This document shows, piece after piece, positions 1 to 56,486 of a stretch of 56,486 bases of DNA. The notes below the pieces were generated by a model, which did no database searches, had not been told where the DNA came from, and worked only from the letters and a program-made list of their open reading frames with translations. Position numbers and translations under genes: made by a program. Positions within the stretch are counted from its first letter, which is position 1. The number at the start of each line of letters is the position of its first letter. This DNA is from Candidatus Microgenomates bacterium (GTDB lineage Bacteria > Patescibacteriota > Microgenomatia > Daviesbacterales > UBA10151), in NCBI GenBank assembly GCA_016182045.1, contig JACOYE010000012.1, positions 1 to 56,486 on the forward strand, given 5' to 3'.

Positions 1-626
1 CAGAATTTTACCTTGTAAATCCTCATGATCTGCATAAACTCCGGAATCAATTACTGCCACAAAGGTAGAAGAATTACCTTGGGAAATATCCCAGGCAGCT
101 GGGACTCCAATCTGTGGTGCAGATTCACCGCTATAAAATTTAATGCTGGGGTTGAGATTCCACTGGGCAGTAGTAAAAGCCGGATCATTTGGTTCAATCA
201 GCTCTTTCCCGATAAAGTTTGGTTCTGCATATTCTATCCTGGGATTTCTATTTAAAGCCTTAATTACTTTATCCTTGGCTTTTTCCGGAACTTTGGCTAC
301 TATTACCTCAATATTGGGGATGGTATCAATCTTAGTTAATCCATAAGCTTTTAAGGTATTATCCTTTATTTTGTCAGCTACTCCGCTTTTAAATTTCAAA
401 AGTATTTCATCAGGAACCTGGGGAGCTGGTTCTTGTTGGGGAAAAGAGCGGAAAATAACCTGTCTCTAAAAGTAGCTGATGAGGAAATAAGAATAAACAG
501 GATTATTCCTAAAGCTGCCAGTAATATTAAAAGTAAGGGAGGAATAATACCTGCCTCGCTCGCCTCGCTGCGAAACGGGCCGGCAGGCGGGCCTTTTTGG
601 GAAGTGGGTAGTTTAATAAATGGCAT
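1..626 (-). pseudogene. S8 subtilisin-like serine peptidase with pilin-like N-terminus, frameshifted near 440 and running off the window edge
   Basis: ATG at 626 gives MPFIKLPTSQKG..IIPPLLLILL..LFP, stopping at 396. The -1 frame from about 440 reads QQEPAPQVPDEILLKFKSG..IEYAEPNF..PNDP..QW..AAWDIS..VAVIDSGV..DHEDLQGKIL, i.e. a subtilase prodomain plus the catalytic Asp motif. Confidence 0.8.
550..591 (-). repeat. 42-nt GC-rich hairpin micro-insertion (CCCG foot)
   Basis: Minus strand CCCG-CCTGCC...GGCAGG. Removing it restores QKG|IIP in frame. Confidence 0.75.
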
Positions 627-630
627 ATTA

Positions 631-1083
631 TTATGGTGATAGCTGAACCACATCCAGGGGAGTTTCAGACATCTGGACAAGCTTACCGCCTTTTGGTTTT
701 TTCTGATAAACCTTGACTGTATAAGTGCCAGCTTCAGCAGTACCAAATGTAAAGCTCAAAGAACCAGAAGTACTGGTAAATCTGGTGTAAACATAGGTTG
801 ACTTGGGAGTTAAGATATTAATATAAGCATCGGCTGAAGGATAATACCCAGAACCAGAAGCAGAAACTAAGCTTCCACAACATTCTGCAGGATTGGGATC
901 TAAAGTAAGAGTGGCAGAAAAACTTTTTTGTGGAGGAGTTGCTTCAGAGGTAGGTTTTGGGTAGAGGGTTCCAAAAAGGTTTCCAAGAGGAGCAGTTTGG
1001 GCAAATATGATAAATGCTAAAAGTCCTAAGGCTGCAATAAGCAAAAAAATTATTGATGAAAATCCTTGTTGTTTTTTGAACAT
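631..1083 (-). CDS. secreted/membrane protein with pilin-like (class III) N-terminus and beta-rich domain
   Basis: MFKKQQG|FSSIIFLLIAALG hydrophobic helix; start moved to ATG 1083. Confidence 0.7.
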   Translation of the reverse strand: MFKKQQGFSSIIFLLIAALGLLAFIIFAQTAPLGNLFGTLYPKPTSEATPPQKSFSATLTLDPNPAECCGSLVSASGSGYYPSADAYINILTPKSTYVYTRFTSTSGSLSFTFGTAEAGTYTVKVYQKKPKGGKLVQMSETPLDVVQLSP

Positions 1084-1139
1084 GCTATATTTTAGTATGC
1101 ACATACTTTGTCTGCGTCTGTCAAGTGCCCCCAAAATTT

Positions 1140-2078
1140 CTAAAAGCGGTGAGCTTTGCGAGTTTTATGGTGTGGTTCTTTGGCCAGTGTCCCCAGATAT
1201 ACACCCATAGCTATCAATGATGCTCCTATCATAAATGATAAGGAAATTCTTTCTGCCAAAATGAAAACAGCTAAGGCTGCCGCTACAAATGGCTCAATGT
1301 ATTGAAAAAGATCTGCTCTAATTACATTAGTTCTAGCAAGTCCCCACTCAAAAAGAAAATAGGCAGAGATTGAAGATAGCATGGTCATATATAAAAGACC
1401 TAAAATTCCCAAAATGGTGATATTTGCACTCCAACTGGGATTTTGGATATACTCTGAGGCAGCCGGAATGAAAAAGGTTACAGCACCTGTTAAAAATGCT
1501 ATGGCAGTAATGGTCAGTGTGGAGTATTTTTTTAGCATCTGCTCGGAAAATACGGCCCCCCCCACAAATGATAATGCAGCCAGGATGATTAAAATATTAC
1601 CCAAAACCGTTTCCGAGGAATAAGTTCCGCTGATAATTTGAGGTAAGCCAATAATAACCAAAGCTCCCGCAAGTCCCATTAAAACTCCCAATAAGTTAAT
1701 CAAATATATTTTCTCTTTTAAATAAAGCCATCCCAAAAGCACACTGGATATGGGGATAATCAGGGTTAGGACAGAAGCATTAATGGCAGTAGTTCTGACT
1801 ATTCCTTCAAAGAAAAAGGCGATATTTAAGGTAATAATAAATATACCAATTGCCAAAAGCTTAGGAAGATCTTCCTTTTTAACACTAATTTTTTTTCTTT
1901 GCGCCCAAACAAAAGGGGCCAGCAGTAAACAGGCCAGAGAAAATCTTAGAAAAGCCAAAGATGATGGTGGAAATTCCTGTAAAGTAATTTTGGCCACCAC
2001 AAAAGTGGCTCCCCAGATCAGGTGAGCCACCACTAAGGCTATGTATGGAAAAGGTTTGGACAGAATTTGAGAAGACAT
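1140..2078 (-). CDS. DMT/EamA family transporter
   Basis: About 10 TM helices in two repeats; IWGATFV and LAFLRF motifs. Confidence 0.9.
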   Translation of the reverse strand: MSSQILSKPFPYIALVVAHLIWGATFVVAKITLQEFPPSSLAFLRFSLACLLLAPFVWAQRKKISVKKEDLPKLLAIGIFIITLNIAFFFEGIVRTTAINASVLTLIIPISSVLLGWLYLKEKIYLINLLGVLMGLAGALVIIGLPQIISGTYSSETVLGNILIILAALSFVGGAVFSEQMLKKYSTLTITAIAFLTGAVTFFIPAASEYIQNPSWSANITILGILGLLYMTMLSSISAYFLFEWGLARTNVIRADLFQYIEPFVAAALAVFILAERISLSFMIGASLIAMGVYLGTLAKEPHHKTRKAHRF

Positions 2079-2099
2079 TATTTAAGTATAAAGGGTAGG

Positions 2100-3026
2100 T
2101 CAGATTAATTCCAGGAGTCTGTCCAAACCAAAGGAAAAACCAACAGCAGGGATGTCTTTCTTGGCCCTTCGACTTCGCTCAGGGTAAATAAACATGCCTA
2201 TTAAGTTATCATATCTGCCACCGGCACCAACAGATAAGGAGGTTGGATTTTGATCTAGTTTGAGCTCAAAAATAGCGCCGGTGTAATAATCCAAACCGCG
2301 AGCTAGTGTTGGGTCGAATTTGAAATCAATACCCATCTCTAAAGAATATTTTTCTTTTAAGATATTAAATAATTGCTCAAGATTTTCAGTGGGTTTTTGG
2401 GATCTGATTTCATTAACTGTCTCCTTAGCCTTATCCGGTGATAGTCCACCACTAACTAACTCACTTATCACATCTTCCTCGCCGATTTTATTGATTTTAT
2501 CTATAGCTCTGACTGCTTCAGAAGGAAGTGAGGCAAAATTGGCTCTGTCATTAATGAGCATAACTGCATCTTCAAAGCCTAAATCTTTCATGCATTTAAT
2601 GGTTACTGCCACAATCAAGGCATCTTCTTTGGGATCAGATGAACCCACGCTATCAAAATCAAATTGGGTGAATTCACGCCACCTGCCTTTTTGGGGATTT
2701 TCACCGCGGAAGACCTGGCCAATTTGGTATCTTCTGAATGGTAGGGGAGGGTTGTAGGCTGCCACATACCGTGCAAGCGGAACAGTTAAGTCATAGCGTA
2801 ATGCCAGTTTTCTGCCGCCTCTATCTGTGAACTCATAAATTAACCTTTCTTCCTCCCCGTATTTACCCTTTAGCGTATCTGCAAACTCTATGGTAGGGGT
2901 TTCAATGGGGACAAAGCCATAGCCTTCCAGGACGCTGACAATAATATTTATTGCCTCACGTCTTTTCTTGGCCATATCGGGTTTTATATCCCTAAACCCC
3001 TTTGGTGTTGGCGGTGCTTTAAGCAT
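2100..3026 (-). CDS. hisS: histidine--tRNA ligase, catalytic domain only
   Basis: PKGFRD, LRYDLTVP, FRGENPQKGRWREFTQ, LARGLDYYTG, GGRYDNL, GFSFGLDRL; ends without the anticodon-binding domain. Confidence 0.9.
   Translation of the reverse strand: MLKAPPTPKGFRDIKPDMAKKRREAINIIVSVLEGYGFVPIETPTIEFADTLKGKYGEEERLIYEFTDRGGRKLALRYDLTVPLARYVAAYNPPLPFRRYQIGQVFRGENPQKGRWREFTQFDFDSVGSSDPKEDALIVAVTIKCMKDLGFEDAVMLINDRANFASLPSEAVRAIDKINKIGEEDVISELVSGGLSPDKAKETVNEIRSQKPTENLEQLFNILKEKYSLEMGIDFKFDPTLARGLDYYTGAIFELKLDQNPTSLSVGAGGRYDNLIGMFIYPERSRRAKKDIPAVGFSFGLDRLLELI
2165..2188 (-). repeat. 24-nt micro-insertion TTTA-CCC-TGAGCGAAGTCGAA-GGG in hisS
   Basis: Encodes the YPERSRR segment; removal gives GMFTKKDIPAVG. 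Confidence 0.9.
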
Positions 3027-3084
3027 ACTGTTTAATAATATCATAGCAGTGTACAGACTGCATTTTCCTATGGGTTACCGCAGG

Positions 3085-3132
3085 CCTGCCCTGAGCGAAC
3101 CTGTGGTGATCGTAGCCGAACCAGTCGAAGGG
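3085..3132 (+). repeat. two nested 24-nt micro-insertions (outer 3085-3099 plus 3124-3132; inner 3100-3123)
   Basis: CCTG-CCC-TGAGCGAA[CCTG-TGG-TGATCGTAGCCGAA-CCA]GTCGAA-GGG. Confidence 0.9.
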
Positions 3133-3145
3133 TGTGGTTAGAGGA

Positions 3146-3730
3146 TTAGCTTATTATCCAGTCTAACCCACGGTCCACCCAGGTTCTTTTCTCCTCACCA
3201 GTTGTTGTCAAATTATACAGACGCATTAATACTCTATGTATATAAACCGGGGTGATAAGCTTTTGTGGGGGAGTTAGTCTTTTAATCCAAGACCTGCGAC
3301 GTTCAAGTCTGAGTTCTACTTGACTGGGAGTAATCTCGTCTCTGATTAATGAACCTTGGTTTTTTCTGATTGCTTTCTCATAAGCTAAAGCACGCAAAAA
3401 ATCGTAAAAATTCCATTTGCTATCTGGACTGTCCGAAATAATATAATCATGAGCCAATTCTTTAAAAAAAGTAGTGTCCCCATTAAAAGCATGTTGTAAT
3501 GACTCAAAATCTTTTGTGCCAGTTATACTATGCCAAATCTCAGCTATAGGATTCATATCTTCCTCCGATTGCCCAGTTAAGGTTATATTTGTACCTATTA
3601 GAACCTGTCCAATGTGTTGGATATTTTGTCGAATGGTTCCAGGGAACTTTCTTTCAAAAATTCTACCCAAAATACTGAGAGGATCTTCGGGATCAATATT
3701 GAACATTGTTCCAAGCAATATTTCTGGCAT
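3146..3730 (-). CDS. hypothetical protein
   Basis: 194-aa ORF filling the gap; no motif recognised. Confidence 0.65.
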   Translation of the reverse strand: MPEILLGTMFNIDPEDPLSILGRIFERKFPGTIRQNIQHIGQVLIGTNITLTGQSEEDMNPIAEIWHSITGTKDFESLQHAFNGDTTFFKELAHDYIISDSPDSKWNFYDFLRALAYEKAIRKNQGSLIRDEITPSQVELRLERRRSWIKRLTPPQKLITPVYIHRVLMRLYNLTTTGEEKRTWVDRGLDWIIS

Positions 3731-3876
3731 AACTTTATCTCATAGTGTAGCAAACTATTTTAAAAAAGTCCAACAAATGAAGTCTCTTCACCCATCAAAG
3801 CCTGCTGCTCAGTATTCAGTATTATGTGACAACAAACTTGTTTTTCTTTTTTTAAAGTTGTAGAGTAGTTTTACTT

Positions 3877-4578
3877 ATGGTCAAAAGTGCAATCATTTTG
3901 GCTGGGGGGAAAGGGGAAAGGTTAAGACCTTATACCAATGACCGGCCCAAACCCATGGTGGAAGTTGCCGGCAGACCAATTTTGGCCTATCAGCTGGAGC
4001 AGCTTAAAAAAGCAGGGATTGAGGAGGTAGTTTTTGCTTGTAGTTATCAAAGAGAAGCTTTGCAGAAACATCTGAATTCTGGAGAAAAGTATGGAATTAA
4101 AGCCCTTTTTTCTGTGGAAGAAACTCCCTTGGGAAGGGGTGGTGGTATCAAAAAGGCCATGAGGGAGTTGCCAGATGGTTGGGAAAATGTGCTGATAACA
4201 AATGGAGACAATCTTTGGAAATTGGATGTTTTGGGTTTGATCAAAAAGCATCAGGAAAAAAATGCCATAGCCACGATAGTGGTAGTCCCCCTAAAAAGCC
4301 CTTATGGAGTGGTAGAATTTAATCAGCATGATGAAATTTTAGGATTTAAAGAAAAGCCCATTCTGCCACACTGGATTAATGCCGGAGTTTATATTTTTTC
4401 CAAAGAAATAGAACTACTACTTCCTGATGAAGGGGATCATGAGATAGAAACCTTCCCCAAACTGCCATCAGAAAGATTTATAGTTTTCAAAAGTACGGAT
4501 TATTGGAGAGGTGTGGATACAGTTAAAGATCTAACTGAGGCTGAAAAAGAAGTAGCGGAGATTTTTCAAATATCCTGA
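3877..4578 (+). CDS. sugar-phosphate nucleotidyltransferase (NTP_transferase family)
   Basis: ILAGGKGERLRPYT..PKPM, EETPLG, NGD, INAGVY. Confidence 0.9.
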   Translation: MVKSAIILAGGKGERLRPYTNDRPKPMVEVAGRPILAYQLEQLKKAGIEEVVFACSYQREALQKHLNSGEKYGIKALFSVEETPLGRGGGIKKAMRELPDGWENVLITNGDNLWKLDVLGLIKKHQEKNAIATIVVVPLKSPYGVVEFNQHDEILGFKEKPILPHWINAGVYIFSKEIELLLPDEGDHEIETFPKLPSERFIVFKSTDYWRGVDTVKDLTEAEKEVAEIFQIS

Positions 4579-5322
4579 TTACTTTTTCTTCCCAGAAGGT
4601 GTGGCTGATTTGGTGGTAACTTGAGCAGAGGGGGTGGCCACCTTTTTGAGTTTTATGATTCCGCCTTGGGAAATAACATAAACAAATCTTGCCACATATA
4701 TTTCATTTTTATTTTTGCTACCTACCACGATCACAAAATCGTTAAGCTTAATCTTTATATCAGGTTTGAAATTGACTGACACCGCCACATTTTTTAGTTC
4801 CCTGGTTTTTAAGGTAACAAGACTATCGGAGATAGAGATAACTTGGCCCCAAAGGTAAGTTGGTAGTTGGTCCGCCAGCTGGTGGATGGTAGTTGGTAGT
4901 AAGATAACCTTTTTGGCTGTTAAGACTCCTGTTTCATCAATGTCACCCAAAGCGGCCACAAAATCTTCTTCTGCCAAAGTTTTCAAAGACAATTTCTTGT
5001 TTTTGACATTACCTTCATAAATTGTATCTTGATTTAGAGTGACAATCTTTGGCCCGCCTCTGGTGGCTAAAGTTAAAGAAGTTTCAGATTTGGCTTTTAA
5101 GTTCCCTATGTAGGCCTTATTTTGCAATTTCCTGTTAACCTCAAGTTTTAATTTGGCAGCCTTAGAAGCAATCTCTTTTTTCAGCTCCTCTAATTTAGCC
5201 TTGATGTTAGCTGAGGGAGTGGAATCAGCAGCATGAGCAGTGGACAGGGTACAGGTTACAGTGAACAGGAAAGATAATATTAAACTGTAACCTAAAACCT
5301 GAAACCTGTAACATTTTCTCAT
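4579..5322 (-). CDS. secreted hypothetical protein (coiled coil plus two OB-like, DUF5666-like repeats)
   Basis: Signal peptide ending AHA, coiled coil, two beta repeats, ATPSA tail. Confidence 0.65.
   Translation of the reverse strand: MRKCYRFQVLGYSLILSFLFTVTCTLSTAHAADSTPSANIKAKLEELKKEIASKAAKLKLEVNRKLQNKAYIGNLKAKSETSLTLATRGGPKIVTLNQDTIYEGNVKNKKLSLKTLAEEDFVAALGDIDETGVLTAKKVILLPTTIHQLADQLPTYLWGQVISISDSLVTLKTRELKNVAVSVNFKPDIKIKLNDFVIVVGSKNKNEIYVARFVYVISQGGIIKLKKVATPSAQVTTKSATPSGKKK
4871..4882 (+). repeat. 12-nt micro-insertion TCCG-CCAGCTGG inside a TGGTAGT 7-mer array
   Basis: Removal restores TGGTAGT-TGGTGGA-TGGTAGT-TGGTAGT; same 12-mer in efp. Confidence 0.8.
5241..5312. repeat. inverted 7-mer arrays (NNNACAG x4 / CTRWAAC x4) within a signal-peptide coding region
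   Basis: tggacag ggtacag gttacag tgaacag ... ctgtaac ctaaaac ctgaaac ctgtaac. Confidence 0.75.
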
Positions 5323-5747
5323 AGTTTCTCCTTTGAGTAAAAGACTGTCCTCTCATCTGATCTTGAATCTCCTGTTATATCAAAAACTACTGCCGTAATG
5401 ATATTTAGCCCTTGATCCAATTTAATTACAGTGGAAAAATTACCATCTGGTGAGGATTTTATGACCAAATCCTGGGAGAGGGTGGAGATTAAAACTTCTG
5501 TTGAGGGAGCGGTTTTACCGGAAACTATGATTGATGAATCAAAGCTTAACATATCCCTATCCGGCTGTTCCAGGTCTAATCTTAAGCTTTTTGGTGGGCT
5601 GGTAACAGGACCCTTACTTAGAGAGTAAGATTTTTCTAAACCGTTGACATTTAAGTAGTAATTAAGACCAAAGATAAAAATTAGACCCAAGAGGAGAATT
5701 AATAATTGAGACAAGATGAAGGTTTTGATGGAAAGGCGCCTGGACAT
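5319..5747 (-). CDS. membrane-anchored Ig-like fold protein
   Basis: N-terminal TM; IIVSGKT..DGNFS..L..GLNII pattern. Confidence 0.7.
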   Translation of the reverse strand: MSRRLSIKTFILSQLLILLLGLIFIFGLNYYLNVNGLEKSYSLSKGPVTSPPKSLRLDLEQPDRDMLSFDSSIIVSGKTAPSTEVLISTLSQDLVIKSSPDGNFSTVIKLDQGLNIITAVVFDITGDSRSDERTVFYSKEKL

Positions 5748-5808
5748 ATTGGATATATTAATTATATCTTGTCCCCAGGTCAAATGTTATGTTAATATCC
5801 CACTTGTC

Positions 5809-6462
5809 ATGGACATTTATTGGGGTGGACAAGCCCTGTTTAGACTGAAAGGCAAAAATGCTACTGTCATAATTGATCCTTTAGATTCTGAATTCACTGG
5901 ATTAAAACTGCCAAAAGATTTGTCAGCAGATGTGGTGTTATCTTCTCATGATCATGGAGATCATAACAATACTGGCGCTGTGAGTGGTTTGAATGGAGGG
6001 ACACCGATGGTATTTAAAGATCCCGGAGAGTATGAAGTAAAAGGGGTGGTGATTACCGGCATTTCCTCATTTCATGATAATAGTGAGGGATCTCAGCGGG
6101 GATCAAATACCATTTTCCACCTCATGTTTGATGGATTGGATATTGTGCATTTAGGCGATTTAGGTCAATTTAAATTGTCGGAAGAACAAGTGGTTCAAAT
6201 TGGCCAGACAGATATTTTGTTTATTCCGGTGGGTTCTGTTTATACCATTGATGGCAATGTGGCCTCAGATATAGTTTCTCAACTGGAGCCAAAAATTATT
6301 ATCCCCATGCATTACAAGATAGAGGGATTAAAATTTGAACTGGAGGGGGTGGAGAAATTCTTAAAAGAGATGGGGGCCGAGGGTGTGATGGTACAGCCTA
6401 AGTTGTCCATAACCAAAGAAAGGTTACCTGAAGAACCGATGGTGGTGGTGTTAAGTAATTGA
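5809..6462 (+). CDS. MBL-fold metallo-hydrolase (Lactamase_B_3-like)
   Basis: SHDHGDHN, HLGDLG, IIPMHY; start at ATG 5809. Confidence 0.9.
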   Translation: MDIYWGGQALFRLKGKNATVIIDPLDSEFTGLKLPKDLSADVVLSSHDHGDHNNTGAVSGLNGGTPMVFKDPGEYEVKGVVITGISSFHDNSEGSQRGSNTIFHLMFDGLDIVHLGDLGQFKLSEEQVVQIGQTDILFIPVGSVYTIDGNVASDIVSQLEPKIIIPMHYKIEGLKFELEGVEKFLKEMGAEGVMVQPKLSITKERLPEEPMVVVLSN

Positions 6463-6468
6463 AAATTT

Positions 6469-7833
6469 ATGGCACAGCCAGTAACCAAACTTCCTCCACA
6501 AAATATAGATGCTGAACAATCCCTACTGGGATCACTTCTGATAGATAAAGATGCCATAGTCAGAGTTTCAGAAATTTTGTATCCGCAAAACTTTTATAGA
6601 AGCGAACAGCATGGGGCGATCTACTCGGCCATTCAAGATTTATTTGAAAGACGTGAGCCAATAGATTTGGTCACTTTGACAGAGGAGCTGAAGAAAAAAG
6701 GGGTTTATGATCGGGTGGGGGGTTCCGCTTACCTGACCACTCTGGTGAATATAGTTCCCACCTCTGCACATATTGAACATTACGCCAAGATCATTAAAGA
6801 GCATGCCATCAGAAGAGCGTTGATATCTCAGGCCACCCAACTTATTGAAAAAGCTTATGATGAATCAGAGACTGTTGAGCAAGTTTTGGAAGATGCGGAA
6901 GCCGGAATTTTTTCTTTGTCTCAACAGCATGTTTCCAGAGACTTTTTACCTGTCAAAGATGCCTTAACCCAGTCTTTTGATAGATTGGATGAACTGCAAA
7001 AGTCTTCCGGTAAACTACGGGGTGTGCCCACAGGCTTTAGAGACTTGGATAATAAGTTGGCCGGCATGCAGGATTCAAATTTGTTGATTTTGGCTTCACG
7101 CCCTGGACAAGGTAAAACTTCCATGGCCTTAAATATAGCCCAGTATGTGGCTACTGTGGCAGGACTACCGGTGGGGATTTTCTCTTTGGAGATGTCTCAG
7201 GAAGAACTGGTGGATAGGTTGCTGGTGGGTCAGGCTGACATAGATGCCTGGAAACTGAAAACCGGCAGGTTAGATGAGAAGGACTTTGACAAGTTATCTT
7301 TGGCCATGGGGGAATTGGCTGAGGCCCCCCTTTTTATAGACGATACTCCGGGAATTACCATTTCCGAGATGAGAACTAAAGCCAGGAGACTTCAGATTGA
7401 ACATGGATTAAAATTTTTGATTGTAGATTATCTACAGCTTATCAAGGGCAGGAATTTGGAAAATAGGGTGCAGGAGGTGTCTGAAATTTCTCAAAACTTA
7501 AAAAATTTGGCAAGAGAGCTAAAAATTCCGGTTTTAGCTATTTCACAACTCTCCCGTGCCGTTGAACAAAGAGGTACCAGAAAACCGCAGTTGGCGGATT
7601 TAAGGGAATCCGGCGCTATTGAACAAGATGCGGATGTGGTGATGTTTCTTTATCGAGAAGATCCGGAAAAGCAGGATTTGGTGACTTTGGATATTCAAAA
7701 ACACAGAAACGGTCCAACAGGAGAGATTACTTTATTCTTCAGAGCTGACCGAACCAAGTTTTATGGCATGGAGAAGGGAAGAGGTAGGCCTCCTAAGGAA
7801 GCTGAAGGGAAAGAGATGGCTCAGGCTGCTTGA
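6469..7833 (+). CDS. dnaB: replicative DNA helicase
   Basis: LPPQN..AEQSLLG, ASRPGQGKT, IVDYLQL, SQLSR, DLRESGAIEQDAD, KHRNGPTG. Confidence 0.97.
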   Translation: MAQPVTKLPPQNIDAEQSLLGSLLIDKDAIVRVSEILYPQNFYRSEQHGAIYSAIQDLFERREPIDLVTLTEELKKKGVYDRVGGSAYLTTLVNIVPTSAHIEHYAKIIKEHAIRRALISQATQLIEKAYDESETVEQVLEDAEAGIFSLSQQHVSRDFLPVKDALTQSFDRLDELQKSSGKLRGVPTGFRDLDNKLAGMQDSNLLILASRPGQGKTSMALNIAQYVATVAGLPVGIFSLEMSQEELVDRLLVGQADIDAWKLKTGRLDEKDFDKLSLAMGELAEAPLFIDDTPGITISEMRTKARRLQIEHGLKFLIVDYLQLIKGRNLENRVQEVSEISQNLKNLARELKIPVLAISQLSRAVEQRGTRKPQLADLRESGAIEQDADVVMFLYREDPEKQDLVTLDIQKHRNGPTGEITLFFRADRTKFYGMEKGRGRPPKEAEGKEMAQAA

Positions 7834-8414
7834 GAAAGATAAGAATAATAAAATTTATTGACCTTTTTTTCAAAATCAGATAGTGTGCCGTTATTGACTA
7901 TTTTAAGATTGGCAAACTTACCCAAAATTAGGATTTTTTCCTCAGCTTTGGATTTTTCCTCTGCCATAAATTGGTCAAAAGTAAGCCCCACCTCTCCCAC
8001 CTTTTCTGATCTTTTCTTTAGCCTTTGGTATCTTAGTTTCTGATCAGCCGTGATATAGATTAGGATATGATGATCCATCCTTTTAACTAACTCCAGCTCC
8101 GTCTCACGTCTAATCCCGTCCAAGATAATTACCTCAGCAGTATCACCTTCTGCCGAGAATTTGGCAGCATTAGCCAAAGCGGTTTCTCCGAAAGTGGCGT
8201 TCATTGCAATAGACAGTTTTTGTAAGTTGGTTCTGGTTATAGGAAGATCCCAGATTATTAAAGTTTGAGCCAAAATATCAGAAAAGCGGATTTGGCGGAT
8301 AGTTAGCCTCTCGCCGTCATTGCGAGGCGAAGCCGAAGCAATCTCCTTCAAAAAATTTACAAACGTCTGTTTCCCACTCCCTTTTTCACCAATCAAGCCT
8401 AAAACTTTTTTCAT
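7821..8414 (-). CDS. dephospho-CoA kinase-like P-loop kinase
   Basis: MKKVLGLIGEKGSGKQT, ILDGIRR..E, R..RL..R, IVNNGT; start at ATG 8414 just after the tRNA. Confidence 0.8.
   Translation of the reverse strand: MKKVLGLIGEKGSGKQTFVNFLKEIASASPRNDGERLTIRQIRFSDILAQTLIIWDLPITRTNLQKLSIAMNATFGETALANAAKFSAEGDTAEVIILDGIRRETELELVKRMDHHILIYITADQKLRYQRLKKRSEKVGEVGLTFDQFMAEEKSKAEEKILILGKFANLKIVNNGTLSDFEKKVNKFYYSYLSQAA
8315..8344 (+). repeat. CGTC-tagged REP-like palindrome within the kinase gene
   Basis: CGTC-ATTGC-GAGGCGAAGCCGAA-GCAAT-CT; encodes EIASASPRND on the minus strand. Confidence 0.75.
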
Positions 8415-8417
8415 AAG

Positions 8418-8500
8418 TACCGAGGGAGGGATTTGAACCCTCATGATCTTGCGATCACGCGCTTTTGAGGCGCGCATGTCTACCGTTCCATCACCTCGGC
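8418..8500 (-). tRNA. tRNA-Leu (anticodon CAA)
   Basis: GCCGAGG acceptor stem, anticodon arm CGCGC-CTCAAAA-GCGCG, long variable arm, GTTCAAATC T-loop; CCA not encoded. Confidence 0.95.
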
Positions 8501-8545
8501 TTATTAGCTTGAATTATATCAGAGATTTAGAGTAAACTCGATATT

Positions 8546-11110
8546 ATGCAAAATAAGCAAAGCTTGCGATCTAAAGATCTAAGACACAGACTTCCAGCTC
8601 ATGTTAAGCCTGAGAGATATAAAATTATCTTGATGCCTGATTTGGAACAATTTAGCTTTGAGGGGGAAGAAACAATTTATTTGACTTTGGAAAAAAGTAC
8701 CGAACAGATTACGCTTCATTCTGTTGAGCTAAAAATTGAGTCTGTGGAATGGGTCCACAAGGGAAGAGAAAATTGGGCAGGTAAAATCTCTTACAACCCC
8801 AAAAGAGAAACGGTCACTTTTACATTTCCTAAAAGTTTGGAAAAAGGAAGGGGAGAACTGAAGCTCAAATTTAAGGGAATATTAAATGATAAAATGCGCG
8901 GCTTTTACAGAAGTAAGTATGTTTTAGATGGAGTAGATAAGCACTTGGCCACCACCCAGTTTGAAGCAACTGATGCCCGCCGAGCTTTTCCCTGTTTTGA
9001 CGAGCCCTCACAAAAAGCCATCTTTGATGTGACTTTGATGATTTCCTCCCACACTGTGGCAATTTCAAATACCGTGGAGTCAGTGGTGAGGGAACATGAG
9101 AGCGGCTTGAAAATTGTGGAATTTGAACCAACCCCGAAAATGTCGACTTATCTCTTAGCCTTTATTGTGGGGGAATTTGAGAATATCGAAGGTCGTACCA
9201 AAGATGGGGCACTAATTAGAGTATTCACCACTCCAGGTAAAAAAGATCAAGCCAGATTTGCTTTGGATGTGGCCATAAAATCTTTGGAATTTTATGAGGA
9301 TTACTTTAAAATCCCATACCCTCTGCCGGTTTTGGATTTAATTGCCATTCCTGATTTTGCGGCCGGGGCCATGGAAAATTGGGGGGCCATCACTTACCGT
9401 GAATCAACCATTTTGGTGGAACCTGAAAAATCATCAGTTGCAAATAAACAATGGGTGGCCTTGGTGATTGCTCATGAGCTGGCTCACCAGTGGTTTGGTA
9501 ATTTGGTGACCATGGAGTGGTGGACACATCTTTGGTTAAATGAAGGCTTTGCCTCATTTATTGAGTATTTGGTCATTGATGCAATTTTTCCCCAGTGGGA
9601 TATCTGGACCCAGTTTGTGGCAACTGAGATGGGCACAGCATATTCTTTGGATGCATTGAAAAATACCCACCCGATTGAGGTTAAGGTGGGGCATCCGGCC
9701 GAGATTTCAGAAATATTTGATAAGGTCAGTTATTCCAAAGGAGCTTCAATTTTAAGAATGCTCCATGAGTATTTGGGAGGGGAGGTTTTCCAAAAGGGCT
9801 TGCAACACTATCTAAAAAAACACTCATATGCCAATGCAAAAACTGAGGATTTGTGGGTAGCTTTAGAAGAGGTTTCAGGGAAACCTGTGACAGAGGTAAT
9901 GACAAACTGGACCTCAAAAGCAGGGCATCCATTAATAAATATAAAGGAAAAAGGAAAAAGTAAAAAACTTCAGTTAACACAAGACAGATTTTTTTCTTCT
10001 CCACTCTCTAAAAAGCAAATAAAGGATAGTACAATTTGGTCAATTCCTTTAAATGGGACGTTAATGGATAAGAAGACTATGATTATCACTGATAGGGGAG
10101 AAAAATTAAATAAAGGGGAAACTAGTTTTGTTAGAGTTGATTATCCACACAAGTACTTTAAAGAATTGGAAAAAGATGTCAGGAGTGGCAAACTGCCTGC
10201 TCCGGACAGATTAGGGTTAATTAGGGACACTTTTAGTTTGGTCCAATCCGGACAAAGCCCGACCACTTTAGCTTTGGAGCTGGCTAAAAGTTATGCTAAT
10301 GAGGAAGACTACACGGTCTGGGCAGAGTTGACAAACCATCTTAGTAAGTTAGACTCACTTTTGGCATATGAAAGTTTTCATAACAATTATAAAACTTATA
10401 ACAGATATATTTATAAAAAGATTGTGGCAAAAATGGGCTGGCAGAAAAAGGCTGGTGAGAAACATACAGATGCACTTTTGAGAGGAATGGTTTTATATAA
10501 ACTGGGCAGTTTTGGGGATGAGGAAACTGTTAATATGGCAAAGAAGCTGTGGACAGGTGGGGAATATGTGGATCCAGATTTAAGAGGACTAGTTTATAAT
10601 CTGGTGGCAGAAAATGGGGGCAAGGATGAATGGAATCAACTAGTCAAGATGTATAAAGATGAGGATAATCAACAGGAAAAGGAGAGAATTGGAAGGGCTT
10701 TGGGACAATTTAAAGTTAAAACTTTACTAAAAAAGACCTTGGATTTTGCCATTTCCAAGCATGTCAGATATCAAAATTCACTTCAGATAATAGCTGTTGT
10801 TTGGAGTAATCCTTATGGCAGATATTTAGCCTGGGAATTTGTAAAGGCCCACTGGAAATTATTAAAAGAAAGATATGCGGGAGGGCATTATTTTACCAGA
10901 GTTTTTACCCCGGCTGGAGATTTTACCAAAATATCTGATGCAAAAGACATAGAGACCTTCATTAAGAAAAACCCAGTCCCAGAAGCCAAAAGAACAATTG
11001 CCCAGGTTTTAGAACAAATTTATTCCAATGTGGAATGGTTAAAAAGGGACAGGGAAAAAATTAGCAAGTTTCTAGTTGGGAAATCTGAATCTAGTAGGGA
11101 ATTGTCTTGA
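8546..11110 (+). CDS. pepN: M1 family aminopeptidase N (puromycin-sensitive type, ERAP1-like C-terminus)
   Basis: GAMENWG, HELAH..WLNEGFA, SYSKG. Confidence 0.93.
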   Translation: MQNKQSLRSKDLRHRLPAHVKPERYKIILMPDLEQFSFEGEETIYLTLEKSTEQITLHSVELKIESVEWVHKGRENWAGKISYNPKRETVTFTFPKSLEKGRGELKLKFKGILNDKMRGFYRSKYVLDGVDKHLATTQFEATDARRAFPCFDEPSQKAIFDVTLMISSHTVAISNTVESVVREHESGLKIVEFEPTPKMSTYLLAFIVGEFENIEGRTKDGALIRVFTTPGKKDQARFALDVAIKSLEFYEDYFKIPYPLPVLDLIAIPDFAAGAMENWGAITYRESTILVEPEKSSVANKQWVALVIAHELAHQWFGNLVTMEWWTHLWLNEGFASFIEYLVIDAIFPQWDIWTQFVATEMGTAYSLDALKNTHPIEVKVGHPAEISEIFDKVSYSKGASILRMLHEYLGGEVFQKGLQHYLKKHSYANAKTEDLWVALEEVSGKPVTEVMTNWTSKAGHPLINIKEKGKSKKLQLTQDRFFSSPLSKKQIKDSTIWSIPLNGTLMDKKTMIITDRGEKLNKGETSFVRVDYPHKYFKELEKDVRSGKLPAPDRLGLIRDTFSLVQSGQSPTTLALELAKSYANEEDYTVWAELTNHLSKLDSLLAYESFHNNYKTYNRYIYKKIVAKMGWQKKAGEKHTDALLRGMVLYKLGSFGDEETVNMAKKLWTGGEYVDPDLRGLVYNLVAENGGKDEWNQLVKMYKDEDNQQEKERIGRALGQFKVKTLLKKTLDFAISKHVRYQNSLQIIAVVWSNPYGRYLAWEFVKAHWKLLKERYAGGHYFTRVFTPAGDFTKISDAKDIETFIKKNPVPEAKRTIAQVLEQIYSNVEWLKRDREKISKFLVGKSESSRELS

Positions 11111-11135
11111 ATACGGACATTTTAATAAATATCAT

Positions 11136-11463
11136 TTAGTAATCTTTTAAAGCTACAACTTTTACTTCTGAAGATTTTCCCTGATGTTTCACATTCTCTG
11201 TAACCAAAAATCAGATGTATGTAACATTAACTTCTCGATCGAGAAGTTAATGAAAATTAAGTTAATTCCAGAAGACCCTTTTTAAAATCAATTGTCAGCT
11301 TAAAGTATTTAAGAAAAGATAAACCTAAAAGTCCATCAGAAGATATTTCAGAAAAGAAACGCACCCTTTATCTCACCAGTATATATAGTGGCTATTCTTG
11401 TCTTAAAACTTCAGCCAAAACCCAGGTATTCTTAAATTTTTTCTTCACTTCAGAAATTTTCAT
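11136..11463 (-). pseudogene. decayed fragments: small protein N-terminus, retropepsin-like aspartyl protease C-terminus and PIN-domain C-terminus
   Basis: Manual translation: MKISEVKKKFKNTWVLAEVL*, IATIYTGEIKGAFLF, SDGLLGLSFLKYFKLTIDFKKG, LVTENVKHQGKSSEVKVVALKDY*. Confidence 0.5.
11225..11252. promoter_or_regulatory. perfect 28-bp palindrome, operator-like
   Basis: CATTAACTTCTCGA|TCGAGAAGTTAATG. Confidence 0.55.
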
Positions 11464-11508
11464 ACAAATTCACTTTACCATATTTTTATGATAGAATTCT
11501 AGATCAAT

Positions 11509-12084
11509 ATGGCATTAAATGTCACTGATTTAAGAAATGGAACTGTTTTTAAGGAAGGGAATAATATTTTTCAGGTCCTTTCCTATGATCATGTTAAGAT
11601 GGGCAGGGGATCTGGGAATGTTAAGGTCAAGGTTAAAAATTTAAAGACGGGGTCCATTACTGAAAAGTCTTTTATGACCGGGGCCAGAGTGGATGAGGCT
11701 GAGGTAGAAAAGAAAAAAGCTCAATTTTTATACAGGGAGGGGGATCCGCCAGCTGGCGGATTTAATTTCATGGATCCTTCCTCTTTTGAACAATTTTCCA
11801 TCCCTTCTCAAGCTTTAGGCGATCAGGTTAAATATTTAAAAGAGGGACTGGAAGTAACATTGATAGTTTCTGAGGATGAAGCATTAGGGTTGGAGCTTCC
11901 CATGAGCCTGGTTTATGAAATAGCTGAAACTGGACCCGGGGAAAAAGGCAATACTGTTTCTAATGTTTTTAAAGAAGCGACCCTAGATAATGGTCTGGTA
12001 GTTAAAGTACCTATGTTTATTGGTGTTGGGGAAAAGGTTAAAGTTGATACCAGGAGTGGGGAATATGTGGAGAGGGTTAAATAA
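11509..12084 (+). CDS. efp: elongation factor P
   Basis: DLRNG, HVKMGRG, QFLY..FMD, KEATLDNG..VKVPMFI..GE.VKVDTRSGEYVERV. Confidence 0.97.
   Translation: MALNVTDLRNGTVFKEGNNIFQVLSYDHVKMGRGSGNVKVKVKNLKTGSITEKSFMTGARVDEAEVEKKKAQFLYREGDPPAGGFNFMDPSSFEQFSIPSQALGDQVKYLKEGLEVTLIVSEDEALGLELPMSLVYEIAETGPGEKGNTVSNVFKEATLDNGLVVKVPMFIGVGEKVKVDTRSGEYVERVK
11745..11756 (+). repeat. 12-nt micro-insertion TCCG-CCAGCTGG in efp
   Basis: YREGDPPAGGFNFMD; removal gives the canonically spaced YREGDGFNFMD. Confidence 0.85.
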
Positions 12085-12094
12085 GATTTGACAA

Positions 12095-12204
12095 TAGATG
12101 ATGGAAGATGGAAGATAGTATTTTGAGGATAGAAGATTGAAGATGGATTTCTAACTTCCATTTTCTACCTTCTACCACCATCTTCTATTCTCTACCATCT
12201 ATCG
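12095..12204. repeat. intergenic inverted 7-mer arrays (GATRGAA-like / TTCYAYC-like)
   Basis: gatggaa gatggaa gatagta..gatagaa gattgaa gatggat, then ttccatt ttctacc ttctacc..ttctatt ctctacc. Confidence 0.8.
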
Positions 12205-12213
12205 TCTAAGAAT

Positions 12214-13101
12214 ATGGCCAAAAGGATAACCAAAGTTTTAATACCTGCTGCTGGGTTTGGGACAAGATTCCTTCCTCAAACCAAGGCTATGCCCAAGGAA
12301 ATGCTGCCGATTGTAGATAAACCTGTGATCCAATATGTGGTGGAGGAGGTGGTAGCATCCGGGGTAGATAACATAATTATTGTGACCGGAGCCACCAAAA
12401 GAGCCATTGAGGATCATTTTGATGAGCCTAATGAAGATTTGGTGCAGAATTTAACAAATGGCAAAAAAGAAGAGCTTCTGGAGCAAATAAATAGAATCTC
12501 CAACATGGCCAATTTTATTTATGTCAGACAAAAAGGCCCTTATGGTAACGGCACCCCTGTTTTAGCAGGAGAACCGGTTATTGAAGATGAGCCATTTGCT
12601 GTTGTTTGGGGGGATGAATTTATTTTGGCTGATCCTCCAAGGCTTAAGCAGATGATTGAAGTACACGAAAAATATGGAGGCATGGTCATCTCAGGTATGA
12701 GGATTGAGCAAAAAGAGGATTTAAAAAGATATGGAGTGATGGATATAGAACCGGTTGAAGGTAATGTTTTTAAGGTAAAAAGAATCGTGGAAAAACCGGA
12801 TCCGCCGGAAGCGCCATCTAACTTGGCTGCAATTGGGGCCTATATTTTGCCTCCGGAAATTTTTACTGCTTTAAAGAGTATAAAACCTGGTAAAGGGGGG
12901 GAGCTTTGGTTAGTTGATGCCATAAACTTACTGAAGGAGCAAGGTTTACCTTTATATACTGTGGAAATTAAGAATGGCAAATATTATGACACAGGTAATA
13001 AGCTGGAATATATGAAAACAGTGGTTGAGCTGGCTTTGAGACACCCGGAAGTAGGAGAGGAATTTAACCAATATCTTAAGTCCTTAACGGACAAATCTTA
13101 A
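12214..13101 (+). CDS. galU: UTP--glucose-1-phosphate uridylyltransferase
   Basis: IPAAGFGTRFLP.TKA.PKEMLPIVDKP, IVEKP, GKGGELWL.DA, YDTG. Confidence 0.93.
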   Translation: MAKRITKVLIPAAGFGTRFLPQTKAMPKEMLPIVDKPVIQYVVEEVVASGVDNIIIVTGATKRAIEDHFDEPNEDLVQNLTNGKKEELLEQINRISNMANFIYVRQKGPYGNGTPVLAGEPVIEDEPFAVVWGDEFILADPPRLKQMIEVHEKYGGMVISGMRIEQKEDLKRYGVMDIEPVEGNVFKVKRIVEKPDPPEAPSNLAAIGAYILPPEIFTALKSIKPGKGGELWLVDAINLLKEQGLPLYTVEIKNGKYYDTGNKLEYMKTVVELALRHPEVGEEFNQYLKSLTDKS

Positions 13102-13527
13102 GGCCCAAATTACCCCGTAAACCGTGACCGCCTGAGTTAAAATACCCCAGGGAAGTTTGATGTTGCTTTGGATCTTATGTTGCCATTTATAAGCAGTAGA
13201 GTAGGGAGGGAAGTTCCAGCCCCAAAGAAGATAAGGCATCATTAAAATATCCCAAATTTCAGAGAAAAAGACGCAAGCGAGAAAGTAGATGGGATCAATG
13301 TATCTGCCAAAAATAAAAAAGGCCAGTACAATTCCTAAAATTAAATCCAGAGCCGCTTCGGCAAAAAGTGTGATTTTATTTTTCTTTCTCCATCCCATGC
13401 CTAAATCCCAGTGAGGAATCATATCCAAAACAGGGTGGGAGATTGCAGCCAAGGGTAAGCCAATGGCAGGGTTGGGAATGGAGGCAGCGATGGCCCCTCC
13501 CACAAGTGCATGTGCGGTGGCGGTCAT
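13084..13527 (-). CDS. membrane protein, putative metal-dependent hydrolase (YdjM-like)
   Basis: HALVG, SHPVLDMIPHWD, several TM segments. Confidence 0.6.
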   Translation of the reverse strand: MTATAHALVGGAIAASIPNPAIGLPLAAISHPVLDMIPHWDLGMGWRKKNKITLFAEAALDLILGIVLAFFIFGRYIDPIYFLACVFFSEIWDILMMPYLLWGWNFPPYSTAYKWQHKIQSNIKLPWGILTQAVTVYGVIWALRFVR

Positions 13528-13607
13528 AAAAAGGGTTAACTATTAGTATAACAGACTGTGTCAATGATTGGAAATTTAAAACAATTCATGTTACCCTTAT
13601 TTCTATC

Positions 13608-14525
13608 ATGTTTCCGGTACTTTTTTCAGTAGGTAAATTTGGGGTTTCATCTTTTGGTCTTTTTTTAGGATTGGCCTTTCTTTTTGGGGTATTTTTGATT
13701 TGGAGGTTGTCTCGGGCTTGGGATTTGGATGAGGAAAAGATCCTGGATCTCACCCTGTTGACCTTTGGTGGGGGACTAATAGGGGCAAGAATCTATTTTG
13801 GCATAGAACATTTTGATATTTTTTCATCAAACCCCTTAAGACTAATACTGGTTAATAAATTCCCCGGCTTTTCTTTCTGGGGCGCCTTTTTGGGTGGCTG
13901 GTTAAGTTTGTATTTTTTTGCCAAACGTAAGAGGATAGATTTTTGGCAGGTGGCGGATGTGGCCTCGGTAGGTTTTTTAGGCTCGCTGATCCTGGCTGAT
14001 ATTGGCTGTCTTTTAGGAGGATGCTCCATCGGCATAGTCAGTAATTTTCTGGCAGTACCAATGGTGGGAGTGATTGGCAAAAGATTTCCCGTTCAGGCTT
14101 TGGAGGCAATACTTTTTTTGATCTCACTTAAAATTATCTGGTGGCAAGCTACCCACTTTCATTTTAGAGGTAAGATTGTCATATTAACCCTGATTTTGGT
14201 AGGACTTATTAAATTTTTTACGGAACCCTTAAGAGCAATTCATTCAGGCGGTTATATATTTTCTCTAACTTTGGTGATTTTAGGGGTGAGTATTTTTTAC
14301 AAGCTACACTCTGGCAAAAGGACTCCTCTGTCCGATTTTCACTCGTTTATCTCTCTTCTGAGAAGTTTTCTGACTGATGGCGGAGCGAGGAAGATAATGG
14401 TAGATCACCTAAAGAGAAATTGGTATAATCAGAAGACTTCCCTTTACTGGAAGCTTAAGAGTGTAACTAAAATTTTAAGGAGGTTTCGTGTTAGGTTTTC
14501 CCACAAACAGTCTAAAGTCTATTAA
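13608..14525 (+). CDS. lgt: prolipoprotein diacylglyceryl transferase-like protein (degenerate motifs)
   Basis: MFPVLF.VG, GGLIGARI, GFSFWGAFLGG, IGC.LGG, PVQALE; about 7 TM. Confidence 0.75.
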   Translation: MFPVLFSVGKFGVSSFGLFLGLAFLFGVFLIWRLSRAWDLDEEKILDLTLLTFGGGLIGARIYFGIEHFDIFSSNPLRLILVNKFPGFSFWGAFLGGWLSLYFFAKRKRIDFWQVADVASVGFLGSLILADIGCLLGGCSIGIVSNFLAVPMVGVIGKRFPVQALEAILFLISLKIIWWQATHFHFRGKIVILTLILVGLIKFFTEPLRAIHSGGYIFSLTLVILGVSIFYKLHSGKRTPLSDFHSFISLLRSFLTDGGARKIMVDHLKRNWYNQKTSLYWKLKSVTKILRRFRVRFSHKQSKVY

Positions 14526-14847
14526 AAATAAGCTGCTCAGACAGCAGAAAGAGGTTGAGGAAAATATCAAAGAGGTGGAAGAAGATGATCCGGCCACCAC
14601 CCCATCTTTGGCAGAACCTTCCGAACCTGGAACAGATTCTTATATTGCTGAGACTCATACCAGAACTGTTGCCATCAAAGAGCAGCTAAAAAAAATTAGT
14701 GGTAATATCAAAACTGCCCTAGGAAAGATCCGAAAAGGCACTTATGGTAGGTGTGAGAAATGCGGCAGGCAAATAGAACTTGGCAGACTCCTGGCCATGC
14801 CCACAGCCCAATATTGTTTGGCTGATTCTAAAAAGATCAGCAAATAA
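14488..14847 (+). CDS. DksA/TraR C4-type zinc finger protein
   Basis: Coiled coil then AL.KI..GTYGRCEKCG..I..GRL.AMPTA..C. Confidence 0.85.
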   Translation: MLGFPTNSLKSIKNKLLRQQKEVEENIKEVEEDDPATTPSLAEPSEPGTDSYIAETHTRTVAIKEQLKKISGNIKTALGKIRKGTYGRCEKCGRQIELGRLLAMPTAQYCLADSKKISK

Positions 14848-14855
14848 TCTGTAGT

Positions 14856-14898
14856 TGACAAGTGATTTGCTTAAAGTTTACTATCAAATTAGGAGGTG
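14856..14898 (+). promoter_or_regulatory. sigma70-like promoter and SD for the heme-binding protein gene
   Basis: TTGACA-18 nt-TACTAT, then AGGAGGTG 7 nt before ATG 14906. Confidence 0.55.
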
Positions 14899-14905
14899 AA
14901 TTTTA

Positions 14906-15304
14906 ATGGATCATGCAAAGGTCAGAAAGGCCATAGAAGCATCGGAGGCCAAAGCCAAAGAGTTGGGAATCGCTGTTTCCACAGCCATAGTGGATGAGTA
15001 CGGGGATCTTTTGGCTTTCTCCAGAATGCAGGGAGCTATTAAAATCAGTCCTAAGTTCGCACTTGCTAAAGCCTACACAGCGGGAACAATAGGGATGGCT
15101 ACGGCCGATATGGCGCCATACGCTACTCCTGGTAAACCTTACTACGGGATGGATGCGTTGTTTGGAGGTGAGTTGACCACAATTGCCGGTGGTTTGCCCA
15201 TTAAAGTAGGCGACAAACTAGTCGGAGGAATCGGAGTAGGTGGCTCAGCGGATGTATCTCAGGATGTGGAGTGTGCAAAAGCTGCTTTGGCTGAACTTAC
15301 TTGA
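14906..15304 (+). CDS. GlcG/HbpS family heme-binding protein
   Basis: AIVD..G.L..F.RM, A..KAYTA, GGLPI..G..VGGIGVGG...QD..CA. Confidence 0.9.
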   Translation: MDHAKVRKAIEASEAKAKELGIAVSTAIVDEYGDLLAFSRMQGAIKISPKFALAKAYTAGTIGMATADMAPYATPGKPYYGMDALFGGELTTIAGGLPIKVGDKLVGGIGVGGSADVSQDVECAKAALAELT

Positions 15305-16371
15305 TGCTTTTTAAAAATTCTAGCAAAATCTTCACCTGGTCGCACGATTTGACAACGGCCATTATTCCAGTGGAAGACTTCCCAAAAAATCCAACCAGTT
15401 CTTTTTCCCAAGATGAAGGTCCTAAAGCTAAAATTTTTGCCAAACCAGGATTCATTGAAGTCTAAATGCCTGGGATCAGCCAAATTTTTGGCAGCATAAT
15501 CTTGAACAATAATAATTCCCCCCTGCTTTAACAATCTTTTTGCTCTTTCTATGAGGATCTGCTGTTGCAATAAGTTGAGCTGATATAAAATCATGCTCAA
15601 GATGACTGCATTAAATGAGGCTCGTGGCAATCTTGCAGAAGATAAAAGGTCAATTTTTCGAAACTTAACTTTTGTGCTTTTTCGTATTCTACTTTCAAAC
15701 TCAAAAGCAGCATCCATCAGGTTTAGTTCTTGAGGATAAAAACTGCATGCCATTCGCCATTCTCGTACTTTTGGATGGTCTGGATTTTCTTTGTCAACTG
15801 CCAAACATTGTTGCAGATTGATTCTTTTGGAAAGTAGACTTGAAACAGACTTTCCAGGAGTTTGGTCCTCAACAGAGTGGAAAGGTATCCCAACCTCGAT
15901 CCCTCTTAATCCGTAGTTACCACCACAGCCAAGATCAGCAATAAAGACAGGTGTACTATCCCAAAAATGAGCGACAATCGCATAAGGCCCGGTATATCTT
16001 TGGTAGATGGTAGTGGTGGTTGATTTTGTCCTAAGTAATTTTTCAAAATATTTTTTCGTTTCAATATTTGAGCATAAGCTTTTGAGCTCCTTATGCCACC
16101 CCCCTATGTCCAGAAGAGACCTATAAGATAAATCCTGATCCCTAAATTTAATGGCTTGGAATGCTCGATATATTAAATTAACTAAATGTTTGTAGGTAAT
16201 ATCCGAACGCCTTTTCTTGACCCTCATTAAAATATCCGCAATTGGTTCGCCACTCACTACCATTTCTACTAAACTTGCATAAAAAGCTCCCAAAACAGGA
16301 TCACCCCCCGGAGGATTATGAGATTGATCAACCAGTTCACTCAAAAGATTTGGATCAAAGACATCTTTCAT
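15259..16371 (-). CDS. divergent class I SAM-dependent methyltransferase-like protein (DUF2332-like architecture)
   Basis: ADLGCGGNYGL motif I, LAVD, IDLL, ILSMILYQL, LLKQGGIIIVQD; helical N-domain. Confidence 0.65.
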   Translation of the reverse strand: MKDVFDPNLLSELVDQSHNPPGGDPVLGAFYASLVEMVVSGEPIADILMRVKKRRSDITYKHLVNLIYRAFQAIKFRDQDLSYRSLLDIGGWHKELKSLCSNIETKKYFEKLLRTKSTTTTIYQRYTGPYAIVAHFWDSTPVFIADLGCGGNYGLRGIEVGIPFHSVEDQTPGKSVSSLLSKRINLQQCLAVDKENPDHPKVREWRMACSFYPQELNLMDAAFEFESRIRKSTKVKFRKIDLLSSARLPRASFNAVILSMILYQLNLLQQQILIERAKRLLKQGGIIIVQDYAAKNLADPRHLDFNESWFGKNFSFRTFILGKRTGWIFWEVFHWNNGRCQIVRPGEDFARIFKKHQVSSAKAAFAHSTS

Positions 16372-16418
16372 CTTTTAAGATTTTGCTCTATCATGATATC
16401 AATATAACATTTCTTAAA

Positions 16419-17261
16419 ATGGTAGCGCAAAAAAAACCATTCAAAGTTGGCTCTTTATTAAAAAGAGAAGATCGAAATTTAGCAGCTATACTATTGGCCA
16501 AGGGAGAGATTGGGGGAATATTCAACAGAGGTGTATGCGCCTTATGGTTTGACGGAGGAAACTTAAAGGCTGTGAGAAAGATCTGGAAAATAAAAGGGGA
16601 AGGAAGGAAAGGTAGGCCTGTGGCTTTAACAATTGGCTCTGAGGAATTTGTTCCCATGATTGATGAGAATGCACTTTCGGAGAAGGTGAGGAATTTATTG
16701 TATGCGCCTGATTTTAAACAAAGAGTTGGATCACTCTGTTTTATCAGAGCCCCTCTCAAGGCTTCTTACCAAAATCTTTTACCTGACCATGCCAAAAGTT
16801 TCGAAGCAGAAGGAATATGTATGATCCAAAACTGGGACCCGCATGGACATGATCCGACTGAGCAATTTTTAGATGAAGCAAGGAGGTTAGGGGTAAAACA
16901 TCCAGCCGTTACCTCAATGAATATCACGGGAGAAAGAGAAATTGTTGATCAGAATGAAGGTAAAAATTTCTGTCAAGATCACCATATCCCAATATTTTTA
17001 AACGATCCCCAAGCTCATCCAAAGCATCTTGGCTCGTACACCATTTTTACCTTTGGCGCCCACGGAATAAGGCTTGAAAGAGATGGTAATATTCCAGGCA
17101 AGTTTTTTGAAAATATTTTTGGTATGCCTGTTGATATGGAAGTTACCAAAAAACCAAACTACCCTCAGCTTGAATTTCCACCCCCTCTTTTTGAAAATCT
17201 CACCGGTTCAAAGCTCAGAGAAGCCATATTACTATATTTAAAAGGTCAAGCTGATGTTTAA
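16419..17261 (+). CDS. divergent Sua5/YrdC/TsaC-fold protein
   Basis: AAILL..GEIG..FNRGVCAL..D, AV.KIWKIKG..R..RP, AVTSMNITGE (SxN motif); start at ATG 16419. Confidence 0.7.
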   Translation: MVAQKKPFKVGSLLKREDRNLAAILLAKGEIGGIFNRGVCALWFDGGNLKAVRKIWKIKGEGRKGRPVALTIGSEEFVPMIDENALSEKVRNLLYAPDFKQRVGSLCFIRAPLKASYQNLLPDHAKSFEAEGICMIQNWDPHGHDPTEQFLDEARRLGVKHPAVTSMNITGEREIVDQNEGKNFCQDHHIPIFLNDPQAHPKHLGSYTIFTFGAHGIRLERDGNIPGKFFENIFGMPVDMEVTKKPNYPQLEFPPPLFENLTGSKLREAILLYLKGQADV

Positions 17262-18693
17262 TCTCTTTAATAAACAGTCTAAAAGTTTGGGAATCCCACA
17301 AAAAAAGGAATCTTTAGAGTCTCTTTGGAGGCTAACAAAGATTCTGATGGAGAATTTAGAGTTTGAGGATGTGATTTATAAAGTCGTTAACAGTCTTCTT
17401 ACAGAGTTAGGTTATTTAAAATCAGGTTACAGAATCGTTGTTTTATCTTTAATCGATGAGAAAGCTGGTGGCTTAAGAAGAATTGCCCTTTCAGAAACAG
17501 CAGAAGCAAGACGCGCAACCTCTGTCTCAACAATTCCTTTTGAAAAAATTGTGATTCCTTTTTCGGCAACTAATAATTTGGGTATTAAAGTTTTGCTGAC
17601 TGGTAGGCCTGAAGTGACAAGTTATTGGCCGGATATATTATCTCCTCCTTTAAGCAAAGAGGCGGCCTTAACCAATCAGAAGTCGGCAGGAATCCAAACC
17701 AGCATGGTTTATCCAGTTTTTTCCAGAGGCAAACCAATAGGCAGTTTAATATTTAGTATGGTCAAAGAATATAAGGAGGTCACTGAGGAAGAAAAAGATC
17801 TACTCTCAGGTTTTACAGATCTGATTGGTTTGGCTGTTGAAAATTCAATGCTTTTTACAACTCTACGAAGAACTACTGCCCAGTTGGAAGTAGCTAATCA
17901 AAAATTAAAGGAGCTAGATAGGCTGAAAGATGACTTTGTTTCCATAGCTTCTCATGAACTTAGAACTCCCATGACTGCCATTCGCTCCTATGTCTGGATG
18001 GCCCTAAATCGTTCAGACGTTCCACTTTCTCAGAAAGTTGAAAAATATTTGGCAAGGATTTTAATTTCCACAGAAAGGTTGATAAATTTGGTGAATGATA
18101 TGCTGAATGTCTCAAGAATTGAATCCGGGAGGATTGAGATTAATCCAGAACCGGTTGATCTTATTAAGCTAGTAAAAGATATTGTAGATGAGGTTTATTA
18201 TTCAAAATCAGCAGAACAGACTATACAGTTTGTTATCTTGGAAAAACCCACTCCTCAAGTATTTGCAGATCCCGAAAAACTTAGACAGGTACTTCTTAAT
18301 TTGGTAGGCAATTCCTTAAAATTTACTCCACCTGGCGGGAAAATTATCTTTGACTTTTTTAGTGACGGTCAAACTGTTGAAACTTCAGTCAAAGATAGTG
18401 GAGTGGGAATATCTAAAGAAGATTTGAGTAGATTATTTCAAAAATTTGGCAGATTGGATAATTCTTATGTGGCTATATCTTCTTCAGGTGGTACTGGCTT
18501 AGGTCTTTATATTTCAAAAGCCTTGATAGATTTAATGCATGGAAAAATCTGGGCTTCCTCGGAAGGATTGGATAAAGGGGCCACATTTACATTTTCCTTG
18601 CCGGTAGCCAACAGAGATATTTTAGAACACCAGGAGGAGTTTAAAATTACAGCTAAGGGACAGGCTAAAGGACTAGAGCCGGTTGCAATATAA
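17254..18693 (+). CDS. cytoplasmic GAF-HisKA-HATPase sensor histidine kinase
   Basis: GAF-like N-domain with no TM; ASHELRTP, NLVGNSLKF, DSGVGI, F.KF, GTGLGL. Confidence 0.93.
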   Translation: MFNLFNKQSKSLGIPQKKESLESLWRLTKILMENLEFEDVIYKVVNSLLTELGYLKSGYRIVVLSLIDEKAGGLRRIALSETAEARRATSVSTIPFEKIVIPFSATNNLGIKVLLTGRPEVTSYWPDILSPPLSKEAALTNQKSAGIQTSMVYPVFSRGKPIGSLIFSMVKEYKEVTEEEKDLLSGFTDLIGLAVENSMLFTTLRRTTAQLEVANQKLKELDRLKDDFVSIASHELRTPMTAIRSYVWMALNRSDVPLSQKVEKYLARILISTERLINLVNDMLNVSRIESGRIEINPEPVDLIKLVKDIVDEVYYSKSAEQTIQFVILEKPTPQVFADPEKLRQVLLNLVGNSLKFTPPGGKIIFDFFSDGQTVETSVKDSGVGISKEDLSRLFQKFGRLDNSYVAISSSGGTGLGLYISKALIDLMHGKIWASSEGLDKGATFTFSLPVANRDILEHQEEFKITAKGQAKGLEPVAI

Positions 18694-18727
18694 TATTTGT
18701 AACCATTATAATTATTATAACGTTTAT

Positions 18728-19108
18728 ATGGATCATAAGAAAATACTTATTATTGAGGATGATCAGTTTTTAAGGGAGTTTTATCAGGAGTTACTTCAAT
18801 CCGAGGGATATATTGTTGATGTGGCAGAAGACGGAGAAGGTGGTTTAAAAAAAATTTTGGAGCAAGATTACCATCTGATCCTTTTAGATATCATGCTTCC
18901 CAAAAAAGACGGGCTGCAGATTTTACGTGAGCTTAAAATACACCCACCAAAATCACAAGATGTACCAATTGTAATTTTGACCAATTTGGGTCAAGATGTT
19001 GTAATCAAGCAGTGTTTTGAGCTGGGAGCCTCCGGGTATCTGATCAAATCGGCCCTCAACCCCGATCAAGTCTTAACAGAGATTAAAAACTTTCTTCAAA
19101 AAGCTTAA
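18728..19108 (+). CDS. single-domain response regulator (REC)
   Basis: ILIIEDD, LLDIMLP..DG, ILTN, GASGYLIK; start at ATG 18728. Confidence 0.93.
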   Translation: MDHKKILIIEDDQFLREFYQELLQSEGYIVDVAEDGEGGLKKILEQDYHLILLDIMLPKKDGLQILRELKIHPPKSQDVPIVILTNLGQDVVIKQCFELGASGYLIKSALNPDQVLTEIKNFLQKA

Positions 19109-19114
19109 CTGAAA

Positions 19115-19930
19115 ATGGATTTCCCCAAGGTAATCTTTGAGGATGAGGACATTTTGGTTTTGGATAAGCCTCCTAATTTGGTGGTAGATCTTACTTTAGT
19201 GGATTGGTTGAGAGAAAACTATCATTCACTAGTGTATCATAGTAAGGTTGCTCGGCAGAGAAGGGGGGTGGTTCATAGGTTGGATAAAGATACTTCGGGA
19301 TTGTTGCTGGTCGCCAAGACTGATCAGGCTTTTGAAAATTTACAAGCCCAATTTAAGGAAAGAAAAATTAAAAAAGAATATCTGGCGCTGGTGCATGGGT
19401 TGGTAGAAAAGGCAGGTAGGGTGGAGGGGGCAATTGGTAGGAATCCAGTTAAACACGATAAGTTTAGTGTAATTTATGACGGAAGAGCAGCAGTCACGGA
19501 GTATGAACCTTTTGAAAGGTTACAGTTTACCCGTCAAAGACGAGGCTCGCCGAAGGCGGCAGGAGACAGGCCTTCGGCTCTGAGGCTCAGGCTCGAAGAG
19601 TTACAGGAAATTTTTCATGATTTTAATAAGATTCAGTTCAGAAAACTGTCCACTATCCACTACAACCTGTTCACTCTTTTAAAGTGTCAGCCACTGACTG
19701 GACGAACACACCAAATTAGGGTACATTTAAAATATATCGGGCACCCAATAGTGTCAGATGAAAAGTATGTTGGTCGTAAGATGTACAGGTTGGATAAAAG
19801 ATGGTGCCCAAGACAATTTTTGCATGCTGCAAAGATTGGTTTTTTCCATCCGGTTAGTGGAAAGTGGATGGAGGTGGGAAGTGAGCTACCGGAGGACCTA
19901 ATAGGAGTTTTAAAAATTTTTAATTTTTAA
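19115..19930 (+). CDS. RluA/RluD family pseudouridine synthase (no S4 domain) carrying several repeat insertions
   Basis: DKP, VHRLDKDTSG, K.YLALV, TGRTHQIRVH, QFLHA. Confidence 0.92.
   Translation: MDFPKVIFEDEDILVLDKPPNLVVDLTLVDWLRENYHSLVYHSKVARQRRGVVHRLDKDTSGLLLVAKTDQAFENLQAQFKERKIKKEYLALVHGLVEKAGRVEGAIGRNPVKHDKFSVIYDGRAAVTEYEPFERLQFTRQRRGSPKAAGDRPSALRLRLEELQEIFHDFNKIQFRKLSTIHYNLFTLLKCQPLTGRTHQIRVHLKYIGHPIVSDEKYVGRKMYRLDKRWCPRQFLHAAKIGFFHPVSGKWMEVGSELPEDLIGVLKIFNF
19218..19245. repeat. near-identical copy of the TrpR-like gene operator palindrome inside the pseudouridine synthase gene
   Basis: ACTATCATTCACTAGTGTATCATAGTAA versus 33749-33776; 26 of 28 identical. Confidence 0.85.
19530..19559 (+). 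repeat. 30-nt double-hairpin micro-insertion
   Basis: CCCGTC-AAA-GACG-AGGCT-CGCC-GAA-GGCGG; removal restores the NNNACAG period. Confidence 0.75.
19571..19600 (+). repeat. 30-nt hairpin micro-insertion
   Basis: CCTTCGGCTCTGAGGCTCAGGCTCGAAGAG; removing both 30-mers gives RLQFTGDRLQE. Confidence 0.75.
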
Positions 19931-19937
19931 TTTTTAA

Positions 19938-21647
19938 ATGGATAATATCTTTATACAGCTTGCCATAATTTTAGGTCTTGCTTCAGTTTTAGGGTTTATC
20001 ACCTACAAAATGAAGCTGCCACTTTTGATTGCCTATCTTCTGGGTGGACTGTCCATTGCTTTTTGGGGAATATTTGATGTTAAAACTTCCCAAGCCCTCT
20101 CTTTCCTGCCTGAGATTGGTCTGGCTTTTTTACTATTTTTGGTGGGGATGGAACTTGATTTTAGAGAAATCAGAAGCTTTGGCAGGCCAATTATACTGGC
20201 TGGAGTTTTACAGATTATCATCACCACAGTCATGGGAGCATTTTTAGCCCAAAGTTTTGGCTTTAATTTCCTGGAAGCCATCTTTTTAGGAGTGGGATTG
20301 TCATTTTCCTCAACTATCGTGGTTGTTAAACTGCTTTTGGACAGAAAAGACTTGTCATCATTATACGGGAAATTAGCTTTAGGAATTTTACTTTTAGAAG
20401 ACCTGTTGGCGGTGGTTATTCTACTGGGTTTAACTTCCACTGCTTCTGCCTTGGGTTTGGGTTTAACACAAGCCTTCCCGATTGCTACCTTTATGGTAAA
20501 AGCTTTAATCCTTTTTGCTTTGGCATTACTTTTGAACCGCTACATCCTGGGAGCCATCTTTAAAGCTGTTTCTGCCTCATCCGAGCTACTTTTTTTGACA
20601 GCTTTAGCCTGGTGTTTTATCTATGTGACATTTGCTCTCAGTTTAGGATTTTCGGTGGTGATTGGAGCATTTTTGGCAGGAGTAGCTTTGGCAAATTCAC
20701 ATTATCATTTTCAAATTAGCGGTAAGGTAAAGCCGATGAGAGACTTTTTTGTGGCACTGTTTTTTGTTTATTTGGGCACAAAGGTAAATTTTTCTCAAAT
20801 AGGGCATACCTTTCCTTTAATTTTAACTTTCACAACTTATGCAGTTTTGGTCAAACCTTTGATGTTCCTTTTGCTTTTGGGGATTTTTGGTTTTCGCAAA
20901 CATACCCTTTTTAGTACAGCCATCAATCTATCTCAGATCTCAGAATTTTCTTTGATTGTCCTTTTGGTGGGTGTGGAACAAGGACTAGTCAGGGATAGCA
21001 TCTTAACCGTTATTGCTTCATCAGCCCTGTTATCTATCATTGTTTCATCTGTATTGATTATTAAATCCAAGGTAATTTATAAACACTTGGCCAAGTTCCT
21101 CTCTCTTTTTGAAACTGCCGGTTCCAGACATTTTATAGAAGATATCAAACAAAATGAGCAATTGGTTGGTCATGTGGTGGTAATAGGTGGTCATAGAGTT
21201 GGAGGAGAGGTAGTCAAGCTTCTAAAAAAAGAAAAAATACCTCAGATAGTTTTGGATTTTAACCCTCATTTAGTGGAGGTTTTGCTTAATCTGCATATTC
21301 CCGTTGTTTATGGTGATATGGGTGATCCGGAGGTATTGGATGCGCTGAATTTAAATGAAGCAAGAATGGTTATTTCCACAGCCCCAGTATTAGATGATAA
21401 CAAGTTGCTTTTGGAGGAGTTACGAGCCAAGCATAAGAATATTCCGGTAATTTTGAGAGCAGATACATCAGAGGATGCCAAAAAGTTATACAGTCTAGGG
21501 GCAGACTATGTGATTATTCCGGAACTTCTGGCAGGAGATGTTTTGGTGGAAAGACTAAAAGAGCACTTATCTGATAAAGAATTTTTCAAGGATAGAGCCA
21601 GAATTGAGCTGGAAAAACTGGAAAGAAAAACCCTGGCCTGGGAATAG
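19938..21647 (+). CDS. CPA2/Kef-type cation:proton antiporter with TrkA-N domain
   Basis: About 12 TM; FSSTIVVVK, EDL, SQISEFS, GGHRVG, VYGD. Confidence 0.92.
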   Translation: MDNIFIQLAIILGLASVLGFITYKMKLPLLIAYLLGGLSIAFWGIFDVKTSQALSFLPEIGLAFLLFLVGMELDFREIRSFGRPIILAGVLQIIITTVMGAFLAQSFGFNFLEAIFLGVGLSFSSTIVVVKLLLDRKDLSSLYGKLALGILLLEDLLAVVILLGLTSTASALGLGLTQAFPIATFMVKALILFALALLLNRYILGAIFKAVSASSELLFLTALAWCFIYVTFALSLGFSVVIGAFLAGVALANSHYHFQISGKVKPMRDFFVALFFVYLGTKVNFSQIGHTFPLILTFTTYAVLVKPLMFLLLLGIFGFRKHTLFSTAINLSQISEFSLIVLLVGVEQGLVRDSILTVIASSALLSIIVSSVLIIKSKVIYKHLAKFLSLFETAGSRHFIEDIKQNEQLVGHVVVIGGHRVGGEVVKLLKKEKIPQIVLDFNPHLVEVLLNLHIPVVYGDMGDPEVLDALNLNEARMVISTAPVLDDNKLLLEELRAKHKNIPVILRADTSEDAKKLYSLGADYVIIPELLAGDVLVERLKEHLSDKEFFKDRARIELEKLERKTLAWE

Positions 21648-21730
21648 AGAATGGATACTTTGAAGTGGGAAATGAGAAGCGAGATTTGGAAGTTCCGAAA
21701 AAACATCCCACTTCCCACATCAAAACTCCT
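21643..21730. repeat. inverted degenerate 7-mer arrays between convergent genes
   Basis: aagtggg aaatgag aagcgag ... catccca cttccca catcaaa. Confidence 0.6.
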
Positions 21731-21976
21731 CTACATACTAGGTACACCACCTGTTGGTTGACCACCTGGTGGTTCTTCACCCTGACCACCACCCATTACA
21801 GGTTCCTCAGTAGTTGGGACAGTCGGTTCTGAAGCTGTAGGTGGTTCGGGCCTGGGCTCTGGTGCAGGAGGTGGAGTGACAGGACCTGGTGCAGGTTGAT
21901 CAACTGGAGGTGTTGGTCCTCCTGTTGGTGCATTTGGATCAGACACTCCCCCCTGATTTGGATCATTTGGATTCAT
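21731..21976 (-). CDS. small Pro/Gly-rich disordered protein
   Basis: 81-aa ORF with a GGGGGTGA SD-like site upstream. Confidence 0.7.
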   Translation of the reverse strand: MNPNDPNQGGVSDPNAPTGGPTPPVDQPAPGPVTPPPAPEPRPEPPTASEPTVPTTEEPVMGGGQGEEPPGGQPTGGVPSM

Positions 21977-22055
21977 ATTGTAAAATCACCCCCTTTTTTG
22001 CAGTGTACACGAAAATCCCTTGCATGGTCAAGGTCCTAATGAGTACAATAAAGTT

Positions 22056-23117
22056 ATGCCTTTAAAATCTGCCCCGATTAAATCGGGGTCTGCCCGGGCC
22101 AAAGCATCTGGTGGTTGGAAAGCCATGCAGTATCGCAGTAAGGTTAAAAAAAGGACCAAACTGGCTCTGATTGCTTTAGGATTGATTGTCATTCTTCTGG
22201 TCTTGGGCCAGCTGGTCAATTTAACTCGAATGCTCTTTAGTCCCTGGCAGGCGGAACTTTCCCCAAGAGACTACCTTTGGGATGACCACTTTAATATCAA
22301 TATACTGGTTTATACAAATCCCGTCTCGGTGTTTTCTTTTAACCCATCAGAGCAAAAAATTACCGTTATAAAAATTCCCGATCAAATTTATATGGAGGTT
22401 CCCGGCGGATTCGGCAATTGGCAAGTCAGGTCAATTTATCAGTTGGGTCAAACCACAAAAAGGGGAGGAAATACTCTTTTGAAACAATCATTGTCCTCTT
22501 TTTTGGGCATACCGATAGAGGGTGTTTTGGAGCCAACCGATGATTTAAGACAAAAGGGGGTGGAGGAGTTAATTGAGCTGATGCGTCAGAATCCCCTCAA
22601 TATATTTCTGCTGATCCCCAATTTAAAAACAGATCTTAAGTTATGGGAGTTGATACGGCTTAAATTTGCTCTTTGGGGTGTCAGGTTTGACAAAGTCAAA
22701 ATATTGGATCTTTTAGAACTTAATGTATTGGAAAGGCAAAGATTGGCAGACGGTTCCGAAGTTTTAACTGCGGATTTAATAAGAATAGATGGAATACTAT
22801 CTGATTTTGAGGATCCCCAAATAAAGAAAGAACACTTATCCGTGGCTGTTTTTAATGCCACAGACTACCCCCAGCTGGCCCAAAAGGCAGCTCGACTCAT
22901 TACTAATATGGGAGGAAATGTGATTATGGTGACAAATGCTCCTCAAAGATTAGATAAAACTAAAGTGGTTGGCGAGAATTCGGTCACCTTAAAAAGACTA
23001 GTTCAGATTTTTGGCTGTGACAATTGTGATAAAATTGAGCTTAAGGATTTGGGTTTGGATTCTTCTCGCGGCCAGATCAATTTATTTTTAGGAGAAGATT
23101 TCTACCAAAAAATTTAA
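22056..23117 (+). CDS. LytR/CpsA/Psr (LCP)-like protein with LytR_C domain
   Basis: N-terminal TM, IKIPD..Y..VPGG.G, FLGIPI, VAVFNAT..P.LA; start at ATG 22056. Confidence 0.75.
   Translation: MPLKSAPIKSGSARAKASGGWKAMQYRSKVKKRTKLALIALGLIVILLVLGQLVNLTRMLFSPWQAELSPRDYLWDDHFNINILVYTNPVSVFSFNPSEQKITVIKIPDQIYMEVPGGFGNWQVRSIYQLGQTTKRGGNTLLKQSLSSFLGIPIEGVLEPTDDLRQKGVEELIELMRQNPLNIFLLIPNLKTDLKLWELIRLKFALWGVRFDKVKILDLLELNVLERQRLADGSEVLTADLIRIDGILSDFEDPQIKKEHLSVAVFNATDYPQLAQKAARLITNMGGNVIMVTNAPQRLDKTKVVGENSVTLKRLVQIFGCDNCDKIELKDLGLDSSRGQINLFLGEDFYQKI
22068..22088 (+). repeat. 21-nt micro-insertion TCTG-CCCCGAT-TAA-ATCGGGG
   Basis: Removal gives MPLKSARAK. Confidence 0.75.
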
Positions 23118-23121
23118 ACAA

Positions 23122-23838
23122 ATGATTTTGTGGATTGTACTTTTTTTGCTAGTTTTGCTGATCTCATTTTTTTTGGCTTATCAATCCATGCGAGACTTCC
23201 GGATAGTTCCTATCAAAACCGGCGCAGAGTACGGCTTATTCCTGGTCAAGAATCCCGTTCAACTGAGTGTGGATATTTTAAATTTTTTTGGGGATCAGAT
23301 TGCCAAGCAGAGTTTGACACTCAGTTTTGAAAGACTATTTAAAGGTAAACAGTCTGCTTTGGTAATTTTTGGCCCCAGACAGATCTTGATGAGTCTGAAA
23401 GGTCTATCTGTTTTAGAGCTGGAAGATTATACTGAAAAAGTTTTGGATGATCAAATTATTGCTTGGGAAGTAGGTTTTAAAAAACCCCACCCTGATGGGT
23501 TTAATTTTACCAATCTTTTTGAAAAATTATCAGAACTTGATCCGACAGATCAATTTTGGTGGCAGGTAAATCTTAAAGCGGAACAATTAAAGACTAATGA
23601 AAATCTTTTCTATACTCAAATAAGATGTGTCTTAATATCGAACGATCCGCAAAGAAGAAAAAAATTGGCCTTGGAATTGGATAAGTTGGGGGCGCCTGCT
23701 CTTAGTAAAATACCCAAACCATTTAGCAGCCAAAAAATCTTGGAATTCTATCAAAAACGCAGCCTAACTTTGGAAAAAATCAATCCTCGTTTAACAGCAG
23801 GAGAGGTATTAAATTTGATAGCGCTTGCCTTTAAGTAA
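23122..23838 (+). CDS. membrane-anchored hypothetical protein
   Basis: 238-aa ORF with N-terminal TM, 4 nt after the LCP-like gene. Confidence 0.75.
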   Translation: MILWIVLFLLVLLISFFLAYQSMRDFRIVPIKTGAEYGLFLVKNPVQLSVDILNFFGDQIAKQSLTLSFERLFKGKQSALVIFGPRQILMSLKGLSVLELEDYTEKVLDDQIIAWEVGFKKPHPDGFNFTNLFEKLSELDPTDQFWWQVNLKAEQLKTNENLFYTQIRCVLISNDPQRRKKLALELDKLGAPALSKIPKPFSSQKILEFYQKRSLTLEKINPRLTAGEVLNLIALAFK

Positions 23839-24535
23839 CTTGCTCCTCTTCTTCCTCTTCTTCAGGTTCAGATTCTTCATTACTTTCTAAAGGCGTCAGC
23901 ATATCTGTTGTGGAGGTGGAGATTGAGGAGTCCAAGAATGAAGGCTGGTTTTTAAATCTTTTGCTGCGAAGTGTTTCTCTGATTAAAACGGATAAAGCAT
24001 TGATTCTGATTGATTTGATAAAAAGCTCATATTTGTTGCCTCCTCTAAGAAGTCTGGTCAGATGATGTGAGATATCATCCGGTAAAACTCCCAAATGCTC
24101 TCCATTTTCATCCACCACAGTGATTTTTCTATTTTTTAAAATCATGTCCACTTTCATCCCGCAATAAGCTTGAGATATTTTTTGAGGCTCGCACACATTT
24201 AAAAGATTGACAACTTTGGTTTTGCCCGGCTCCTGTAAAAAAAGTGAAGGGGAAAGTTTAACCTGACCATTTGGATGAGGAATGATTTTGCTGGTTTTGA
24301 AGGCTTTAATTATTTTTAAATTTTTTTGAGCAATTGGGTTATAGGGATCAGCTTTTAAGACTTGGCAGTAATATTTTTTGGCAAGATTATACCTCCCCAA
24401 TTCCATATAGGCTCTGGCCTGACGGTTCAAGGCATCGACATTTTGAGGGTCGAGTTTAATAATGTGTTTGTTTAGCTTTAAGGCGTCCTGCCAACGGTAC
24501 TCTAAAGCTGCCTCAATTGCCCTCTTTTCGTCCAT
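23831..24535 (-). CDS. TPR-containing protein with acidic tail
   Basis: DPQNVDALNR.ARAY..LG.Y..A..Y..VL..DP.N.IA. Confidence 0.8.
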   Translation of the reverse strand: MDEKRAIEAALEYRWQDALKLNKHIIKLDPQNVDALNRQARAYMELGRYNLAKKYYCQVLKADPYNPIAQKNLKIIKAFKTSKIIPHPNGQVKLSPSLFLQEPGKTKVVNLLNVCEPQKISQAYCGMKVDMILKNRKITVVDENGEHLGVLPDDISHHLTRLLRGGNKYELFIKSIRINALSVLIRETLRSKRFKNQPSFLDSSISTSTTDMLTPLESNEESEPEEEEEEEQVT

Positions 24536-24642
24536 CTAAATAAAAAAGTATAGAGATAACTCAAATGCTTGTCAACGTTTCGTATTTGCTTTGGTGTATT
24601 ACTTTTTAGCAACCATCTAAAAGTTATGTTAGAATGTTGTTC

Positions 24643-25425
24643 ATGTCAGGGCATTCTAAATGGTCAACTATTAAAAGACAAAAAGGGGCGGCGGATATAA
24701 GACGCGGCCAGACTTTTACTAAGGTAGCCAATGCCATAACTATAGCTGTAAAACAGGGGGGTTCTGGGGATGCTGACTCTAACCCCAGGCTTAGAGCTGC
24801 CTTAGAGGATGCAAAAGCTGTTAATATGCCTAAAGACAATATCCAAAGAGCTATTAACCGTGGTTTGGGTAAAGTGGCTGGACAAGCCTTGGAGGAGGTA
24901 GTTTTTGAGGGGTTTGGGCCCGCTAAAGTGGCCTTTTTAGCAGAGGGTGTGACTGACAATAGATTAAGAACGCTTCAGGAAGTGAAGAATTTGTTTGAAA
25001 GATCGGGTGGATCTTTGGCCGGATCGGGGAGTGTGGTATATATGTTTGATAGAAAAGGGGAAATAAGAATTAGGGGACAGGGTACAGGTAACAGTGAGCA
25101 GGAGATGTTAGAGCTAATAGATCTTGGTGCTGAGGATGTGGAGGATTATATGGAAGAACCCTTCGACTTCGCTCAGGGTAAAAATATACAAAAGTATTTG
25201 GTATCTGTAGAGAGCTCAGAGTTAAATACTATGAGTAATAAAATTACTCAAGCAGGATACGAGGTAGAGCAGGCTGAAATAGTCTTTAAACCAAACACTT
25301 TAGTGGAAATAAAGGATCCTGAAGTAGCCAAAAAAGTGTTAGAATTTGCAGAGAAATTAGAGGACTTAGATGACATCCAAAAAGTATATGCCAATTTTGA
25401 CATTCCCGACAATTTATTGGGATGA
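24643..25425 (+). CDS. yebC: YebC/PmpR family protein
   Basis: MSGHSKWSTIKRQKG, NPRLR, NMPKDNI, TDNR.RT, DDIQ.VYAN. Confidence 0.96.
   Translation: MSGHSKWSTIKRQKGAADIRRGQTFTKVANAITIAVKQGGSGDADSNPRLRAALEDAKAVNMPKDNIQRAINRGLGKVAGQALEEVVFEGFGPAKVAFLAEGVTDNRLRTLQEVKNLFERSGGSLAGSGSVVYMFDRKGEIRIRGQGTGNSEQEMLELIDLGAEDVEDYMEEPFDFAQGKNIQKYLVSVESSELNTMSNKITQAGYEVEQAEIVFKPNTLVEIKDPEVAKKVLEFAEKLEDLDDIQKVYANFDIPDNLLG
25159..25182 (-). repeat. 24-nt micro-insertion TTTA-CCC-TGAGCGAAGTCGAA-GGG in yebC
   Basis: Identical to the hisS copy; read antisense as PFDFAQGK; removal gives EDYMEENIQKY. Confidence 0.9.
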
Positions 25426-25431
25426 ATTATT

Positions 25432-25965
25432 ATGATAATCCTTGGTATTGATCCTGGGACTGCCACAACCGGATATGGGTTAATTAAAATCCCTGATGAT
25501 ATTTTGGGCAGGGAATTCAAATACGATATCGAGCTAATTACCTATGGCAATATCCATACTCCTAAAGAGAGGTTAATGCAGGATCGTTTGAGGATGATTT
25601 ATAGCGAGCTTACCAAAATAATAAAAACATACAAACCTGATCAGATGGTTTCAGAGATGCTTTTTTTTGGGGTTAACTCAAGAACGGCCATTATGGTGGG
25701 ACAGGCTAGGGGAGTAATCATGCTGGCAGCAGCCCAAAATAGGATCCCTTTTACTGACTACACAGGATTACAGGTGAAGTTAATGGTGGCCGGAGCCGGA
25801 AGGGCTGATAAAGCACAAGTTCATGAGGGAGTGAGAAGGTTTTTGGGAACAGATGGAAGGAAAAGAAGAAAGCTTAAGGTAAACTGGAAAGGTGGACATT
25901 TGGATGATGCAACTGATGCTTTGGCTATAGCCATTTGTCATGTGCTGAAGATGGCAGCGAAATAA
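25432..25965 (+). CDS. ruvC: Holliday junction resolvase
   Basis: ILGIDPG..TGYG, E.LFF..N, QARGV, DDATDALAIAICH; follows yebC. Confidence 0.95.
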   Translation: MIILGIDPGTATTGYGLIKIPDDILGREFKYDIELITYGNIHTPKERLMQDRLRMIYSELTKIIKTYKPDQMVSEMLFFGVNSRTAIMVGQARGVIMLAAAQNRIPFTDYTGLQVKLMVAGAGRADKAQVHEGVRRFLGTDGRKRRKLKVNWKGGHLDDATDALAIAICHVLKMAAK

Positions 25966-25973
25966 TTTGAAGC

Positions 25974-26756
25974 ATGAATCTAAATATAACCAAGCGTCAA
26001 AAAATTATCATCACGGCCACCCTACTAACTATAGGACTATTGTCAACACAGTTAGCTGATTTTAATCTCAGGTTTAGATTTATAGCTGGATTGGGAGTGG
26101 TAGCTTATTTTCTGTCCCTCTGGGCTCTTTGGGAAGGAATAAATCGCACCAAAGCCGTGGTATTGATGATTCTACCGGTATTTTTTACCGTGGCTGTTGC
26201 CAGCTTTTACTTTTTACTACCTGTCCGCTGGTTAACCAGACTGCCAGTGGCTATCCTTTTCGGAGCGCTTTTTTACCTTTTGCTTCTGGCTCAGAACGTC
26301 TTTAATGTGGCGGCCATAAGAACCATCCCTTTGTATAGAGCTGCCTCCACTGCGGCTTTTCTATTCACACTGCTGTCAGCATTCTTTCTTTATAATGTAA
26401 TTTATGCTTTTAATCTGTTATTTATTTGGAATGGTTTGGCAGCGGCTGTTATCAGCTTGCCTTTAATTTTACAAGTTTTATGGTCAATTCAAATGGAGGA
26501 GGGAGTATCGGTTCAGATTCTGATTTATAGCTTTATTTTGTCTTTAGTACTGGGGGAGTTGGCCTTAAGTTTCTCTTTTTGGCCTATGGTCACCACCATT
26601 TGGTCTTTATCGCTTTCATCAGCCATGTATGTTTTATTAGGTTTAACAACACATGTTTTAAGAGGTAGGGTGAATAGGAGAGTAGTGTGGGAATATGCTG
26701 GAATAGGAGCCCTGGTTTTAATAGTAGGCTTTCTGGCAACTTCCTGGGTTGGTTAA
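25974..26756 (+). CDS. polytopic membrane protein
   Basis: 260 aa, about 9 TM segments. Confidence 0.8.
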   Translation: MNLNITKRQKIIITATLLTIGLLSTQLADFNLRFRFIAGLGVVAYFLSLWALWEGINRTKAVVLMILPVFFTVAVASFYFLLPVRWLTRLPVAILFGALFYLLLLAQNVFNVAAIRTIPLYRAASTAAFLFTLLSAFFLYNVIYAFNLLFIWNGLAAAVISLPLILQVLWSIQMEEGVSVQILIYSFILSLVLGELALSFSFWPMVTTIWSLSLSSAMYVLLGLTTHVLRGRVNRRVVWEYAGIGALVLIVGFLATSWVG

Positions 26757-26839
26757 TTTGGGAATTATACACAAATTGTCAATTTGGCTTGATGTAACAA
26801 GCTAAAGTGGAGGAGTGAGCTAAAAAAAAGCGACAAGCG

Positions 26840-26863
26840 CCTGCGGTGAGCGAAGTCGAACCG
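26840..26863 (+). repeat. 24-nt micro-insertion CCTG-CGG-TGAGCGAAGTCGAA-CCG (intergenic)
   Basis: Same 14-nt core with a compensatory CGG/CCG stem. Confidence 0.9.
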
Positions 26864-27600
26864 TGAAAAAACTATGAGTTATTTTGTGAAAAAAATAAAT
26901 GATGCAGTATGATATATTTACCAGGCACAAATGTGGAAAACTATGGGGTCTTTCGTGCTCTGGCAATTTATGTGGCAGTAGTCTGATATGTTTGCCAAAA
27001 TAACCCGAAGCATCCTTAGAGTGGAGGTATCTATCCCTCATGGAAATTATCAGCAATTGTCATCCTAAACAGGAGATCAACTCCAGTTTTTACTGGCGAT
27101 TTCTCAAGTAACCGCAATTCCTCCCTCTTATCAGGCTTCCCTTTATTCTCTATGTCGGACAATGTATCTTATGCGATGTTAAGGAAGTGGGTTGCCTGGA
27201 GGAGACCCCGGATCTAGACCATGCGGATTATTAGCAAAAAATGATCGTATTTTAGTTTCTATTTTTGTGTATCTATTTATGTTTATTTCCCACCAAAATT
27301 TTTATTGTTCCCATACTACCAACTACTAACTACATACTACTAACTATTTAGGGCTTCCTGACAGGCTAATCTGGATGATGGTAGATAGCGCCTCTCCCCT
27401 AACAAGCCGTTTTTGGGGCCTTGCAGAGCCTCGTATTTGCAGGCTCATGTCATTATGGAATTAACTCTGTTTAATTACAATAAGCTTTAAAATCTAACTG
27501 CTTACAATTTACAATTTTTTTATTTAATTTTATATAGCATATGTTAGAGAAAACCATTTTATCTATTTTATCTATTGTCGCACAATATTTATTCCCAAGC

Positions 27601-27636
27601 TTGACAAATCTACAAGCTTTGTTCTACTGTAGATTT
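27601..27636 (+). promoter_or_regulatory. sigma70-like promoter overlapped by inverted repeat AAATCTACA..TGTAGATTT
   Basis: TTGACA-18 nt-TACTGT just before ATG 27640. Confidence 0.45.
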
Positions 27637-27639
27637 ATA

Positions 27640-27930
27640 ATGGACTTTTCTTCTTTTGATTCTGACAAATTATTTTCCAAGAAAAACCTTATCACCTATC
27701 TAATTTTGGCCATCATTATTTTAGCCATTCCCATTGGTGTCAGATTAGTACAGCAGCAAACCCAACTTAAATCATTAGCAGCTGAGTCTAAGATCGAGTT
27801 TTCCGGAGACGGTGTCACTTGTGATCCTTCTGTCCCTTCCAGTGCGATAGCTTGTACTACCACTGAATCTACCATCACCATTGAGCTGACATCACCGTTT
27901 GGATTAACAGGTGAATCTCAGACAGATTAA
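27640..27930 (+). CDS. small membrane-anchored secreted protein
   Basis: TM followed by QQQTQLKSLAA, shared with the next gene. Confidence 0.75.
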   Translation: MDFSSFDSDKLFSKKNLITYLILAIIILAIPIGVRLVQQQTQLKSLAAESKIEFSGDGVTCDPSVPSSAIACTTTESTITIELTSPFGLTGESQTD

Positions 27931-27932
27931 TT

Positions 27933-30848
27933 ATGGGAAGCTTTTTAACTTTTAAGAATATCGTAATTTTAGCAGTGGTGGGAATTCTGGCCGTGTCCAT
28001 CCCGGTTACTTTACGATTGGCCCAACAACAAACCCAGCTAAAATCCAAGGCAGCTGAACTGGAGGCCTCAGTTTGTGTTTCTTACTCTGTTGATACCGCT
28101 GGAAAACCAATTTATGCCGGACAAAGTTATCCAGCCCAAATAGTAATGGAAAATAAGGGTGCCACAACCTGGTCAAAAAGTACCGGATATAGGTTAGGCT
28201 CGCAGGATCCACCAGATAATTATACCTGGGGATTAAACAGAGTAGATTTACCCCCTACTACTACAGTTCCTCCTGGAACTGGAAGCAAACATACCTTCTC
28301 ATTTATTATAAAGGCTCCAAGTACTCCCGGACAGTATCCTTTTAGTTGGCAGATGTTGAAGGAGGGTGCATACTGGTTTGGCTCAAAATGTTCCCCTACC
28401 TTTACAGTGAGCAGTGCTTCTACCACCCCTAGTCCAAGTCCTAGTACCAGTCCTGGTACAGGTACTATTTCAGTTTCCCCCACCTCGATTACTCAAAAAA
28501 GTGATGGTTCATGGCCCGAGCTTTCAATCTCCGTATCTACCATCTCCACCGATACCTGGAAGGTATTTTACTATTATCCCGGAGTTTGCGGAAGTGGTTG
28601 TACAGTTTCAGAAGGATGGATAGATATAAGGGAAGGTAGAGGAAATTCAACCTTTAATTGGACCCCTTCAGACCCCAGTTACAAGGGACAGCACAGCATT
28701 GCACTAATGAAATGGGTAGCTGGTCAAAATCCTGTGATTTGGAATAAAGATACTGTGACTTTCACTCCTTATTCAGGAGGTGGAACAGGAGGGAAAGGCT
28801 CCAATGCTGCCGGGAGTATTGTTTCCCTTTCTCCCGAGTTTGTTAGCCGACAAGACAGTGGTGGTTGGAAACCTGTTACCATAACTTATAGTATTTCCAA
28901 TGCCGAGGGTACTGCCAAATTACTTTATCTTAATAGTGGCACTTGTGTGTTTGGTTCTACCTGTAATCCAGAGTCAGGGTGGACTTCAATTGCCAGTGGT
29001 ATAGCTGAAGGTTCAAACCAGACTTACAATTGGACGCCAAGATTAACTGAAAATGAAGTGGCCACCAATGCAAAACGGACCATTGGTCTTTTCAGCGCCG
29101 GAGCAGATAGTCCTATTAAATTAGTTGCTACCAAAGACATCTCCTTCTCTCTTTTTGATGGAGCTGAATGCCAAGCGACTCGTCAAGATACAGGGGGGCC
29201 AGTTTTTTATCAGGAAGGTACAAACACCAAAGCTTCATCTATCAGGGTAGGTACAAGATATGATGTGGAAATAAAAATGTATAACAAAGATCTGGACAAT
29301 CCTTTAGCTGCTTTAAATACCTGGTTAAGTGGACCGGTTCCTTCTACGGGGACATCGGATAAATATTTCCTTGGATTTCCCACCGCCGGTCCCCCTACTG
29401 ATTTTGGCGCCGGCCAGTTTGTGGTAAATGACGTTCCTCCGGCAGGTGAAGGTGGTGTGGAAGCGATATGGAAGATTGATTGGCCGGTTCCCACCAAATT
29501 AAGATTACCTCTATCAAAAGATGTAAAACCGGGTGATTCCAATACGTTTAGATTTAAAGTTACTCCTCAAAAAGTGGGCTTACAGACATTTTATTGGAGT
29601 ATGGTTCATGAAGGGGTGGCCTGGTTTGGTGGAGAATGTACAACTGAGAGGATTAATGTTGAACCTGCATCCGCTGGTGGAACTCCCACACCTGGGCAAA
29701 CTCCAACCTTACCTCCCGGAGAAGTTACTCCTACACCTGATGAGGTTACTCCCCCACCCGCTCCAGAAGGAACTGCCTGTTACTTGATGACCTGGGATTT
29801 GTTGGAGAAAAACAGGTGGGATGAAGATGGTTTTGAAGGTTGTGATGACTCAGAAGCCATTTCTTATGATGAAGATCCGGTAAAACTGGGCTACACCTTT
29901 GAAACCCCCGGAGTTAAAACCATCTATGTCCGCTTTTACTCCAATAGCGGAGACAACATATATATTGATGATCGAGAAAGCATCAATTTTCAGCCAAATC
30001 CTGCCCTAACCAATATTGTTTGTACCTATTCCCCCACCGGAGTGGGAACTAACATTTCCATCACCGGTACCAATTTGGGAACTCATTCTCAGCAAGGCCC
30101 GGGGGGTCTGTTTGTCAAAGGTGAAAAGACCCAAACTGTTTGGAGTGCAGACCAGGAAACCATCAGTGTCCAGGTTCCACAAAGGATTGAAGGTCAAGTA
30201 CCAATTGTCTTAAGGAATGACAACAGCGATGAGGCCAGTGGATTTTGCACAGTGGGATTATCAACCGTCTCTTTTACCACCAATATTCAGTGCAGGCCTC
30301 CGGGCAATTTCTCTGCCGCCAATGTTGATGTGAAGATCTATGAGAATCTTGAGGTTCCCCCAGGAACCGTTCCCTTGCCCGTTATTTCTCAAAAAATTAG
30401 TCTGGACAATGAGGGAGTTCCTGTTGGATTTAATCCCAAATTGGAAGCCAATAAAATTTACATCATGATCATTAAGCCTCCCCAGGGAGTGGCCAGAAGG
30501 GTGGCTTTCGCTGCTTTGCCGGGGACTACCATCCTACCATTCCCGATATTGATTCCTGTGGGAGATATTTACCCGCCCAGTTTGCCGGATGGGAAAGTTA
30601 CTTCTCAAGATTACGGATTGATGGTTAGAGAATGGGCTCTGATACGGGATGTGGACAGACCAAGTGATCTTAATATAGATAAAAGAGTCAATTCTGTTGA
30701 TTATGCATGCTTAAGGTTAAATTTCAATCCTCCCAATAACGAGGATGAACGCTACAAGCCTGTGACAATAGAAGAGTCACCCACGCCCGAACCTGATCAG
30801 TCACCAACTCCTGAACCGACTGCCACGCCATCACCTGGTGGAGGATAA
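27933..30848 (+). CDS. large surface protein: NBR1-type Ig-like domains, PT linkers, IPT-like domain, C-terminal dockerin-like domain
   Basis: MENKGATTW..YRLG..WQM..EG..WFG pattern twice; ISITGTNLG; GDI..DGKVTSQDY..SDLNIDKRVNSVDY. Confidence 0.75.
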   Translation: MGSFLTFKNIVILAVVGILAVSIPVTLRLAQQQTQLKSKAAELEASVCVSYSVDTAGKPIYAGQSYPAQIVMENKGATTWSKSTGYRLGSQDPPDNYTWGLNRVDLPPTTTVPPGTGSKHTFSFIIKAPSTPGQYPFSWQMLKEGAYWFGSKCSPTFTVSSASTTPSPSPSTSPGTGTISVSPTSITQKSDGSWPELSISVSTISTDTWKVFYYYPGVCGSGCTVSEGWIDIREGRGNSTFNWTPSDPSYKGQHSIALMKWVAGQNPVIWNKDTVTFTPYSGGGTGGKGSNAAGSIVSLSPEFVSRQDSGGWKPVTITYSISNAEGTAKLLYLNSGTCVFGSTCNPESGWTSIASGIAEGSNQTYNWTPRLTENEVATNAKRTIGLFSAGADSPIKLVATKDISFSLFDGAECQATRQDTGGPVFYQEGTNTKASSIRVGTRYDVEIKMYNKDLDNPLAALNTWLSGPVPSTGTSDKYFLGFPTAGPPTDFGAGQFVVNDVPPAGEGGVEAIWKIDWPVPTKLRLPLSKDVKPGDSNTFRFKVTPQKVGLQTFYWSMVHEGVAWFGGECTTERINVEPASAGGTPTPGQTPTLPPGEVTPTPDEVTPPPAPEGTACYLMTWDLLEKNRWDEDGFEGCDDSEAISYDEDPVKLGYTFETPGVKTIYVRFYSNSGDNIYIDDRESINFQPNPALTNIVCTYSPTGVGTNISITGTNLGTHSQQGPGGLFVKGEKTQTVWSADQETISVQVPQRIEGQVPIVLRNDNSDEASGFCTVGLSTVSFTTNIQCRPPGNFSAANVDVKIYENLEVPPGTVPLPVISQKISLDNEGVPVGFNPKLEANKIYIMIIKPPQGVARRVAFAALPGTTILPFPILIPVGDIYPPSLPDGKVTSQDYGLMVREWALIRDVDRPSDLNIDKRVNSVDYACLRLNFNPPNNEDERYKPVTIEESPTPEPDQSPTPEPTATPSPGGG

Positions 30849-30892
30849 CGGAGGATTGCATAAACAGTAAAAATGTCTTAGGCTAAAAGTAT

Positions 30893-31498
30893 ATGGACAA
30901 ACAAAATATAAAGAATTTGTTAACCAGAAGGAATCTGTTTATTTTGTTGGGAGCGGTGATTTTGATAGAGGTAATTTGGGCCGGATGGACCTTAAGCAAG
31001 TCTTCTTCTACTCAGCCTGCTGCTACCACTGCTCCTCAGACTGCCAAAAAAAGTTTAACCGCCATTTCCCTCAAAGCTGACAAAACTTCCCTTAAAGTGG
31101 GTGATCAGGTCAGTGTATCGGTTAATCTCTCATCCGATAAGTTGACGGTTGGCACTGATGTTTATATCAGTTTCGATCCCAAGCTATTATCGGTTGAGAC
31201 AACGGCAGCGGACAAAGCTCCCCTTATTGTTGGCAATATCTACCCTTCATACCCGTTAAATACTCTGGATCTTGCCGGTGGCAAAATTGCCGCCTCAGGG
31301 ATTACTCAAGATCCCGGTGGAGTTTTGGCAAATGGCTTGTTTGGAAGTGTAGTTTTTAAAGCCAAAGCTGCCGGTCAGACAAAGATCACCATAGATTTCA
31401 CTCCTTCTTCCACCACTGATTCTAATGTAACTGAGCTGAGTACTGCTCAGGATGTGTTGGATAAGGTGGAAAATTTAGAGCTTAACATACTGCCATGA
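30893..31498 (+). CDS. membrane-anchored cohesin-domain protein
   Basis: VGDQVSVSV.L, GTDV.ISFDPKLL, GSVVFKAKAAG.T.I..DF. Confidence 0.75.
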   Translation: MDKQNIKNLLTRRNLFILLGAVILIEVIWAGWTLSKSSSTQPAATTAPQTAKKSLTAISLKADKTSLKVGDQVSVSVNLSSDKLTVGTDVYISFDPKLLSVETTAADKAPLIVGNIYPSYPLNTLDLAGGKIAASGITQDPGGVLANGLFGSVVFKAKAAGQTKITIDFTPSSTTDSNVTELSTAQDVLDKVENLELNILP

Positions 31499-32214
31499 AG
31501 ACCATAATTATTATAACTTTTATAACAGTTATAACTGTTATATTAACTCCTGCTGCCTATGCCCAGCAGGCCACTTTATCCCTCTCGCCTTCCTCCGGAA
31601 CTTTTAACAGGGGTTGTGATTTTTCTCTTAATATAGATTTAAATACAGGAGGGGCTGATACGGATGGAACAGATGCCATCTTAATTTATGACCCCTCAAG
31701 ATTTACTGCCACCTCTATTCAATCCGGCACCATTTATCCTGATTATCCCGGTAATAATATAGATGAGGCATCTGGTAAAATTACAGTGTCGGGGCTGGCT
31801 TCTGTTTCTCAAGCCTTTAGCGGCCAGGGAACTTTGGCCACCATCAATTTTACGGTTAGAGATCAGGCTTCCACAGGCACCACTCAGGTAAAGTTTGATT
31901 TTGATCCTTCCGACAAAGCCAAAACCACTGATTCCAATGTGGTACAAAGAGGCACTGTGGCCGATATCTTAAACTCGGTGGTGGATGGAAATTATACTGT
32001 GGGAAGCGGTACCTGTGCCGTTGGTACTGGTACAGGGACCGGTACAACAGGAGTGGGACAAGGAGCTACAGGAGTGGGTGTTGCCACCCCCTCCGGTGCG
32101 CCGATATATTATAAAACCTTACCTGAGGGGGGTACTCCTGAGCTAACTGCCACCTTTATTATTGTAGGTTCTGTGTTGACCATTTTGGGAATTTTGGGAC
32201 TGGTACTACTTTAA
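31495..32214 (+). CDS. cohesin-domain protein with signal peptide and LPXTG-like C-terminal anchor
   Basis: LSLSPSSG, GTDAIL.YDP, G.LATI.F.V; LPEGG followed by a hydrophobic tail. Confidence 0.75.
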   Translation: MKTIIIITFITVITVILTPAAYAQQATLSLSPSSGTFNRGCDFSLNIDLNTGGADTDGTDAILIYDPSRFTATSIQSGTIYPDYPGNNIDEASGKITVSGLASVSQAFSGQGTLATINFTVRDQASTGTTQVKFDFDPSDKAKTTDSNVVQRGTVADILNSVVDGNYTVGSGTCAVGTGTGTGTTGVGQGATGVGVATPSGAPIYYKTLPEGGTPELTATFIIVGSVLTILGILGLVLL

Positions 32215-33131
32215 TGACTCTCTCTGCCTTAATTACCGATTTTTTGGAATATCTTGAGCTTGAACGTAATGCTTCCCAGCTGACCATTAAAAACTATGAC
32301 CATTATTTGAGACGCTTTCAAGATTTCACAGGTGAAATTGATCCCAAAAATATAGATTTGAATCTAATCAGAAAATATAGGCTTTATCTTTCCAGATGGT
32401 CTGATCCCAAAACTAAAAAGGGGTTAAAAAGGGTCACCCAGAATTATTTTATGATTGCCTTGCGGGCCTTTTTAAGATATTTGGCCAGGATTGATATTGC
32501 CACTCTCTCCCCTGAAAAAGTGGAACTGGGAGAAACAGAGGCAAGACCTCTTAAAGTGTTAGATGAGGCACATCTTAAACAACTTCTGGATGCCCCGGAC
32601 ACCTCCAAAAAATATGGTATCCGTGATCGGGCCATCTTGGAAACTTTATTTTCTACAGGTTTGAGAGTGTCGGAGCTGGCGTCTTTAAATCAAGATACCA
32701 TTAATTTAGGCAGGCGGGAATTTGGTATTGTGGGTAAAGGAGGAAAAGAAAGGGTGGTGTTTATATCTGATTCAGCAGCTGATTGGCTGGAAAAATATCT
32801 GACTGCAAGGAAAGATACTTTCAAACCGCTTTTCATCAGATTTCAAGGTAAAGTTGATCAGACTAACAATGGTGAGTCAATGAGACTGACTCCCCGTTCC
32901 ATTGAAAGGATTGTGGAAAAATATGTCAAGATGTTAGGATTGTCTGTTAAAGCCACACCCCACACCTTACGTCATTCATTTGCCACGGATTTACTGATAA
33001 ATGGAGCCGACATCCGTAGTGTGCAGGAAATGCTGGGCCATAGTAATATTTCTACCACCCAAATCTATACCCACGTCACCAATCAACATCTTAAAGACGT
33101 CCACAAAGCCTTTCATTCAGGCAACAAATAA
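32214..33131 (+). CDS. XerC/XerD-like tyrosine recombinase
   Basis: SAM-like N-domain, RD.AILETLFSTGLRVSE, GKGGKER, HTLRHSFAT, LGH..ISTTQIYT. Confidence 0.95.
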   Translation: MTLSALITDFLEYLELERNASQLTIKNYDHYLRRFQDFTGEIDPKNIDLNLIRKYRLYLSRWSDPKTKKGLKRVTQNYFMIALRAFLRYLARIDIATLSPEKVELGETEARPLKVLDEAHLKQLLDAPDTSKKYGIRDRAILETLFSTGLRVSELASLNQDTINLGRREFGIVGKGGKERVVFISDSAADWLEKYLTARKDTFKPLFIRFQGKVDQTNNGESMRLTPRSIERIVEKYVKMLGLSVKATPHTLRHSFATDLLINGADIRSVQEMLGHSNISTTQIYTHVTNQHLKDVHKAFHSGNK

Positions 33132-33271
33132 ATCCCAAACGTACTAGATCGGCTTAAACTCCCTAGACGATGAGTCAAGTTTACTTACAACTTACTTAAG
33201 CAAAGTATGAATTATATCTTCGGTACGATAGTCTAGTCTACATTTTACTGCTCAAAAGAAAACTCTGCTTA

Positions 33272-33745
33272 TTAGACCGAAGCCTTTTTGATACTCTCTA
33301 TCTTTTTCTTTTTAATCATCTTTTTAGCAACTTGGGCTAAACCAAGATCCACTAAATCAGAAGCCATTCTACCCATGCCTGGAGGTTGGTCAAATACTCC
33401 CCTCCTCCCTTACAGCTTTTTCTGAATATTCTGATCAATTTTTTCTAATTTCTGCAAGATTTTTATCAATCCATCTTCACCAAATTGCAGCTTATTATTA
33501 ACTGCAGAAATGGTCTGGTCTGTGACTCTGACATAATTTCGGATATCTTGATATTTATAACCTTTTGCCAGCATGTCAGCAATCTGCAATCTTTTGGCAA
33601 ACATTCTAACTTCAGTAGGCGTTAATAAATCTTTCAAGAAGGAGATTGCCTCATCCCTTTCCTCTATTAGGGTAATGGAATTCCAGAATCTGTGGATAAA
33701 TTGACTTAATCTTTTTGGATCTGAATAAATAGAGACTTTAGTCAT
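33272..33745 (-). pseudogene. TrpR-like (YerC/YecD) repressor with probable premature stop at 33410-33412
   Basis: FLKDLLTPTE..M.AKRL.IA.ML..G..Y..I...V.V...TI..V; the frame stays open 45 codons past the TAA. Confidence 0.7.
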
Positions 33746-33747
33746 AA

Positions 33748-33775
33748 TACTATGATACACTAGTGTATCATAGTA
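33748..33775. promoter_or_regulatory. perfect 28-bp palindrome, probable auto-operator of the TrpR-like gene
   Basis: TACTATGATACACT|AGTGTATCATAGTA, 2 nt upstream of ATG 33745. Confidence 0.7.
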
Positions 33776-33871
33776 AACAAGATGCTGTCCAATTCTATAT
33801 ATTCTAAATACTTTTAGCTCATCATCGTCTAATGCTTAGTTAAGTCTGGACTTGGACTGTCAAATGGATGG

Positions 33872-34231
33872 TTATTTTAGCTTGAGTTTGGTAAGATCAC
33901 CAAGTAACATGGATAAGGCGGTTGCCACTACAGATAATACCACTGCTGCCAAAATTGCCGGTACAAACCCTGCAATCTGAACACCTGGTACAAAATAAGA
34001 CACAATATAAAGCATTGAGGCATTGATGACAAAAGCAAAAAGCCCCAAAGTAACAATAGTCAAGGGAGCTGTGATAAAGGTCAATACCGGCCTGATAAAG
34101 GTGTTGACAACCCCTAAAACTATGGCAGCCAAAAGTGCTGTTGTAAAATCAGACACATCAAACCCCGGAACTATATAATCAGTTACCAAAAGTGCCGCAG
34201 CATTTAAAACCAAAGCTACAATAATTTGCAC
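33872..34231 (-). CDS. 4-TM phage-holin superfamily IV (YvlD-like) membrane protein
   Basis: LGVVNTFIRPVL..ITAPL..VTLGLF.FVINA.ML. Confidence 0.88.
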   Translation of the reverse strand: MQIIVALVLNAAALLVTDYIVPGFDVSDFTTALLAAIVLGVVNTFIRPVLTFITAPLTIVTLGLFAFVINASMLYIVSYFVPGVQIAGFVPAILAAVVLSVVATALSMLLGDLTKLKLK

Positions 34232-34348
34232 TAGTATATTTCACCTCCCTATTTCAGTTTATAGCTATAACTTTATAGTGAATTAAAAATCAAAAGTTGT
34301 CAAGTCAGGTTGACAGCTGCATGGTGTTGTAGTAAATAGAAAAGCACC

Positions 34349-35155
34349 ATGGCCAAAATTGATTTGCAAATTCCTTCTTTGGGGGATAAATTTATAGATT
34401 TAAGAGATAGTTTGTCGGGTGATGCTTATAAATGGAGCTTTGAGAGAGACCTTTCCTCAGTTAACTTGCTGGTTATACATCATTCAGGATCAGACGGACA
34501 AAATCCAAAAGATATAGCAGATTATCATATCAATACCAATAACTGGGGTGGAATTGGTTATCATTTTTTAGTCTCCAGCGATGGTTTGGTTTATTATGTG
34601 GGAGATATTTCAACTGCAAGGGCAAGCGTTTCAGGGTTAGATGAGCAGATTATAGGAATTGCTTTAATGGGCAATTTTGTCTCAGACAAGCAACCTAACG
34701 CAGAACAAATTGAGGCTACCAAAAAGCTTTGTGACTTTTTGATAAGCTATCCTGATCTTTCTAATATCAAATCATGGGAGTTTGTGGTAGGACACAAAGA
34801 TTTGCCTAATCAAAATACCAATTGTCCGGGCGATAATTGGGATGTTTGGAAAGGTAAATTGTATGGCGAAGGTGGAAATACTCAAGACACCATAAACTAT
34901 CAAAAAGATCAGATAGAAAATTTACAAGCAAGTTTGGCTTCAGTGACTGGTCAACTTTTAAATATGCAAGAAACTTTGGGGGAAAAAGAGATGCGGATCA
35001 ATCAATTAACAAACAAGCTGAACAACAAATCCGTGCAGAATGAGACAGTGAAAAGACAGGATTATACCTTGACTTTACTTCAAGCTTTATATAACCTATA
35101 TAAATTCATCTTTCTGCCCAGAAGGGGTAGCACCGATTCAATCGGTGTAGAATGA
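34349..35155 (+). CDS. N-acetylmuramoyl-L-alanine amidase (Amidase_2/PGRP) with C-terminal coiled coil
   Basis: VIHHS, WGGIGYHF, IGI.L.GNF, GHKD...T.CPG. Confidence 0.88.
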   Translation: MAKIDLQIPSLGDKFIDLRDSLSGDAYKWSFERDLSSVNLLVIHHSGSDGQNPKDIADYHINTNNWGGIGYHFLVSSDGLVYYVGDISTARASVSGLDEQIIGIALMGNFVSDKQPNAEQIEATKKLCDFLISYPDLSNIKSWEFVVGHKDLPNQNTNCPGDNWDVWKGKLYGEGGNTQDTINYQKDQIENLQASLASVTGQLLNMQETLGEKEMRINQLTNKLNNKSVQNETVKRQDYTLTLLQALYNLYKFIFLPRRGSTDSIGVE

Positions 35156-35427
35156 AATTTTTGGTGGTGTTTATTTTTACCACTCTAAATGAGGCCATAA
35201 TCGAGTATTTGGTGGGAAATATTTTAAGCTTAAGACCCTACATTCCCTTATTGTCTTTGGCCACGGCCATAATATTAACTTTTGCCTATCAGTTCAGTTT
35301 ATTTAACATACTTTTGGGAAGAGATATCACCAGTCCCTTTTTTGAGTTTCTTTTATCGGCTTTTATTATTGCCCGTTTATCTAATTATCTTAATGACTTT
35401 GTGCAGAAATTTTTGGGAAGTAAGTGA
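35152..35427 (+). CDS. small 3-TM membrane protein (holin-like)
   Basis: Overlaps the amidase stop by 4 nt; three hydrophobic segments. Confidence 0.65.
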   Translation: MKFLVVFIFTTLNEAIIEYLVGNILSLRPYIPLLSLATAIILTFAYQFSLFNILLGRDITSPFFEFLLSAFIIARLSNYLNDFVQKFLGSK

Positions 35428-35435
35428 TGCCGGAT

Positions 35436-35645
35436 CTATATTGGTTTTCCGGCCAGACCGTAGGCTAGAAGGTCTCTGATGAAACCTATTGCCTGATATG
35501 GCCAGGTCAAAAGGACACTATAAAAATTGGGTGACAGGAAGGATAAGGGTGGCCATCTGTAGTAGATGGCAAAAAGGATGGCAAAGATAAAACCTGTCAT
35601 AAAATAGATAATGGTTATGGTAGATAAAAGTCTCTCCTTAGACAT
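35436..35645 (-). CDS. small membrane protein
   Basis: 69 aa, hydrophobic, 3 nt after the gyrA stop. Confidence 0.65.
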   Translation of the reverse strand: MSKERLLSTITIIYFMTGFIFAILFAIYYRWPPLSFLSPNFYSVLLTWPYQAIGFIRDLLAYGLAGKPI

Positions 35646-35648
35646 CGC

Positions 35649-38123
35649 TTAAGTCCTGTCTGTTGACGAAACCACAGTGGCTGCGGCCACTTTTTCACCG
35701 GCGCGAACTCTCATCAAAATTACCCCTTGTGTTTGTCTTTGCAAAGTTGGGACTTCTCTTAGATTCATCTTAATCAGCTGTCCTTTATTGGACGTTAAAA
35801 CTAATGTATCGGTACTTTTATACACTGCTTGAGCAGTGACAATCGGCCCAGTTTTGAGGTTCACTTGGGCAGCTTTAACTCCTTGTCCTCCCCTGCCCTG
35901 TTTGCTCCAAGAAGAGAACTTGGTCTTTTTACCTAAACCATTTTCCATAATCACCAAAAGTTCATCATCATTGCTTTGGACAACATTTAAAGAAACGACC
36001 TCATCGCCTTTCGTAAGTTTAATTCCTCTTACCCCCGAGGTATCTCTATGGGTTGGTTTGACCCCAGTTTCTGAAAAACGGATTGACTTGCCCATCTTGG
36101 AAACGATAATAAGGTCATGTTTACCTGAGGTCAAACTTACCCAGCCCAACTGATCGTTAGCATCCAGTTTGATGGCCACCAAACCATTTTTTCTGATATT
36201 GACATATTCTTCCAAAGCGGTTTTTTTGACATTGCCCATCTTGGTACACATAAAGAAATATTTGGCACTGCCATTATGTTTATTGGTAGTCAGAACCGCC
36301 GTGATTTTTTCTCCCTGTTCAACATTGATTAGATTGACAATGGCCTGACCTTTGGCAGATCTTTGTGTCTCGGGAATTTCCCAGACCTTGATTTGAAAAA
36401 CCCTTCCCCTGTCTGTGAAGAAAAGAATGTTATCATGAGTCTGGGTATAAAAAATGTGGGAAACAGCATCTGTTTCTTTGGTGGAAATACCCATTACTCC
36501 TTTACCGCCTCGCTGTTGAGTTCTGAAAGAGTGGGGAGATTGTCTTTTGATATAACCGCCTTCGGTGATAGTGACAATTGTCACCTCATTGGGCACCAAG
36601 TCTTCTTCGGAAAACTCTCCCACCTTTTGTTTATAGACTCGGGTGCGTCTGTCATCGCCATACCTTCCCTTAATTTTTAAGAGCTCTTCTTTAATAACTT
36701 TGAGAATTTTCTCAGGGTGTGCCAATAAATCCTCAAGATAGGCAATAGTTTCACGAACCATCTTTAACTCATCTTCTATTTTTTGACGCTCCAAAGCTGC
36801 CAGTCTTCGAAGCTGCATATCCAAAATGGCCACTGCCTGAATTTCTGTTAGTTTAAACTTGGTCATTAAGTTTACTTTGGCCTGATCTGCATCCCTGCTT
36901 TTTTTAATGGTTTCAATGACACGATCGATATTATCAACTGCAATTTTTAACCCTTCCAAGATATGCTCTCTTGCCTTGGCTTCGCTTAGCTCAAATTCTG
37001 AGCGTCTTGTTACTATTTGCTGTCGGTGGCGAATAAACTCAGTTAAGATTTGTTTTAAGGTTAAAAGGTGAGGTACCCCATCAGACAGTGCCACAAGATT
37101 GACATTGAAAACAGACTGCATGGCAGTGTATTTGTAAAGATTATTTAAAATGGCTTTGGGTTTGGCATCCCTTTTTAGATCAAAAACGATCCTCACCATC
37201 TGTTTTCTGTCTGATTCGTCGCGCAGATCTGAGATACCTTCTAATTTTTTGTCTTTGACAAGATCGGCAATTCTGGCAATTAAGGTGGCTTTGTTAACTT
37301 GATATGGCAACTCTGAGACAATTATTTGCATTTTTCCCGCTCCGCCCGCGGAGCGGGGCGAGCCGGCAGAGCCTGATTCATCTATTTCAGTCTTAGCTCT
37401 CATCACAATCCTGCCTTTGCCGGTAGCATAGGCTGCCAGGATTTCGCTTTGATCGTAAATTGAACCCCCTGTTGGAAAATCGGGACCTTTTATAAACTGG
37501 ATTAGATCCTCAACAGTGACGTCTGGGTGGTCGATCATGTACACCAGCGCATCACAAACCTCTCCTAAATTATGGGGTGGAATTTGGGTGGCCATGCCAA
37601 CAGCAATCCCGGAGGCTCCATTCAGAAGTAGATTGGGTATGACCGAAGGTAGCAATACTGGCTCTTGAGTAGTGCCAGAATAATTGTCAATAAAATTTAC
37701 GGTGTTTTTACTAATGTCCCGAAGTAATTCATCAGCAATGCTAGAGAGCCTGGCTTCAGTGTAGCGCATGGCAGCTGGCGAGTCTCCATCAATTGAGCCA
37801 AAATTTCCCTGGCCGTCAATCAGCATATATCTTAGGGAAAAGTTTTGAGCCATCCTGACCATAGCTTCATAAACAGGAGCATCACCGTGTGGATGAAAAT
37901 TTTTCAATACCTCTCCCACTACAGCTGCGCTCTTTTGATATCTTGAGGTATGGTGTAGACTCTGCTGGTGCATGGCATAAATAATGCGTCTTTGGACTGG
38001 TTTTAGGCCGTCTCGGACATCTGGAAGAGCGCGGGAAACAATCACGGACATGGCATAGTCCAAATAGGACCTCTGCATCTCTTCTATGATTGGAGCTGGC
38101 TGAATTTTACCGATATTACTCAT
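35649..38123 (-). CDS. gyrA: DNA gyrase subunit A
   Basis: DGLKPVQRR, HPHGD, AAMRYTE, GyrA-box QQRGGKG. Confidence 0.98.
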   Translation of the reverse strand: MSNIGKIQPAPIIEEMQRSYLDYAMSVIVSRALPDVRDGLKPVQRRIIYAMHQQSLHHTSRYQKSAAVVGEVLKNFHPHGDAPVYEAMVRMAQNFSLRYMLIDGQGNFGSIDGDSPAAMRYTEARLSSIADELLRDISKNTVNFIDNYSGTTQEPVLLPSVIPNLLLNGASGIAVGMATQIPPHNLGEVCDALVYMIDHPDVTVEDLIQFIKGPDFPTGGSIYDQSEILAAYATGKGRIVMRAKTEIDESGSAGSPRSAGGAGKMQIIVSELPYQVNKATLIARIADLVKDKKLEGISDLRDESDRKQMVRIVFDLKRDAKPKAILNNLYKYTAMQSVFNVNLVALSDGVPHLLTLKQILTEFIRHRQQIVTRRSEFELSEAKAREHILEGLKIAVDNIDRVIETIKKSRDADQAKVNLMTKFKLTEIQAVAILDMQLRRLAALERQKIEDELKMVRETIAYLEDLLAHPEKILKVIKEELLKIKGRYGDDRRTRVYKQKVGEFSEEDLVPNEVTIVTITEGGYIKRQSPHSFRTQQRGGKGVMGISTKETDAVSHIFYTQTHDNILFFTDRGRVFQIKVWEIPETQRSAKGQAIVNLINVEQGEKITAVLTTNKHNGSAKYFFMCTKMGNVKKTALEEYVNIRKNGLVAIKLDANDQLGWVSLTSGKHDLIIVSKMGKSIRFSETGVKPTHRDTSGVRGIKLTKGDEVVSLNVVQSNDDELLVIMENGLGKKTKFSSWSKQGRGGQGVKAAQVNLKTGPIVTAQAVYKSTDTLVLTSNKGQLIKMNLREVPTLQRQTQGVILMRVRAGEKVAAATVVSSTDRT
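37336..37371 (+). repeat. 36-nt branched hairpin micro-insertion (CCCG foot) in gyrA
   Basis: CCCG-CTCCGCC-CGCGGAGCGGGGCGAGCC-GGCAGAG; adds SAGSPRSAGGAG; removal gives IDESGKMQI. Confidence 0.8.
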
Positions 38124-38210
38124 ATAGATGAAGCATTAAAAATGAGCTTGGAGCTCTTACTAATTATACCTTTTTTAAGCTTTCTTAAGCAAGGGGTTTT
38201 TGATGGTTTG

Positions 38211-38837
38211 CTACCTCTCAAATGGACACTTCTTGGGCCAAGTTCTCCAAGCCTGTTTGTTTCTATATAAAGGAAATTCTTTTTTTAAAACCCAGTGAAG
38301 TTTGTTTGGATCCTTTATCAAATCCACAAAAACCTTCCCATTTAAATGATCAATCTCATGTTGAAAAATCCTGGCCACATATCCAGTGTGTCTTTCCTCA
38401 ATAACTTTGAACCTCCACTCCTGGTGTGTATTTGAATTTACACTCCTGGTCTGTAGCTTCGAAGCCTTAACTTTTACAGAAATGGGTCTTTTAACTATGC
38501 CACAAACTCTTCCGGTTGAGAAACATCCTTCATACCACTCCCCCTCTCTTTTAGAAACCCATGTAATTTCCGGATTGATATACACCCTCAAATCCCCTAC
38601 TCGGCCTTTTCCATCAGCTTTCAAATCCACCAAAATAATTCTTTTTGAAATCCCAATTTGCGGCGCAGCCAATCCCATCATGACAGGTTTCTTCTTATCT
38701 TTCTGCTGTCTGTATGCTACCTCAAGCATTTGTTTAATATTTTCTCTAGTTTCAGGGGAATCAATTTGACTGGCTGGCACCTTTTTCGCTACCTTAGTTA
38801 AAAGTGGATCATTAGGTTGTAAAAATAACTTATTCAC
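38211..38837 (-). CDS. def: peptide deformylase
   Basis: GLAAPQIG, EGCFS, QHEIDHLNG. Confidence 0.93.
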   Translation of the reverse strand: MNKLFLQPNDPLLTKVAKKVPASQIDSPETRENIKQMLEVAYRQQKDKKKPVMMGLAAPQIGISKRIILVDLKADGKGRVGDLRVYINPEITWVSKREGEWYEGCFSTGRVCGIVKRPISVKVKASKLQTRSVNSNTHQEWRFKVIEERHTGYVARIFQHEIDHLNGKVFVDLIKDPNKLHWVLKKEFPLYRNKQAWRTWPKKCPFER

Positions 38838-40036
38838 TCTTGTCTGGCTTCTTTAATGACTTTTATGATAGCAACGGAAATTTTACCATTGTCGTTTTCG
38901 ATATATAACCTCCAAGTCGTACCCAAACCTACATCATACGAACCCTGGTATGGTCCTTCGCTTACCCTTTTTAACTGTCTCAATTGATCCGGTGGCCTCT
39001 GGGAAAATTTAGTAACCTTATCAAATACATCTTTTGCCACTAACATTCTATACTCTCGTGATTTATCTAAAAAATTTTGTAGTTCGCGGGGACTGCTGAC
39101 TTCATGCGATTTTCCATTAAGCACCACTATCATAAGTGTTTGTTTTTCAGCTTCTAATTTATTTTCTGCTAAAGGAGACCTAGGTTGTTCAGATGGTACA
39201 AATCTTTTTGGTTCATCTCGTTTTCTGGGAACTACTGCGACACTTTTTGATCTTTCCTCAGGTGGCAGATTTTGAAAAGCTATAATAGCATTAAATTTTG
39301 TCTGCATCTCGGGAACAACTTCTTGCTCATCTTTTTTTAGTTTTTTTGCGTAATGTCTAAAAAGTATCTCTCTTGCCTGCTCATCGTCTTTAAAAAGATC
39401 CCAAGCACAAAATACGACTCTATTCGAGTCTTCAAAAAGCCATACCAGATCCATACTATCTCTATCTTCCCGGAGCTTCTTAAGGGCCTTCCTTGTTTGT
39501 TTAAGCGAACTTTCCATCGGAGTTAAAGCTATATTTACGCCTTTAAGCTCAGCTTCGGTTCTGGCAAGACGATCTGACGATACAGCTACTGGATCAAATC
39601 GCTCTGCCAGACTTTCAGATACTCTCCTCATCAGTTGATAACCAATCCATCCTAAAGGTCCAGGTTCATTCGGATGACTCTTTTTAACAGCATTCTTTCT
39701 TTTCTTTTCCAAGAGCAGACGTTCATTTAAAACTTGCTGCTTTTTTCTTAGGTCTGGTAGTACCTCTTCCAATTTTTGTAACCCAGTAGAAGAATTATTT
39801 ATATTCAACTCTAATGGTCCTCGTTCAGACGAACTTAGAAATCCACCAAGACTTTCCAAATATAGCCGTCTTCCTGGATATCCTGACTTTACAAGCAAAT
39901 CTTCTTCTATTTTTTGTTGTTTTTTATTGAATGAAAACCTATATCTCCAATCAGCTCTAAGTCCTTCATTTTTAATTTCTAATAGAGAGTAAAGATTTAG
40001 CTCAGGCATTGGCGGTAATTCTCTATTCGTACTCAT
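38834..40036 (-). CDS. hypothetical coiled-coil protein with possible C-terminal RelE-like domain
   Basis: 400-aa ORF, 4-nt overlap with def; the domain call is tentative. Confidence 0.65.
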   Translation of the reverse strand: MSTNRELPPMPELNLYSLLEIKNEGLRADWRYRFSFNKKQQKIEEDLLVKSGYPGRRLYLESLGGFLSSSERGPLELNINNSSTGLQKLEEVLPDLRKKQQVLNERLLLEKKRKNAVKKSHPNEPGPLGWIGYQLMRRVSESLAERFDPVAVSSDRLARTEAELKGVNIALTPMESSLKQTRKALKKLREDRDSMDLVWLFEDSNRVVFCAWDLFKDDEQAREILFRHYAKKLKKDEQEVVPEMQTKFNAIIAFQNLPPEERSKSVAVVPRKRDEPKRFVPSEQPRSPLAENKLEAEKQTLMIVVLNGKSHEVSSPRELQNFLDKSREYRMLVAKDVFDKVTKFSQRPPDQLRQLKRVSEGPYQGSYDVGLGTTWRLYIENDNGKISVAIIKVIKEARQE

Positions 40037-40138
40037 TGTTGGCTAAAATAACACATAGCTTAATGCAATTGCAATTATTCATTATATAAAATTTACACAC
40101 TTACACCTCGGAGGTGTTATATACTTAACACCTAGGGT

Positions 40139-41227
40139 TTAGATTGAGGTTTTAAGTTTGGATTCTCTTTTAAATCTTTCCAAAGCAAGCTGGATTAATC
40201 TATCTACCAACTGCTGATAAGAGATTCCGCTTGCTTCCCAAAGTTTTGGATACATGCTGATTTTGGTAAATCCTGGAATGGTATTTAGCTCATTTACAAC
40301 TACGTCTCCATTTTCTTTCAAGAAAAAATCCACTCTGGCCATTCCCTCACAGCAAAGAGTTTTAAAAGTTTTGATAGCCAGCTCTTGAACCGTTTTAACA
40401 ATTTTTTTGGGAAGGTTTGCAGGAACTTTAAGAATAGCCCCATTTTCATCAACATATTTTGCCTCATAAGAATAAAACTCATGAGTTGGAACTACTTCCC
40501 CGGGAATTGATGCAATAGGATTTTCATTTCCTAAAACAGAGCATTCAATCTCTCTCCCCTTTACATATTCCTCTACTAGGATTTTGCTATCAAATTCAAA
40601 TGCACTTCTTACAGCTTTTTTAAATTCCTTCTCATTTTTAACTTTACTTATTCCAACAGAAGATCCTAAATTTGCTGGCTTTACAAAAAACGGCAAGCCA
40701 AGTTTGGTTTTAGCTGTGGCAAAATTAATTTTATTCCCCTTTTGAAAACATAAAAATTTTGCAGTTGGAATTCCTGCATGGTTTAAAAGTCTTTTCATGG
40801 CATCCTTATCCATCCCTAAAGCTGATCCCAAAACAGAAGAACCAACAAAAGGGATATTAAGTAGTTTTAGCATTCCCTGAATGGTTCCATCTTCACCAAA
40901 TGGTCCATGAAGTACAGGGAAAACAACATCTACTGATCCTACATCTTGATTATCTGTTACACTAACTAGTTTTGTAGATCTATTTTTTTGCACTAAAGAG
41001 ACTTCTTTGCTTGTTTTATTTAATTTAGTAAGTTTGGGATTTGATGCACTCAAAAGAAGTTGTGCAGGTTGGTTTAATACCCATTTGCCAGTTTTATCAA
41101 TACCTATTAAGATAGGTTCATATTTATCTTTATCCAGTGAGTTAAAAATATTTTTTGCAGACTGAATTGAGACCTCATGCTCCGCAGATCTTCCTCCAAA
41201 AATAATAGCTACCATGATTTTTTTCAT
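40139..41227 (-). CDS. ddl: D-alanine--D-alanine ligase
   Basis: FGGRSAEHEVS, LHGPFGEDG, GSSVG, YSYEAKY, ELNTIPGFT. Confidence 0.96.
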   Translation of the reverse strand: MKKIMVAIIFGGRSAEHEVSIQSAKNIFNSLDKDKYEPILIGIDKTGKWVLNQPAQLLLSASNPKLTKLNKTSKEVSLVQKNRSTKLVSVTDNQDVGSVDVVFPVLHGPFGEDGTIQGMLKLLNIPFVGSSVLGSALGMDKDAMKRLLNHAGIPTAKFLCFQKGNKINFATAKTKLGLPFFVKPANLGSSVGISKVKNEKEFKKAVRSAFEFDSKILVEEYVKGREIECSVLGNENPIASIPGEVVPTHEFYSYEAKYVDENGAILKVPANLPKKIVKTVQELAIKTFKTLCCEGMARVDFFLKENGDVVVNELNTIPGFTKISMYPKLWEASGISYQQLVDRLIQLALERFKRESKLKTSI

Positions 41228-42339
41228 ACAACAACTCTTCTGATTGGGGCAGCAAGGTGTACCAGTATATCATAAGGAATGGTTTGACAAATTTTGGCCG
41301 CATTTTCTATTGAGTTTGGATCTTTGGGATTGTTGGAATAAACTAAAACTTTCTGTCCAATATATGGATTGGCCACTTTAGATAAATCTACGGTAGCAAT
41401 ATTCATACTGACTCGGCCGATGATGGGACAAACTACTCCCTCAACTAAAACATATCCTTTATTAGAAAGTCTTCTGTCCACCCCATCATAATAGCCAATT
41501 GGTAAAATACCCATTAGCATGTCTTTTTTGGCAGTAAATGTTCCGCCATAGCCTACCCTGTCTCCTCTTCTTAATTTTTTAATCTGAATAATTTTACTTT
41601 TAAGAGTAAGGACTGGTTTTAAATTTGGATCCGATGAGATGCCATATAGTGCAAGTCCGATCCTGGCCATATTTAGCCTGCAACCTGGAAGGTTGAAAGC
41701 TAAACCATCAGAGTTTTGGATATGTATCCATTGTGGGTAGACTTTATACTTTTTGCAGATAGTGAGAGCCTTCTTAAAATTTTTAATTTGAATTCTATTT
41801 AGTGGATCATTTTTATCATCAGTCGATGCCAGATGAGACATCAATCCTTCTATTTTTAAATTTTTAAATTGTTTCATTGCTGTCAGAAAATTTGGTAAAT
41901 CTTCTAAGCTGATGCCTTCCCTGTGCATGCCGGTATCAACAAAAATATGGACTCCACATCCAGGCTGGTACTTGCTTAAAATTTTTACTGTTTCTATATC
42001 ATAAACAGCATAGGAAAATGGCAGTTTTTTCACCATATAATTTTGTGGATCGGTGTAGCCTATGATTAAAATAGGAGTCTTTATATGAACTTTAAGTAAC
42101 TCATAAGCCTCATAAAGTGAGTCCACACAAAAGAATGGTGCACCCAGTGGATCCAAAATCTTTGCCAACTCAATTATTCCATGCCCATAAGCATTACTTT
42201 TAATAACAGGAGCAATTTTAATTCTTCTGTTTAAGGAAGAAAGGTATTTGAAATTATTGATTAGGTTTGTCTTAGAAATCTCAATCAGATTTAAGGTCCG
42301 ATAATCTTTTTTAAAAATCTTAAGTAGAGTATCTAGCAT
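41224..42339 (-). CDS. alr: alanine racemase
   Basis: VIKSNAYGHG, DTGMHREG, VGYGG, PIGYYDG, GRVSM. Confidence 0.95.
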   Translation of the reverse strand: MLDTLLKIFKKDYRTLNLIEISKTNLINNFKYLSSLNRRIKIAPVIKSNAYGHGIIELAKILDPLGAPFFCVDSLYEAYELLKVHIKTPILIIGYTDPQNYMVKKLPFSYAVYDIETVKILSKYQPGCGVHIFVDTGMHREGISLEDLPNFLTAMKQFKNLKIEGLMSHLASTDDKNDPLNRIQIKNFKKALTICKKYKVYPQWIHIQNSDGLAFNLPGCRLNMARIGLALYGISSDPNLKPVLTLKSKIIQIKKLRRGDRVGYGGTFTAKKDMLMGILPIGYYDGVDRRLSNKGYVLVEGVVCPIIGRVSMNIATVDLSKVANPYIGQKVLVYSNNPKDPNSIENAAKICQTIPYDILVHLAAPIRRVVV

Positions 42340-42452
42340 ATTTTAGAAAAGAAGCTCAATTATATCTTTTTTCATTCTTTCTCGCCAATAAATTTTATTA
42401 TCCAATATATTGTGGATTGACATATAGCAGTATCTTGCTTATTGTAGTATTC

Positions 42453-42980
42453 ATGCATTTGTGTTTAATTTCAATCGCTATTGTTACTTTTGGGGTTTTG
42501 GTCAGACTGCTTCCTCATGCTCCAAACATTGCTCCTATTGGAGCTTTAATGCTTTTTGCGGGTACTTATCTTCCTAAAAAACTTTTATGGTTGCCCCTTT
42601 TGGCACTTTTAATAAGTGATTATTTTATCGGATTTTATGGTACGGACATGTTTTATGTTTATGGCAGTTTTGTATTAATAGGAACTATTGGTTTGTGGTT
42701 GTGTTCTCACAAAAAGCCGTTATATATAATAGGTGGCTCACTCTCATCCTCTATTCTCTTCTTTTTAATAACCAACTTTGGGGTCTGGGCTCCACCTAAT
42801 AACTGGTATCCCCACACCTTAGATGGATTAATCCAAAGCTATACTTTAGCTATCCCTTTTTTCAGAAACTCTCTTATTGGTGATGTAACTTATACAATTT
42901 TATTATTTGGAGGATATGAGATGATACAAAAGTTTGCCAAAAAATATCTTCCAGAAAAGGTCTTCAAATTAGCTTTTTAG
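42453..42980 (+). CDS. putative ECF-type S-component transporter (DUF6580/CblT-like)
   Basis: RLLPHAPN.APIGA..LF.G, FFLITNFGVW, Y...IPFFRN. Confidence 0.7.
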   Translation: MHLCLISIAIVTFGVLVRLLPHAPNIAPIGALMLFAGTYLPKKLLWLPLLALLISDYFIGFYGTDMFYVYGSFVLIGTIGLWLCSHKKPLYIIGGSLSSSILFFLITNFGVWAPPNNWYPHTLDGLIQSYTLAIPFFRNSLIGDVTYTILLFGGYEMIQKFAKKYLPEKVFKLAF

Positions 42981-43004
42981 GCTTACCCTCAGTATAATTT
43001 ACAG

Positions 43005-44255
43005 ATGATGATTCTTGAAGAAGTTAGGGAAAAATATCCCGAGTTTATATATGAGGGTTTTGAGATAAAGTATGAAGGGGAAAGTTTAATAATCAATTTT
43101 GATTTTAAAGTTTCTGGGGATTTTACCTTCAGACCAAAAATCGTTTTCCCAAACGTATCCCCGCATTCTAAGTGGGAAGGTAGACTGGATAACTTAATTT
43201 TTAATTTGGGAATGGTTGAGCTTTTAAGCTACTGGAAAGCTGTTTGCTCTCCGCAAATTGTAATCAAAGCAGGATATTTAAGTAAGGAGCAAATTAAGTT
43301 TTGGAAAAAACTTTTATTAAAGGGATTGGGAGAATTTTTTTATAATAATAAAATAGATTTTACAAAAAAAGATTTGGTGGAGTTTACGATACAACCTTCG
43401 AGGTTACAGGCTAAAGTTGATGCGTCTGAACAACTCTTAAAAGAAAGAGATCTAATATTGATTGGAGGAGGTAAAGATTCTGCTGTTACTTTGGAACAAA
43501 TCAGTAAGTCCGGAAAAGAGTTTAACTGCCTAATGTTAAATCCCACTAAGGCTGTCTTAGCTATCGCAAAGATAAGTGGTTGTAAAAATCCGATTATTAT
43601 TAAAAGAACAATAGATCCAAAACTTCTGGAGCTAAATAAAAAAGGTTATCTTAATGGCCATACCCCATTTTCAGCATACCTTGCTTTTTTGGGAACACTT
43701 GCGGGAGTACTTTACGATTACAAAAACATTGTGGTTTCTAATGAGGTCTCATCTGATGAAGAAAATATCTTATGGATGGGTCAGGAAATAAACCATCAGT
43801 ATTCTAAGACTTCTGAATTTGAAAAAGATTTTAGAAGTTACTCCGAAAAATATTTAACAGCTTCTACAAATTATTTCAGTTTTTTAAGGGATAAAGGAGA
43901 GCTGGAAATATCCAGGCTTTTTGCCAGGATGCCAAAATATCACAAGCTTTTTAGAAGCTGCAACAAAGGTTCAAAGCAAGGAGTATGGTGTGGAGAATGT
44001 CCAAAATGTATTTCTACTTATCTTACACTCTATCCTTTTTTAGGGAGCGAAACACAAAAAATATTTGGTAAAGATTTATTAAGCGATGAAAGTTTAATTC
44101 CCATTGTCAAACAATTACTCAGAGAGAATAATGTGGCAAAACCATTTGAATGTGTGGCAACCGTTGCGGAGATAAAAAATGCCATTTCTTTGGGAAGAGA
44201 AAGAGCAGAAAAAGAGGGTGGAGAAATTCCAAAGGTTTTACGGATTAATGTATGA
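43005..44255 (+). CDS. murL: UDP-MurNAc-L-Ala-L-Glu epimerase
   Basis: SYWKA, GGGKDS PP-loop, NGHTPFSA, SNE.S, NHQYSK, F.SCN, WCGECPKC, KPFECV; coupled to murD. Confidence 0.85.
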   Translation: MMILEEVREKYPEFIYEGFEIKYEGESLIINFDFKVSGDFTFRPKIVFPNVSPHSKWEGRLDNLIFNLGMVELLSYWKAVCSPQIVIKAGYLSKEQIKFWKKLLLKGLGEFFYNNKIDFTKKDLVEFTIQPSRLQAKVDASEQLLKERDLILIGGGKDSAVTLEQISKSGKEFNCLMLNPTKAVLAIAKISGCKNPIIIKRTIDPKLLELNKKGYLNGHTPFSAYLAFLGTLAGVLYDYKNIVVSNEVSSDEENILWMGQEINHQYSKTSEFEKDFRSYSEKYLTASTNYFSFLRDKGELEISRLFARMPKYHKLFRSCNKGSKQGVWCGECPKCISTYLTLYPFLGSETQKIFGKDLLSDESLIPIVKQLLRENNVAKPFECVATVAEIKNAISLGRERAEKEGGEIPKVLRINV

Positions 44256-45460
44256 AATTACAAGATTTAAAAAATAAAACAATTTTAATTTTGGGATTTG
44301 GTAGAGAAGGTCAAGCAACCTTAAAGTTTTTAAGGAAACATTTTCCTAAAAAAGAAATTCGGGTGGCTGATCAAAGTGAGGGAAAAAATTATTTAGATAA
44401 AATAAATAATTATGATGTGATTATAAAATCACCGGGTATTCCCTATTTGCCAGAAATTAAAAAAGCAAAAGATCAAGGGAAAATAATCACATCTGCAACC
44501 CAAATCTTCTTTGATTTATGTATTGGAAAAATAATTGGGGTGACTGGCACCAAAGGCAAGAGTACAACGGCAGCTATGATTTACGAAGTTTTAAAGAGGG
44601 GTGGTTTTGATGTTTATTTGGCGGGAAATATTGGCCAGCCTGCTTTGGAATTATTAGAAAAAATTAACGGGGATTCTATTGTTGTTTATGAGCTGTCTTC
44701 ATTTCAGCTTGCAGACTTGACTAAAAGTCCTCATATTGCAGTTATCACAAATATTTATCCTGAACATTTAGATCACCATGGAAGTTTTGAAGATTATAAA
44801 AATGCAAAAGCAAATATTGTTAAGTTTCAAAAAGAGGATGATTTTGTAGTATTTAATAAAGATAATCAAGATGCAAAAGAAATTGCTGATTTATCAAAAG
44901 CTAAAAATAAATATGGATACTCTGATGAGATACCAATTAATCTTATCCCTGCCCTATATATAGGAAGAATGTTTGACATTACAGATCAAAACATTAAAAA
45001 GGCTGTAGCTTATTTTAAGACACTTCCTCATAGGTTAGAATTTGTGGGAAAGTTTAAAGGAATTAAGTTTTACAATGACTCACTCTCTACCATACCCCAA
45101 GCAACTATTAGGGCTTTAGATATTTTAGGAAATGATGTTGAGACTTTAATAGTCGGCGGTTTTGATAGAGGGATAGATTATGCCATTTTGGGGCCAGTAA
45201 TTGCAAAGTCTAATATTAAGAATTTAATACTTTTTCCCACAACTGGAGAAAAAATTTGGAATGCCGTTTCCTCTGAGGAGAATAATATTACAAGATATGA
45301 AGTGAGTTCCATGAGTGAGGCAGTAACATTGGCTTATAAACACACGAATCCTGGAAAAATAGCTCTGCTCTCCCCTGCCTCATCTAGTTTTAATTTATTT
45401 AAAGATTATGAAGATAGAGGAAATCAATTTAAAGAAGAAGTTAACTTTTTTGCTAAATAA
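44252..45460 (+). CDS. murD: UDP-MurNAc-L-Ala--glutamate ligase (MurD2 type)
   Basis: GFGREG, KSPGI, GTKGKSTT, ELSSFQL, EHLD.H, NDSLST, LLSPASSS. Confidence 0.92.
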   Translation: MKLQDLKNKTILILGFGREGQATLKFLRKHFPKKEIRVADQSEGKNYLDKINNYDVIIKSPGIPYLPEIKKAKDQGKIITSATQIFFDLCIGKIIGVTGTKGKSTTAAMIYEVLKRGGFDVYLAGNIGQPALELLEKINGDSIVVYELSSFQLADLTKSPHIAVITNIYPEHLDHHGSFEDYKNAKANIVKFQKEDDFVVFNKDNQDAKEIADLSKAKNKYGYSDEIPINLIPALYIGRMFDITDQNIKKAVAYFKTLPHRLEFVGKFKGIKFYNDSLSTIPQATIRALDILGNDVETLIVGGFDRGIDYAILGPVIAKSNIKNLILFPTTGEKIWNAVSSEENNITRYEVSSMSEAVTLAYKHTNPGKIALLSPASSSFNLFKDYEDRGNQFKEEVNFFAK

Positions 45461-46740
45461 TCCGTATCTCCAGCACTCATAAAGAAAACTATATCTCCAT
45501 CTTTAATTTCCGGTTTTAGTTTATCTAAAGTTTGGTTTGTGTTTCCTATGTAAATGACGGATTCCTTATTGATTGCCTTCACCAGTTGTTTGCTTGTAAT
45601 TAGTCCAGTATCCATTTCTCTTGATGGATAAATGTCCATCACAAAAGTTTTATCTAATGGAAGATTTTTGAAAACTTGGACAAAATCATTAAATAAAGCT
45701 TTGGTTCTACTAAACATGTGGGGTTGATAAATTAAAATAATTCTTTGGTTGGGAAATTTTTGTCTGGCTGCTTCCATAGTGACTTTAATTTCTGTTGGAT
45801 GATGGCCAAAATCGCTATAAATTTCTGCACCTTTAAATTTACCAATATACTCAAACCTTCTTCCTACTCCAGTGTAATTGGATAAACTTTTTTGGATAAT
45901 CTGTGGGTTAAGTCTCAAGATCAGCCCCACTTGATATGCAGCGGAAGCATTCCATTTGTTAAATTCCCCAGGAATTTGTAAAGAAAAATCTATAAGATAT
46001 TTAGAATAATCTATAATCGAATGCACAGACCTGGTCTGTACATTCGAAGTTTGTTTTACTACAGGATCTGAGAGATTAGCAATGATTGTCCCTTTTGTTT
46101 GTAGTAAAAACTTTTGGAAGCTACTTTTTACTGCCTCAAGATTTTTAAAATACTCAGGATGATCCATTTCTATATTGGTGACAACAGAAATATCTGGGGT
46201 AATTGCTAAAAAGTTATCATTAAACTCATCTGCCTCAATGACAAAGTAGTTCCGATCGGAAGTAGTTTGTTCTGAAAGGCGGTAGTTTGTGCCCCACTTA
46301 GGATTAATTGCCCCCAGCAAAACTGTGGGATCTAAATTAGCATCCTCCAAAAGCTGGCCAATCATGGCAGTGGTGGTGGTTTTGCCGTGAGTACCTGCAA
46401 CAGCAATAACAAACTTATCTTTGGTCAAATACTCCCCCACAAACTGCTGCCAAGTTAAAACTGGAATATTTTTTTTCTTGGCTTCCACTAATTCTGGATT
46501 ATCCGGATCCAAAGAAAAAATAGCCGGGGTAACTGCCAGGATATCCACGCTGTAACCTTCGAGGTTGCAATCTAGATGTTTAGAGTCGTGGCCTTTGGAT
46601 AGTTGGGATTTTTTAAAATGGGTAGTAAATTCATTATGCGGTTCAAGATCACAACCAGTTATTTCAAAACCTTGGGCTTGGGCAATAGCAGCTGCAGCCG
46701 ATGCCCCACTCCCACCTATTCCTAAAAAATGAACTTTCAT
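45424..46740 (-). CDS. murC: UDP-MurNAc--L-alanine ligase
   Basis: GIGGSG, AGTHGKTTT, EADE, GVGRRFE, DFGHHPTE, QPH.FSRT. Confidence 0.93.
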   Translation of the reverse strand: MKVHFLGIGGSGASAAAAIAQAQGFEITGCDLEPHNEFTTHFKKSQLSKGHDSKHLDCNLEGYSVDILAVTPAIFSLDPDNPELVEAKKKNIPVLTWQQFVGEYLTKDKFVIAVAGTHGKTTTTAMIGQLLEDANLDPTVLLGAINPKWGTNYRLSEQTTSDRNYFVIEADEFNDNFLAITPDISVVTNIEMDHPEYFKNLEAVKSSFQKFLLQTKGTIIANLSDPVVKQTSNVQTRSVHSIIDYSKYLIDFSLQIPGEFNKWNASAAYQVGLILRLNPQIIQKSLSNYTGVGRRFEYIGKFKGAEIYSDFGHHPTEIKVTMEAARQKFPNQRIILIYQPHMFSRTKALFNDFVQVFKNLPLDKTFVMDIYPSREMDTGLITSKQLVKAINKESVIYIGNTNQTLDKLKPEIKDGDIVFFMSAGDTDYLAKKLTSSLN

Positions 46741-46994
46741 TTATAAACTCCCTGTCTGTGTTCAATTTTAACTACATCTACCCTACTTTCTTTAGCATCG
46801 AATGTATAGACTATTCTATAATCACCTACTCTAATTTTATAATATTCTGATAGTTCACCGTGTAGCTTGGTCCCCACAATTGGGTTTGCCTGGATTTCAT
46901 CCAGCTTGCTAATAAGTCTTTGATGGACTTTTGAAGGAAGTTTAAGAAGCTTTTTTCTGACTGGTTTTTCTACAACAAGAGTTTTAGCGGGCAT
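46737..46994 (-). CDS. RelE/ParE family toxin
   Basis: KL.G....YKIRVGDYRIVY..I.HR..VY. Confidence 0.9.
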   Translation of the reverse strand: MPAKTLVVEKPVRKKLLKLPSKVHQRLISKLDEIQANPIVGTKLHGELSEYYKIRVGDYRIVYTFDAKESRVDVVKIEHRQGVYK

Positions 46995-47268
46995 GCTTTG
47001 AGAGACGTTTCTTTAAGTCTTTTCGAAGATCTTCTAAAGTAACGTATTCGCCTCTGGCAATTTCTTTTTCTGCCTCTCTAATATCGTTCATGGAATTTTC
47101 CAGAGTATATATGGTTTCTTCCAAAGAATCTAAGTAATCAGGAGAAACTAAGGTAGCTTTAACCTTACCCTTTTTGGTTATATCAATTCTGGTATATTGT
47201 TCATCAATAAGATTCACCAGTTTAAGCAAATTTTTTCTGGCCTCTGTTACAGGAATAACTTGTGTCAT
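46984..47268 (-). CDS. Phd/YefM family antitoxin
   Basis: VTEARKNL..L, ITKKGK..A.LVS..Y.SLEET; start at ATG 47268. Confidence 0.9.
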   Translation of the reverse strand: MTQVIPVTEARKNLLKLVNLIDEQYTRIDITKKGKVKATLVSPDYLDSLEETIYTLENSMNDIREAEKEIARGEYVTLEDLRKDLKKRLSKHAR

Positions 47269-47275
47269 GATAAAG

Positions 47276-47289
47276 TAAGTGTACACTTA
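47276..47289. promoter_or_regulatory. TA operator palindrome
   Basis: TAAGTGT|ACACTTA, 7 nt upstream of the antitoxin ATG. Confidence 0.6.
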
Positions 47290-47375
47290 AGTGAGCATTT
47301 CGTCAATACCTCAATTTTATTCAGGGACAAAAATATCACGGTCGTGAAGTTATGGAAAGGACAGAAGTGAACTTT

Positions 47376-47849
47376 TTACTCTGACCCACCCTTATTTACC
47401 TGCCTTTGTATAAATCTCTCTGCTATTTTTCTTCCACCATAATTAAACAGTAGAAATAATCCAGCACCTGCAATACCAGCAGGAATGTCATTTATGTCAG
47501 GTTTTCCCATAAAGTCAAGGTGAAGTGGAATACCAATCTCTGCGACCATCACACTTCCAGCCCCAGCAAAAAAGCCGATGCCCGCTCTAATACGTTCAGA
47601 AAGTCTTGGAGCTATTAATCCGAGGCCAAAGTAAATAAGGTATGAGTTCATGTACCCATTGAAAAGATCTCCAGTATTGCTGAGAAGCTTATATGATAAT
47701 GAATCTGGATGTAGGGGCCCTTGAGCATCAACGAGAGCTTTTCTATAAGAGATTCTCCATGAATCATAACCGAACATTAGCCCTGCGCCAAATCCCCTTG
47801 AAACAAATCTTACAATACTTTCAGAAAAGAAAGAGGATCTCTCACGCAT
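47376..47849 (-). CDS. hypothetical membrane protein
   Basis: 157 aa with several hydrophobic segments. Confidence 0.65.
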   Translation of the reverse strand: MRERSSFFSESIVRFVSRGFGAGLMFGYDSWRISYRKALVDAQGPLHPDSLSYKLLSNTGDLFNGYMNSYLIYFGLGLIAPRLSERIRAGIGFFAGAGSVMVAEIGIPLHLDFMGKPDINDIPAGIAGAGLFLLFNYGGRKIAERFIQRQVNKGGSE

Positions 47850-47899
47850 GTTGTCCTATATTATATTGTTCTAGTAAACATAAAAAAGTCTTTTAGAAA

Positions 47900-49852
<1,953 letters not shown>

Positions 49853-49860
49853 TTATTTTA

Positions 49861-50529
49861 TCATAATTTTGCGGGCATCACCAGCATCAAATATTCCAAA
49901 ATAGCCCTGATATTAACATTCTGTTTAGCCCATTCTTCAGCCTGTAAAACTTCTTTTACAAAGTCCATATAATCTGTATTCCCACTCGTCAAGTGGGAAC
50001 TCAAGTTTTGGTGGAAATATTCAATTAAAGAATGAAAAAACTCCTCTCGTTCCGTGAGCTTTTCAATATATTCAAATCTTTCTTGGATATCTGATTTCAG
50101 TAATTTTTCCAGATCCTGGGAAAAGTTTTTTTCCTGTCTGCTATCCGCTGTTTCCTGTATCCTTACAACCTGGCATCTGGAAAGAATTGTGGGTAAAAAC
50201 TTATTATCTGATGGAGCACCTAAGATCAATAAGGCCTCATGAGGCGGTTCTTCAAGAATTTTTAATAAAGCATTTTGGGCTTCTGGGGTCAATGAGGAGG
50301 CATCTTCCAGCACTACTCCTCTACCTCTGGCAGAATAGGGTTTTAAAGAAAAATGCTCCTTGATCTTTCTGGCCTGCTCAATGCCTAATTTGGAATCTGA
50401 TGGGAAATATAGTATATCTGGATGATTTTTGATATTTGAATTCCCACCTGGAATGTGGGAAGCTAAAATTTTTCCTATTTCTTTAACTCTTTCCTCTAAA
50501 GATGGTGAAATTAAAAGTTTGGCAATCAC
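49861..50529 (-). CDS. holB: DNA polymerase III delta-prime-like subunit (reduced)
   Basis: HPD, GIEQ.R, LT.EAQNALLK.LEEPP, LPTILSRC. Confidence 0.85.
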   Translation of the reverse strand: MIAKLLISPSLEERVKEIGKILASHIPGGNSNIKNHPDILYFPSDSKLGIEQARKIKEHFSLKPYSARGRGVVLEDASSLTPEAQNALLKILEEPPHEALLILGAPSDNKFLPTILSRCQVVRIQETADSRQEKNFSQDLEKLLKSDIQERFEYIEKLTEREEFFHSLIEYFHQNLSSHLTSGNTDYMDFVKEVLQAEEWAKQNVNIRAILEYLMLVMPAKL

Positions 50530-50584
50530 CAGGCTTTTTTATCACATTGACACTTATGATTCAATCTGTCCATAATAATGGTAT

Positions 50585-52309
50585 ATGCTCCAAAATACTG
50601 CCCAAAATGCACAAGAGAATGCTTTGGAAGATATTCTTTTTAGACAAGGTTTACTTTCCTCTGATCAGCTCTCGGCGGTTAAACTTGAGAGTATCAACTC
50701 CGGACAACCGGTGGAGAAGATCATTGTCCAACATAGTTTAGTCCCGCTTGATAAGTTGACACAAGCCAAAGCTCAAATTCTTAACATGCCTTTTGTCAAA
50801 TTGGAAGGTAAGGCCATTCCTGTTGATGTTTTAAACTTAATTCCCGAAGCTGCAGCCCGCCGTTATGTCATTATCCCCTTTGAGAAGCGCTCAGATGAAC
50901 TGTGGGTGGCCATGGCAGATCCTTTGGATATCCAAATTATTCAATTTACGGAAAAAAGGTCAGGAAAAAGAGTTAAACCCTTTTTGGCTTTAGCAGCAGA
51001 TATATTAAAAGCGATCAATGACCAATATTCTCAAAATTTAACCTCAGAGGTAACCTCTGCTTTAAAAGAGGTGGCTTCGGTCAGACCTCAAGAAATCACT
51101 GCGGAGGGTCCTGAAATATTACATGAAGCGCCTGTTTCCAATATTATTAATCAACTTTTAGAATATGCTCTCAAGACCCGGGCTTCGGATATTCATATAG
51201 AACCTCAAGAGGATCGTACCAGGGTCAGATACAGAATTGATGGAATTCTGCAGGAGAAAATCCTTCTTCCTCGGGGGGTCCATGATGCTTTGATTTCCAG
51301 AGTTAAAATTTTGGCAGTTTTGAAAATTGATGAAAAAAGACTTCCTCAAGATGGGCGTTTTACCTTTACTTATGGCACCAATGTGGTGGATTTGAGAATT
51401 TCCACCATGCCGACAGTTTTCGGTGAAAAAGTGGTCATGAGGCTTTTGCCGAAAACTCAAGGTGCTCCCACTCTTTTGGAACTGGGCTTAAGAGGGGTAT
51501 CGCTTAAAAGTTTAGACAGTCAACTTTTAAGGACTCACGGTATAATTTTGATTTGCGGTCCCACCGGATCAGGTAAAACCACCACTCTTTATTCAATTTT
51601 ATCTAAGATTTCCACCACCAAAGTTAATGTGTTGACCATAGAAGATCCGGTGGAATATCAAATCCCCGGAGTTAATCAGGTTCAGGTTAACCCTCAGGTG
51701 GGCTTAACATTTGCCTCGGCTTTAAGAAGTTTCTTAAGACAGGATCCCAATATCATCATGGTGGGTGAGATTAGGGATACCGAGACAGCAGAATTGGCAA
51801 TTCAGGCAGCCCTAACCGGCCACCAGGTATTCTCCACCGTTCATACCAATTCGGCAGCGGGGGCTCCTCCCAGACTTTTAGATATGGGGGTGGAGCCGTT
51901 TCTTTTGACTTCGGCCTTAAATGCCGTGGTCGGGCAAAGGGTGGTCAGAAAGATATGCCCTCACTGCAAAGTGGAATTTAATCCTCCCATTGAGGTGTTG
52001 GAAAATATCAAGGCAGTTTTGGGCAAGCTACTGCCGGCAGCTATTGCCAAAGACGGTAGTTTGAGATTATACAAGGGAGCAGGCTGTAACTTTTGCGCCC
52101 ACACCGGCTATTTGGGAAGAATTGGTATTTTTGAGTCTATGGTGGTAACTGATGCAATTGCCAAACTGGTATTGGAGAGAGCATCCTCCGCCACTTTGGA
52201 GAGGATGGCAATCTCAGAAGGAATGATCACCATGAAACAGGATGGATATTTAAAAGTACTTGAAGGCATAACAACGCTGGAGGAGGTGCTAAGAGTAGCA
52301 CAAGATTAG
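50585..52309 (+). CDS. pilB: type IV pilus assembly ATPase (GspE/PilB)
   Basis: ASDIHIEP, PQDGR, GPTGSGKTTT, EDPVE, RQDPN, two CxxC. Confidence 0.95.
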   Translation: MLQNTAQNAQENALEDILFRQGLLSSDQLSAVKLESINSGQPVEKIIVQHSLVPLDKLTQAKAQILNMPFVKLEGKAIPVDVLNLIPEAAARRYVIIPFEKRSDELWVAMADPLDIQIIQFTEKRSGKRVKPFLALAADILKAINDQYSQNLTSEVTSALKEVASVRPQEITAEGPEILHEAPVSNIINQLLEYALKTRASDIHIEPQEDRTRVRYRIDGILQEKILLPRGVHDALISRVKILAVLKIDEKRLPQDGRFTFTYGTNVVDLRISTMPTVFGEKVVMRLLPKTQGAPTLLELGLRGVSLKSLDSQLLRTHGIILICGPTGSGKTTTLYSILSKISTTKVNVLTIEDPVEYQIPGVNQVQVNPQVGLTFASALRSFLRQDPNIIMVGEIRDTETAELAIQAALTGHQVFSTVHTNSAAGAPPRLLDMGVEPFLLTSALNAVVGQRVVRKICPHCKVEFNPPIEVLENIKAVLGKLLPAAIAKDGSLRLYKGAGCNFCAHTGYLGRIGIFESMVVTDAIAKLVLERASSATLERMAISEGMITMKQDGYLKVLEGITTLEEVLRVAQD

Positions 52310-52310
52310 A

Positions 52311-53363
52311 ATGAATATTCAACAGCTTTTAGACTTAACCATTACCAATAATGCTTCTGATTTACATCTTTCGGTTGACTTTCCGCCTTCCTTAAGAATT
52401 AATGGTGAACTGCTGCCCATTCCCGGCACAGAACCTGTCAGCGGGGAACAAATTGAGGTTTTAGTTGACCCACTTTTATCACCTGACCAAAAGAAAATCT
52501 TTTTGGAGACTCTGGAATTGGATTTCTCTTTTGAATTTCAAAAAAAGGGTAGGTTTAGGGTCAACATATATAAACAAAGAGGTAATACGGCAGCTGCCTT
52601 GCGTTTAATTCCATACCTCATTCCCCCGGTGGAAGAATTGGGACTTCCTCAGGCATTGAATAAGATTCCGGATTTAAAACAGGGTTTCATTTTGGTAGCC
52701 GGTCCAACAGGTCACGGTAAATCCACCACTTTGGCCTCATTTATAAACCGGATCAATCAAAGCAGAGCCGCTCATATTATCACCATCGAGGATCCGATCG
52801 AGTATGTCTATCCTGCCGGTAAATCACTGATAGATCAAAGAGAAATGTATCGGGATACCAAATCTTGGAATAATGCCCTGCGTGCTGCCTTAAGGGAGGA
52901 TCCGGATGTGGTTTTAATTGGTGAGATGAGGGATTTGGAGACTATCTCCTCAGCCCTGACTATTGCGGAGACCGGACACCTGGTGTTTGCCACCCTGCAC
53001 ACCAATTCTGCCGCCCAATCTATTGATCGTATTGTTGATGTTTTTCCCCAGAATCAGCAACCGCAGATCAAGCTGCAACTGGCCGCCACTTTGGAAGCAA
53101 TCATATCTCTGCGGTTAATTCCCACCATTGAACCGGGCCGAGTTTTAGGATCGGAAATATTGTTTGCCACACCTGCAGTCAGAAATGTCATCAGAGAAGG
53201 GAAAACTTATCTGATAGATAATCTAATTGAAACATCGGCAGAAATGGGGATGCAGATTTTAGAAAGATCACTTACCAGTTTGGTAAAAGATGGCAAGATT
53301 TCCGAGGAGACAGCCTTAAGGTTTGCCTTAAGGCCGGAGTTATTAAGCAAGCTGTTAAGATAA
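52311..53363 (+). CDS. pilT: type IV pilus retraction ATPase
   Basis: ASDLH, GPTGHGKSTT, REDPD, AETGH, AVRNVIRE. Confidence 0.95.
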   Translation: MNIQQLLDLTITNNASDLHLSVDFPPSLRINGELLPIPGTEPVSGEQIEVLVDPLLSPDQKKIFLETLELDFSFEFQKKGRFRVNIYKQRGNTAAALRLIPYLIPPVEELGLPQALNKIPDLKQGFILVAGPTGHGKSTTLASFINRINQSRAAHIITIEDPIEYVYPAGKSLIDQREMYRDTKSWNNALRAALREDPDVVLIGEMRDLETISSALTIAETGHLVFATLHTNSAAQSIDRIVDVFPQNQQPQIKLQLAATLEAIISLRLIPTIEPGRVLGSEILFATPAVRNVIREGKTYLIDNLIETSAEMGMQILERSLTSLVKDGKISEETALRFALRPELLSKLLR

Positions 53364-53375
53364 TACCCTTAAACT

Positions 53376-54578
53376 ATGGCTGAATTTTCATACATTGCAA
53401 AGGATATAAACGGAGTTGATCACGAGGGGCAAATCCAGTCTTCGGACATTCATTCGGCTGCTGCCATCTTACGCAAGAAAGGTTTAATTGTCATTTCCGT
53501 AAAATCCAAAGGTTCTCCTGCCATTGGTTTTTTGGATCGTTTTTTACACAGAGTTAGTTTCTCGGAACTGGTGATGGTTACCAGGCAGCTGGCCACCATG
53601 ATTTCAGCAGGCCTGGTTTTATCAGAAGCGATAGACATTTTGGAAGAGCAACAGACCAATAAAACTTTTAAAAAAGCCTTGGGTGAGATATCTCAAGATA
53701 TTAAAGGCGGATTTAGCTTGGCTCAATCACTTGGTAAGCACCCCCGTATTTTCCCCCACTTGTATGTAAATTTGGTAAAAAGCGGTGAGGCCTCGGGAAA
53801 ACTTGATCAGGTTCTTTCCCAGATGGCGGACACTCTGGAAAAAGAAAGGGAATTTAGGGCTAGGGTCAAGGGGGCCATGATTTATCCGGTGGTGGTCTTA
53901 TCAATGATGGTGGTGGTTATGGTCATCATGATGGTATTTGTCATTCCCAAACTGGTTGCCCTCTTTCAACAGGCCACCATCGAACTGCCACTGCCCACCA
54001 AAATACTGATAGGGACGTCTAATTTGTTTGTCAACTATTGGTGGGCGGTAATTCTGATCACTATAGGATTTGTGCTGGCAATCAGGAGATGGAGCAAGAC
54101 ACCGGAGGGGCATTTATTTTTGGGTAATTTAATACTTAAAACCCCGATTTTGGGAAAGGTTGTCGTCAATGTGACTTTGACAAATTTCAATCGCACCTTT
54201 GGACTTTTGACTTCGGCAGGAATACCTCTTTTAGATTCAATCGGAATTGTTTCTGACCTGACTGATAATCCTGTTTTTAAAAAAGCTTTAAAGGATGCTT
54301 ATTCCGGGGTGGAAAAAGGACTGCCATTTTCAGCTTTGCTGACGGCCCGTATTTTCCCCAGAATTGTCGGACAAATGGTTAAGGTTGGCGAGGAAACAGG
54401 CAAAGTTGATGAGATATTTCTTAAATTGGCGGATTATTTTGAATCCGAGTCCGATCATTTGGTCAAGAATTTAACCGTAGTAATAGAGCCGGTGGTATTG
54501 ATAATTTTGGGTATAGGGGTGGCATTTTTGGTGATATCGATTATTTTGCCGATATACAAATTAACAACGTCTTTTTAA
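53376..54578 (+). CDS. pilC: type IV pilus platform protein (GspF/PilC)
   Basis: RQLATMI.AG, GEASG.L, AMIYP, GEETG, IEP. Confidence 0.95.
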   Translation: MAEFSYIAKDINGVDHEGQIQSSDIHSAAAILRKKGLIVISVKSKGSPAIGFLDRFLHRVSFSELVMVTRQLATMISAGLVLSEAIDILEEQQTNKTFKKALGEISQDIKGGFSLAQSLGKHPRIFPHLYVNLVKSGEASGKLDQVLSQMADTLEKEREFRARVKGAMIYPVVVLSMMVVVMVIMMVFVIPKLVALFQQATIELPLPTKILIGTSNLFVNYWWAVILITIGFVLAIRRWSKTPEGHLFLGNLILKTPILGKVVVNVTLTNFNRTFGLLTSAGIPLLDSIGIVSDLTDNPVFKKALKDAYSGVEKGLPFSALLTARIFPRIVGQMVKVGEETGKVDEIFLKLADYFESESDHLVKNLTVVIEPVVLIILGIGVAFLVISIILPIYKLTTSF

Positions 54579-54616
54579 TTAATTTTCAAGTAACAATTTT
54601 CAATTTATAATCGCTA

Positions 54617-54692
54617 GCAGAAAACCCCGCCATCTTATGGCGGGGATGAATGCCTGAAGCGATTACAGTCTTCCGCGGGTTGGTGGTATACT
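54617..54692 (+). mobile_element. IS200/IS605-family-like left-end remnant with promoter
   Basis: GCAGAAAA-CCCCGCCAT-CTT-ATGGCGGGG-ATGAATGC subterminal hairpin, then extended -10 TGGTATACT; no transposase follows. Confidence 0.6.
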
Positions 54693-54704
54693 GAGGTTGG
54701 GTTA

Positions 54705-55256
54705 GGTTTTACCTTGGTAGAACTTTTGGTAGTTATTGCAATTATTGCCATTTTGGCAGCGGTAGTGGTACTTATTATAAATCCACTTGAGTTAACCAGA
54801 AGAACCCGTGATTCAGCCAGACTTTCAGATTTAGCCAGTTTGCAACAGGCCATTAACGTGGCTGTTCAAGAGGCAACCGATACCGGAGAAGCCATTCTTT
54901 GTACCGGTGGTTCTTATCCTTGTGGTGGTTCTACGGGCGCTGGAAGAAGTGGAGGTAGCGGCGCAGGAACCAGAAATTCAAATGGTACCGGTTGGGTGAA
55001 GGTTAATTTGAGTTCCCAACAAAGCGTATCCGTGCCAACTTTACCGGTTGACCCGCTTAATAATGACACCTATCATTACACCTATTGTGCTGATAATGAT
55101 GCCTGGGAAATTAATGCTGTTTTAGAATCAGTTAAAGAAATAGGTAGGATGGCCAACGATGGCGGTGATGAGAATGCTCAAGATACAACTGGACGATATG
55201 AAGTGGGGTCTAATCTGACTCTAATTACTTCAGGTGGTACGCCTTGTGCATACTAA
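54705..55256 (+). pseudogene. type IV pilin, likely the major pilin, lacking start codon and leader
   Basis: G|FTLVELLVVIAIIAILAA begins at 54705; no in-frame ATG/GTG/TTG between TAG 54615 and the Gly. Confidence 0.7.
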
Positions 55257-55262
55257 TTTGGC

Positions 55263-56177
55263 ATGGTCATTACGGGATTTATATTGGGAACTATCTTAGG
55301 TAGTTTTGTCAAGGCCCTGGCCGATCGGAGTTTAAGAAACGGCACATTTTGGGGAAGGTCGTATTGCCCACACTGTAAAAAGATTTTGCAGTGGTACGAC
55401 CTTCTTCCTATTCTGTCTTATATTTTCCTCAAAGGTAGGTGTAGATATTGTGGAGATAAAATTGGCATGGAGTATTTGGTGGTGGAAGTGGGGATGGGAG
55501 TTTTGATAGGATTTCTATTTTGGCAACAGTTTAATAATTTTCAATCCTTCGACTTCGCTCAGGACAAGTTTTCAATTTTTAATTTTCAATCTTCAATTTT
55601 TATTTTAGATTTACTGTACAAGATCTTCTTTATTAGTACTCTGGCTGTTTTATTTTTAACTGATCTGAAAAAGATGTTTATTCCGGACAGAATTACTCTG
55701 CCGGCAATTGGGATTAGTATAACTTTTATAATCGTTATAACAGTTATAAAAATTATCTATCTTTATAACTACCTTTCCCAAACTGTTTTGGGTCGCTTGC
55801 TTCTTCCTCCACACAGTGATTATTTCTTAAGGCATGCCTATTACGCTGCACAGCCTTTTTTAGGATCTTTGCTGATGGGTCTTTTAATAGGAGGATTTTT
55901 TATGACCCTTATTATCATTACTAAAGGTAAAGGCATGGGAGGGGGGGATGTTAAGCTGGGAGCCTTAATGGGTTTGGGTTTGGGTTTCCCCAATGCATTA
56001 GTTGCCACCATGCTGGCATTTTTATTGGGAGCAGGAGTGGCAATAGTCCTAATGGTGGCGGGTAAAAAAAGATTTGGTCAGTCCATTCCCTTTGGACCGT
56101 TTTTGGTTTTGGGAAGCTTAATTGCCCTATTTTGGGGAGAAAGGATAATTAATTGGTATCTTTATTTATCAATGTAG
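55263..56177 (+). CDS. pilD: prepilin peptidase
   Basis: GSF, RSYCPHC, P..SY..L.GRCRYC, TDL, GMGGGDVKL, IPFGPFL. Confidence 0.95.
   Translation: MVITGFILGTILGSFVKALADRSLRNGTFWGRSYCPHCKKILQWYDLLPILSYIFLKGRCRYCGDKIGMEYLVVEVGMGVLIGFLFWQQFNNFQSFDFAQDKFSIFNFQSSIFILDLLYKIFFISTLAVLFLTDLKKMFIPDRITLPAIGISITFIIVITVIKIIYLYNYLSQTVLGRLLLPPHSDYFLRHAYYAAQPFLGSLLMGLLIGGFFMTLIIITKGKGMGGGDVKLGALMGLGLGFPNALVATMLAFLLGAGVAIVLMVAGKKRFGQSIPFGPFLVLGSLIALFWGERIINWYLYLSM
55545..55568 (-). repeat. 24-nt micro-insertion CTTG-TCC-TGAGCGAAGTCGAA-GGA within a TTTTCAA 7-mer array in pilD
   Basis: Encodes SFDFAQDK; removal restores TTTTCAA-TTTTCAA-TTTTTAA-TTTTCAA-TCTTCAA. Confidence 0.9.
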
Positions 56178-56252
56178 CTTTAAACTGACTCTTCAAACTG
56201 ACTCTTGACAGGGAGCTTTTATTGTATCAATAATAGAATTAGCTAAGAAAAT

Positions 56253-56486
56253 ATGAAAAAATTCCTGCCCATTAAATCTTCCGGTTTCACCCTTATTGAG
56301 CTTCTGGTTGTAGTTGCCATTCTGGCAGTATTGGCTGTTATGGGTTTTGCAGCCTTTGGTGGATTAACCGGCAGAGGTAATGATGATAGAAGATCAGTTG
56401 ACATGAAGGCTTTTGCTGATGCCATGGAGGTAAAAAGAGCTAATAATGCAGTTTATGTTGCTATTTCAGCCACGGATTTTGCCACC
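56253..56486 (+). CDS. type IV pilin (3' partial)
   Basis: MKKFLPIKSSG|FTLIELLVVVAILAVLA; not in the ORF track because it runs off the window. Confidence 0.9.
   Translation, partial: MKKFLPIKSSGFTLIELLVVVAILAVLAVMGFAAFGGLTGRGNDDRRSVDMKAFADAMEVKRANNAVYVAISATDFAT

Follow-up and report, generated by a model that had tools for sequence, protein, structure and literature searches.

The window, meaning the whole 56,486-nt stretch of DNA analysed here, comes from a groundwater bacterium whose genome is ~0.9 Mb with 39% G+C and ~90% coding. The original prediction placed 12 hairpin micro-insertions in it, and all 12 are present. Their proposed position in frame within genes holds for nine, each inside a long ORF of an identifiable gene, but three are intergenic (550–591, 3085–3132 and 26840–26863). 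Three copies that had not been noticed before (8314–8345, 35133–35145 and 40104–40116) are listed with them below, where letters denote repeat families.

550–591, plus strand: intergenic composite GC-rich hairpin; outer stem CCTGCC/GGCAGG around a GCTCGCCTCGCTGCGAA-type core akin to family E, the family of the gyrA hairpin
2165–2188, minus strand: hisS (HisRS); family A 24-nt unit with foot TTTA, 4-bp stem and 12-nt loop, in frame, adding IYPERSRR
3085–3132, plus strand: intergenic pair of family A units, one nested in the other; 3085–3099 plus 3124–3132 form the outer unit, whose loop is split at its midpoint by the inner 24-nt unit (3100–3123)
4871–4886, no strand: DUF5666-like gene; family B 16-nt palindrome with one mismatch, net +12 nt, read as HQLA
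8314–8345, plus strand: family C GTCAT-tagged hairpin, either in the gap separating tRNA-Leu from an AAA-kinase-like ORF or inside the predicted N-terminus of that ORF
11745–11760, no strand: efp (EF-P); family B perfect 16-nt palindrome TCCGCCAGCTGGCGGA, net +12 nt, read as PPAG
19530–19559, plus strand: rluD-like pseudouridine synthase gene, first insert; 30 nt, GC-rich
19571–19600, plus strand: rluD-like pseudouridine synthase gene, second insert; 30-nt hairpin
22068–22092, no strand: LytR_C protein gene, near the N-terminus; family G 17-nt palindrome CCCCGATTAAATCGGGG (22072–22088) with duplicated TCTG on both sides, net 21 nt
25159–25182, minus strand: yebC (YebC); family A 24-nt unit, adding PFDFAQGK
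26840–26863, plus strand: intergenic family A 24-nt unit with foot CCTG; the overlying 79-aa ORF has no Pfam match
35133–35145, no strand: 3' end of ORF 34349–35155; palindrome related to family G, with a CCGATTCAATCGG core
37336–37365, minus strand: gyrA (GyrA); family E hairpin, net +30 nt, translated as GSPRSAGGA with one further residue
40104–40116, no strand: intergenic family D palindrome CACCTCGGAGGTG, which also flanks RAYT-like genes in two relatives
55545–55568, minus strand: pilD (prepilin peptidase); family A 24-nt unit with foot CTTG on the minus strand, adding SFDFAQDK

The nine intragenic copies sit in genes for HisRS, a DUF5666-like protein, EF-P, a pseudouridine synthase, a LytR_C protein, YebC, GyrA and prepilin peptidase. 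Alignment with orthologues from 15–29 relatives per gene revealed that all nine are lineage-specific in-frame insertions, missing from most of those orthologues. Of the 28 relatives that cover the hisS site, 27 lack the insert (+24 nt) and one has a different hairpin there. At the DUF5666-like site 14/15 relatives are four residues shorter, and the efp insert is missing in 28/29, with an identical copy in one non-sister genome. The two 30-nt blocks of the rluD-like gene flank a retained ancestral GGAGACAGG and are both missing in 29/29 relatives; the LytR_C insert is missing in 15/15. For yebC (+24 nt), 25/29 relatives have no comparable insert and 4/29 have different inserts in that loop, and its left boundary is confirmed by loose ends of metagenome contigs at 25159. 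The gyrA insert, whose 27-nt core is common to 2/29 relatives, had been drawn as 36 nt reaching 37371, an end that is too far; the net gain is 30 nt. In pilD, the +24 nt fall within a variable linker of the orthologue alignment. Elsewhere in the genome the same families lie inside genes for ATP synthase alpha, L1, SecA, TIM and RNR; four more cases (L1, TIM, AtpA and SecA) were checked against orthologues, the secA insert, of the same family G design as that in the LytR_C gene, against empty sites. The description of these stretches as non-autonomous inserted units was upheld: they are dispersed repeats that entered genes and add 3–20 residues.

The insert sequences are real, and we give practically no credence to an assembly or binning artefact. 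Contigs do break at the rluD-like hairpins, where records end at 19509–19596 and none bridges 19600–19708, and many other metagenome contigs match only ~19568–19600 of the second insert and diverge beyond it, leaving loose ends. However, contigs from four metagenome runs cross the inserts at 22068, 25159, 26840 and 37336 with zero differences, every insert leaves its long ORF open, and identical families occur in 39 other genomes, at loci of other genera and families. The contigs of these four runs, which belong to one study and lose rare variants, revealed neither transposition events nor presence/absence polymorphism.

The inserts had been described as a single family, all but one copy with a YYYR foot, yet at least five families were found: the 24-nt footed unit (A), the 16-nt palindrome (B), the 27–30-nt hairpin (E), the 17-nt palindrome with a 4-nt target-site duplication (G) and the rluD pair. 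Genome copy counts are 22 for A, 17 for B, 6 for E, 9 for G, 39 for the GTCAT-tagged family C, which frequently forms inverted pairs, 16 for D, which also occurs inside ORFs of this genome, 13 for H and 12 for L. Most B, E and G copies and over half of the family A copies lie within ORFs.

Family A units combine three parts: a foot of 4 nt, a 4-bp stem that covaries, and a 12-nt loop that is conserved. Three stem positions are paired in 29–30 of 35 copies with 3–4 pair types, the fourth being at chance level, so the stem is supported by covariation in place of folding energy; as free DNA the 24-nt units fold no better than shuffles (z 0.26, 0.72 and −0.16). Only the 16-nt palindrome (efp, z −3.1) and the 17-nt palindrome (LytR_C gene, z −5.5) fold better than shuffles. 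Family E stems also covary between copies (CGCTTCGC/GCGAAGCG versus CGCTCCGC/GCGGAGCG). The proposed anatomy of a tetranucleotide foot plus hairpin is right for the 24-nt family, but the "foot" of the 16-nt palindrome and of the gyrA hairpin is paired stem, and the TCTG at 22068 belongs to the family G target-site duplication, as one of its two copies. That 4-nt duplication is found in 6/9 genome copies against 0.04 expected and is confirmed by empty secA sites in orthologues, contrary to the earlier impression that no consistent duplication exists. Among enzymes that might produce it, there was no match to PF01609 or PF07282 and only a sub-threshold one to PF00665.

Identical 24-mers occupy hisS and yebC. 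At 3085–3132 one complete family A unit sits precisely inside the loop of a second, as also happens at three other genome sites, and the same nesting position recurs in the leaders of GIY-YIG genes. The composite hairpin at 550–591 has related cores at other places in the genome; its overlying ORF has no Pfam match, and its fold is no better than shuffles (z −0.39).

Translation of the inserts differs among families. Depending on the gene, one identical family A unit is translated from either strand and in more than one frame, giving PFDFAQGK or YPERSRR. In family B, 15 of the 16 ORF copies read as PPxGG (PPAGG-type), with one chance P-loop match excluded, and family E copies in ORFs read as SPR(S/F)AGG every time. 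The near-constant reading of family B indicates translation and selective filtering. Its net lengths vary by gene (+9, +12, +12 and +21), and while net lengths in genes do fit the claim that all lengths are multiples of three, they are best read as the product of a survivor filter, which would itself yield such lengths. Frame bias in a ~90% coding genome suggests that in-gene copies are survivors, presumably those that kept the frame, lacked stop codons and fell in tolerant loops or linkers, where they would be read as small Gly/Pro/Ala/Ser/Arg-rich peptides.

The preference for one reading frame could also mean that the inserts are retained for some benefit, whether from the loop added to a protein or from a structure in mRNA or DNA (translation pauses, termination or replication signals), and that their spread is adaptive and not selfish. 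Strong sequence conservation between genera and the location of 550–591 and 3085–3132 just downstream of genes are consistent with this, but we find it very improbable, given that most orthologues have no insert, that host gene functions are unrelated, and that one and the same unit serves in different frames and strands.

Filtering of survivors does not explain everything. Shared inserts are 93–100% identical between genera versus 70–80% for their flanks, so that insert sequence is constrained beyond coding. Identical inserts occupy the same sites in non-sister genomes (efp in G008, gyrA in G021 and G008, yebC in G015), while the sister genome G018 is without all three; random insertion plus filtering alone is therefore insufficient. 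Spread by transformation and homologous recombination, without transposition, would account for this sharing if the motifs were host-process signals for DNA uptake or recombination control, comparable with the NTS of Neisseria. Such a role would suit the greater conservation of inserts than flanks, the modulation of transformation by the NTS/Ssn system reported in the available text of PMC11893778, and the very high summed depth at 19164–19827, where hairpin sequences are abundant in many co-sampled organisms. Yet flanks of shared inserts are equally alike in sharing and non-sharing pairs, boundaries vary by lineage (yebC +24 versus +21, gyrA +30 versus +27), whole-unit nesting and the 4-nt target duplication are marks of insertion, and several unrelated sequence families share one behaviour. 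We consider this explanation improbable.

As had been noted, no candidate mobiliser lies in the window. The source genome encodes three RAYT-like Y1 (Y1_Tnp) genes, which are multi-copy in 33/40 related genomes. Under the original prediction, an HUH (Y1) transposase of RAYT or IS200-IS605 type would act in trans on a single family of minimal elements, each a foot plus a hairpin. Hairpin-loop insertion, which fits a single-stranded DNA mechanism, the lack of target duplication in most families, and family D palindromes both flanking RAYT-like genes in two relatives and lying inside ORFs here are compatible with this model. Across 32 RAYT-like loci, however, the flanking palindromes belong to families F, D and J; families B, E and G were found in none of the 32, and just one locus had an A/L-type copy within ~350 nt of its gene. 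No RAYT-like gene was found in 120 hairpin-carrying loci from other phyla (one query), the NCBIfam scores of 38.6 and 60.5 fall below the REP-transposase cut-off of 80, and the GTAG tag that defines RAYT-linked REPs in the available part of PMC3733652 is absent. Together with the multiplicity of families and the target duplication of family G, this makes the HUH/Y1 model unlikely for the inserts as a whole; RAYT-like Y1 enzymes may instead serve other palindromes.

The footed hairpins are associated with small GIY-YIG genes instead. Seven small, single-domain GIY-YIG genes (~80–100 aa) occur in the source genome, the best solved relatives of one product being UPF0213 proteins, and six of the seven have a repeat copy within 200 nt, compared with 156/1029 of all ORF calls and 0/3 RAYT-like genes. 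In relatives, A/L hairpins lie 65–180 nt upstream of the GIY-YIG gene at 7/26 loci, and one leader, beginning directly after a tRNA 3' end, is conserved across three genera. In this genome and its relatives, footed hairpins make up the conserved leader of cassettes that hold a small GIY-YIG gene and are tRNA-linked. They could, on the other hand, merely accumulate there, in one of few non-coding stretches.

The 24-nt footed hairpin belongs to a superfamily found across many phyla and is built like the repeats that accompany small single-domain GIY-YIG single-stranded DNA nucleases (Ssn). According to the available text of Chenal et al. 2025 (PMC11893778), Ssn nuclease genes of ~80–100 aa are flanked by 20–50 nt hairpin repeats (SRM) with a conserved, oriented upstream tag beside the stem, have an IS-like architecture and are spread over many phyla, and the repeats are cut in single-stranded DNA only; cutting is demonstrated there, while spreading of their own repeats is proposed as a hypothesis. 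Gene size, tagged flanking hairpins, IS-like architecture and wide phyletic spread recur in the present system. Five near-canonical copies of the NTS motif of that work are present in the source genome. The published SRM search pattern, however, fits 0/12 of the originally predicted copies, the conserved part of family A is the loop and not the stem, the cassettes here are tRNA-linked, and intragenic NTS amount to 2% in N. meningitidis (PMC11893778), unlike the predominantly or largely intragenic families B, E, G and A.

REPs and RPEs inside genes have been reported before. Di Nocera et al. 2013 (PMC3733652), in its available part, describes REPs wholly within ORFs, among them ORFs for tRNA synthetases and pseudouridine synthases, and two Xanthomonas recB genes with a REP at about the same site. 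REP/REPIN-RAYT systems resemble the present case in their short GC-rich many-copy hairpins, in inverted pairs such as those of family C, and in RAYT-like genes flanked by their own palindromes; they differ in that the in-gene families here are not those flanking RAYT-like genes, a much larger proportion of copies is intragenic and units are as short as 16–24 nt. Fungal mitochondrial mobile GC clusters and related hairpin elements are GC-rich hairpins that invade an AT-rich compact genome, coding regions included; invasion of coding regions is alike, while the organelle context differs, and the likeness is one of description only.

We consider it probable that these several unrelated short families of dispersed hairpins and palindromes are selfish DNA of the REP/SRM kind, with a GIY-YIG-associated 24-nt family and with in-gene copies as survivors. 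Copies would be made in trans on single-stranded DNA and would land anywhere, including in genes and in the loops of older copies. A small GIY-YIG nuclease is a candidate mobiliser that may nick and spread the 24-nt family, an assignment we offer tentatively, and the 17-nt family G palindrome would move by a different route involving a 4-nt staggered target cut.

A parallel for the in-gene copies is known from Rickettsia. RPEs, as described in the available parts of PMC10969869 and PMC3733652, are palindromic repeats that interrupt many unrelated housekeeping genes in a small genome without shifting the frame, add peptide segments and have no known transposase linked to them; they are ~150 bp (RPE-4 and RPE-6 being shorter) and belong to an alphaproteobacterium, whereas the inserts here are net 9–30 nt, from a different phylum, and of several families, one with a 4-nt target duplication. 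The in-frame hairpin inserts of this bacterium are a miniature counterpart of the Rickettsia case, adding a few amino acids to protein loops.

The assembly of this genome comprises 905,223 bases in 24 contigs (38.8% G+C, 92% complete), of which the window is contig C13 in full, and the metagenome runs that contain it come from groundwater. Size, base composition, these runs and an Atlas hint are consistent with an ultra-small bacterium of CPR/Patescibacteria type. All twelve GC-rich stretches of the original prediction were found at the coordinates claimed for them, nine within long ORFs and three between genes (550-591, 3085-3132 and 26840-26863), where the short ORFs across the copies matched no Pfam family. 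The host genes encode a HisRS catalytic domain, EF-P, a PseudoU_synth_2 enzyme (the rluD-like gene), a LytR_C protein, YebC, GyrA, a prepilin peptidase (pilD), and a DUF5666-like protein scoring slightly below its Pfam cut-off. Each host gene was compared, by alignment of open frames, with its orthologues in 15-29 genomes belonging to the same family or class. In-frame insertion with empty sites in orthologues, as predicted, was supported for the nine intragenic copies.

Inserts in host genes of the window and their state in orthologues
yebC: 8 residues, PFDFAQGK; absent in 25 of 29 relatives
hisS: IYPERSRR; absent in 27 of the 28 relatives covering the site
efp: 4 residues; absent in 28 of 29 relatives
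rluD-like gene: 20 residues; absent in 29 of 29 relatives
DUF5666-like gene: relatives 4 residues shorter in 14 of 15
LytR_C protein gene: absent in 15 of 15 relatives
pilD: 24 nt, within a variable linker

The loop that receives the yebC insert holds other GC-rich inserts in four genomes, and one relative carries a different hairpin at the hisS site. Codon-level alignment bore out the proposal that the rluD-like gene contains two 30-nt blocks flanking a kept ancestral GGAGACAGG. The gyrA insert had been put at 36 nt, or 12 residues; the alignment gives ten additional residues (30 nt), and a 27-nt core is common to two other genomes. In an AlphaFold model of EF-P too poor to serve as evidence (10 sequences, mean pLDDT 57, residues 66-133 below 50), the insert is placed in a coil between two predicted strands. 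Apart from its insert, HisRS (window 2100-3044; loci L032-L039) is about 300-355 residues long here and in the eight nearest relatives versus 400-450 in others, apparently without the C-terminal anticodon-binding domain. The ORF at 1140-2078 was considered as the missing part and rejected, as it encodes an EamA transporter.

Logan contigs from four runs, all belonging to a single study and one possibly the source, cross the copies at 22068, 25159, 26840 and 37336 with zero differences; the inserts are thus not an assembly artefact. No presence/absence variant of the genome's own inserts was found in contigs of these four runs. A contig that skips 19530-19600, with nine other letters instead, was considered as an empty allele and rejected, since it gave short-piece matches only and belongs to a relative. 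The rluD hairpins are break points of Logan contigs, and dozens of contigs match the hairpin alone, indicating that many other organisms or loci in the samples share the 30-nt hairpin. Summed contig depth across 19164-19827 was 20-30 times that of neighbouring bins in all four runs. Rfam at the gathering threshold returned tRNA-Leu as the sole match in the window, placing the hairpins outside known RNA families.

The inserts had been described as a single family. Repeated-word counts over the whole genome, followed by copy collection, instead resolve several distinct families, designated here by letters; censuses of GC islands and of k-mers at a low threshold were set aside as too noisy. Each family A unit (22 copies with a long seed, 32-35 with a looser seed) is 24 nt long: a 20-nt hairpin, whose 4-bp stem closes a 12-nt conserved loop TCGACTTCGCTC, and 4 nt after it. 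Between hisS and yebC the match is perfect across precisely these 24 nt and stops at either end. Fold z-scores of 0.26, 0.72 and -0.16 indicate a thermodynamically negligible stem. Beyond the T-A pair, 29-30 of 35 copies pair at each of three stem positions, using three to four pair types per position, and the fourth position pairs at chance; judged by this comparison of copies, the stem is real despite its negligible fold energy. At 3085-3132 one whole 24-nt unit, with its CCTG foot and hairpin, is nested precisely mid-loop in another family A unit, and nesting at the same loop position recurs at three further sites in the genome and in the leaders of GIY-YIG nuclease genes of other genomes.

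Family B (17 copies) has as its unit TCCGCCAGCTGGCGGA, a perfect palindrome of 16 nt; its hosts in the window are efp and the DUF5666-like gene. Family E, the gyrA hairpin, has six copies with a covarying stem, and the stretch at 550-591 is a composite surrounding a core related to it. Family G is a 17-nt palindrome with an exact 4-nt direct repeat alongside in 6 of 9 copies (0.04 expected), an anatomy of two 8-nt arms plus a 4-nt duplication, i.e., terminal inverted repeats and a target-site duplication. The TCTG 'foot' at 22068 is one arm of this duplication, which accounts for the 21-nt length there (17 + 4). In secA, five orthologues hold the duplicated letters once and are 21 nt shorter. 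The YYYR foot ascribed to nearly all copies is retained as a 4-nt foot in family A (CCTG, TTTA or CTTG); families B and E are without an unpaired foot, and that of family G is the target duplication. Similarly, the claimed lack of target-site duplication fails for family G and stands for the other families scanned, as no 3-5-nt duplication was found beside genome copies of A, L, B, E, I, D, C, H, F or K.

Hairpins with a GTCAT tag, frequently arranged as inverted pairs, make up two other families, C and H, and the family A loop also occurs in H. The remaining families are D, F, J, I, K and L. Copies of families C and D and of a palindrome resembling G had been overlooked in the window. Further repeats were also observed. 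The 13-nt palindromes CACCTCCGAGGTG and CACCTCGGAGGTG form pairs 23-35 nt apart, mostly within ORFs; the sequence enclosed differs from pair to pair. These palindromes also bracket RAYT-like (Y1 transposase) genes in two related genomes (G001, G009). Another hairpin family, CAACCTTCGAGGTTG then CAGGCTAAA, has 12 genome copies, all in ORFs and on either strand. A tandem heptamer run (GGTGGGA-type) lies at window 49336-49368 within the ORF at 47900-49846.

Positions of these palindrome pairs and hairpins (C1, C11 and C17 are contigs of this genome)
C1:20852-20900, CACCTCCGAGGTG/CACCTCGGAGGTG pair
C1:24061-24121, CACCTCCGAGGTG/CACCTCGGAGGTG pair
C11:4936-4985, CACCTCCGAGGTG/CACCTCGGAGGTG pair
C11:22977-23025, CACCTCCGAGGTG/CACCTCGGAGGTG pair
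C17:136174-136222, CACCTCCGAGGTG/CACCTCGGAGGTG pair
Window 41681-41695, CAACCTTCGAGGTTG/CAGGCTAAA hairpin, low-GC surface-polysaccharide-like part
Window 43392-43406, CAACCTTCGAGGTTG/CAGGCTAAA hairpin, same part
Window 46553-46567, CAACCTTCGAGGTTG/CAGGCTAAA hairpin, same part

Family B is stop-free in every frame, yet PPxGG is read in 15 of 16 copies (ORFs of at least 150 residues, one chance P-loop match left out), and every family E copy reads SPR(S/F)AGG. Family A copies occur in both orientations and are read in several frames (PFDFAQGK, YPERSRR, PSTSLR). Lengths in multiples of three, attributed to all copies originally, hold for net inserts in genes. They are not intrinsic to family B, whose net lengths vary by gene (+9, +12, +12 and +21), so the multiple of three is a property of in-gene survivors and not of the element. 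We present frame use and net lengths as evidence that the inserts are probably translated and filtered.

The observation of micro-insertions was largely right and proves more general than claimed, extending genome-wide and clade-wide. By crude ORF calling (93% of the genome covered), copies within ORFs number 18/19 for family B, 6/6 for E, 7/9 for G and 23/32 for A, whereas REP/REPIN repeats associated with RAYT genes are mostly extragenic. The in-ORF share is roughly that of random placement, and the repeats are not excluded from genes. Further hosts include ribosomal protein L1, triosephosphate isomerase, the F1 ATPase alpha subunit, SecA, ribonucleotide reductase, and RecF/SMC-like and YceG proteins; codon alignment with up to five close genomes confirmed inserts in L1 (+21), TIM (+9), AtpA (+27) and SecA (+21). 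Relatives have their own GC-rich hairpin inserts elsewhere in the same genes, and families A, B, C, D, G and I are represented in loci of other genera and families. A scan for the core of A- and L-type hairpins (14-base pattern, one genome per species) gave at least 139 matches in at least 120 loci from many phyla, where about 9,000 chance matches are expected and internal features alone were used. Among the 139 matches listed, loop fillers are non-random (AA 37, AG 33, TCC 12, TTC 9), stems are extended and complementary in 105, and the 3' tails are the same few as in this genome, so the footed hairpin belongs to a very widespread superfamily. Separately, the gyrA frames of four relatives (G006, G007, G009 and G002; loci L136, L137, L141 and L154) are 1178-1303 residues long, and the match is interrupted near residues 120 and 200 of the query, which suggests intein-like insertions; a smaller break near residue 200 is seen in many other relatives.

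Some inserts recur in genomes that are not sisters. In a three-protein tree (FastTree, SH-like supports), G018 is the sister of this genome (0.999) and G008 is placed elsewhere, with G017 (0.907). The efp insert is found letter for letter in G008 alone, the gyrA core also in G021 and G008, and the yebC unit also in the distant G015; the sister G018 is without all three. Shared inserts are 93-100% identical in DNA versus 67-80% for whole genes and 90-nt flanks, and flank similarity is no higher in sharing than in non-sharing pairs. Insert boundaries differ by lineage (yebC +24 vs +21, gyrA +30 vs +27). Two readings remain: the same conserved element may have entered the same tolerant loop repeatedly, or old inserts may have been held to the family consensus and precisely lost many times.

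The original prediction favoured a Y1 (HUH) enzyme as the mobiliser. Three genes in this genome match Y1_Tnp above the Pfam cut-off, and their translations show HUH and Tyr motifs, although the matches score below the NCBIfam REP_Tyr_transpos cut-off, and RAYT-like genes number one to thirteen per genome in 33 of 40 relatives. Across 32 RAYT-like loci, however, the palindromes on either side of the gene are of family F, D or J. No copy of B, E or G was found in any of the 32, and an A/L-type copy lies within about 350 nt of the gene in only one, making Y1 the wrong choice on present evidence. REP/RAYT systems share Y1 genes with this genome, but the gene flanked by a dispersed repeat holds here for F, D and J only, and the GTAG end tag of those repeats (PMC3733652) is absent, the feet of family A being those named. 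Neither TnpB (PF07282) nor DDE_Tnp_1 (PF01609) was found in this 92%-complete genome, and rve (PF00665) reached 17.7 bits, below cut-off, in an ORF without a Pfam family. Family G alone shares terminal inverted repeats and target-site duplication with MITEs; a cognate DDE transposase, sought as PF01609 and PF00665, was not found.

A search for nuclease genes flanked by the motifs had also been proposed, and small GIY-YIG genes are so flanked. Seven small single-domain GIY-YIG genes occur here (products of 83-100 aa, one truncated to 42 aa), and such genes are present in 24 of 25 relatives. A copy of A, L, B, G, C or H lies within 200 nt of 6/7 of these genes, compared with 156/1029 ORF calls and 0/3 RAYT-like genes. 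An A/L-type hairpin is located 65-180 nt upstream of the GIY-YIG ORF in 7 of 26 loci of relatives and in two loci here, and in three genera the interval from the tRNA 3' end to the GIY-YIG start codon is one conserved leader of nested A-type hairpins. A tRNA gene lies within about 300 nt in 20 of 32 small GIY-YIG loci, seven of them tRNA-Met(CAT) (contigs C6, C9, C11, C14 and C23; loci L370-L397). From their sequence context, the small GIY-YIG genes look like mobile cassettes targeting tRNA genes. The best solved relatives of one copy are the UPF0213 proteins 1ZG2 and 1YWL, and the Atlas placed the small proteins in generic GIY-YIG clusters only. Two loci show further detail. On C14, letters of the tRNA 3' end recur past the GIY-YIG gene, a layout resembling an integration site. 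At C23:28340-28420 (L128), a tRNA 5' fragment lies upstream of the GIY-YIG gene with a family G palindrome and its 4-nt duplication in the D-loop region; at this locus ARAGORN called only an intact tRNA-Arg, on the far side of the GIY-YIG gene.

A published counterpart exists in Ssn, single-domain GIY-YIG proteins of about 94 residues. Short hairpin repeats (SRM, named NTS in Neisseria) with an oriented, conserved tag upstream flank their genes (Chenal et al. 2025, PMC11893778). As described there, Ssn cleaves single-stranded DNA only, immediately upstream of the hairpin; the authors point out an IS-like architecture and raise the route of repeat expansion as a question, and NTS are 2% intragenic. 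This genome shares both the single-domain proteins of about 90-100 aa and the hairpin repeats flanking the nuclease gene. None of the twelve predicted copies fits the degenerate SRM pattern given in that paper; across the genome the pattern has seven matches versus about two in simulations, five of them near-canonical NTS. These five (C3:17868, C11:63163, C11:~120880, C17:135264 and C17:~25039) are almost identical to the consensus given there (GTCAT tag, 7-8-bp stem, GAAA-type loop), and none adjoins a GIY-YIG gene. From gene neighbourhood and the published analogue, we infer that the best mobiliser candidate for the footed 24-nt family would be an Ssn-like small GIY-YIG nuclease.

The phenomenon is an extreme form of already known intragenic hairpin repeats. 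Di Nocera et al. (2013, PMC3733652) describe REPs wholly inside ORFs in several species. Genes for tRNA synthetase and pseudouridine synthase are among the hosts, two recB genes carry a REP at about the same site, and repeats with a CGTC tag, short RPEs among them, have no dedicated transposase. Rickettsia palindromic elements, reported at about 150 bp in 44 genes (PMC10969869), share in-frame insertion into unrelated conserved genes; they span about 100-150 bp with a conserved peptide, whereas net inserts here are 9-30 nt (60 nt for the rluD double insert). A search of the literature, mainly the article text of openly accessible journals, returned no account of such inserts in CPR/Patescibacteria and none with the motif words. 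Non-autonomous hairpin DNA adding residues to loops stands in essence as an interpretation; the single family, the lack of target duplication and, on present evidence, the choice of enzyme do not.

The repeats add a second, independent lineage to the Rickettsia case, in which the most conserved proteins of a minimal genome, and not just its scarce intergenic DNA, are open to selfish hairpin repeats. They explain many odd GC-rich peptide segments in predicted proteins of such genomes, and matter for annotation, alignment and structure prediction. The footed hairpin and the tRNA-linked small GIY-YIG cassette form a concrete candidate substrate-enzyme pair. A bolder joint reading, which we consider rather unlikely, would make the 17-24-nt units the smallest known mobile DNA elements: ssDNA hairpins that are spread by Ssn-like nucleases (small, single-domain GIY-YIG proteins on tRNA-linked cassettes) and that, in separate genera of ultra-small bacteria, repeatedly enter the same loops at the surface of essential proteins (EF-P, GyrA, YebC, AtpA, L1, SecA). 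If true, the units would be a standing source of protein-length variation, and the Ssn family would gain a role in repeat propagation.

What the first reader, a model, noticed from the sequence alone, without database searches (positions are those of the whole stretch)
3085..3132. One 24-nt element inserted precisely into the loop of another
Seen: CCTG-CCC-TGAGCGAA [CCTG-TGG-TGATCGTAGCCGAA-CCA] GTCGAA-GGG. Removing 3100-3123 leaves a perfect 24-mer. This defines the unit as 4-nt foot + 3-bp stem + 14-nt core + 3-bp stem, with no duplication or loss of target bases. Inference: a discrete insertion reaction rather than slippage, because the inner stem (TGG/CCA) differs from the outer (CCC/GGG) and so is unlikely to be a local copy.
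Basis: seen in the sequence. Interest (0 to 1): 0.8.

Follow-up and report, generated by a model that had tools for sequence, protein, structure and literature searches.

The report
Tiny hairpin element nested in itself
A 24-base hairpin-forming repeat sits exactly inside the loop of another copy of itself; it belongs to a family of very small, apparently mobile DNA elements that also sit in frame inside essential genes of this tiny-genome bacterium and occur in many other bacterial groups.

Summary
Window 3085-3132 reads CCTG-CCC-TGAGCGAA[CCTG-TGG-TGATCGTAGCCGAA-CCA]GTCGAA-GGG, and removing 3100-3123 restores a perfect 24-mer. Contigs assembled separately from four sequencing runs span it unchanged.

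It is not a one-off. This 905-kb candidate-phyla-radiation (CPR, Microgenomates-type) genome holds about 30-36 copies. Six loci carry nests, two of them three levels deep.

The same nested form occurs in 21 of 401 genomes of the class, with zero control hits. Clean 24-nt (8-codon) presence/absence differences in HisRS-like and YebC genes show that the unit is inserted whole.

The stems co-vary. G·T wobbles outnumber A·C mismatches 41 to 5, so one strand folds.

The same core, nested and lying among heptamer repeats, occurs in Nostoc. It therefore matches the "small dispersed repeats" of Elhai et al. 2008 in kind. That paper could not be read here.

What appears new is the range: CPR, at least ten other phyla and viral contigs, plus in-frame colonisation of housekeeping genes.

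The mobilising enzyme is unknown. No reverse transcriptase was found. RAYT-like and GIY-YIG genes are present but could not be linked to the element.

Verdict: a real feature and a new member of a known kind.

The parts
3085..3099 (+). Outer element, 5' part: foot CCTG (3085-3088), stem arm CCC (3089-3091), core positions 1-8 TGAGCGAA (3092-3099)
   Evidence: sequence. rejoins it with 3124-3132 into a consensus core with a complementary stem.
3100..3123 (+). Inner 24-nt element CCTG TGG TGATCGTAGCCGAA CCA, inserted between core positions 8 and 9 of the outer copy (position ambiguous by 1 nt)
   Evidence: It is 2 substitutions from the 24-mer found at C2:6679-6702 and C3:7988-8011.
3124..3132 (+). 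Outer element, 3' part: core positions 9-14 GTCGAA (3124-3129), stem arm GGG (3130-3132)
2165..2188 (-). Family copy TTTA CCC TGAGCGAAGTCGAA GGG, in frame (IYPERSRR) inside the HisRS-like ORF 2100-3044(-)
   Evidence: 65 of 80 orthologous loci have exactly an 8-residue gap at this point.
25159..25182 (-). Identical 24-mer, antisense and in frame (PFDFAQGK) inside the YebC/TACO1 gene 24634-25425(+)
   Evidence: 14 of 29 orthologous loci have exactly an 8-residue gap. G015 carries the same unit at the same site.
26840..26863 (+). Stand-alone copy CCTG CGG TGAGCGAAGTCGAA CCG, not inside a long ORF
55545..55568 (-). Copy CTTG TCC TGAGCGAAGTCGAA GGA, antisense and in frame inside the prepilin peptidase (A24) gene 55263-56177(+), abutting a heptamer array
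55569..55600 (.). Tandem heptamer array (TTTTCAA x4.6) directly flanking the copy at 55545-55568; a further TTGAAAA unit lies on its other side

Best explanation
Window 3085-3132 is a two-level nest of a very small non-autonomous repeat.

Anatomy. The unit is normally 24 nt: a 4-nt 5' tag (CCTG or CTTG, or TTTA in a second class), usually preceded by a purine, followed by a 20-nt hairpin. The hairpin has three freely co-varying base pairs closing a 14-nt core, TGAGCGNAGYCGAA. I infer that the core itself folds as T1:A14, tandem G2·A13 and A3·G12, G4:C11, C5:G9, a bulged Y10, and a G6-N7-A8 triloop.

Shown:
- The unit is added to DNA as one discrete piece, without duplication or loss of target bases.
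- It goes into permissive sites of housekeeping genes (in frame, because 24 = 8 codons) and into intergenic DNA.
- It goes, far above chance, into the apical part of the loop of resident copies, giving nests up to three deep.
- Only one strand is under selection to fold.

Inferred: the active form is single-stranded nucleic acid of the element's own polarity. It is cut out or copied, then joined into a single-stranded target loop by an enzyme acting in trans. Within this single-stranded route, my preferred reading is a DNA-level strand-transfer reaction of the HUH / Y1-transposase (RAYT / IS200-IS605-like) type, which needs a hairpin with a 4-nt tag at its 5' foot and leaves no target duplication. 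That enzyme assignment is not demonstrated.

The element is of the same kind as the small dispersed repeats (SDRs) described in Nostocaceae.
For: Anatomy and non-randomness.

Family size: 36 copies in G000 with a core of up to 3 mismatches plus a paired stem. There are 24 core matches with up to 1 mismatch against 0 for the reversed control.

Stem pairing:
- Among 147 exact-core copies, 96 have 3 Watson-Crick pairs and 123 have Watson-Crick or G·T pairs. I calculate chance at about 1.6% and 5%.
- On 127 distinct copies chosen without regard to the stem, 87.9% of cells are paired against 72.0% in shuffles (0 of 500 shuffles as high).
- The covariation score is 0.426 against 0.144 in shuffles and 0.04-0.15 in slid controls. 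The three outer pairs show 41, 59 and 30 double changes.

Inner pairs: 1:14 is TA in 195 copies and CG in 4. 5:9 is CG in 186, TA in 6 and TG in 4. Position 7 is the most variable.

Strand polarity: of 227 distinct copies, 41 have a G·T wobble on the element strand and 5 have A·C.

Discrete insertion: an exact 8-residue gap in 65 of 80 HisRS-like loci and 14 of 29 YebC loci. Tandem arrays with a 24-nt period occur in L119 and L148.

Self-targeting: I count 8 nesting events at 6 loci in G000. About 0.03 would be expected if roughly 42 units landed at random, because the loops make up about 0.06% of the genome (my calculation). The nested pattern is present in 21 of 401 class genomes, with controls at 0. 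One inverted-orientation nest occurs in L297.

Hosts: 13 of 15 element-bearing ORFs tested have Pfam domains. They include Rho, TsaD, ArgRS, PurL, TatD, YebC, HisRS-like and A24 peptidase.

Candidate enzymes: 3 RAYT-like ORFs carrying HUH and Tyr motifs. No reverse transcriptase was found.

Link to the Nostoc SDRs: the same core occurs nested and among CCAAAAT heptamers in Nostoc loci, with 68 and 130 copies in two Nostoc genomes.
Against: - No filled-versus-empty polymorphism or excision junction was seen in the four runs laid. Current mobility is therefore not shown, and the Rho insertion is old, being shared in decayed form by G008 and G001.
- Nearest-neighbour folding gives only a weak 4-bp stem, no better than shuffles (z about 0). 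The tandem G·A pairs and the GNA triloop are my inference from recalled DNA-hairpin chemistry, and the inner pairs show few informative changes.
- The RAYT-like genes score below the NCBIfam cut-off (38-60 bits against 80). They are not flanked by elements.
- Across 40 genomes the RAYT-like genes correlate only weakly with element counts (Spearman 0.38). G014 has 9 elements and no Y1 match, while G025 and G026 have 4-5 Y1 matches and no element.
- GIY-YIG counts correlate better (Spearman 0.55), but related genomes are not independent.
- The ends are not strictly fixed: there are footless junctions in C6 and C11, and insertion positions vary.
- Repeated occupancy of the same protein sites by unrelated palindromes (L292, L002, L026) shows that selection for permissive sites shapes where copies survive.
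- Identity with a named SDR family could not be checked, because the paper is not held.
Confidence: 0.72

Rival explanations
1. RNA-mediated spread. The element is transcribed and its RNA hairpin is inserted, by reverse splicing or target-primed reverse transcription, into single-stranded loops. This is the route suggested for the Nostoc SDRs (recalled from the abstract of Elhai et al. 2008).
For: One-strand polarity with G·U-type wobbles tolerated, 41 against 5. A compact hairpin with a GNA-type loop. Many copies lie inside transcribed genes.
Against: No match to RVT_1 (PF00078) in G000, which is 92.4% complete. Copies inside ORFs are mostly antisense to the gene, 15 against 4. No Rfam family matches. 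The polarity evidence fits single-stranded DNA equally well.
Confidence: 0.12
2. Nuclease-triggered patch insertion. A small GIY-YIG (or other) nuclease nicks hairpin loops or permissive sites, and repair copies a unit from another element into the break.
For: Seven GIY-YIG matches in G000, six of them in small ORFs. Three of the seven loci have an element-like core within 350 nt: C9 and C6, and C14, whose core has 3 mismatches and an unpaired stem. GIY-YIG counts correlate with element counts across 40 genomes (Spearman 0.55).
Against: The other four GIY-YIG loci have no element within 350 nt. The correlation is not corrected for relatedness and may only reflect the overall load of mobile DNA. 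Repair copying would need flanking homology, which stand-alone sites lack.
Confidence: 0.1
3. Not mobile. The motif is a conserved functional site for a protein or RNA, and the nests come from local duplication, slippage or template switching.
For: The core is nearly invariant across phyla, as expected of a recognised site. Some insertions are old. No presence/absence variation was seen in the runs laid.
Against: Inner and outer copies differ in their stems. There are clean 24-nt presence/absence differences inside conserved genes. Copies occur in both orientations and in unrelated genes. An identical inner 24-mer sits at two different nested loci. Simple template switching would need the donor copy to be already followed by GTCGAA (my reasoning).
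Confidence: 0.05
4. Assembly or chimera artefact at 3085-3132.
For: Short repeats can mislead assemblers. The depth summed over all contigs peaks at 3094-3135, because other loci and organisms share the motif.
Against: Four separately assembled contigs span the site with 0 differences. The same architecture is seen in 20 other genomes.
Confidence: 0.01

Closest known systems
Small dispersed repeats (SDR1-SDR8) of Nostoc punctiforme and relatives (Elhai, Kato, Cousins, Lindblad, Costa, Genome Res 2008, 18:1484). The paper is not held; its abstract is recalled. Citing passages were read in PMC4390886, PMC5861425, PMC13756078, PMC2884548 and PMC3116915.
   Same: A unit of 21-27 nt. A hairpin supported by compensatory changes. 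Copies inserted within copies of themselves. Copies embedded in tandem heptamers. No encoded protein. The very core studied here occurs in Nostoc loci, nested and among CCAAAAT heptamers, at 68 and 130 copies per genome.
   Different: SDRs were reported as confined to Nostocaceae (PMC5861425, passage read). Here the family is in a CPR genome of 0.9 Mb, in 32 of 40 related genomes, in at least ten other phyla and in viral contigs, and it sits in frame in housekeeping genes. I could not check which SDR number, if any, has this sequence. By TRF, only 1 of 29 copies in this genome abuts a heptamer array.
REP elements / REPINs and their RAYT transposases (Bertels and Rainey 2011, PMC3116915; Di Nocera et al. 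2013, PMC3733652; passages read)
   Same: A short palindrome with a conserved tetranucleotide tag at one end. Occasional intragenic copies. RAYT-like Y1/HUH genes in the same genome.
   Different: The tag is CCTG, CTTG or TTTA, not GTAG or CGTC. The stem is only 3-4 bp with a large conserved loop. Units are single rather than inverted doublets. No copy flanks a RAYT-like gene. Self-nesting is not a REP trait. More than half of the copies may lie in ORFs.
Rickettsia palindromic elements (RPE; Ogata et al. 2000, recalled; mentioned in PMC3733652)
   Same: Palindromic repeats inserted in frame in functional protein-coding genes, tolerated at permissive sites.
   Different: RPEs are roughly 100-150 bp (recalled) and confined to Rickettsia. 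This unit is 24 nt and occurs across phyla.
IS200/IS605-family single-strand transposition (IS608, ISDra2; recalled)
   Same: A hairpin with a 4-nt sequence at its 5' foot. Insertion without target duplication. A single-stranded, strand-specific substrate.
   Different: Those elements are at least 0.7 kb, have two different hairpin ends and encode TnpA. A fixed target tetranucleotide and a lagging-strand bias were not demonstrated here.

Membership tests
SDR elements (Elhai 2008) | Dispersed repeat of 21-27 nt with no coding capacity | tested here: met
   A 24-nt unit, 36 copies in G000. The size range is recalled from the abstract.
SDR elements (Elhai 2008) | Predicted hairpin supported by compensatory changes | tested here: met
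   covariation 0.426 against 0.144 in shuffles (0 of 500 as high). At least 13 different complementary stems.
SDR elements (Elhai 2008) | Copies inserted within copies of themselves | tested here: met
SDR elements (Elhai 2008) | Embedded in tandem heptamer repeats | tested here: inconclusive
   One of 29 copies abuts a TRF-detected heptamer array, at window 55545-55600. By eye, 2-3 more lie among short CCCTGTA-like heptamers. The association is clear in the Nostoc loci.
SDR elements (Elhai 2008) | Sequence identity with one of SDR1-SDR8 | not testable with these tools
   The paper is not held. Indirect support only: the same core is nested in Nostoc genomes.
SDR elements (Elhai 2008) | Restricted to Nostocaceae | tested here: not met
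   Found in CPR and many other phyla.
REP / REPIN-RAYT | GTAG or CGTC tag at one end of the palindrome | tested here: not met
   Feet are CCTG, CTTG or TTTA.
REP / REPIN-RAYT | RAYT gene flanked by the repeats (REPtron) | tested here: not met
   Three RAYT-like ORFs with no flanking copies. NCBIfam scores are below the cut-off.
REP / REPIN-RAYT | Mostly extragenic, arranged as inverted doublets | tested here: not met
   Up to 19 of 36 copies lie in long ORFs. Units are single, nested or tandem.
IS200/IS605-like single-strand transposition (mechanism, not membership) | No target-site duplication, and a strand-specific hairpin substrate | tested here: met
   Exact 24-nt insertions. G·T against A·C is 41 to 5.
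IS200/IS605-like single-strand transposition (mechanism, not membership) | Orientation bias towards the lagging-strand template | tested here: inconclusive
   In the closed G005 chromosome, about 12 copies against 5 under one reading of an irregular GC skew.
MITE | Terminal inverted repeats plus a target-site duplication, derived from an insertion sequence | tested here: not met
   No duplication at empty versus filled sites or at nests.

The most novel reading that the evidence does not exclude
The element is not a peculiarity of Nostocaceae. It is one pan-bacterial family of 24-nt self-targeting hairpin elements, the smallest mobile DNA known. It has a near-invariant 14-nt loop in CPR, Acidobacteriota, Planctomycetota, Verrucomicrobiota, Bacteroidota, Chloroflexota, Cyanobacteria and phage contigs. 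It moves as single-stranded DNA through a widely shared trans-acting enzyme. It steadily adds 8-residue loops to essential proteins such as Rho, aminoacyl-tRNA synthetases, TsaD and PurL in reduced genomes.
Probability: 0.4. Interest if true: 0.8.

Novelty: new member of a known kind. Interest (0 to 1): 0.55.

Why it matters
How 21-27-nt repeats move has been open since 2008; a 2026 paper still calls the function of SDR5, one of these repeats, unknown (PMC13756078, passage read). This locus and its relatives offer a compact and well-defined system. It has a fixed 24-nt unit, a defined target (its own apical loop), strand polarity, and natural filled and empty sites in conserved genes. The host genomes are under 1 Mb, so the list of candidate enzymes is short: three RAYT-like genes, six small GIY-YIG genes and no reverse transcriptase.

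The finding also shows that some of the unexplained extra loops in CPR proteins are repeat insertions. It further shows that one micro-element is shared across distant phyla and viral contigs. Both points matter for annotation, because the element generates spurious peptide motifs such as PSTSLRTG, FDFAQDK and YPERSRR. They also matter for ideas on horizontal spread.

Tried and rejected
- Rfam gave nothing for the element at gathering thresholds over the whole window (only a tRNA). At E up to 10 on 3040-3180 there were two chance-level hits.
- Thermodynamic folding of single and nested units, as DNA and as RNA, gave only the 4-bp closing stem and z-scores near 0. Energy models therefore add no support.
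- Reverse transcriptase (PF00078) was not found in G000, which is 92.4% complete.
- Y1 transposase and GIY-YIG genes are present. However, flank inspection and phyletic correlation over 40 related genomes do not single out either one.
- Replichore orientation in the closed relative G005 gave about 12 copies against 5, on an irregular GC skew. This is inconclusive.
- Flank composition shows a purine just 5' of the foot (11 of 12 stand-alone CPR copies, 99 of 108 in other phyla) and otherwise no target consensus.
- The heptamer association is weak in this genome: 1 of 29 copies by TRF.
- Reads showed no empty allele, no joint and no excision product. These were contigs, which drop rare variants.
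- Literature: no paper in the searched library contains the core sequence or its complement. Searches for SDR literature and for CPR plus palindromic elements found no description of this element outside Nostocaceae. The key paper (Elhai 2008) is not in the library, and supplements were closed, so a prior description cannot be excluded.
- Slippage, template switching and assembly artefact were considered and rejected (see the rival explanations).

Full report
**1. The observation**

One search shows window 3085-3132 as CCTG CCC TGAGCGAA | CCTG TGG TGATCGTAGCCGAA CCA | GTCGAA GGG. Removing 3100-3123 leaves CCTGCCCTGAGCGAAGTCGAAGGG. A loose pattern for the unit matches 3 times in the window, against 0.03 expected from 100 shuffles.

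Logan contigs from four runs span the site with no differences, no indels and no joints. The runs come from one study, and that study may include the source sample. The contigs cover 2800-3400 twice, 2833-3251 and 2843-3400. No allele lacking the inner copy was seen. Contigs drop rare variants, so this does not prove that no such allele exists.

**2. A repeat family**

The window is contig C13 of a 905,223-base, 24-contig genome with about 39% G+C. Orthologues of its HisRS-like gene come from Microgenomates-group CPR genomes.

Searching for the core TGAGCGAAGTCGAA with up to 3 mismatches and a paired 3-nt flank gives 34-36 copies. A few of the 3-mismatch copies are probably chance hits. With up to 1 mismatch there are 24 matches, against 0 for the reversed control.

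Stems differ between copies but stay complementary. Examples are CCC/GGG, TCC/GGA, TGG/CCA, TAC/GTA, CAC/GTG, CGG/CCG, GGC/GCC and CAG/CTG. In this genome the 4 nt before the hairpin are CCTG in 8 copies, CTTG in 5, TTTA in 5, and something else in 18 of 36.

**3. Structure**

I pooled G000 with all loci fetched up to that point (2.37 Mb). Retrieval was biased for the core and foot but not for the stems.

- Of 147 exact-core copies, 96 have three Watson-Crick stem pairs and 123 have Watson-Crick or G·T pairs.
- I then took 127 distinct 24-mers chosen only by their core (up to 2 mismatches) and tested the structure ....((((..((...).)..)))).
- That structure has 87.9% of cells paired against 72.0% in shuffles (0 of 500 shuffles as high).
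- Its covariation score is 0.426 against 0.144 in shuffles, and slid controls give 0.04-0.15.
- The three outer pairs carry 41, 59 and 30 double changes.
- Inside the core, T1/A14 changes together to C1/G14 in 4 of the 5 copies that have C1. C5/G9 changes to T5/A9 in 6 copies or T5/G9 in 4.
- Position 7 is the most variable (A 157, T 35, G 10, C 5), followed by position 10.

From this I infer a rod-like hairpin: the stem, then T:A, tandem G·A pairs, G:C and C:G, a bulged pyrimidine, and a G-N-A triloop. The stability of GNA mini-hairpins is recalled chemistry, not something tested here.

Standard energy models do not see this structure. They predict only a weak 4-bp stem, with z-scores about 0 for both DNA and RNA.

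Among 227 distinct copies, 41 have one G·T wobble on the element strand. Only 5 have A·C, which would be a wobble on the opposite strand. So one strand is the folded, selected form. Subfamily propagation inflates these counts.

**4. Nesting recurs**

By reading, G000 has nests at six loci.

- **C13** is this finding.
- **C2** is three levels deep, 72 nt in all, with each insertion after core position 8.
- **C3** is inside the Rho gene, after position 8.
- **C4** is after position 6.
- **C6** has an insert without the foot.
- **C11** is three levels deep, and its outermost stem is imperfect.

An automatic parser confirmed one junction at each of the six loci. That makes about 8 insertion events into roughly 40 resident loops. 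The loops are about 0.06% of the genome, so about 0.03 events would be expected at random. This estimate is my own.

The inner 24-mer CCTG TGG TGAGCGTAGTCGAA CCA is identical at C2 and C3. The window's inner copy differs from it at two positions.

In the class, a pattern requiring an inner unit after position 8 matches in 21 of 401 genomes, counting G000, with zero hits for the reversed control.

Elsewhere the insertion position differs. It is position 7 in three Nostoc loci and one other locus (L226), and position 3 plus position 7 in one Nostoc locus (L154). One nest, in G017's YebC gene, is in inverted orientation after position 4 (L297). Most junctions are ambiguous by 1 nt.

**5. Whole-unit insertion into genes**

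Up to 19 of 36 copies lie within long ORFs. Fifteen are antisense to the ORF and 4 are sense. Two of the 19 sit at or just before the start codon.

Of 15 element-bearing ORFs scanned, 13 have Pfam domains:

- Rho
- a PMT-like glycosyltransferase
- a TPR protein
- TatD
- an ATP-grasp / citrate-binding protein (two copies)
- a nucleotidyltransferase
- TsaD
- prepilin peptidase
- YebC
- a PurQ-like amidotransferase
- PurL (two copies)
- ArgRS
- the HisRS-like protein

Opposite IYPERSRR in the HisRS-like protein, 65 of 80 orthologous loci have exactly an 8-residue gap. Twelve others carry a different 7-residue insert. Opposite PFDFAQGK in YebC, 14 of 29 loci have exactly an 8-residue gap. G015 has the same unit at the same site with a different N7. 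G017 and G008 have complex nests there.

At the DNA level the YebC filled and empty sites differ by exactly the 24 nt TTTACCCTGAGCGAAGTCGAAGGG, with no duplicated target.

The Rho insertion is old. G008 keeps only the outer left half plus the inner foot, and G001 keeps a decayed single copy.

Unrelated palindromes occupy the same HisRS and YebC sites in other genomes (L002, L026, L292). Survival at permissive protein sites therefore also shapes the pattern.

**6. Distribution**

- The core with up to 1 mismatch is present in 32 of 40 related genomes. Reversed controls give 0-2 per genome.
- The 80 loci returned come from Acidobacteriota, Nostoc/Trichormus, Patescibacteria, Planctomycetota, Verrucomicrobiota, Bacteroidota, Chloroflexota, Proteobacteria, Nitrospirales, Omnitrophota and others.
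- Of 83 matches in those loci, 53 have perfect stems.
- Whole-genome counts (with reversed controls in brackets) are 68 and 130 in two Nostoc genomes (2, 7), 70 in an Acidobacteriaceae MAG (2), 80 in a 2.4-Mb Pirellulales MAG (1) and 9 in a flavobacterium (0).
- Viral contigs hold 38 stretches. Thirty have Watson-Crick stems and 34 have Watson-Crick or G·T stems. Several of these contigs are near-duplicates of each other.
- In Nostoc the element is nested and lies among CCAAAAT heptamers.
- In this genome only the copy at 55545-55568 abuts a TRF-detected heptamer array, so 1 of 29. Period 7 is nevertheless the commonest tandem-repeat period in the genome.

**7. Comparison with what is known**

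The closest known kind is the small dispersed repeats of Nostoc punctiforme (Elhai et al. 2008). The paper is not held. From my recollection of its abstract, these are 21-27 nt elements. Three families share a hairpin supported by compensatory changes. Copies are often embedded in heptamer repeats. SDR1 and SDR4 are found within copies of themselves. The families are confined to one cyanobacterial subgroup, and an RNA intermediate is suspected.

Passages read in citing papers confirm several points. PMC13756078 gives the 21-nt size of SDR5 and says its function is unknown. PMC5861425 states the restriction to Nostocaceae. PMC4390886 describes the precise insertion of SDR5 into HIP1.

The present element matches this kind in every structural trait. 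It breaks the reported host restriction. I could not check whether its sequence equals a numbered SDR.

REP/RAYT systems share the idea of a tagged hairpin, but they differ in tag, architecture, location and gene linkage (PMC3733652 and PMC3116915, passages read). Rickettsial RPEs share only the in-frame insertion.

No paper in the searched library contains the core sequence.

**8. Mechanism**

Shown:
- a discrete unit
- no target duplication
- strong preference for the apical loop of resident copies
- single-strand polarity
- tolerance in both orientations and in genes

Inferred: a trans-acting enzyme handles a single-stranded hairpin that carries a 5' tag. I favour a DNA-level HUH/Y1-type strand transfer, for three reasons:

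- The substrate geometry fits.
- Three RAYT-like ORFs with HUH and Tyr motifs are present.
- No reverse transcriptase is found.

The link is weak. The RAYT-like genes have no flanking copies. The correlation across 40 genomes is 0.38, with clear exceptions. GIY-YIG genes correlate better, at 0.55. Replichore bias in the one closed relative is inconclusive.

**9. Verdict**

The phenomenon is known in kind from Nostocaceae. What is new here is the host range (CPR, many phyla, viral contigs), the in-frame colonisation of essential genes with natural empty sites, and the evidence for strand polarity and the finer structure.

Noticed in passing
window 2100-3044 (-), element at 2165-2188: The HisRS-like gene next to the finding carries an in-frame 24-nt copy (IYPERSRR). 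In other genomes the same site holds unrelated inserts of 7 residues (VYPDKGG-like) or LPAGRQ-like palindrome products.
   Followed up: yes
L292 (YebC of G012); L002 and L026 (HisRS-like loci): A second micro-palindrome, CTGCCTACCGGTAGGCAG-like and giving LPTGRQ or LPAGRQ peptides, occupies the same protein hot spots in relatives. It may be another tiny element family.
   Followed up: no
whole genome G000; window arrays such as 49338-49368 and 55569-55600: Period-7 tandem repeats are the commonest tandem-repeat class in this CPR genome (153 TRF rows, 4,270 bases). This recalls the heptamer repeats of heterocystous cyanobacteria. Some lie inside genes.
   Followed up: partly
G000 C18:19431-19664, C2:47984-48214, C2:54506-54736: Three ORFs of about 220 aa are RAYT-like Y1/HUH transposase homologues. 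They score below the NCBIfam cut-off and have no flanking repeats. 33 of 40 related genomes have such genes.
   Followed up: partly
G000 C9:9143-9361, C6:6723-6842, C14:929-1141 and four other sites: Seven GIY-YIG matches, six of them in small ORFs. Three of the seven loci have an element-like core within 350 nt; the one at C14 has 3 mismatches and an unpaired stem. GIY-YIG counts track element counts across 40 genomes (Spearman 0.55, uncorrected for relatedness).
   Followed up: partly
L119 (alphaproteobacterial MAG), L148 (Planctomycetales MAG), G002:C45:3039-3150: Head-to-tail arrays of the element occur, with a 24-nt period (3 and about 5 units) or a 49-nt period. Some appear to lie inside coding sequence.
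   Followed up: no
L313-L350 (viral contigs): The exact element occurs in 38 viral or proviral stretches, 30 of them with perfect stems. These could be vehicles for spread across phyla.
   Followed up: partly
L114, L117, L136 (other phyla): The 24-mer is also found inserted into related hairpins with other loops, such as TGAGCTTGTCGAA and the GTCATCCTGA...GAAGGATCTC type. This suggests a wider superfamily of TGAGC...CGAA-loop elements.
   Followed up: no
G000 C11:85536-85559 and C17:146204-146227: Foot plus 5' stem arm (CCTGTCC, CCTGTAC) resembles a cyclic permutation of the flanking CCCTGTA heptamers. This hints that heptamer arrays and the elements share an origin.
   Followed up: no
window 3089-3133 in runs X1-X4: Other contigs of the same metagenomes match the nested 41-44 nt with 1-4 differences. 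Near-identical nests therefore exist in other loci or organisms of that community.
   Followed up: no
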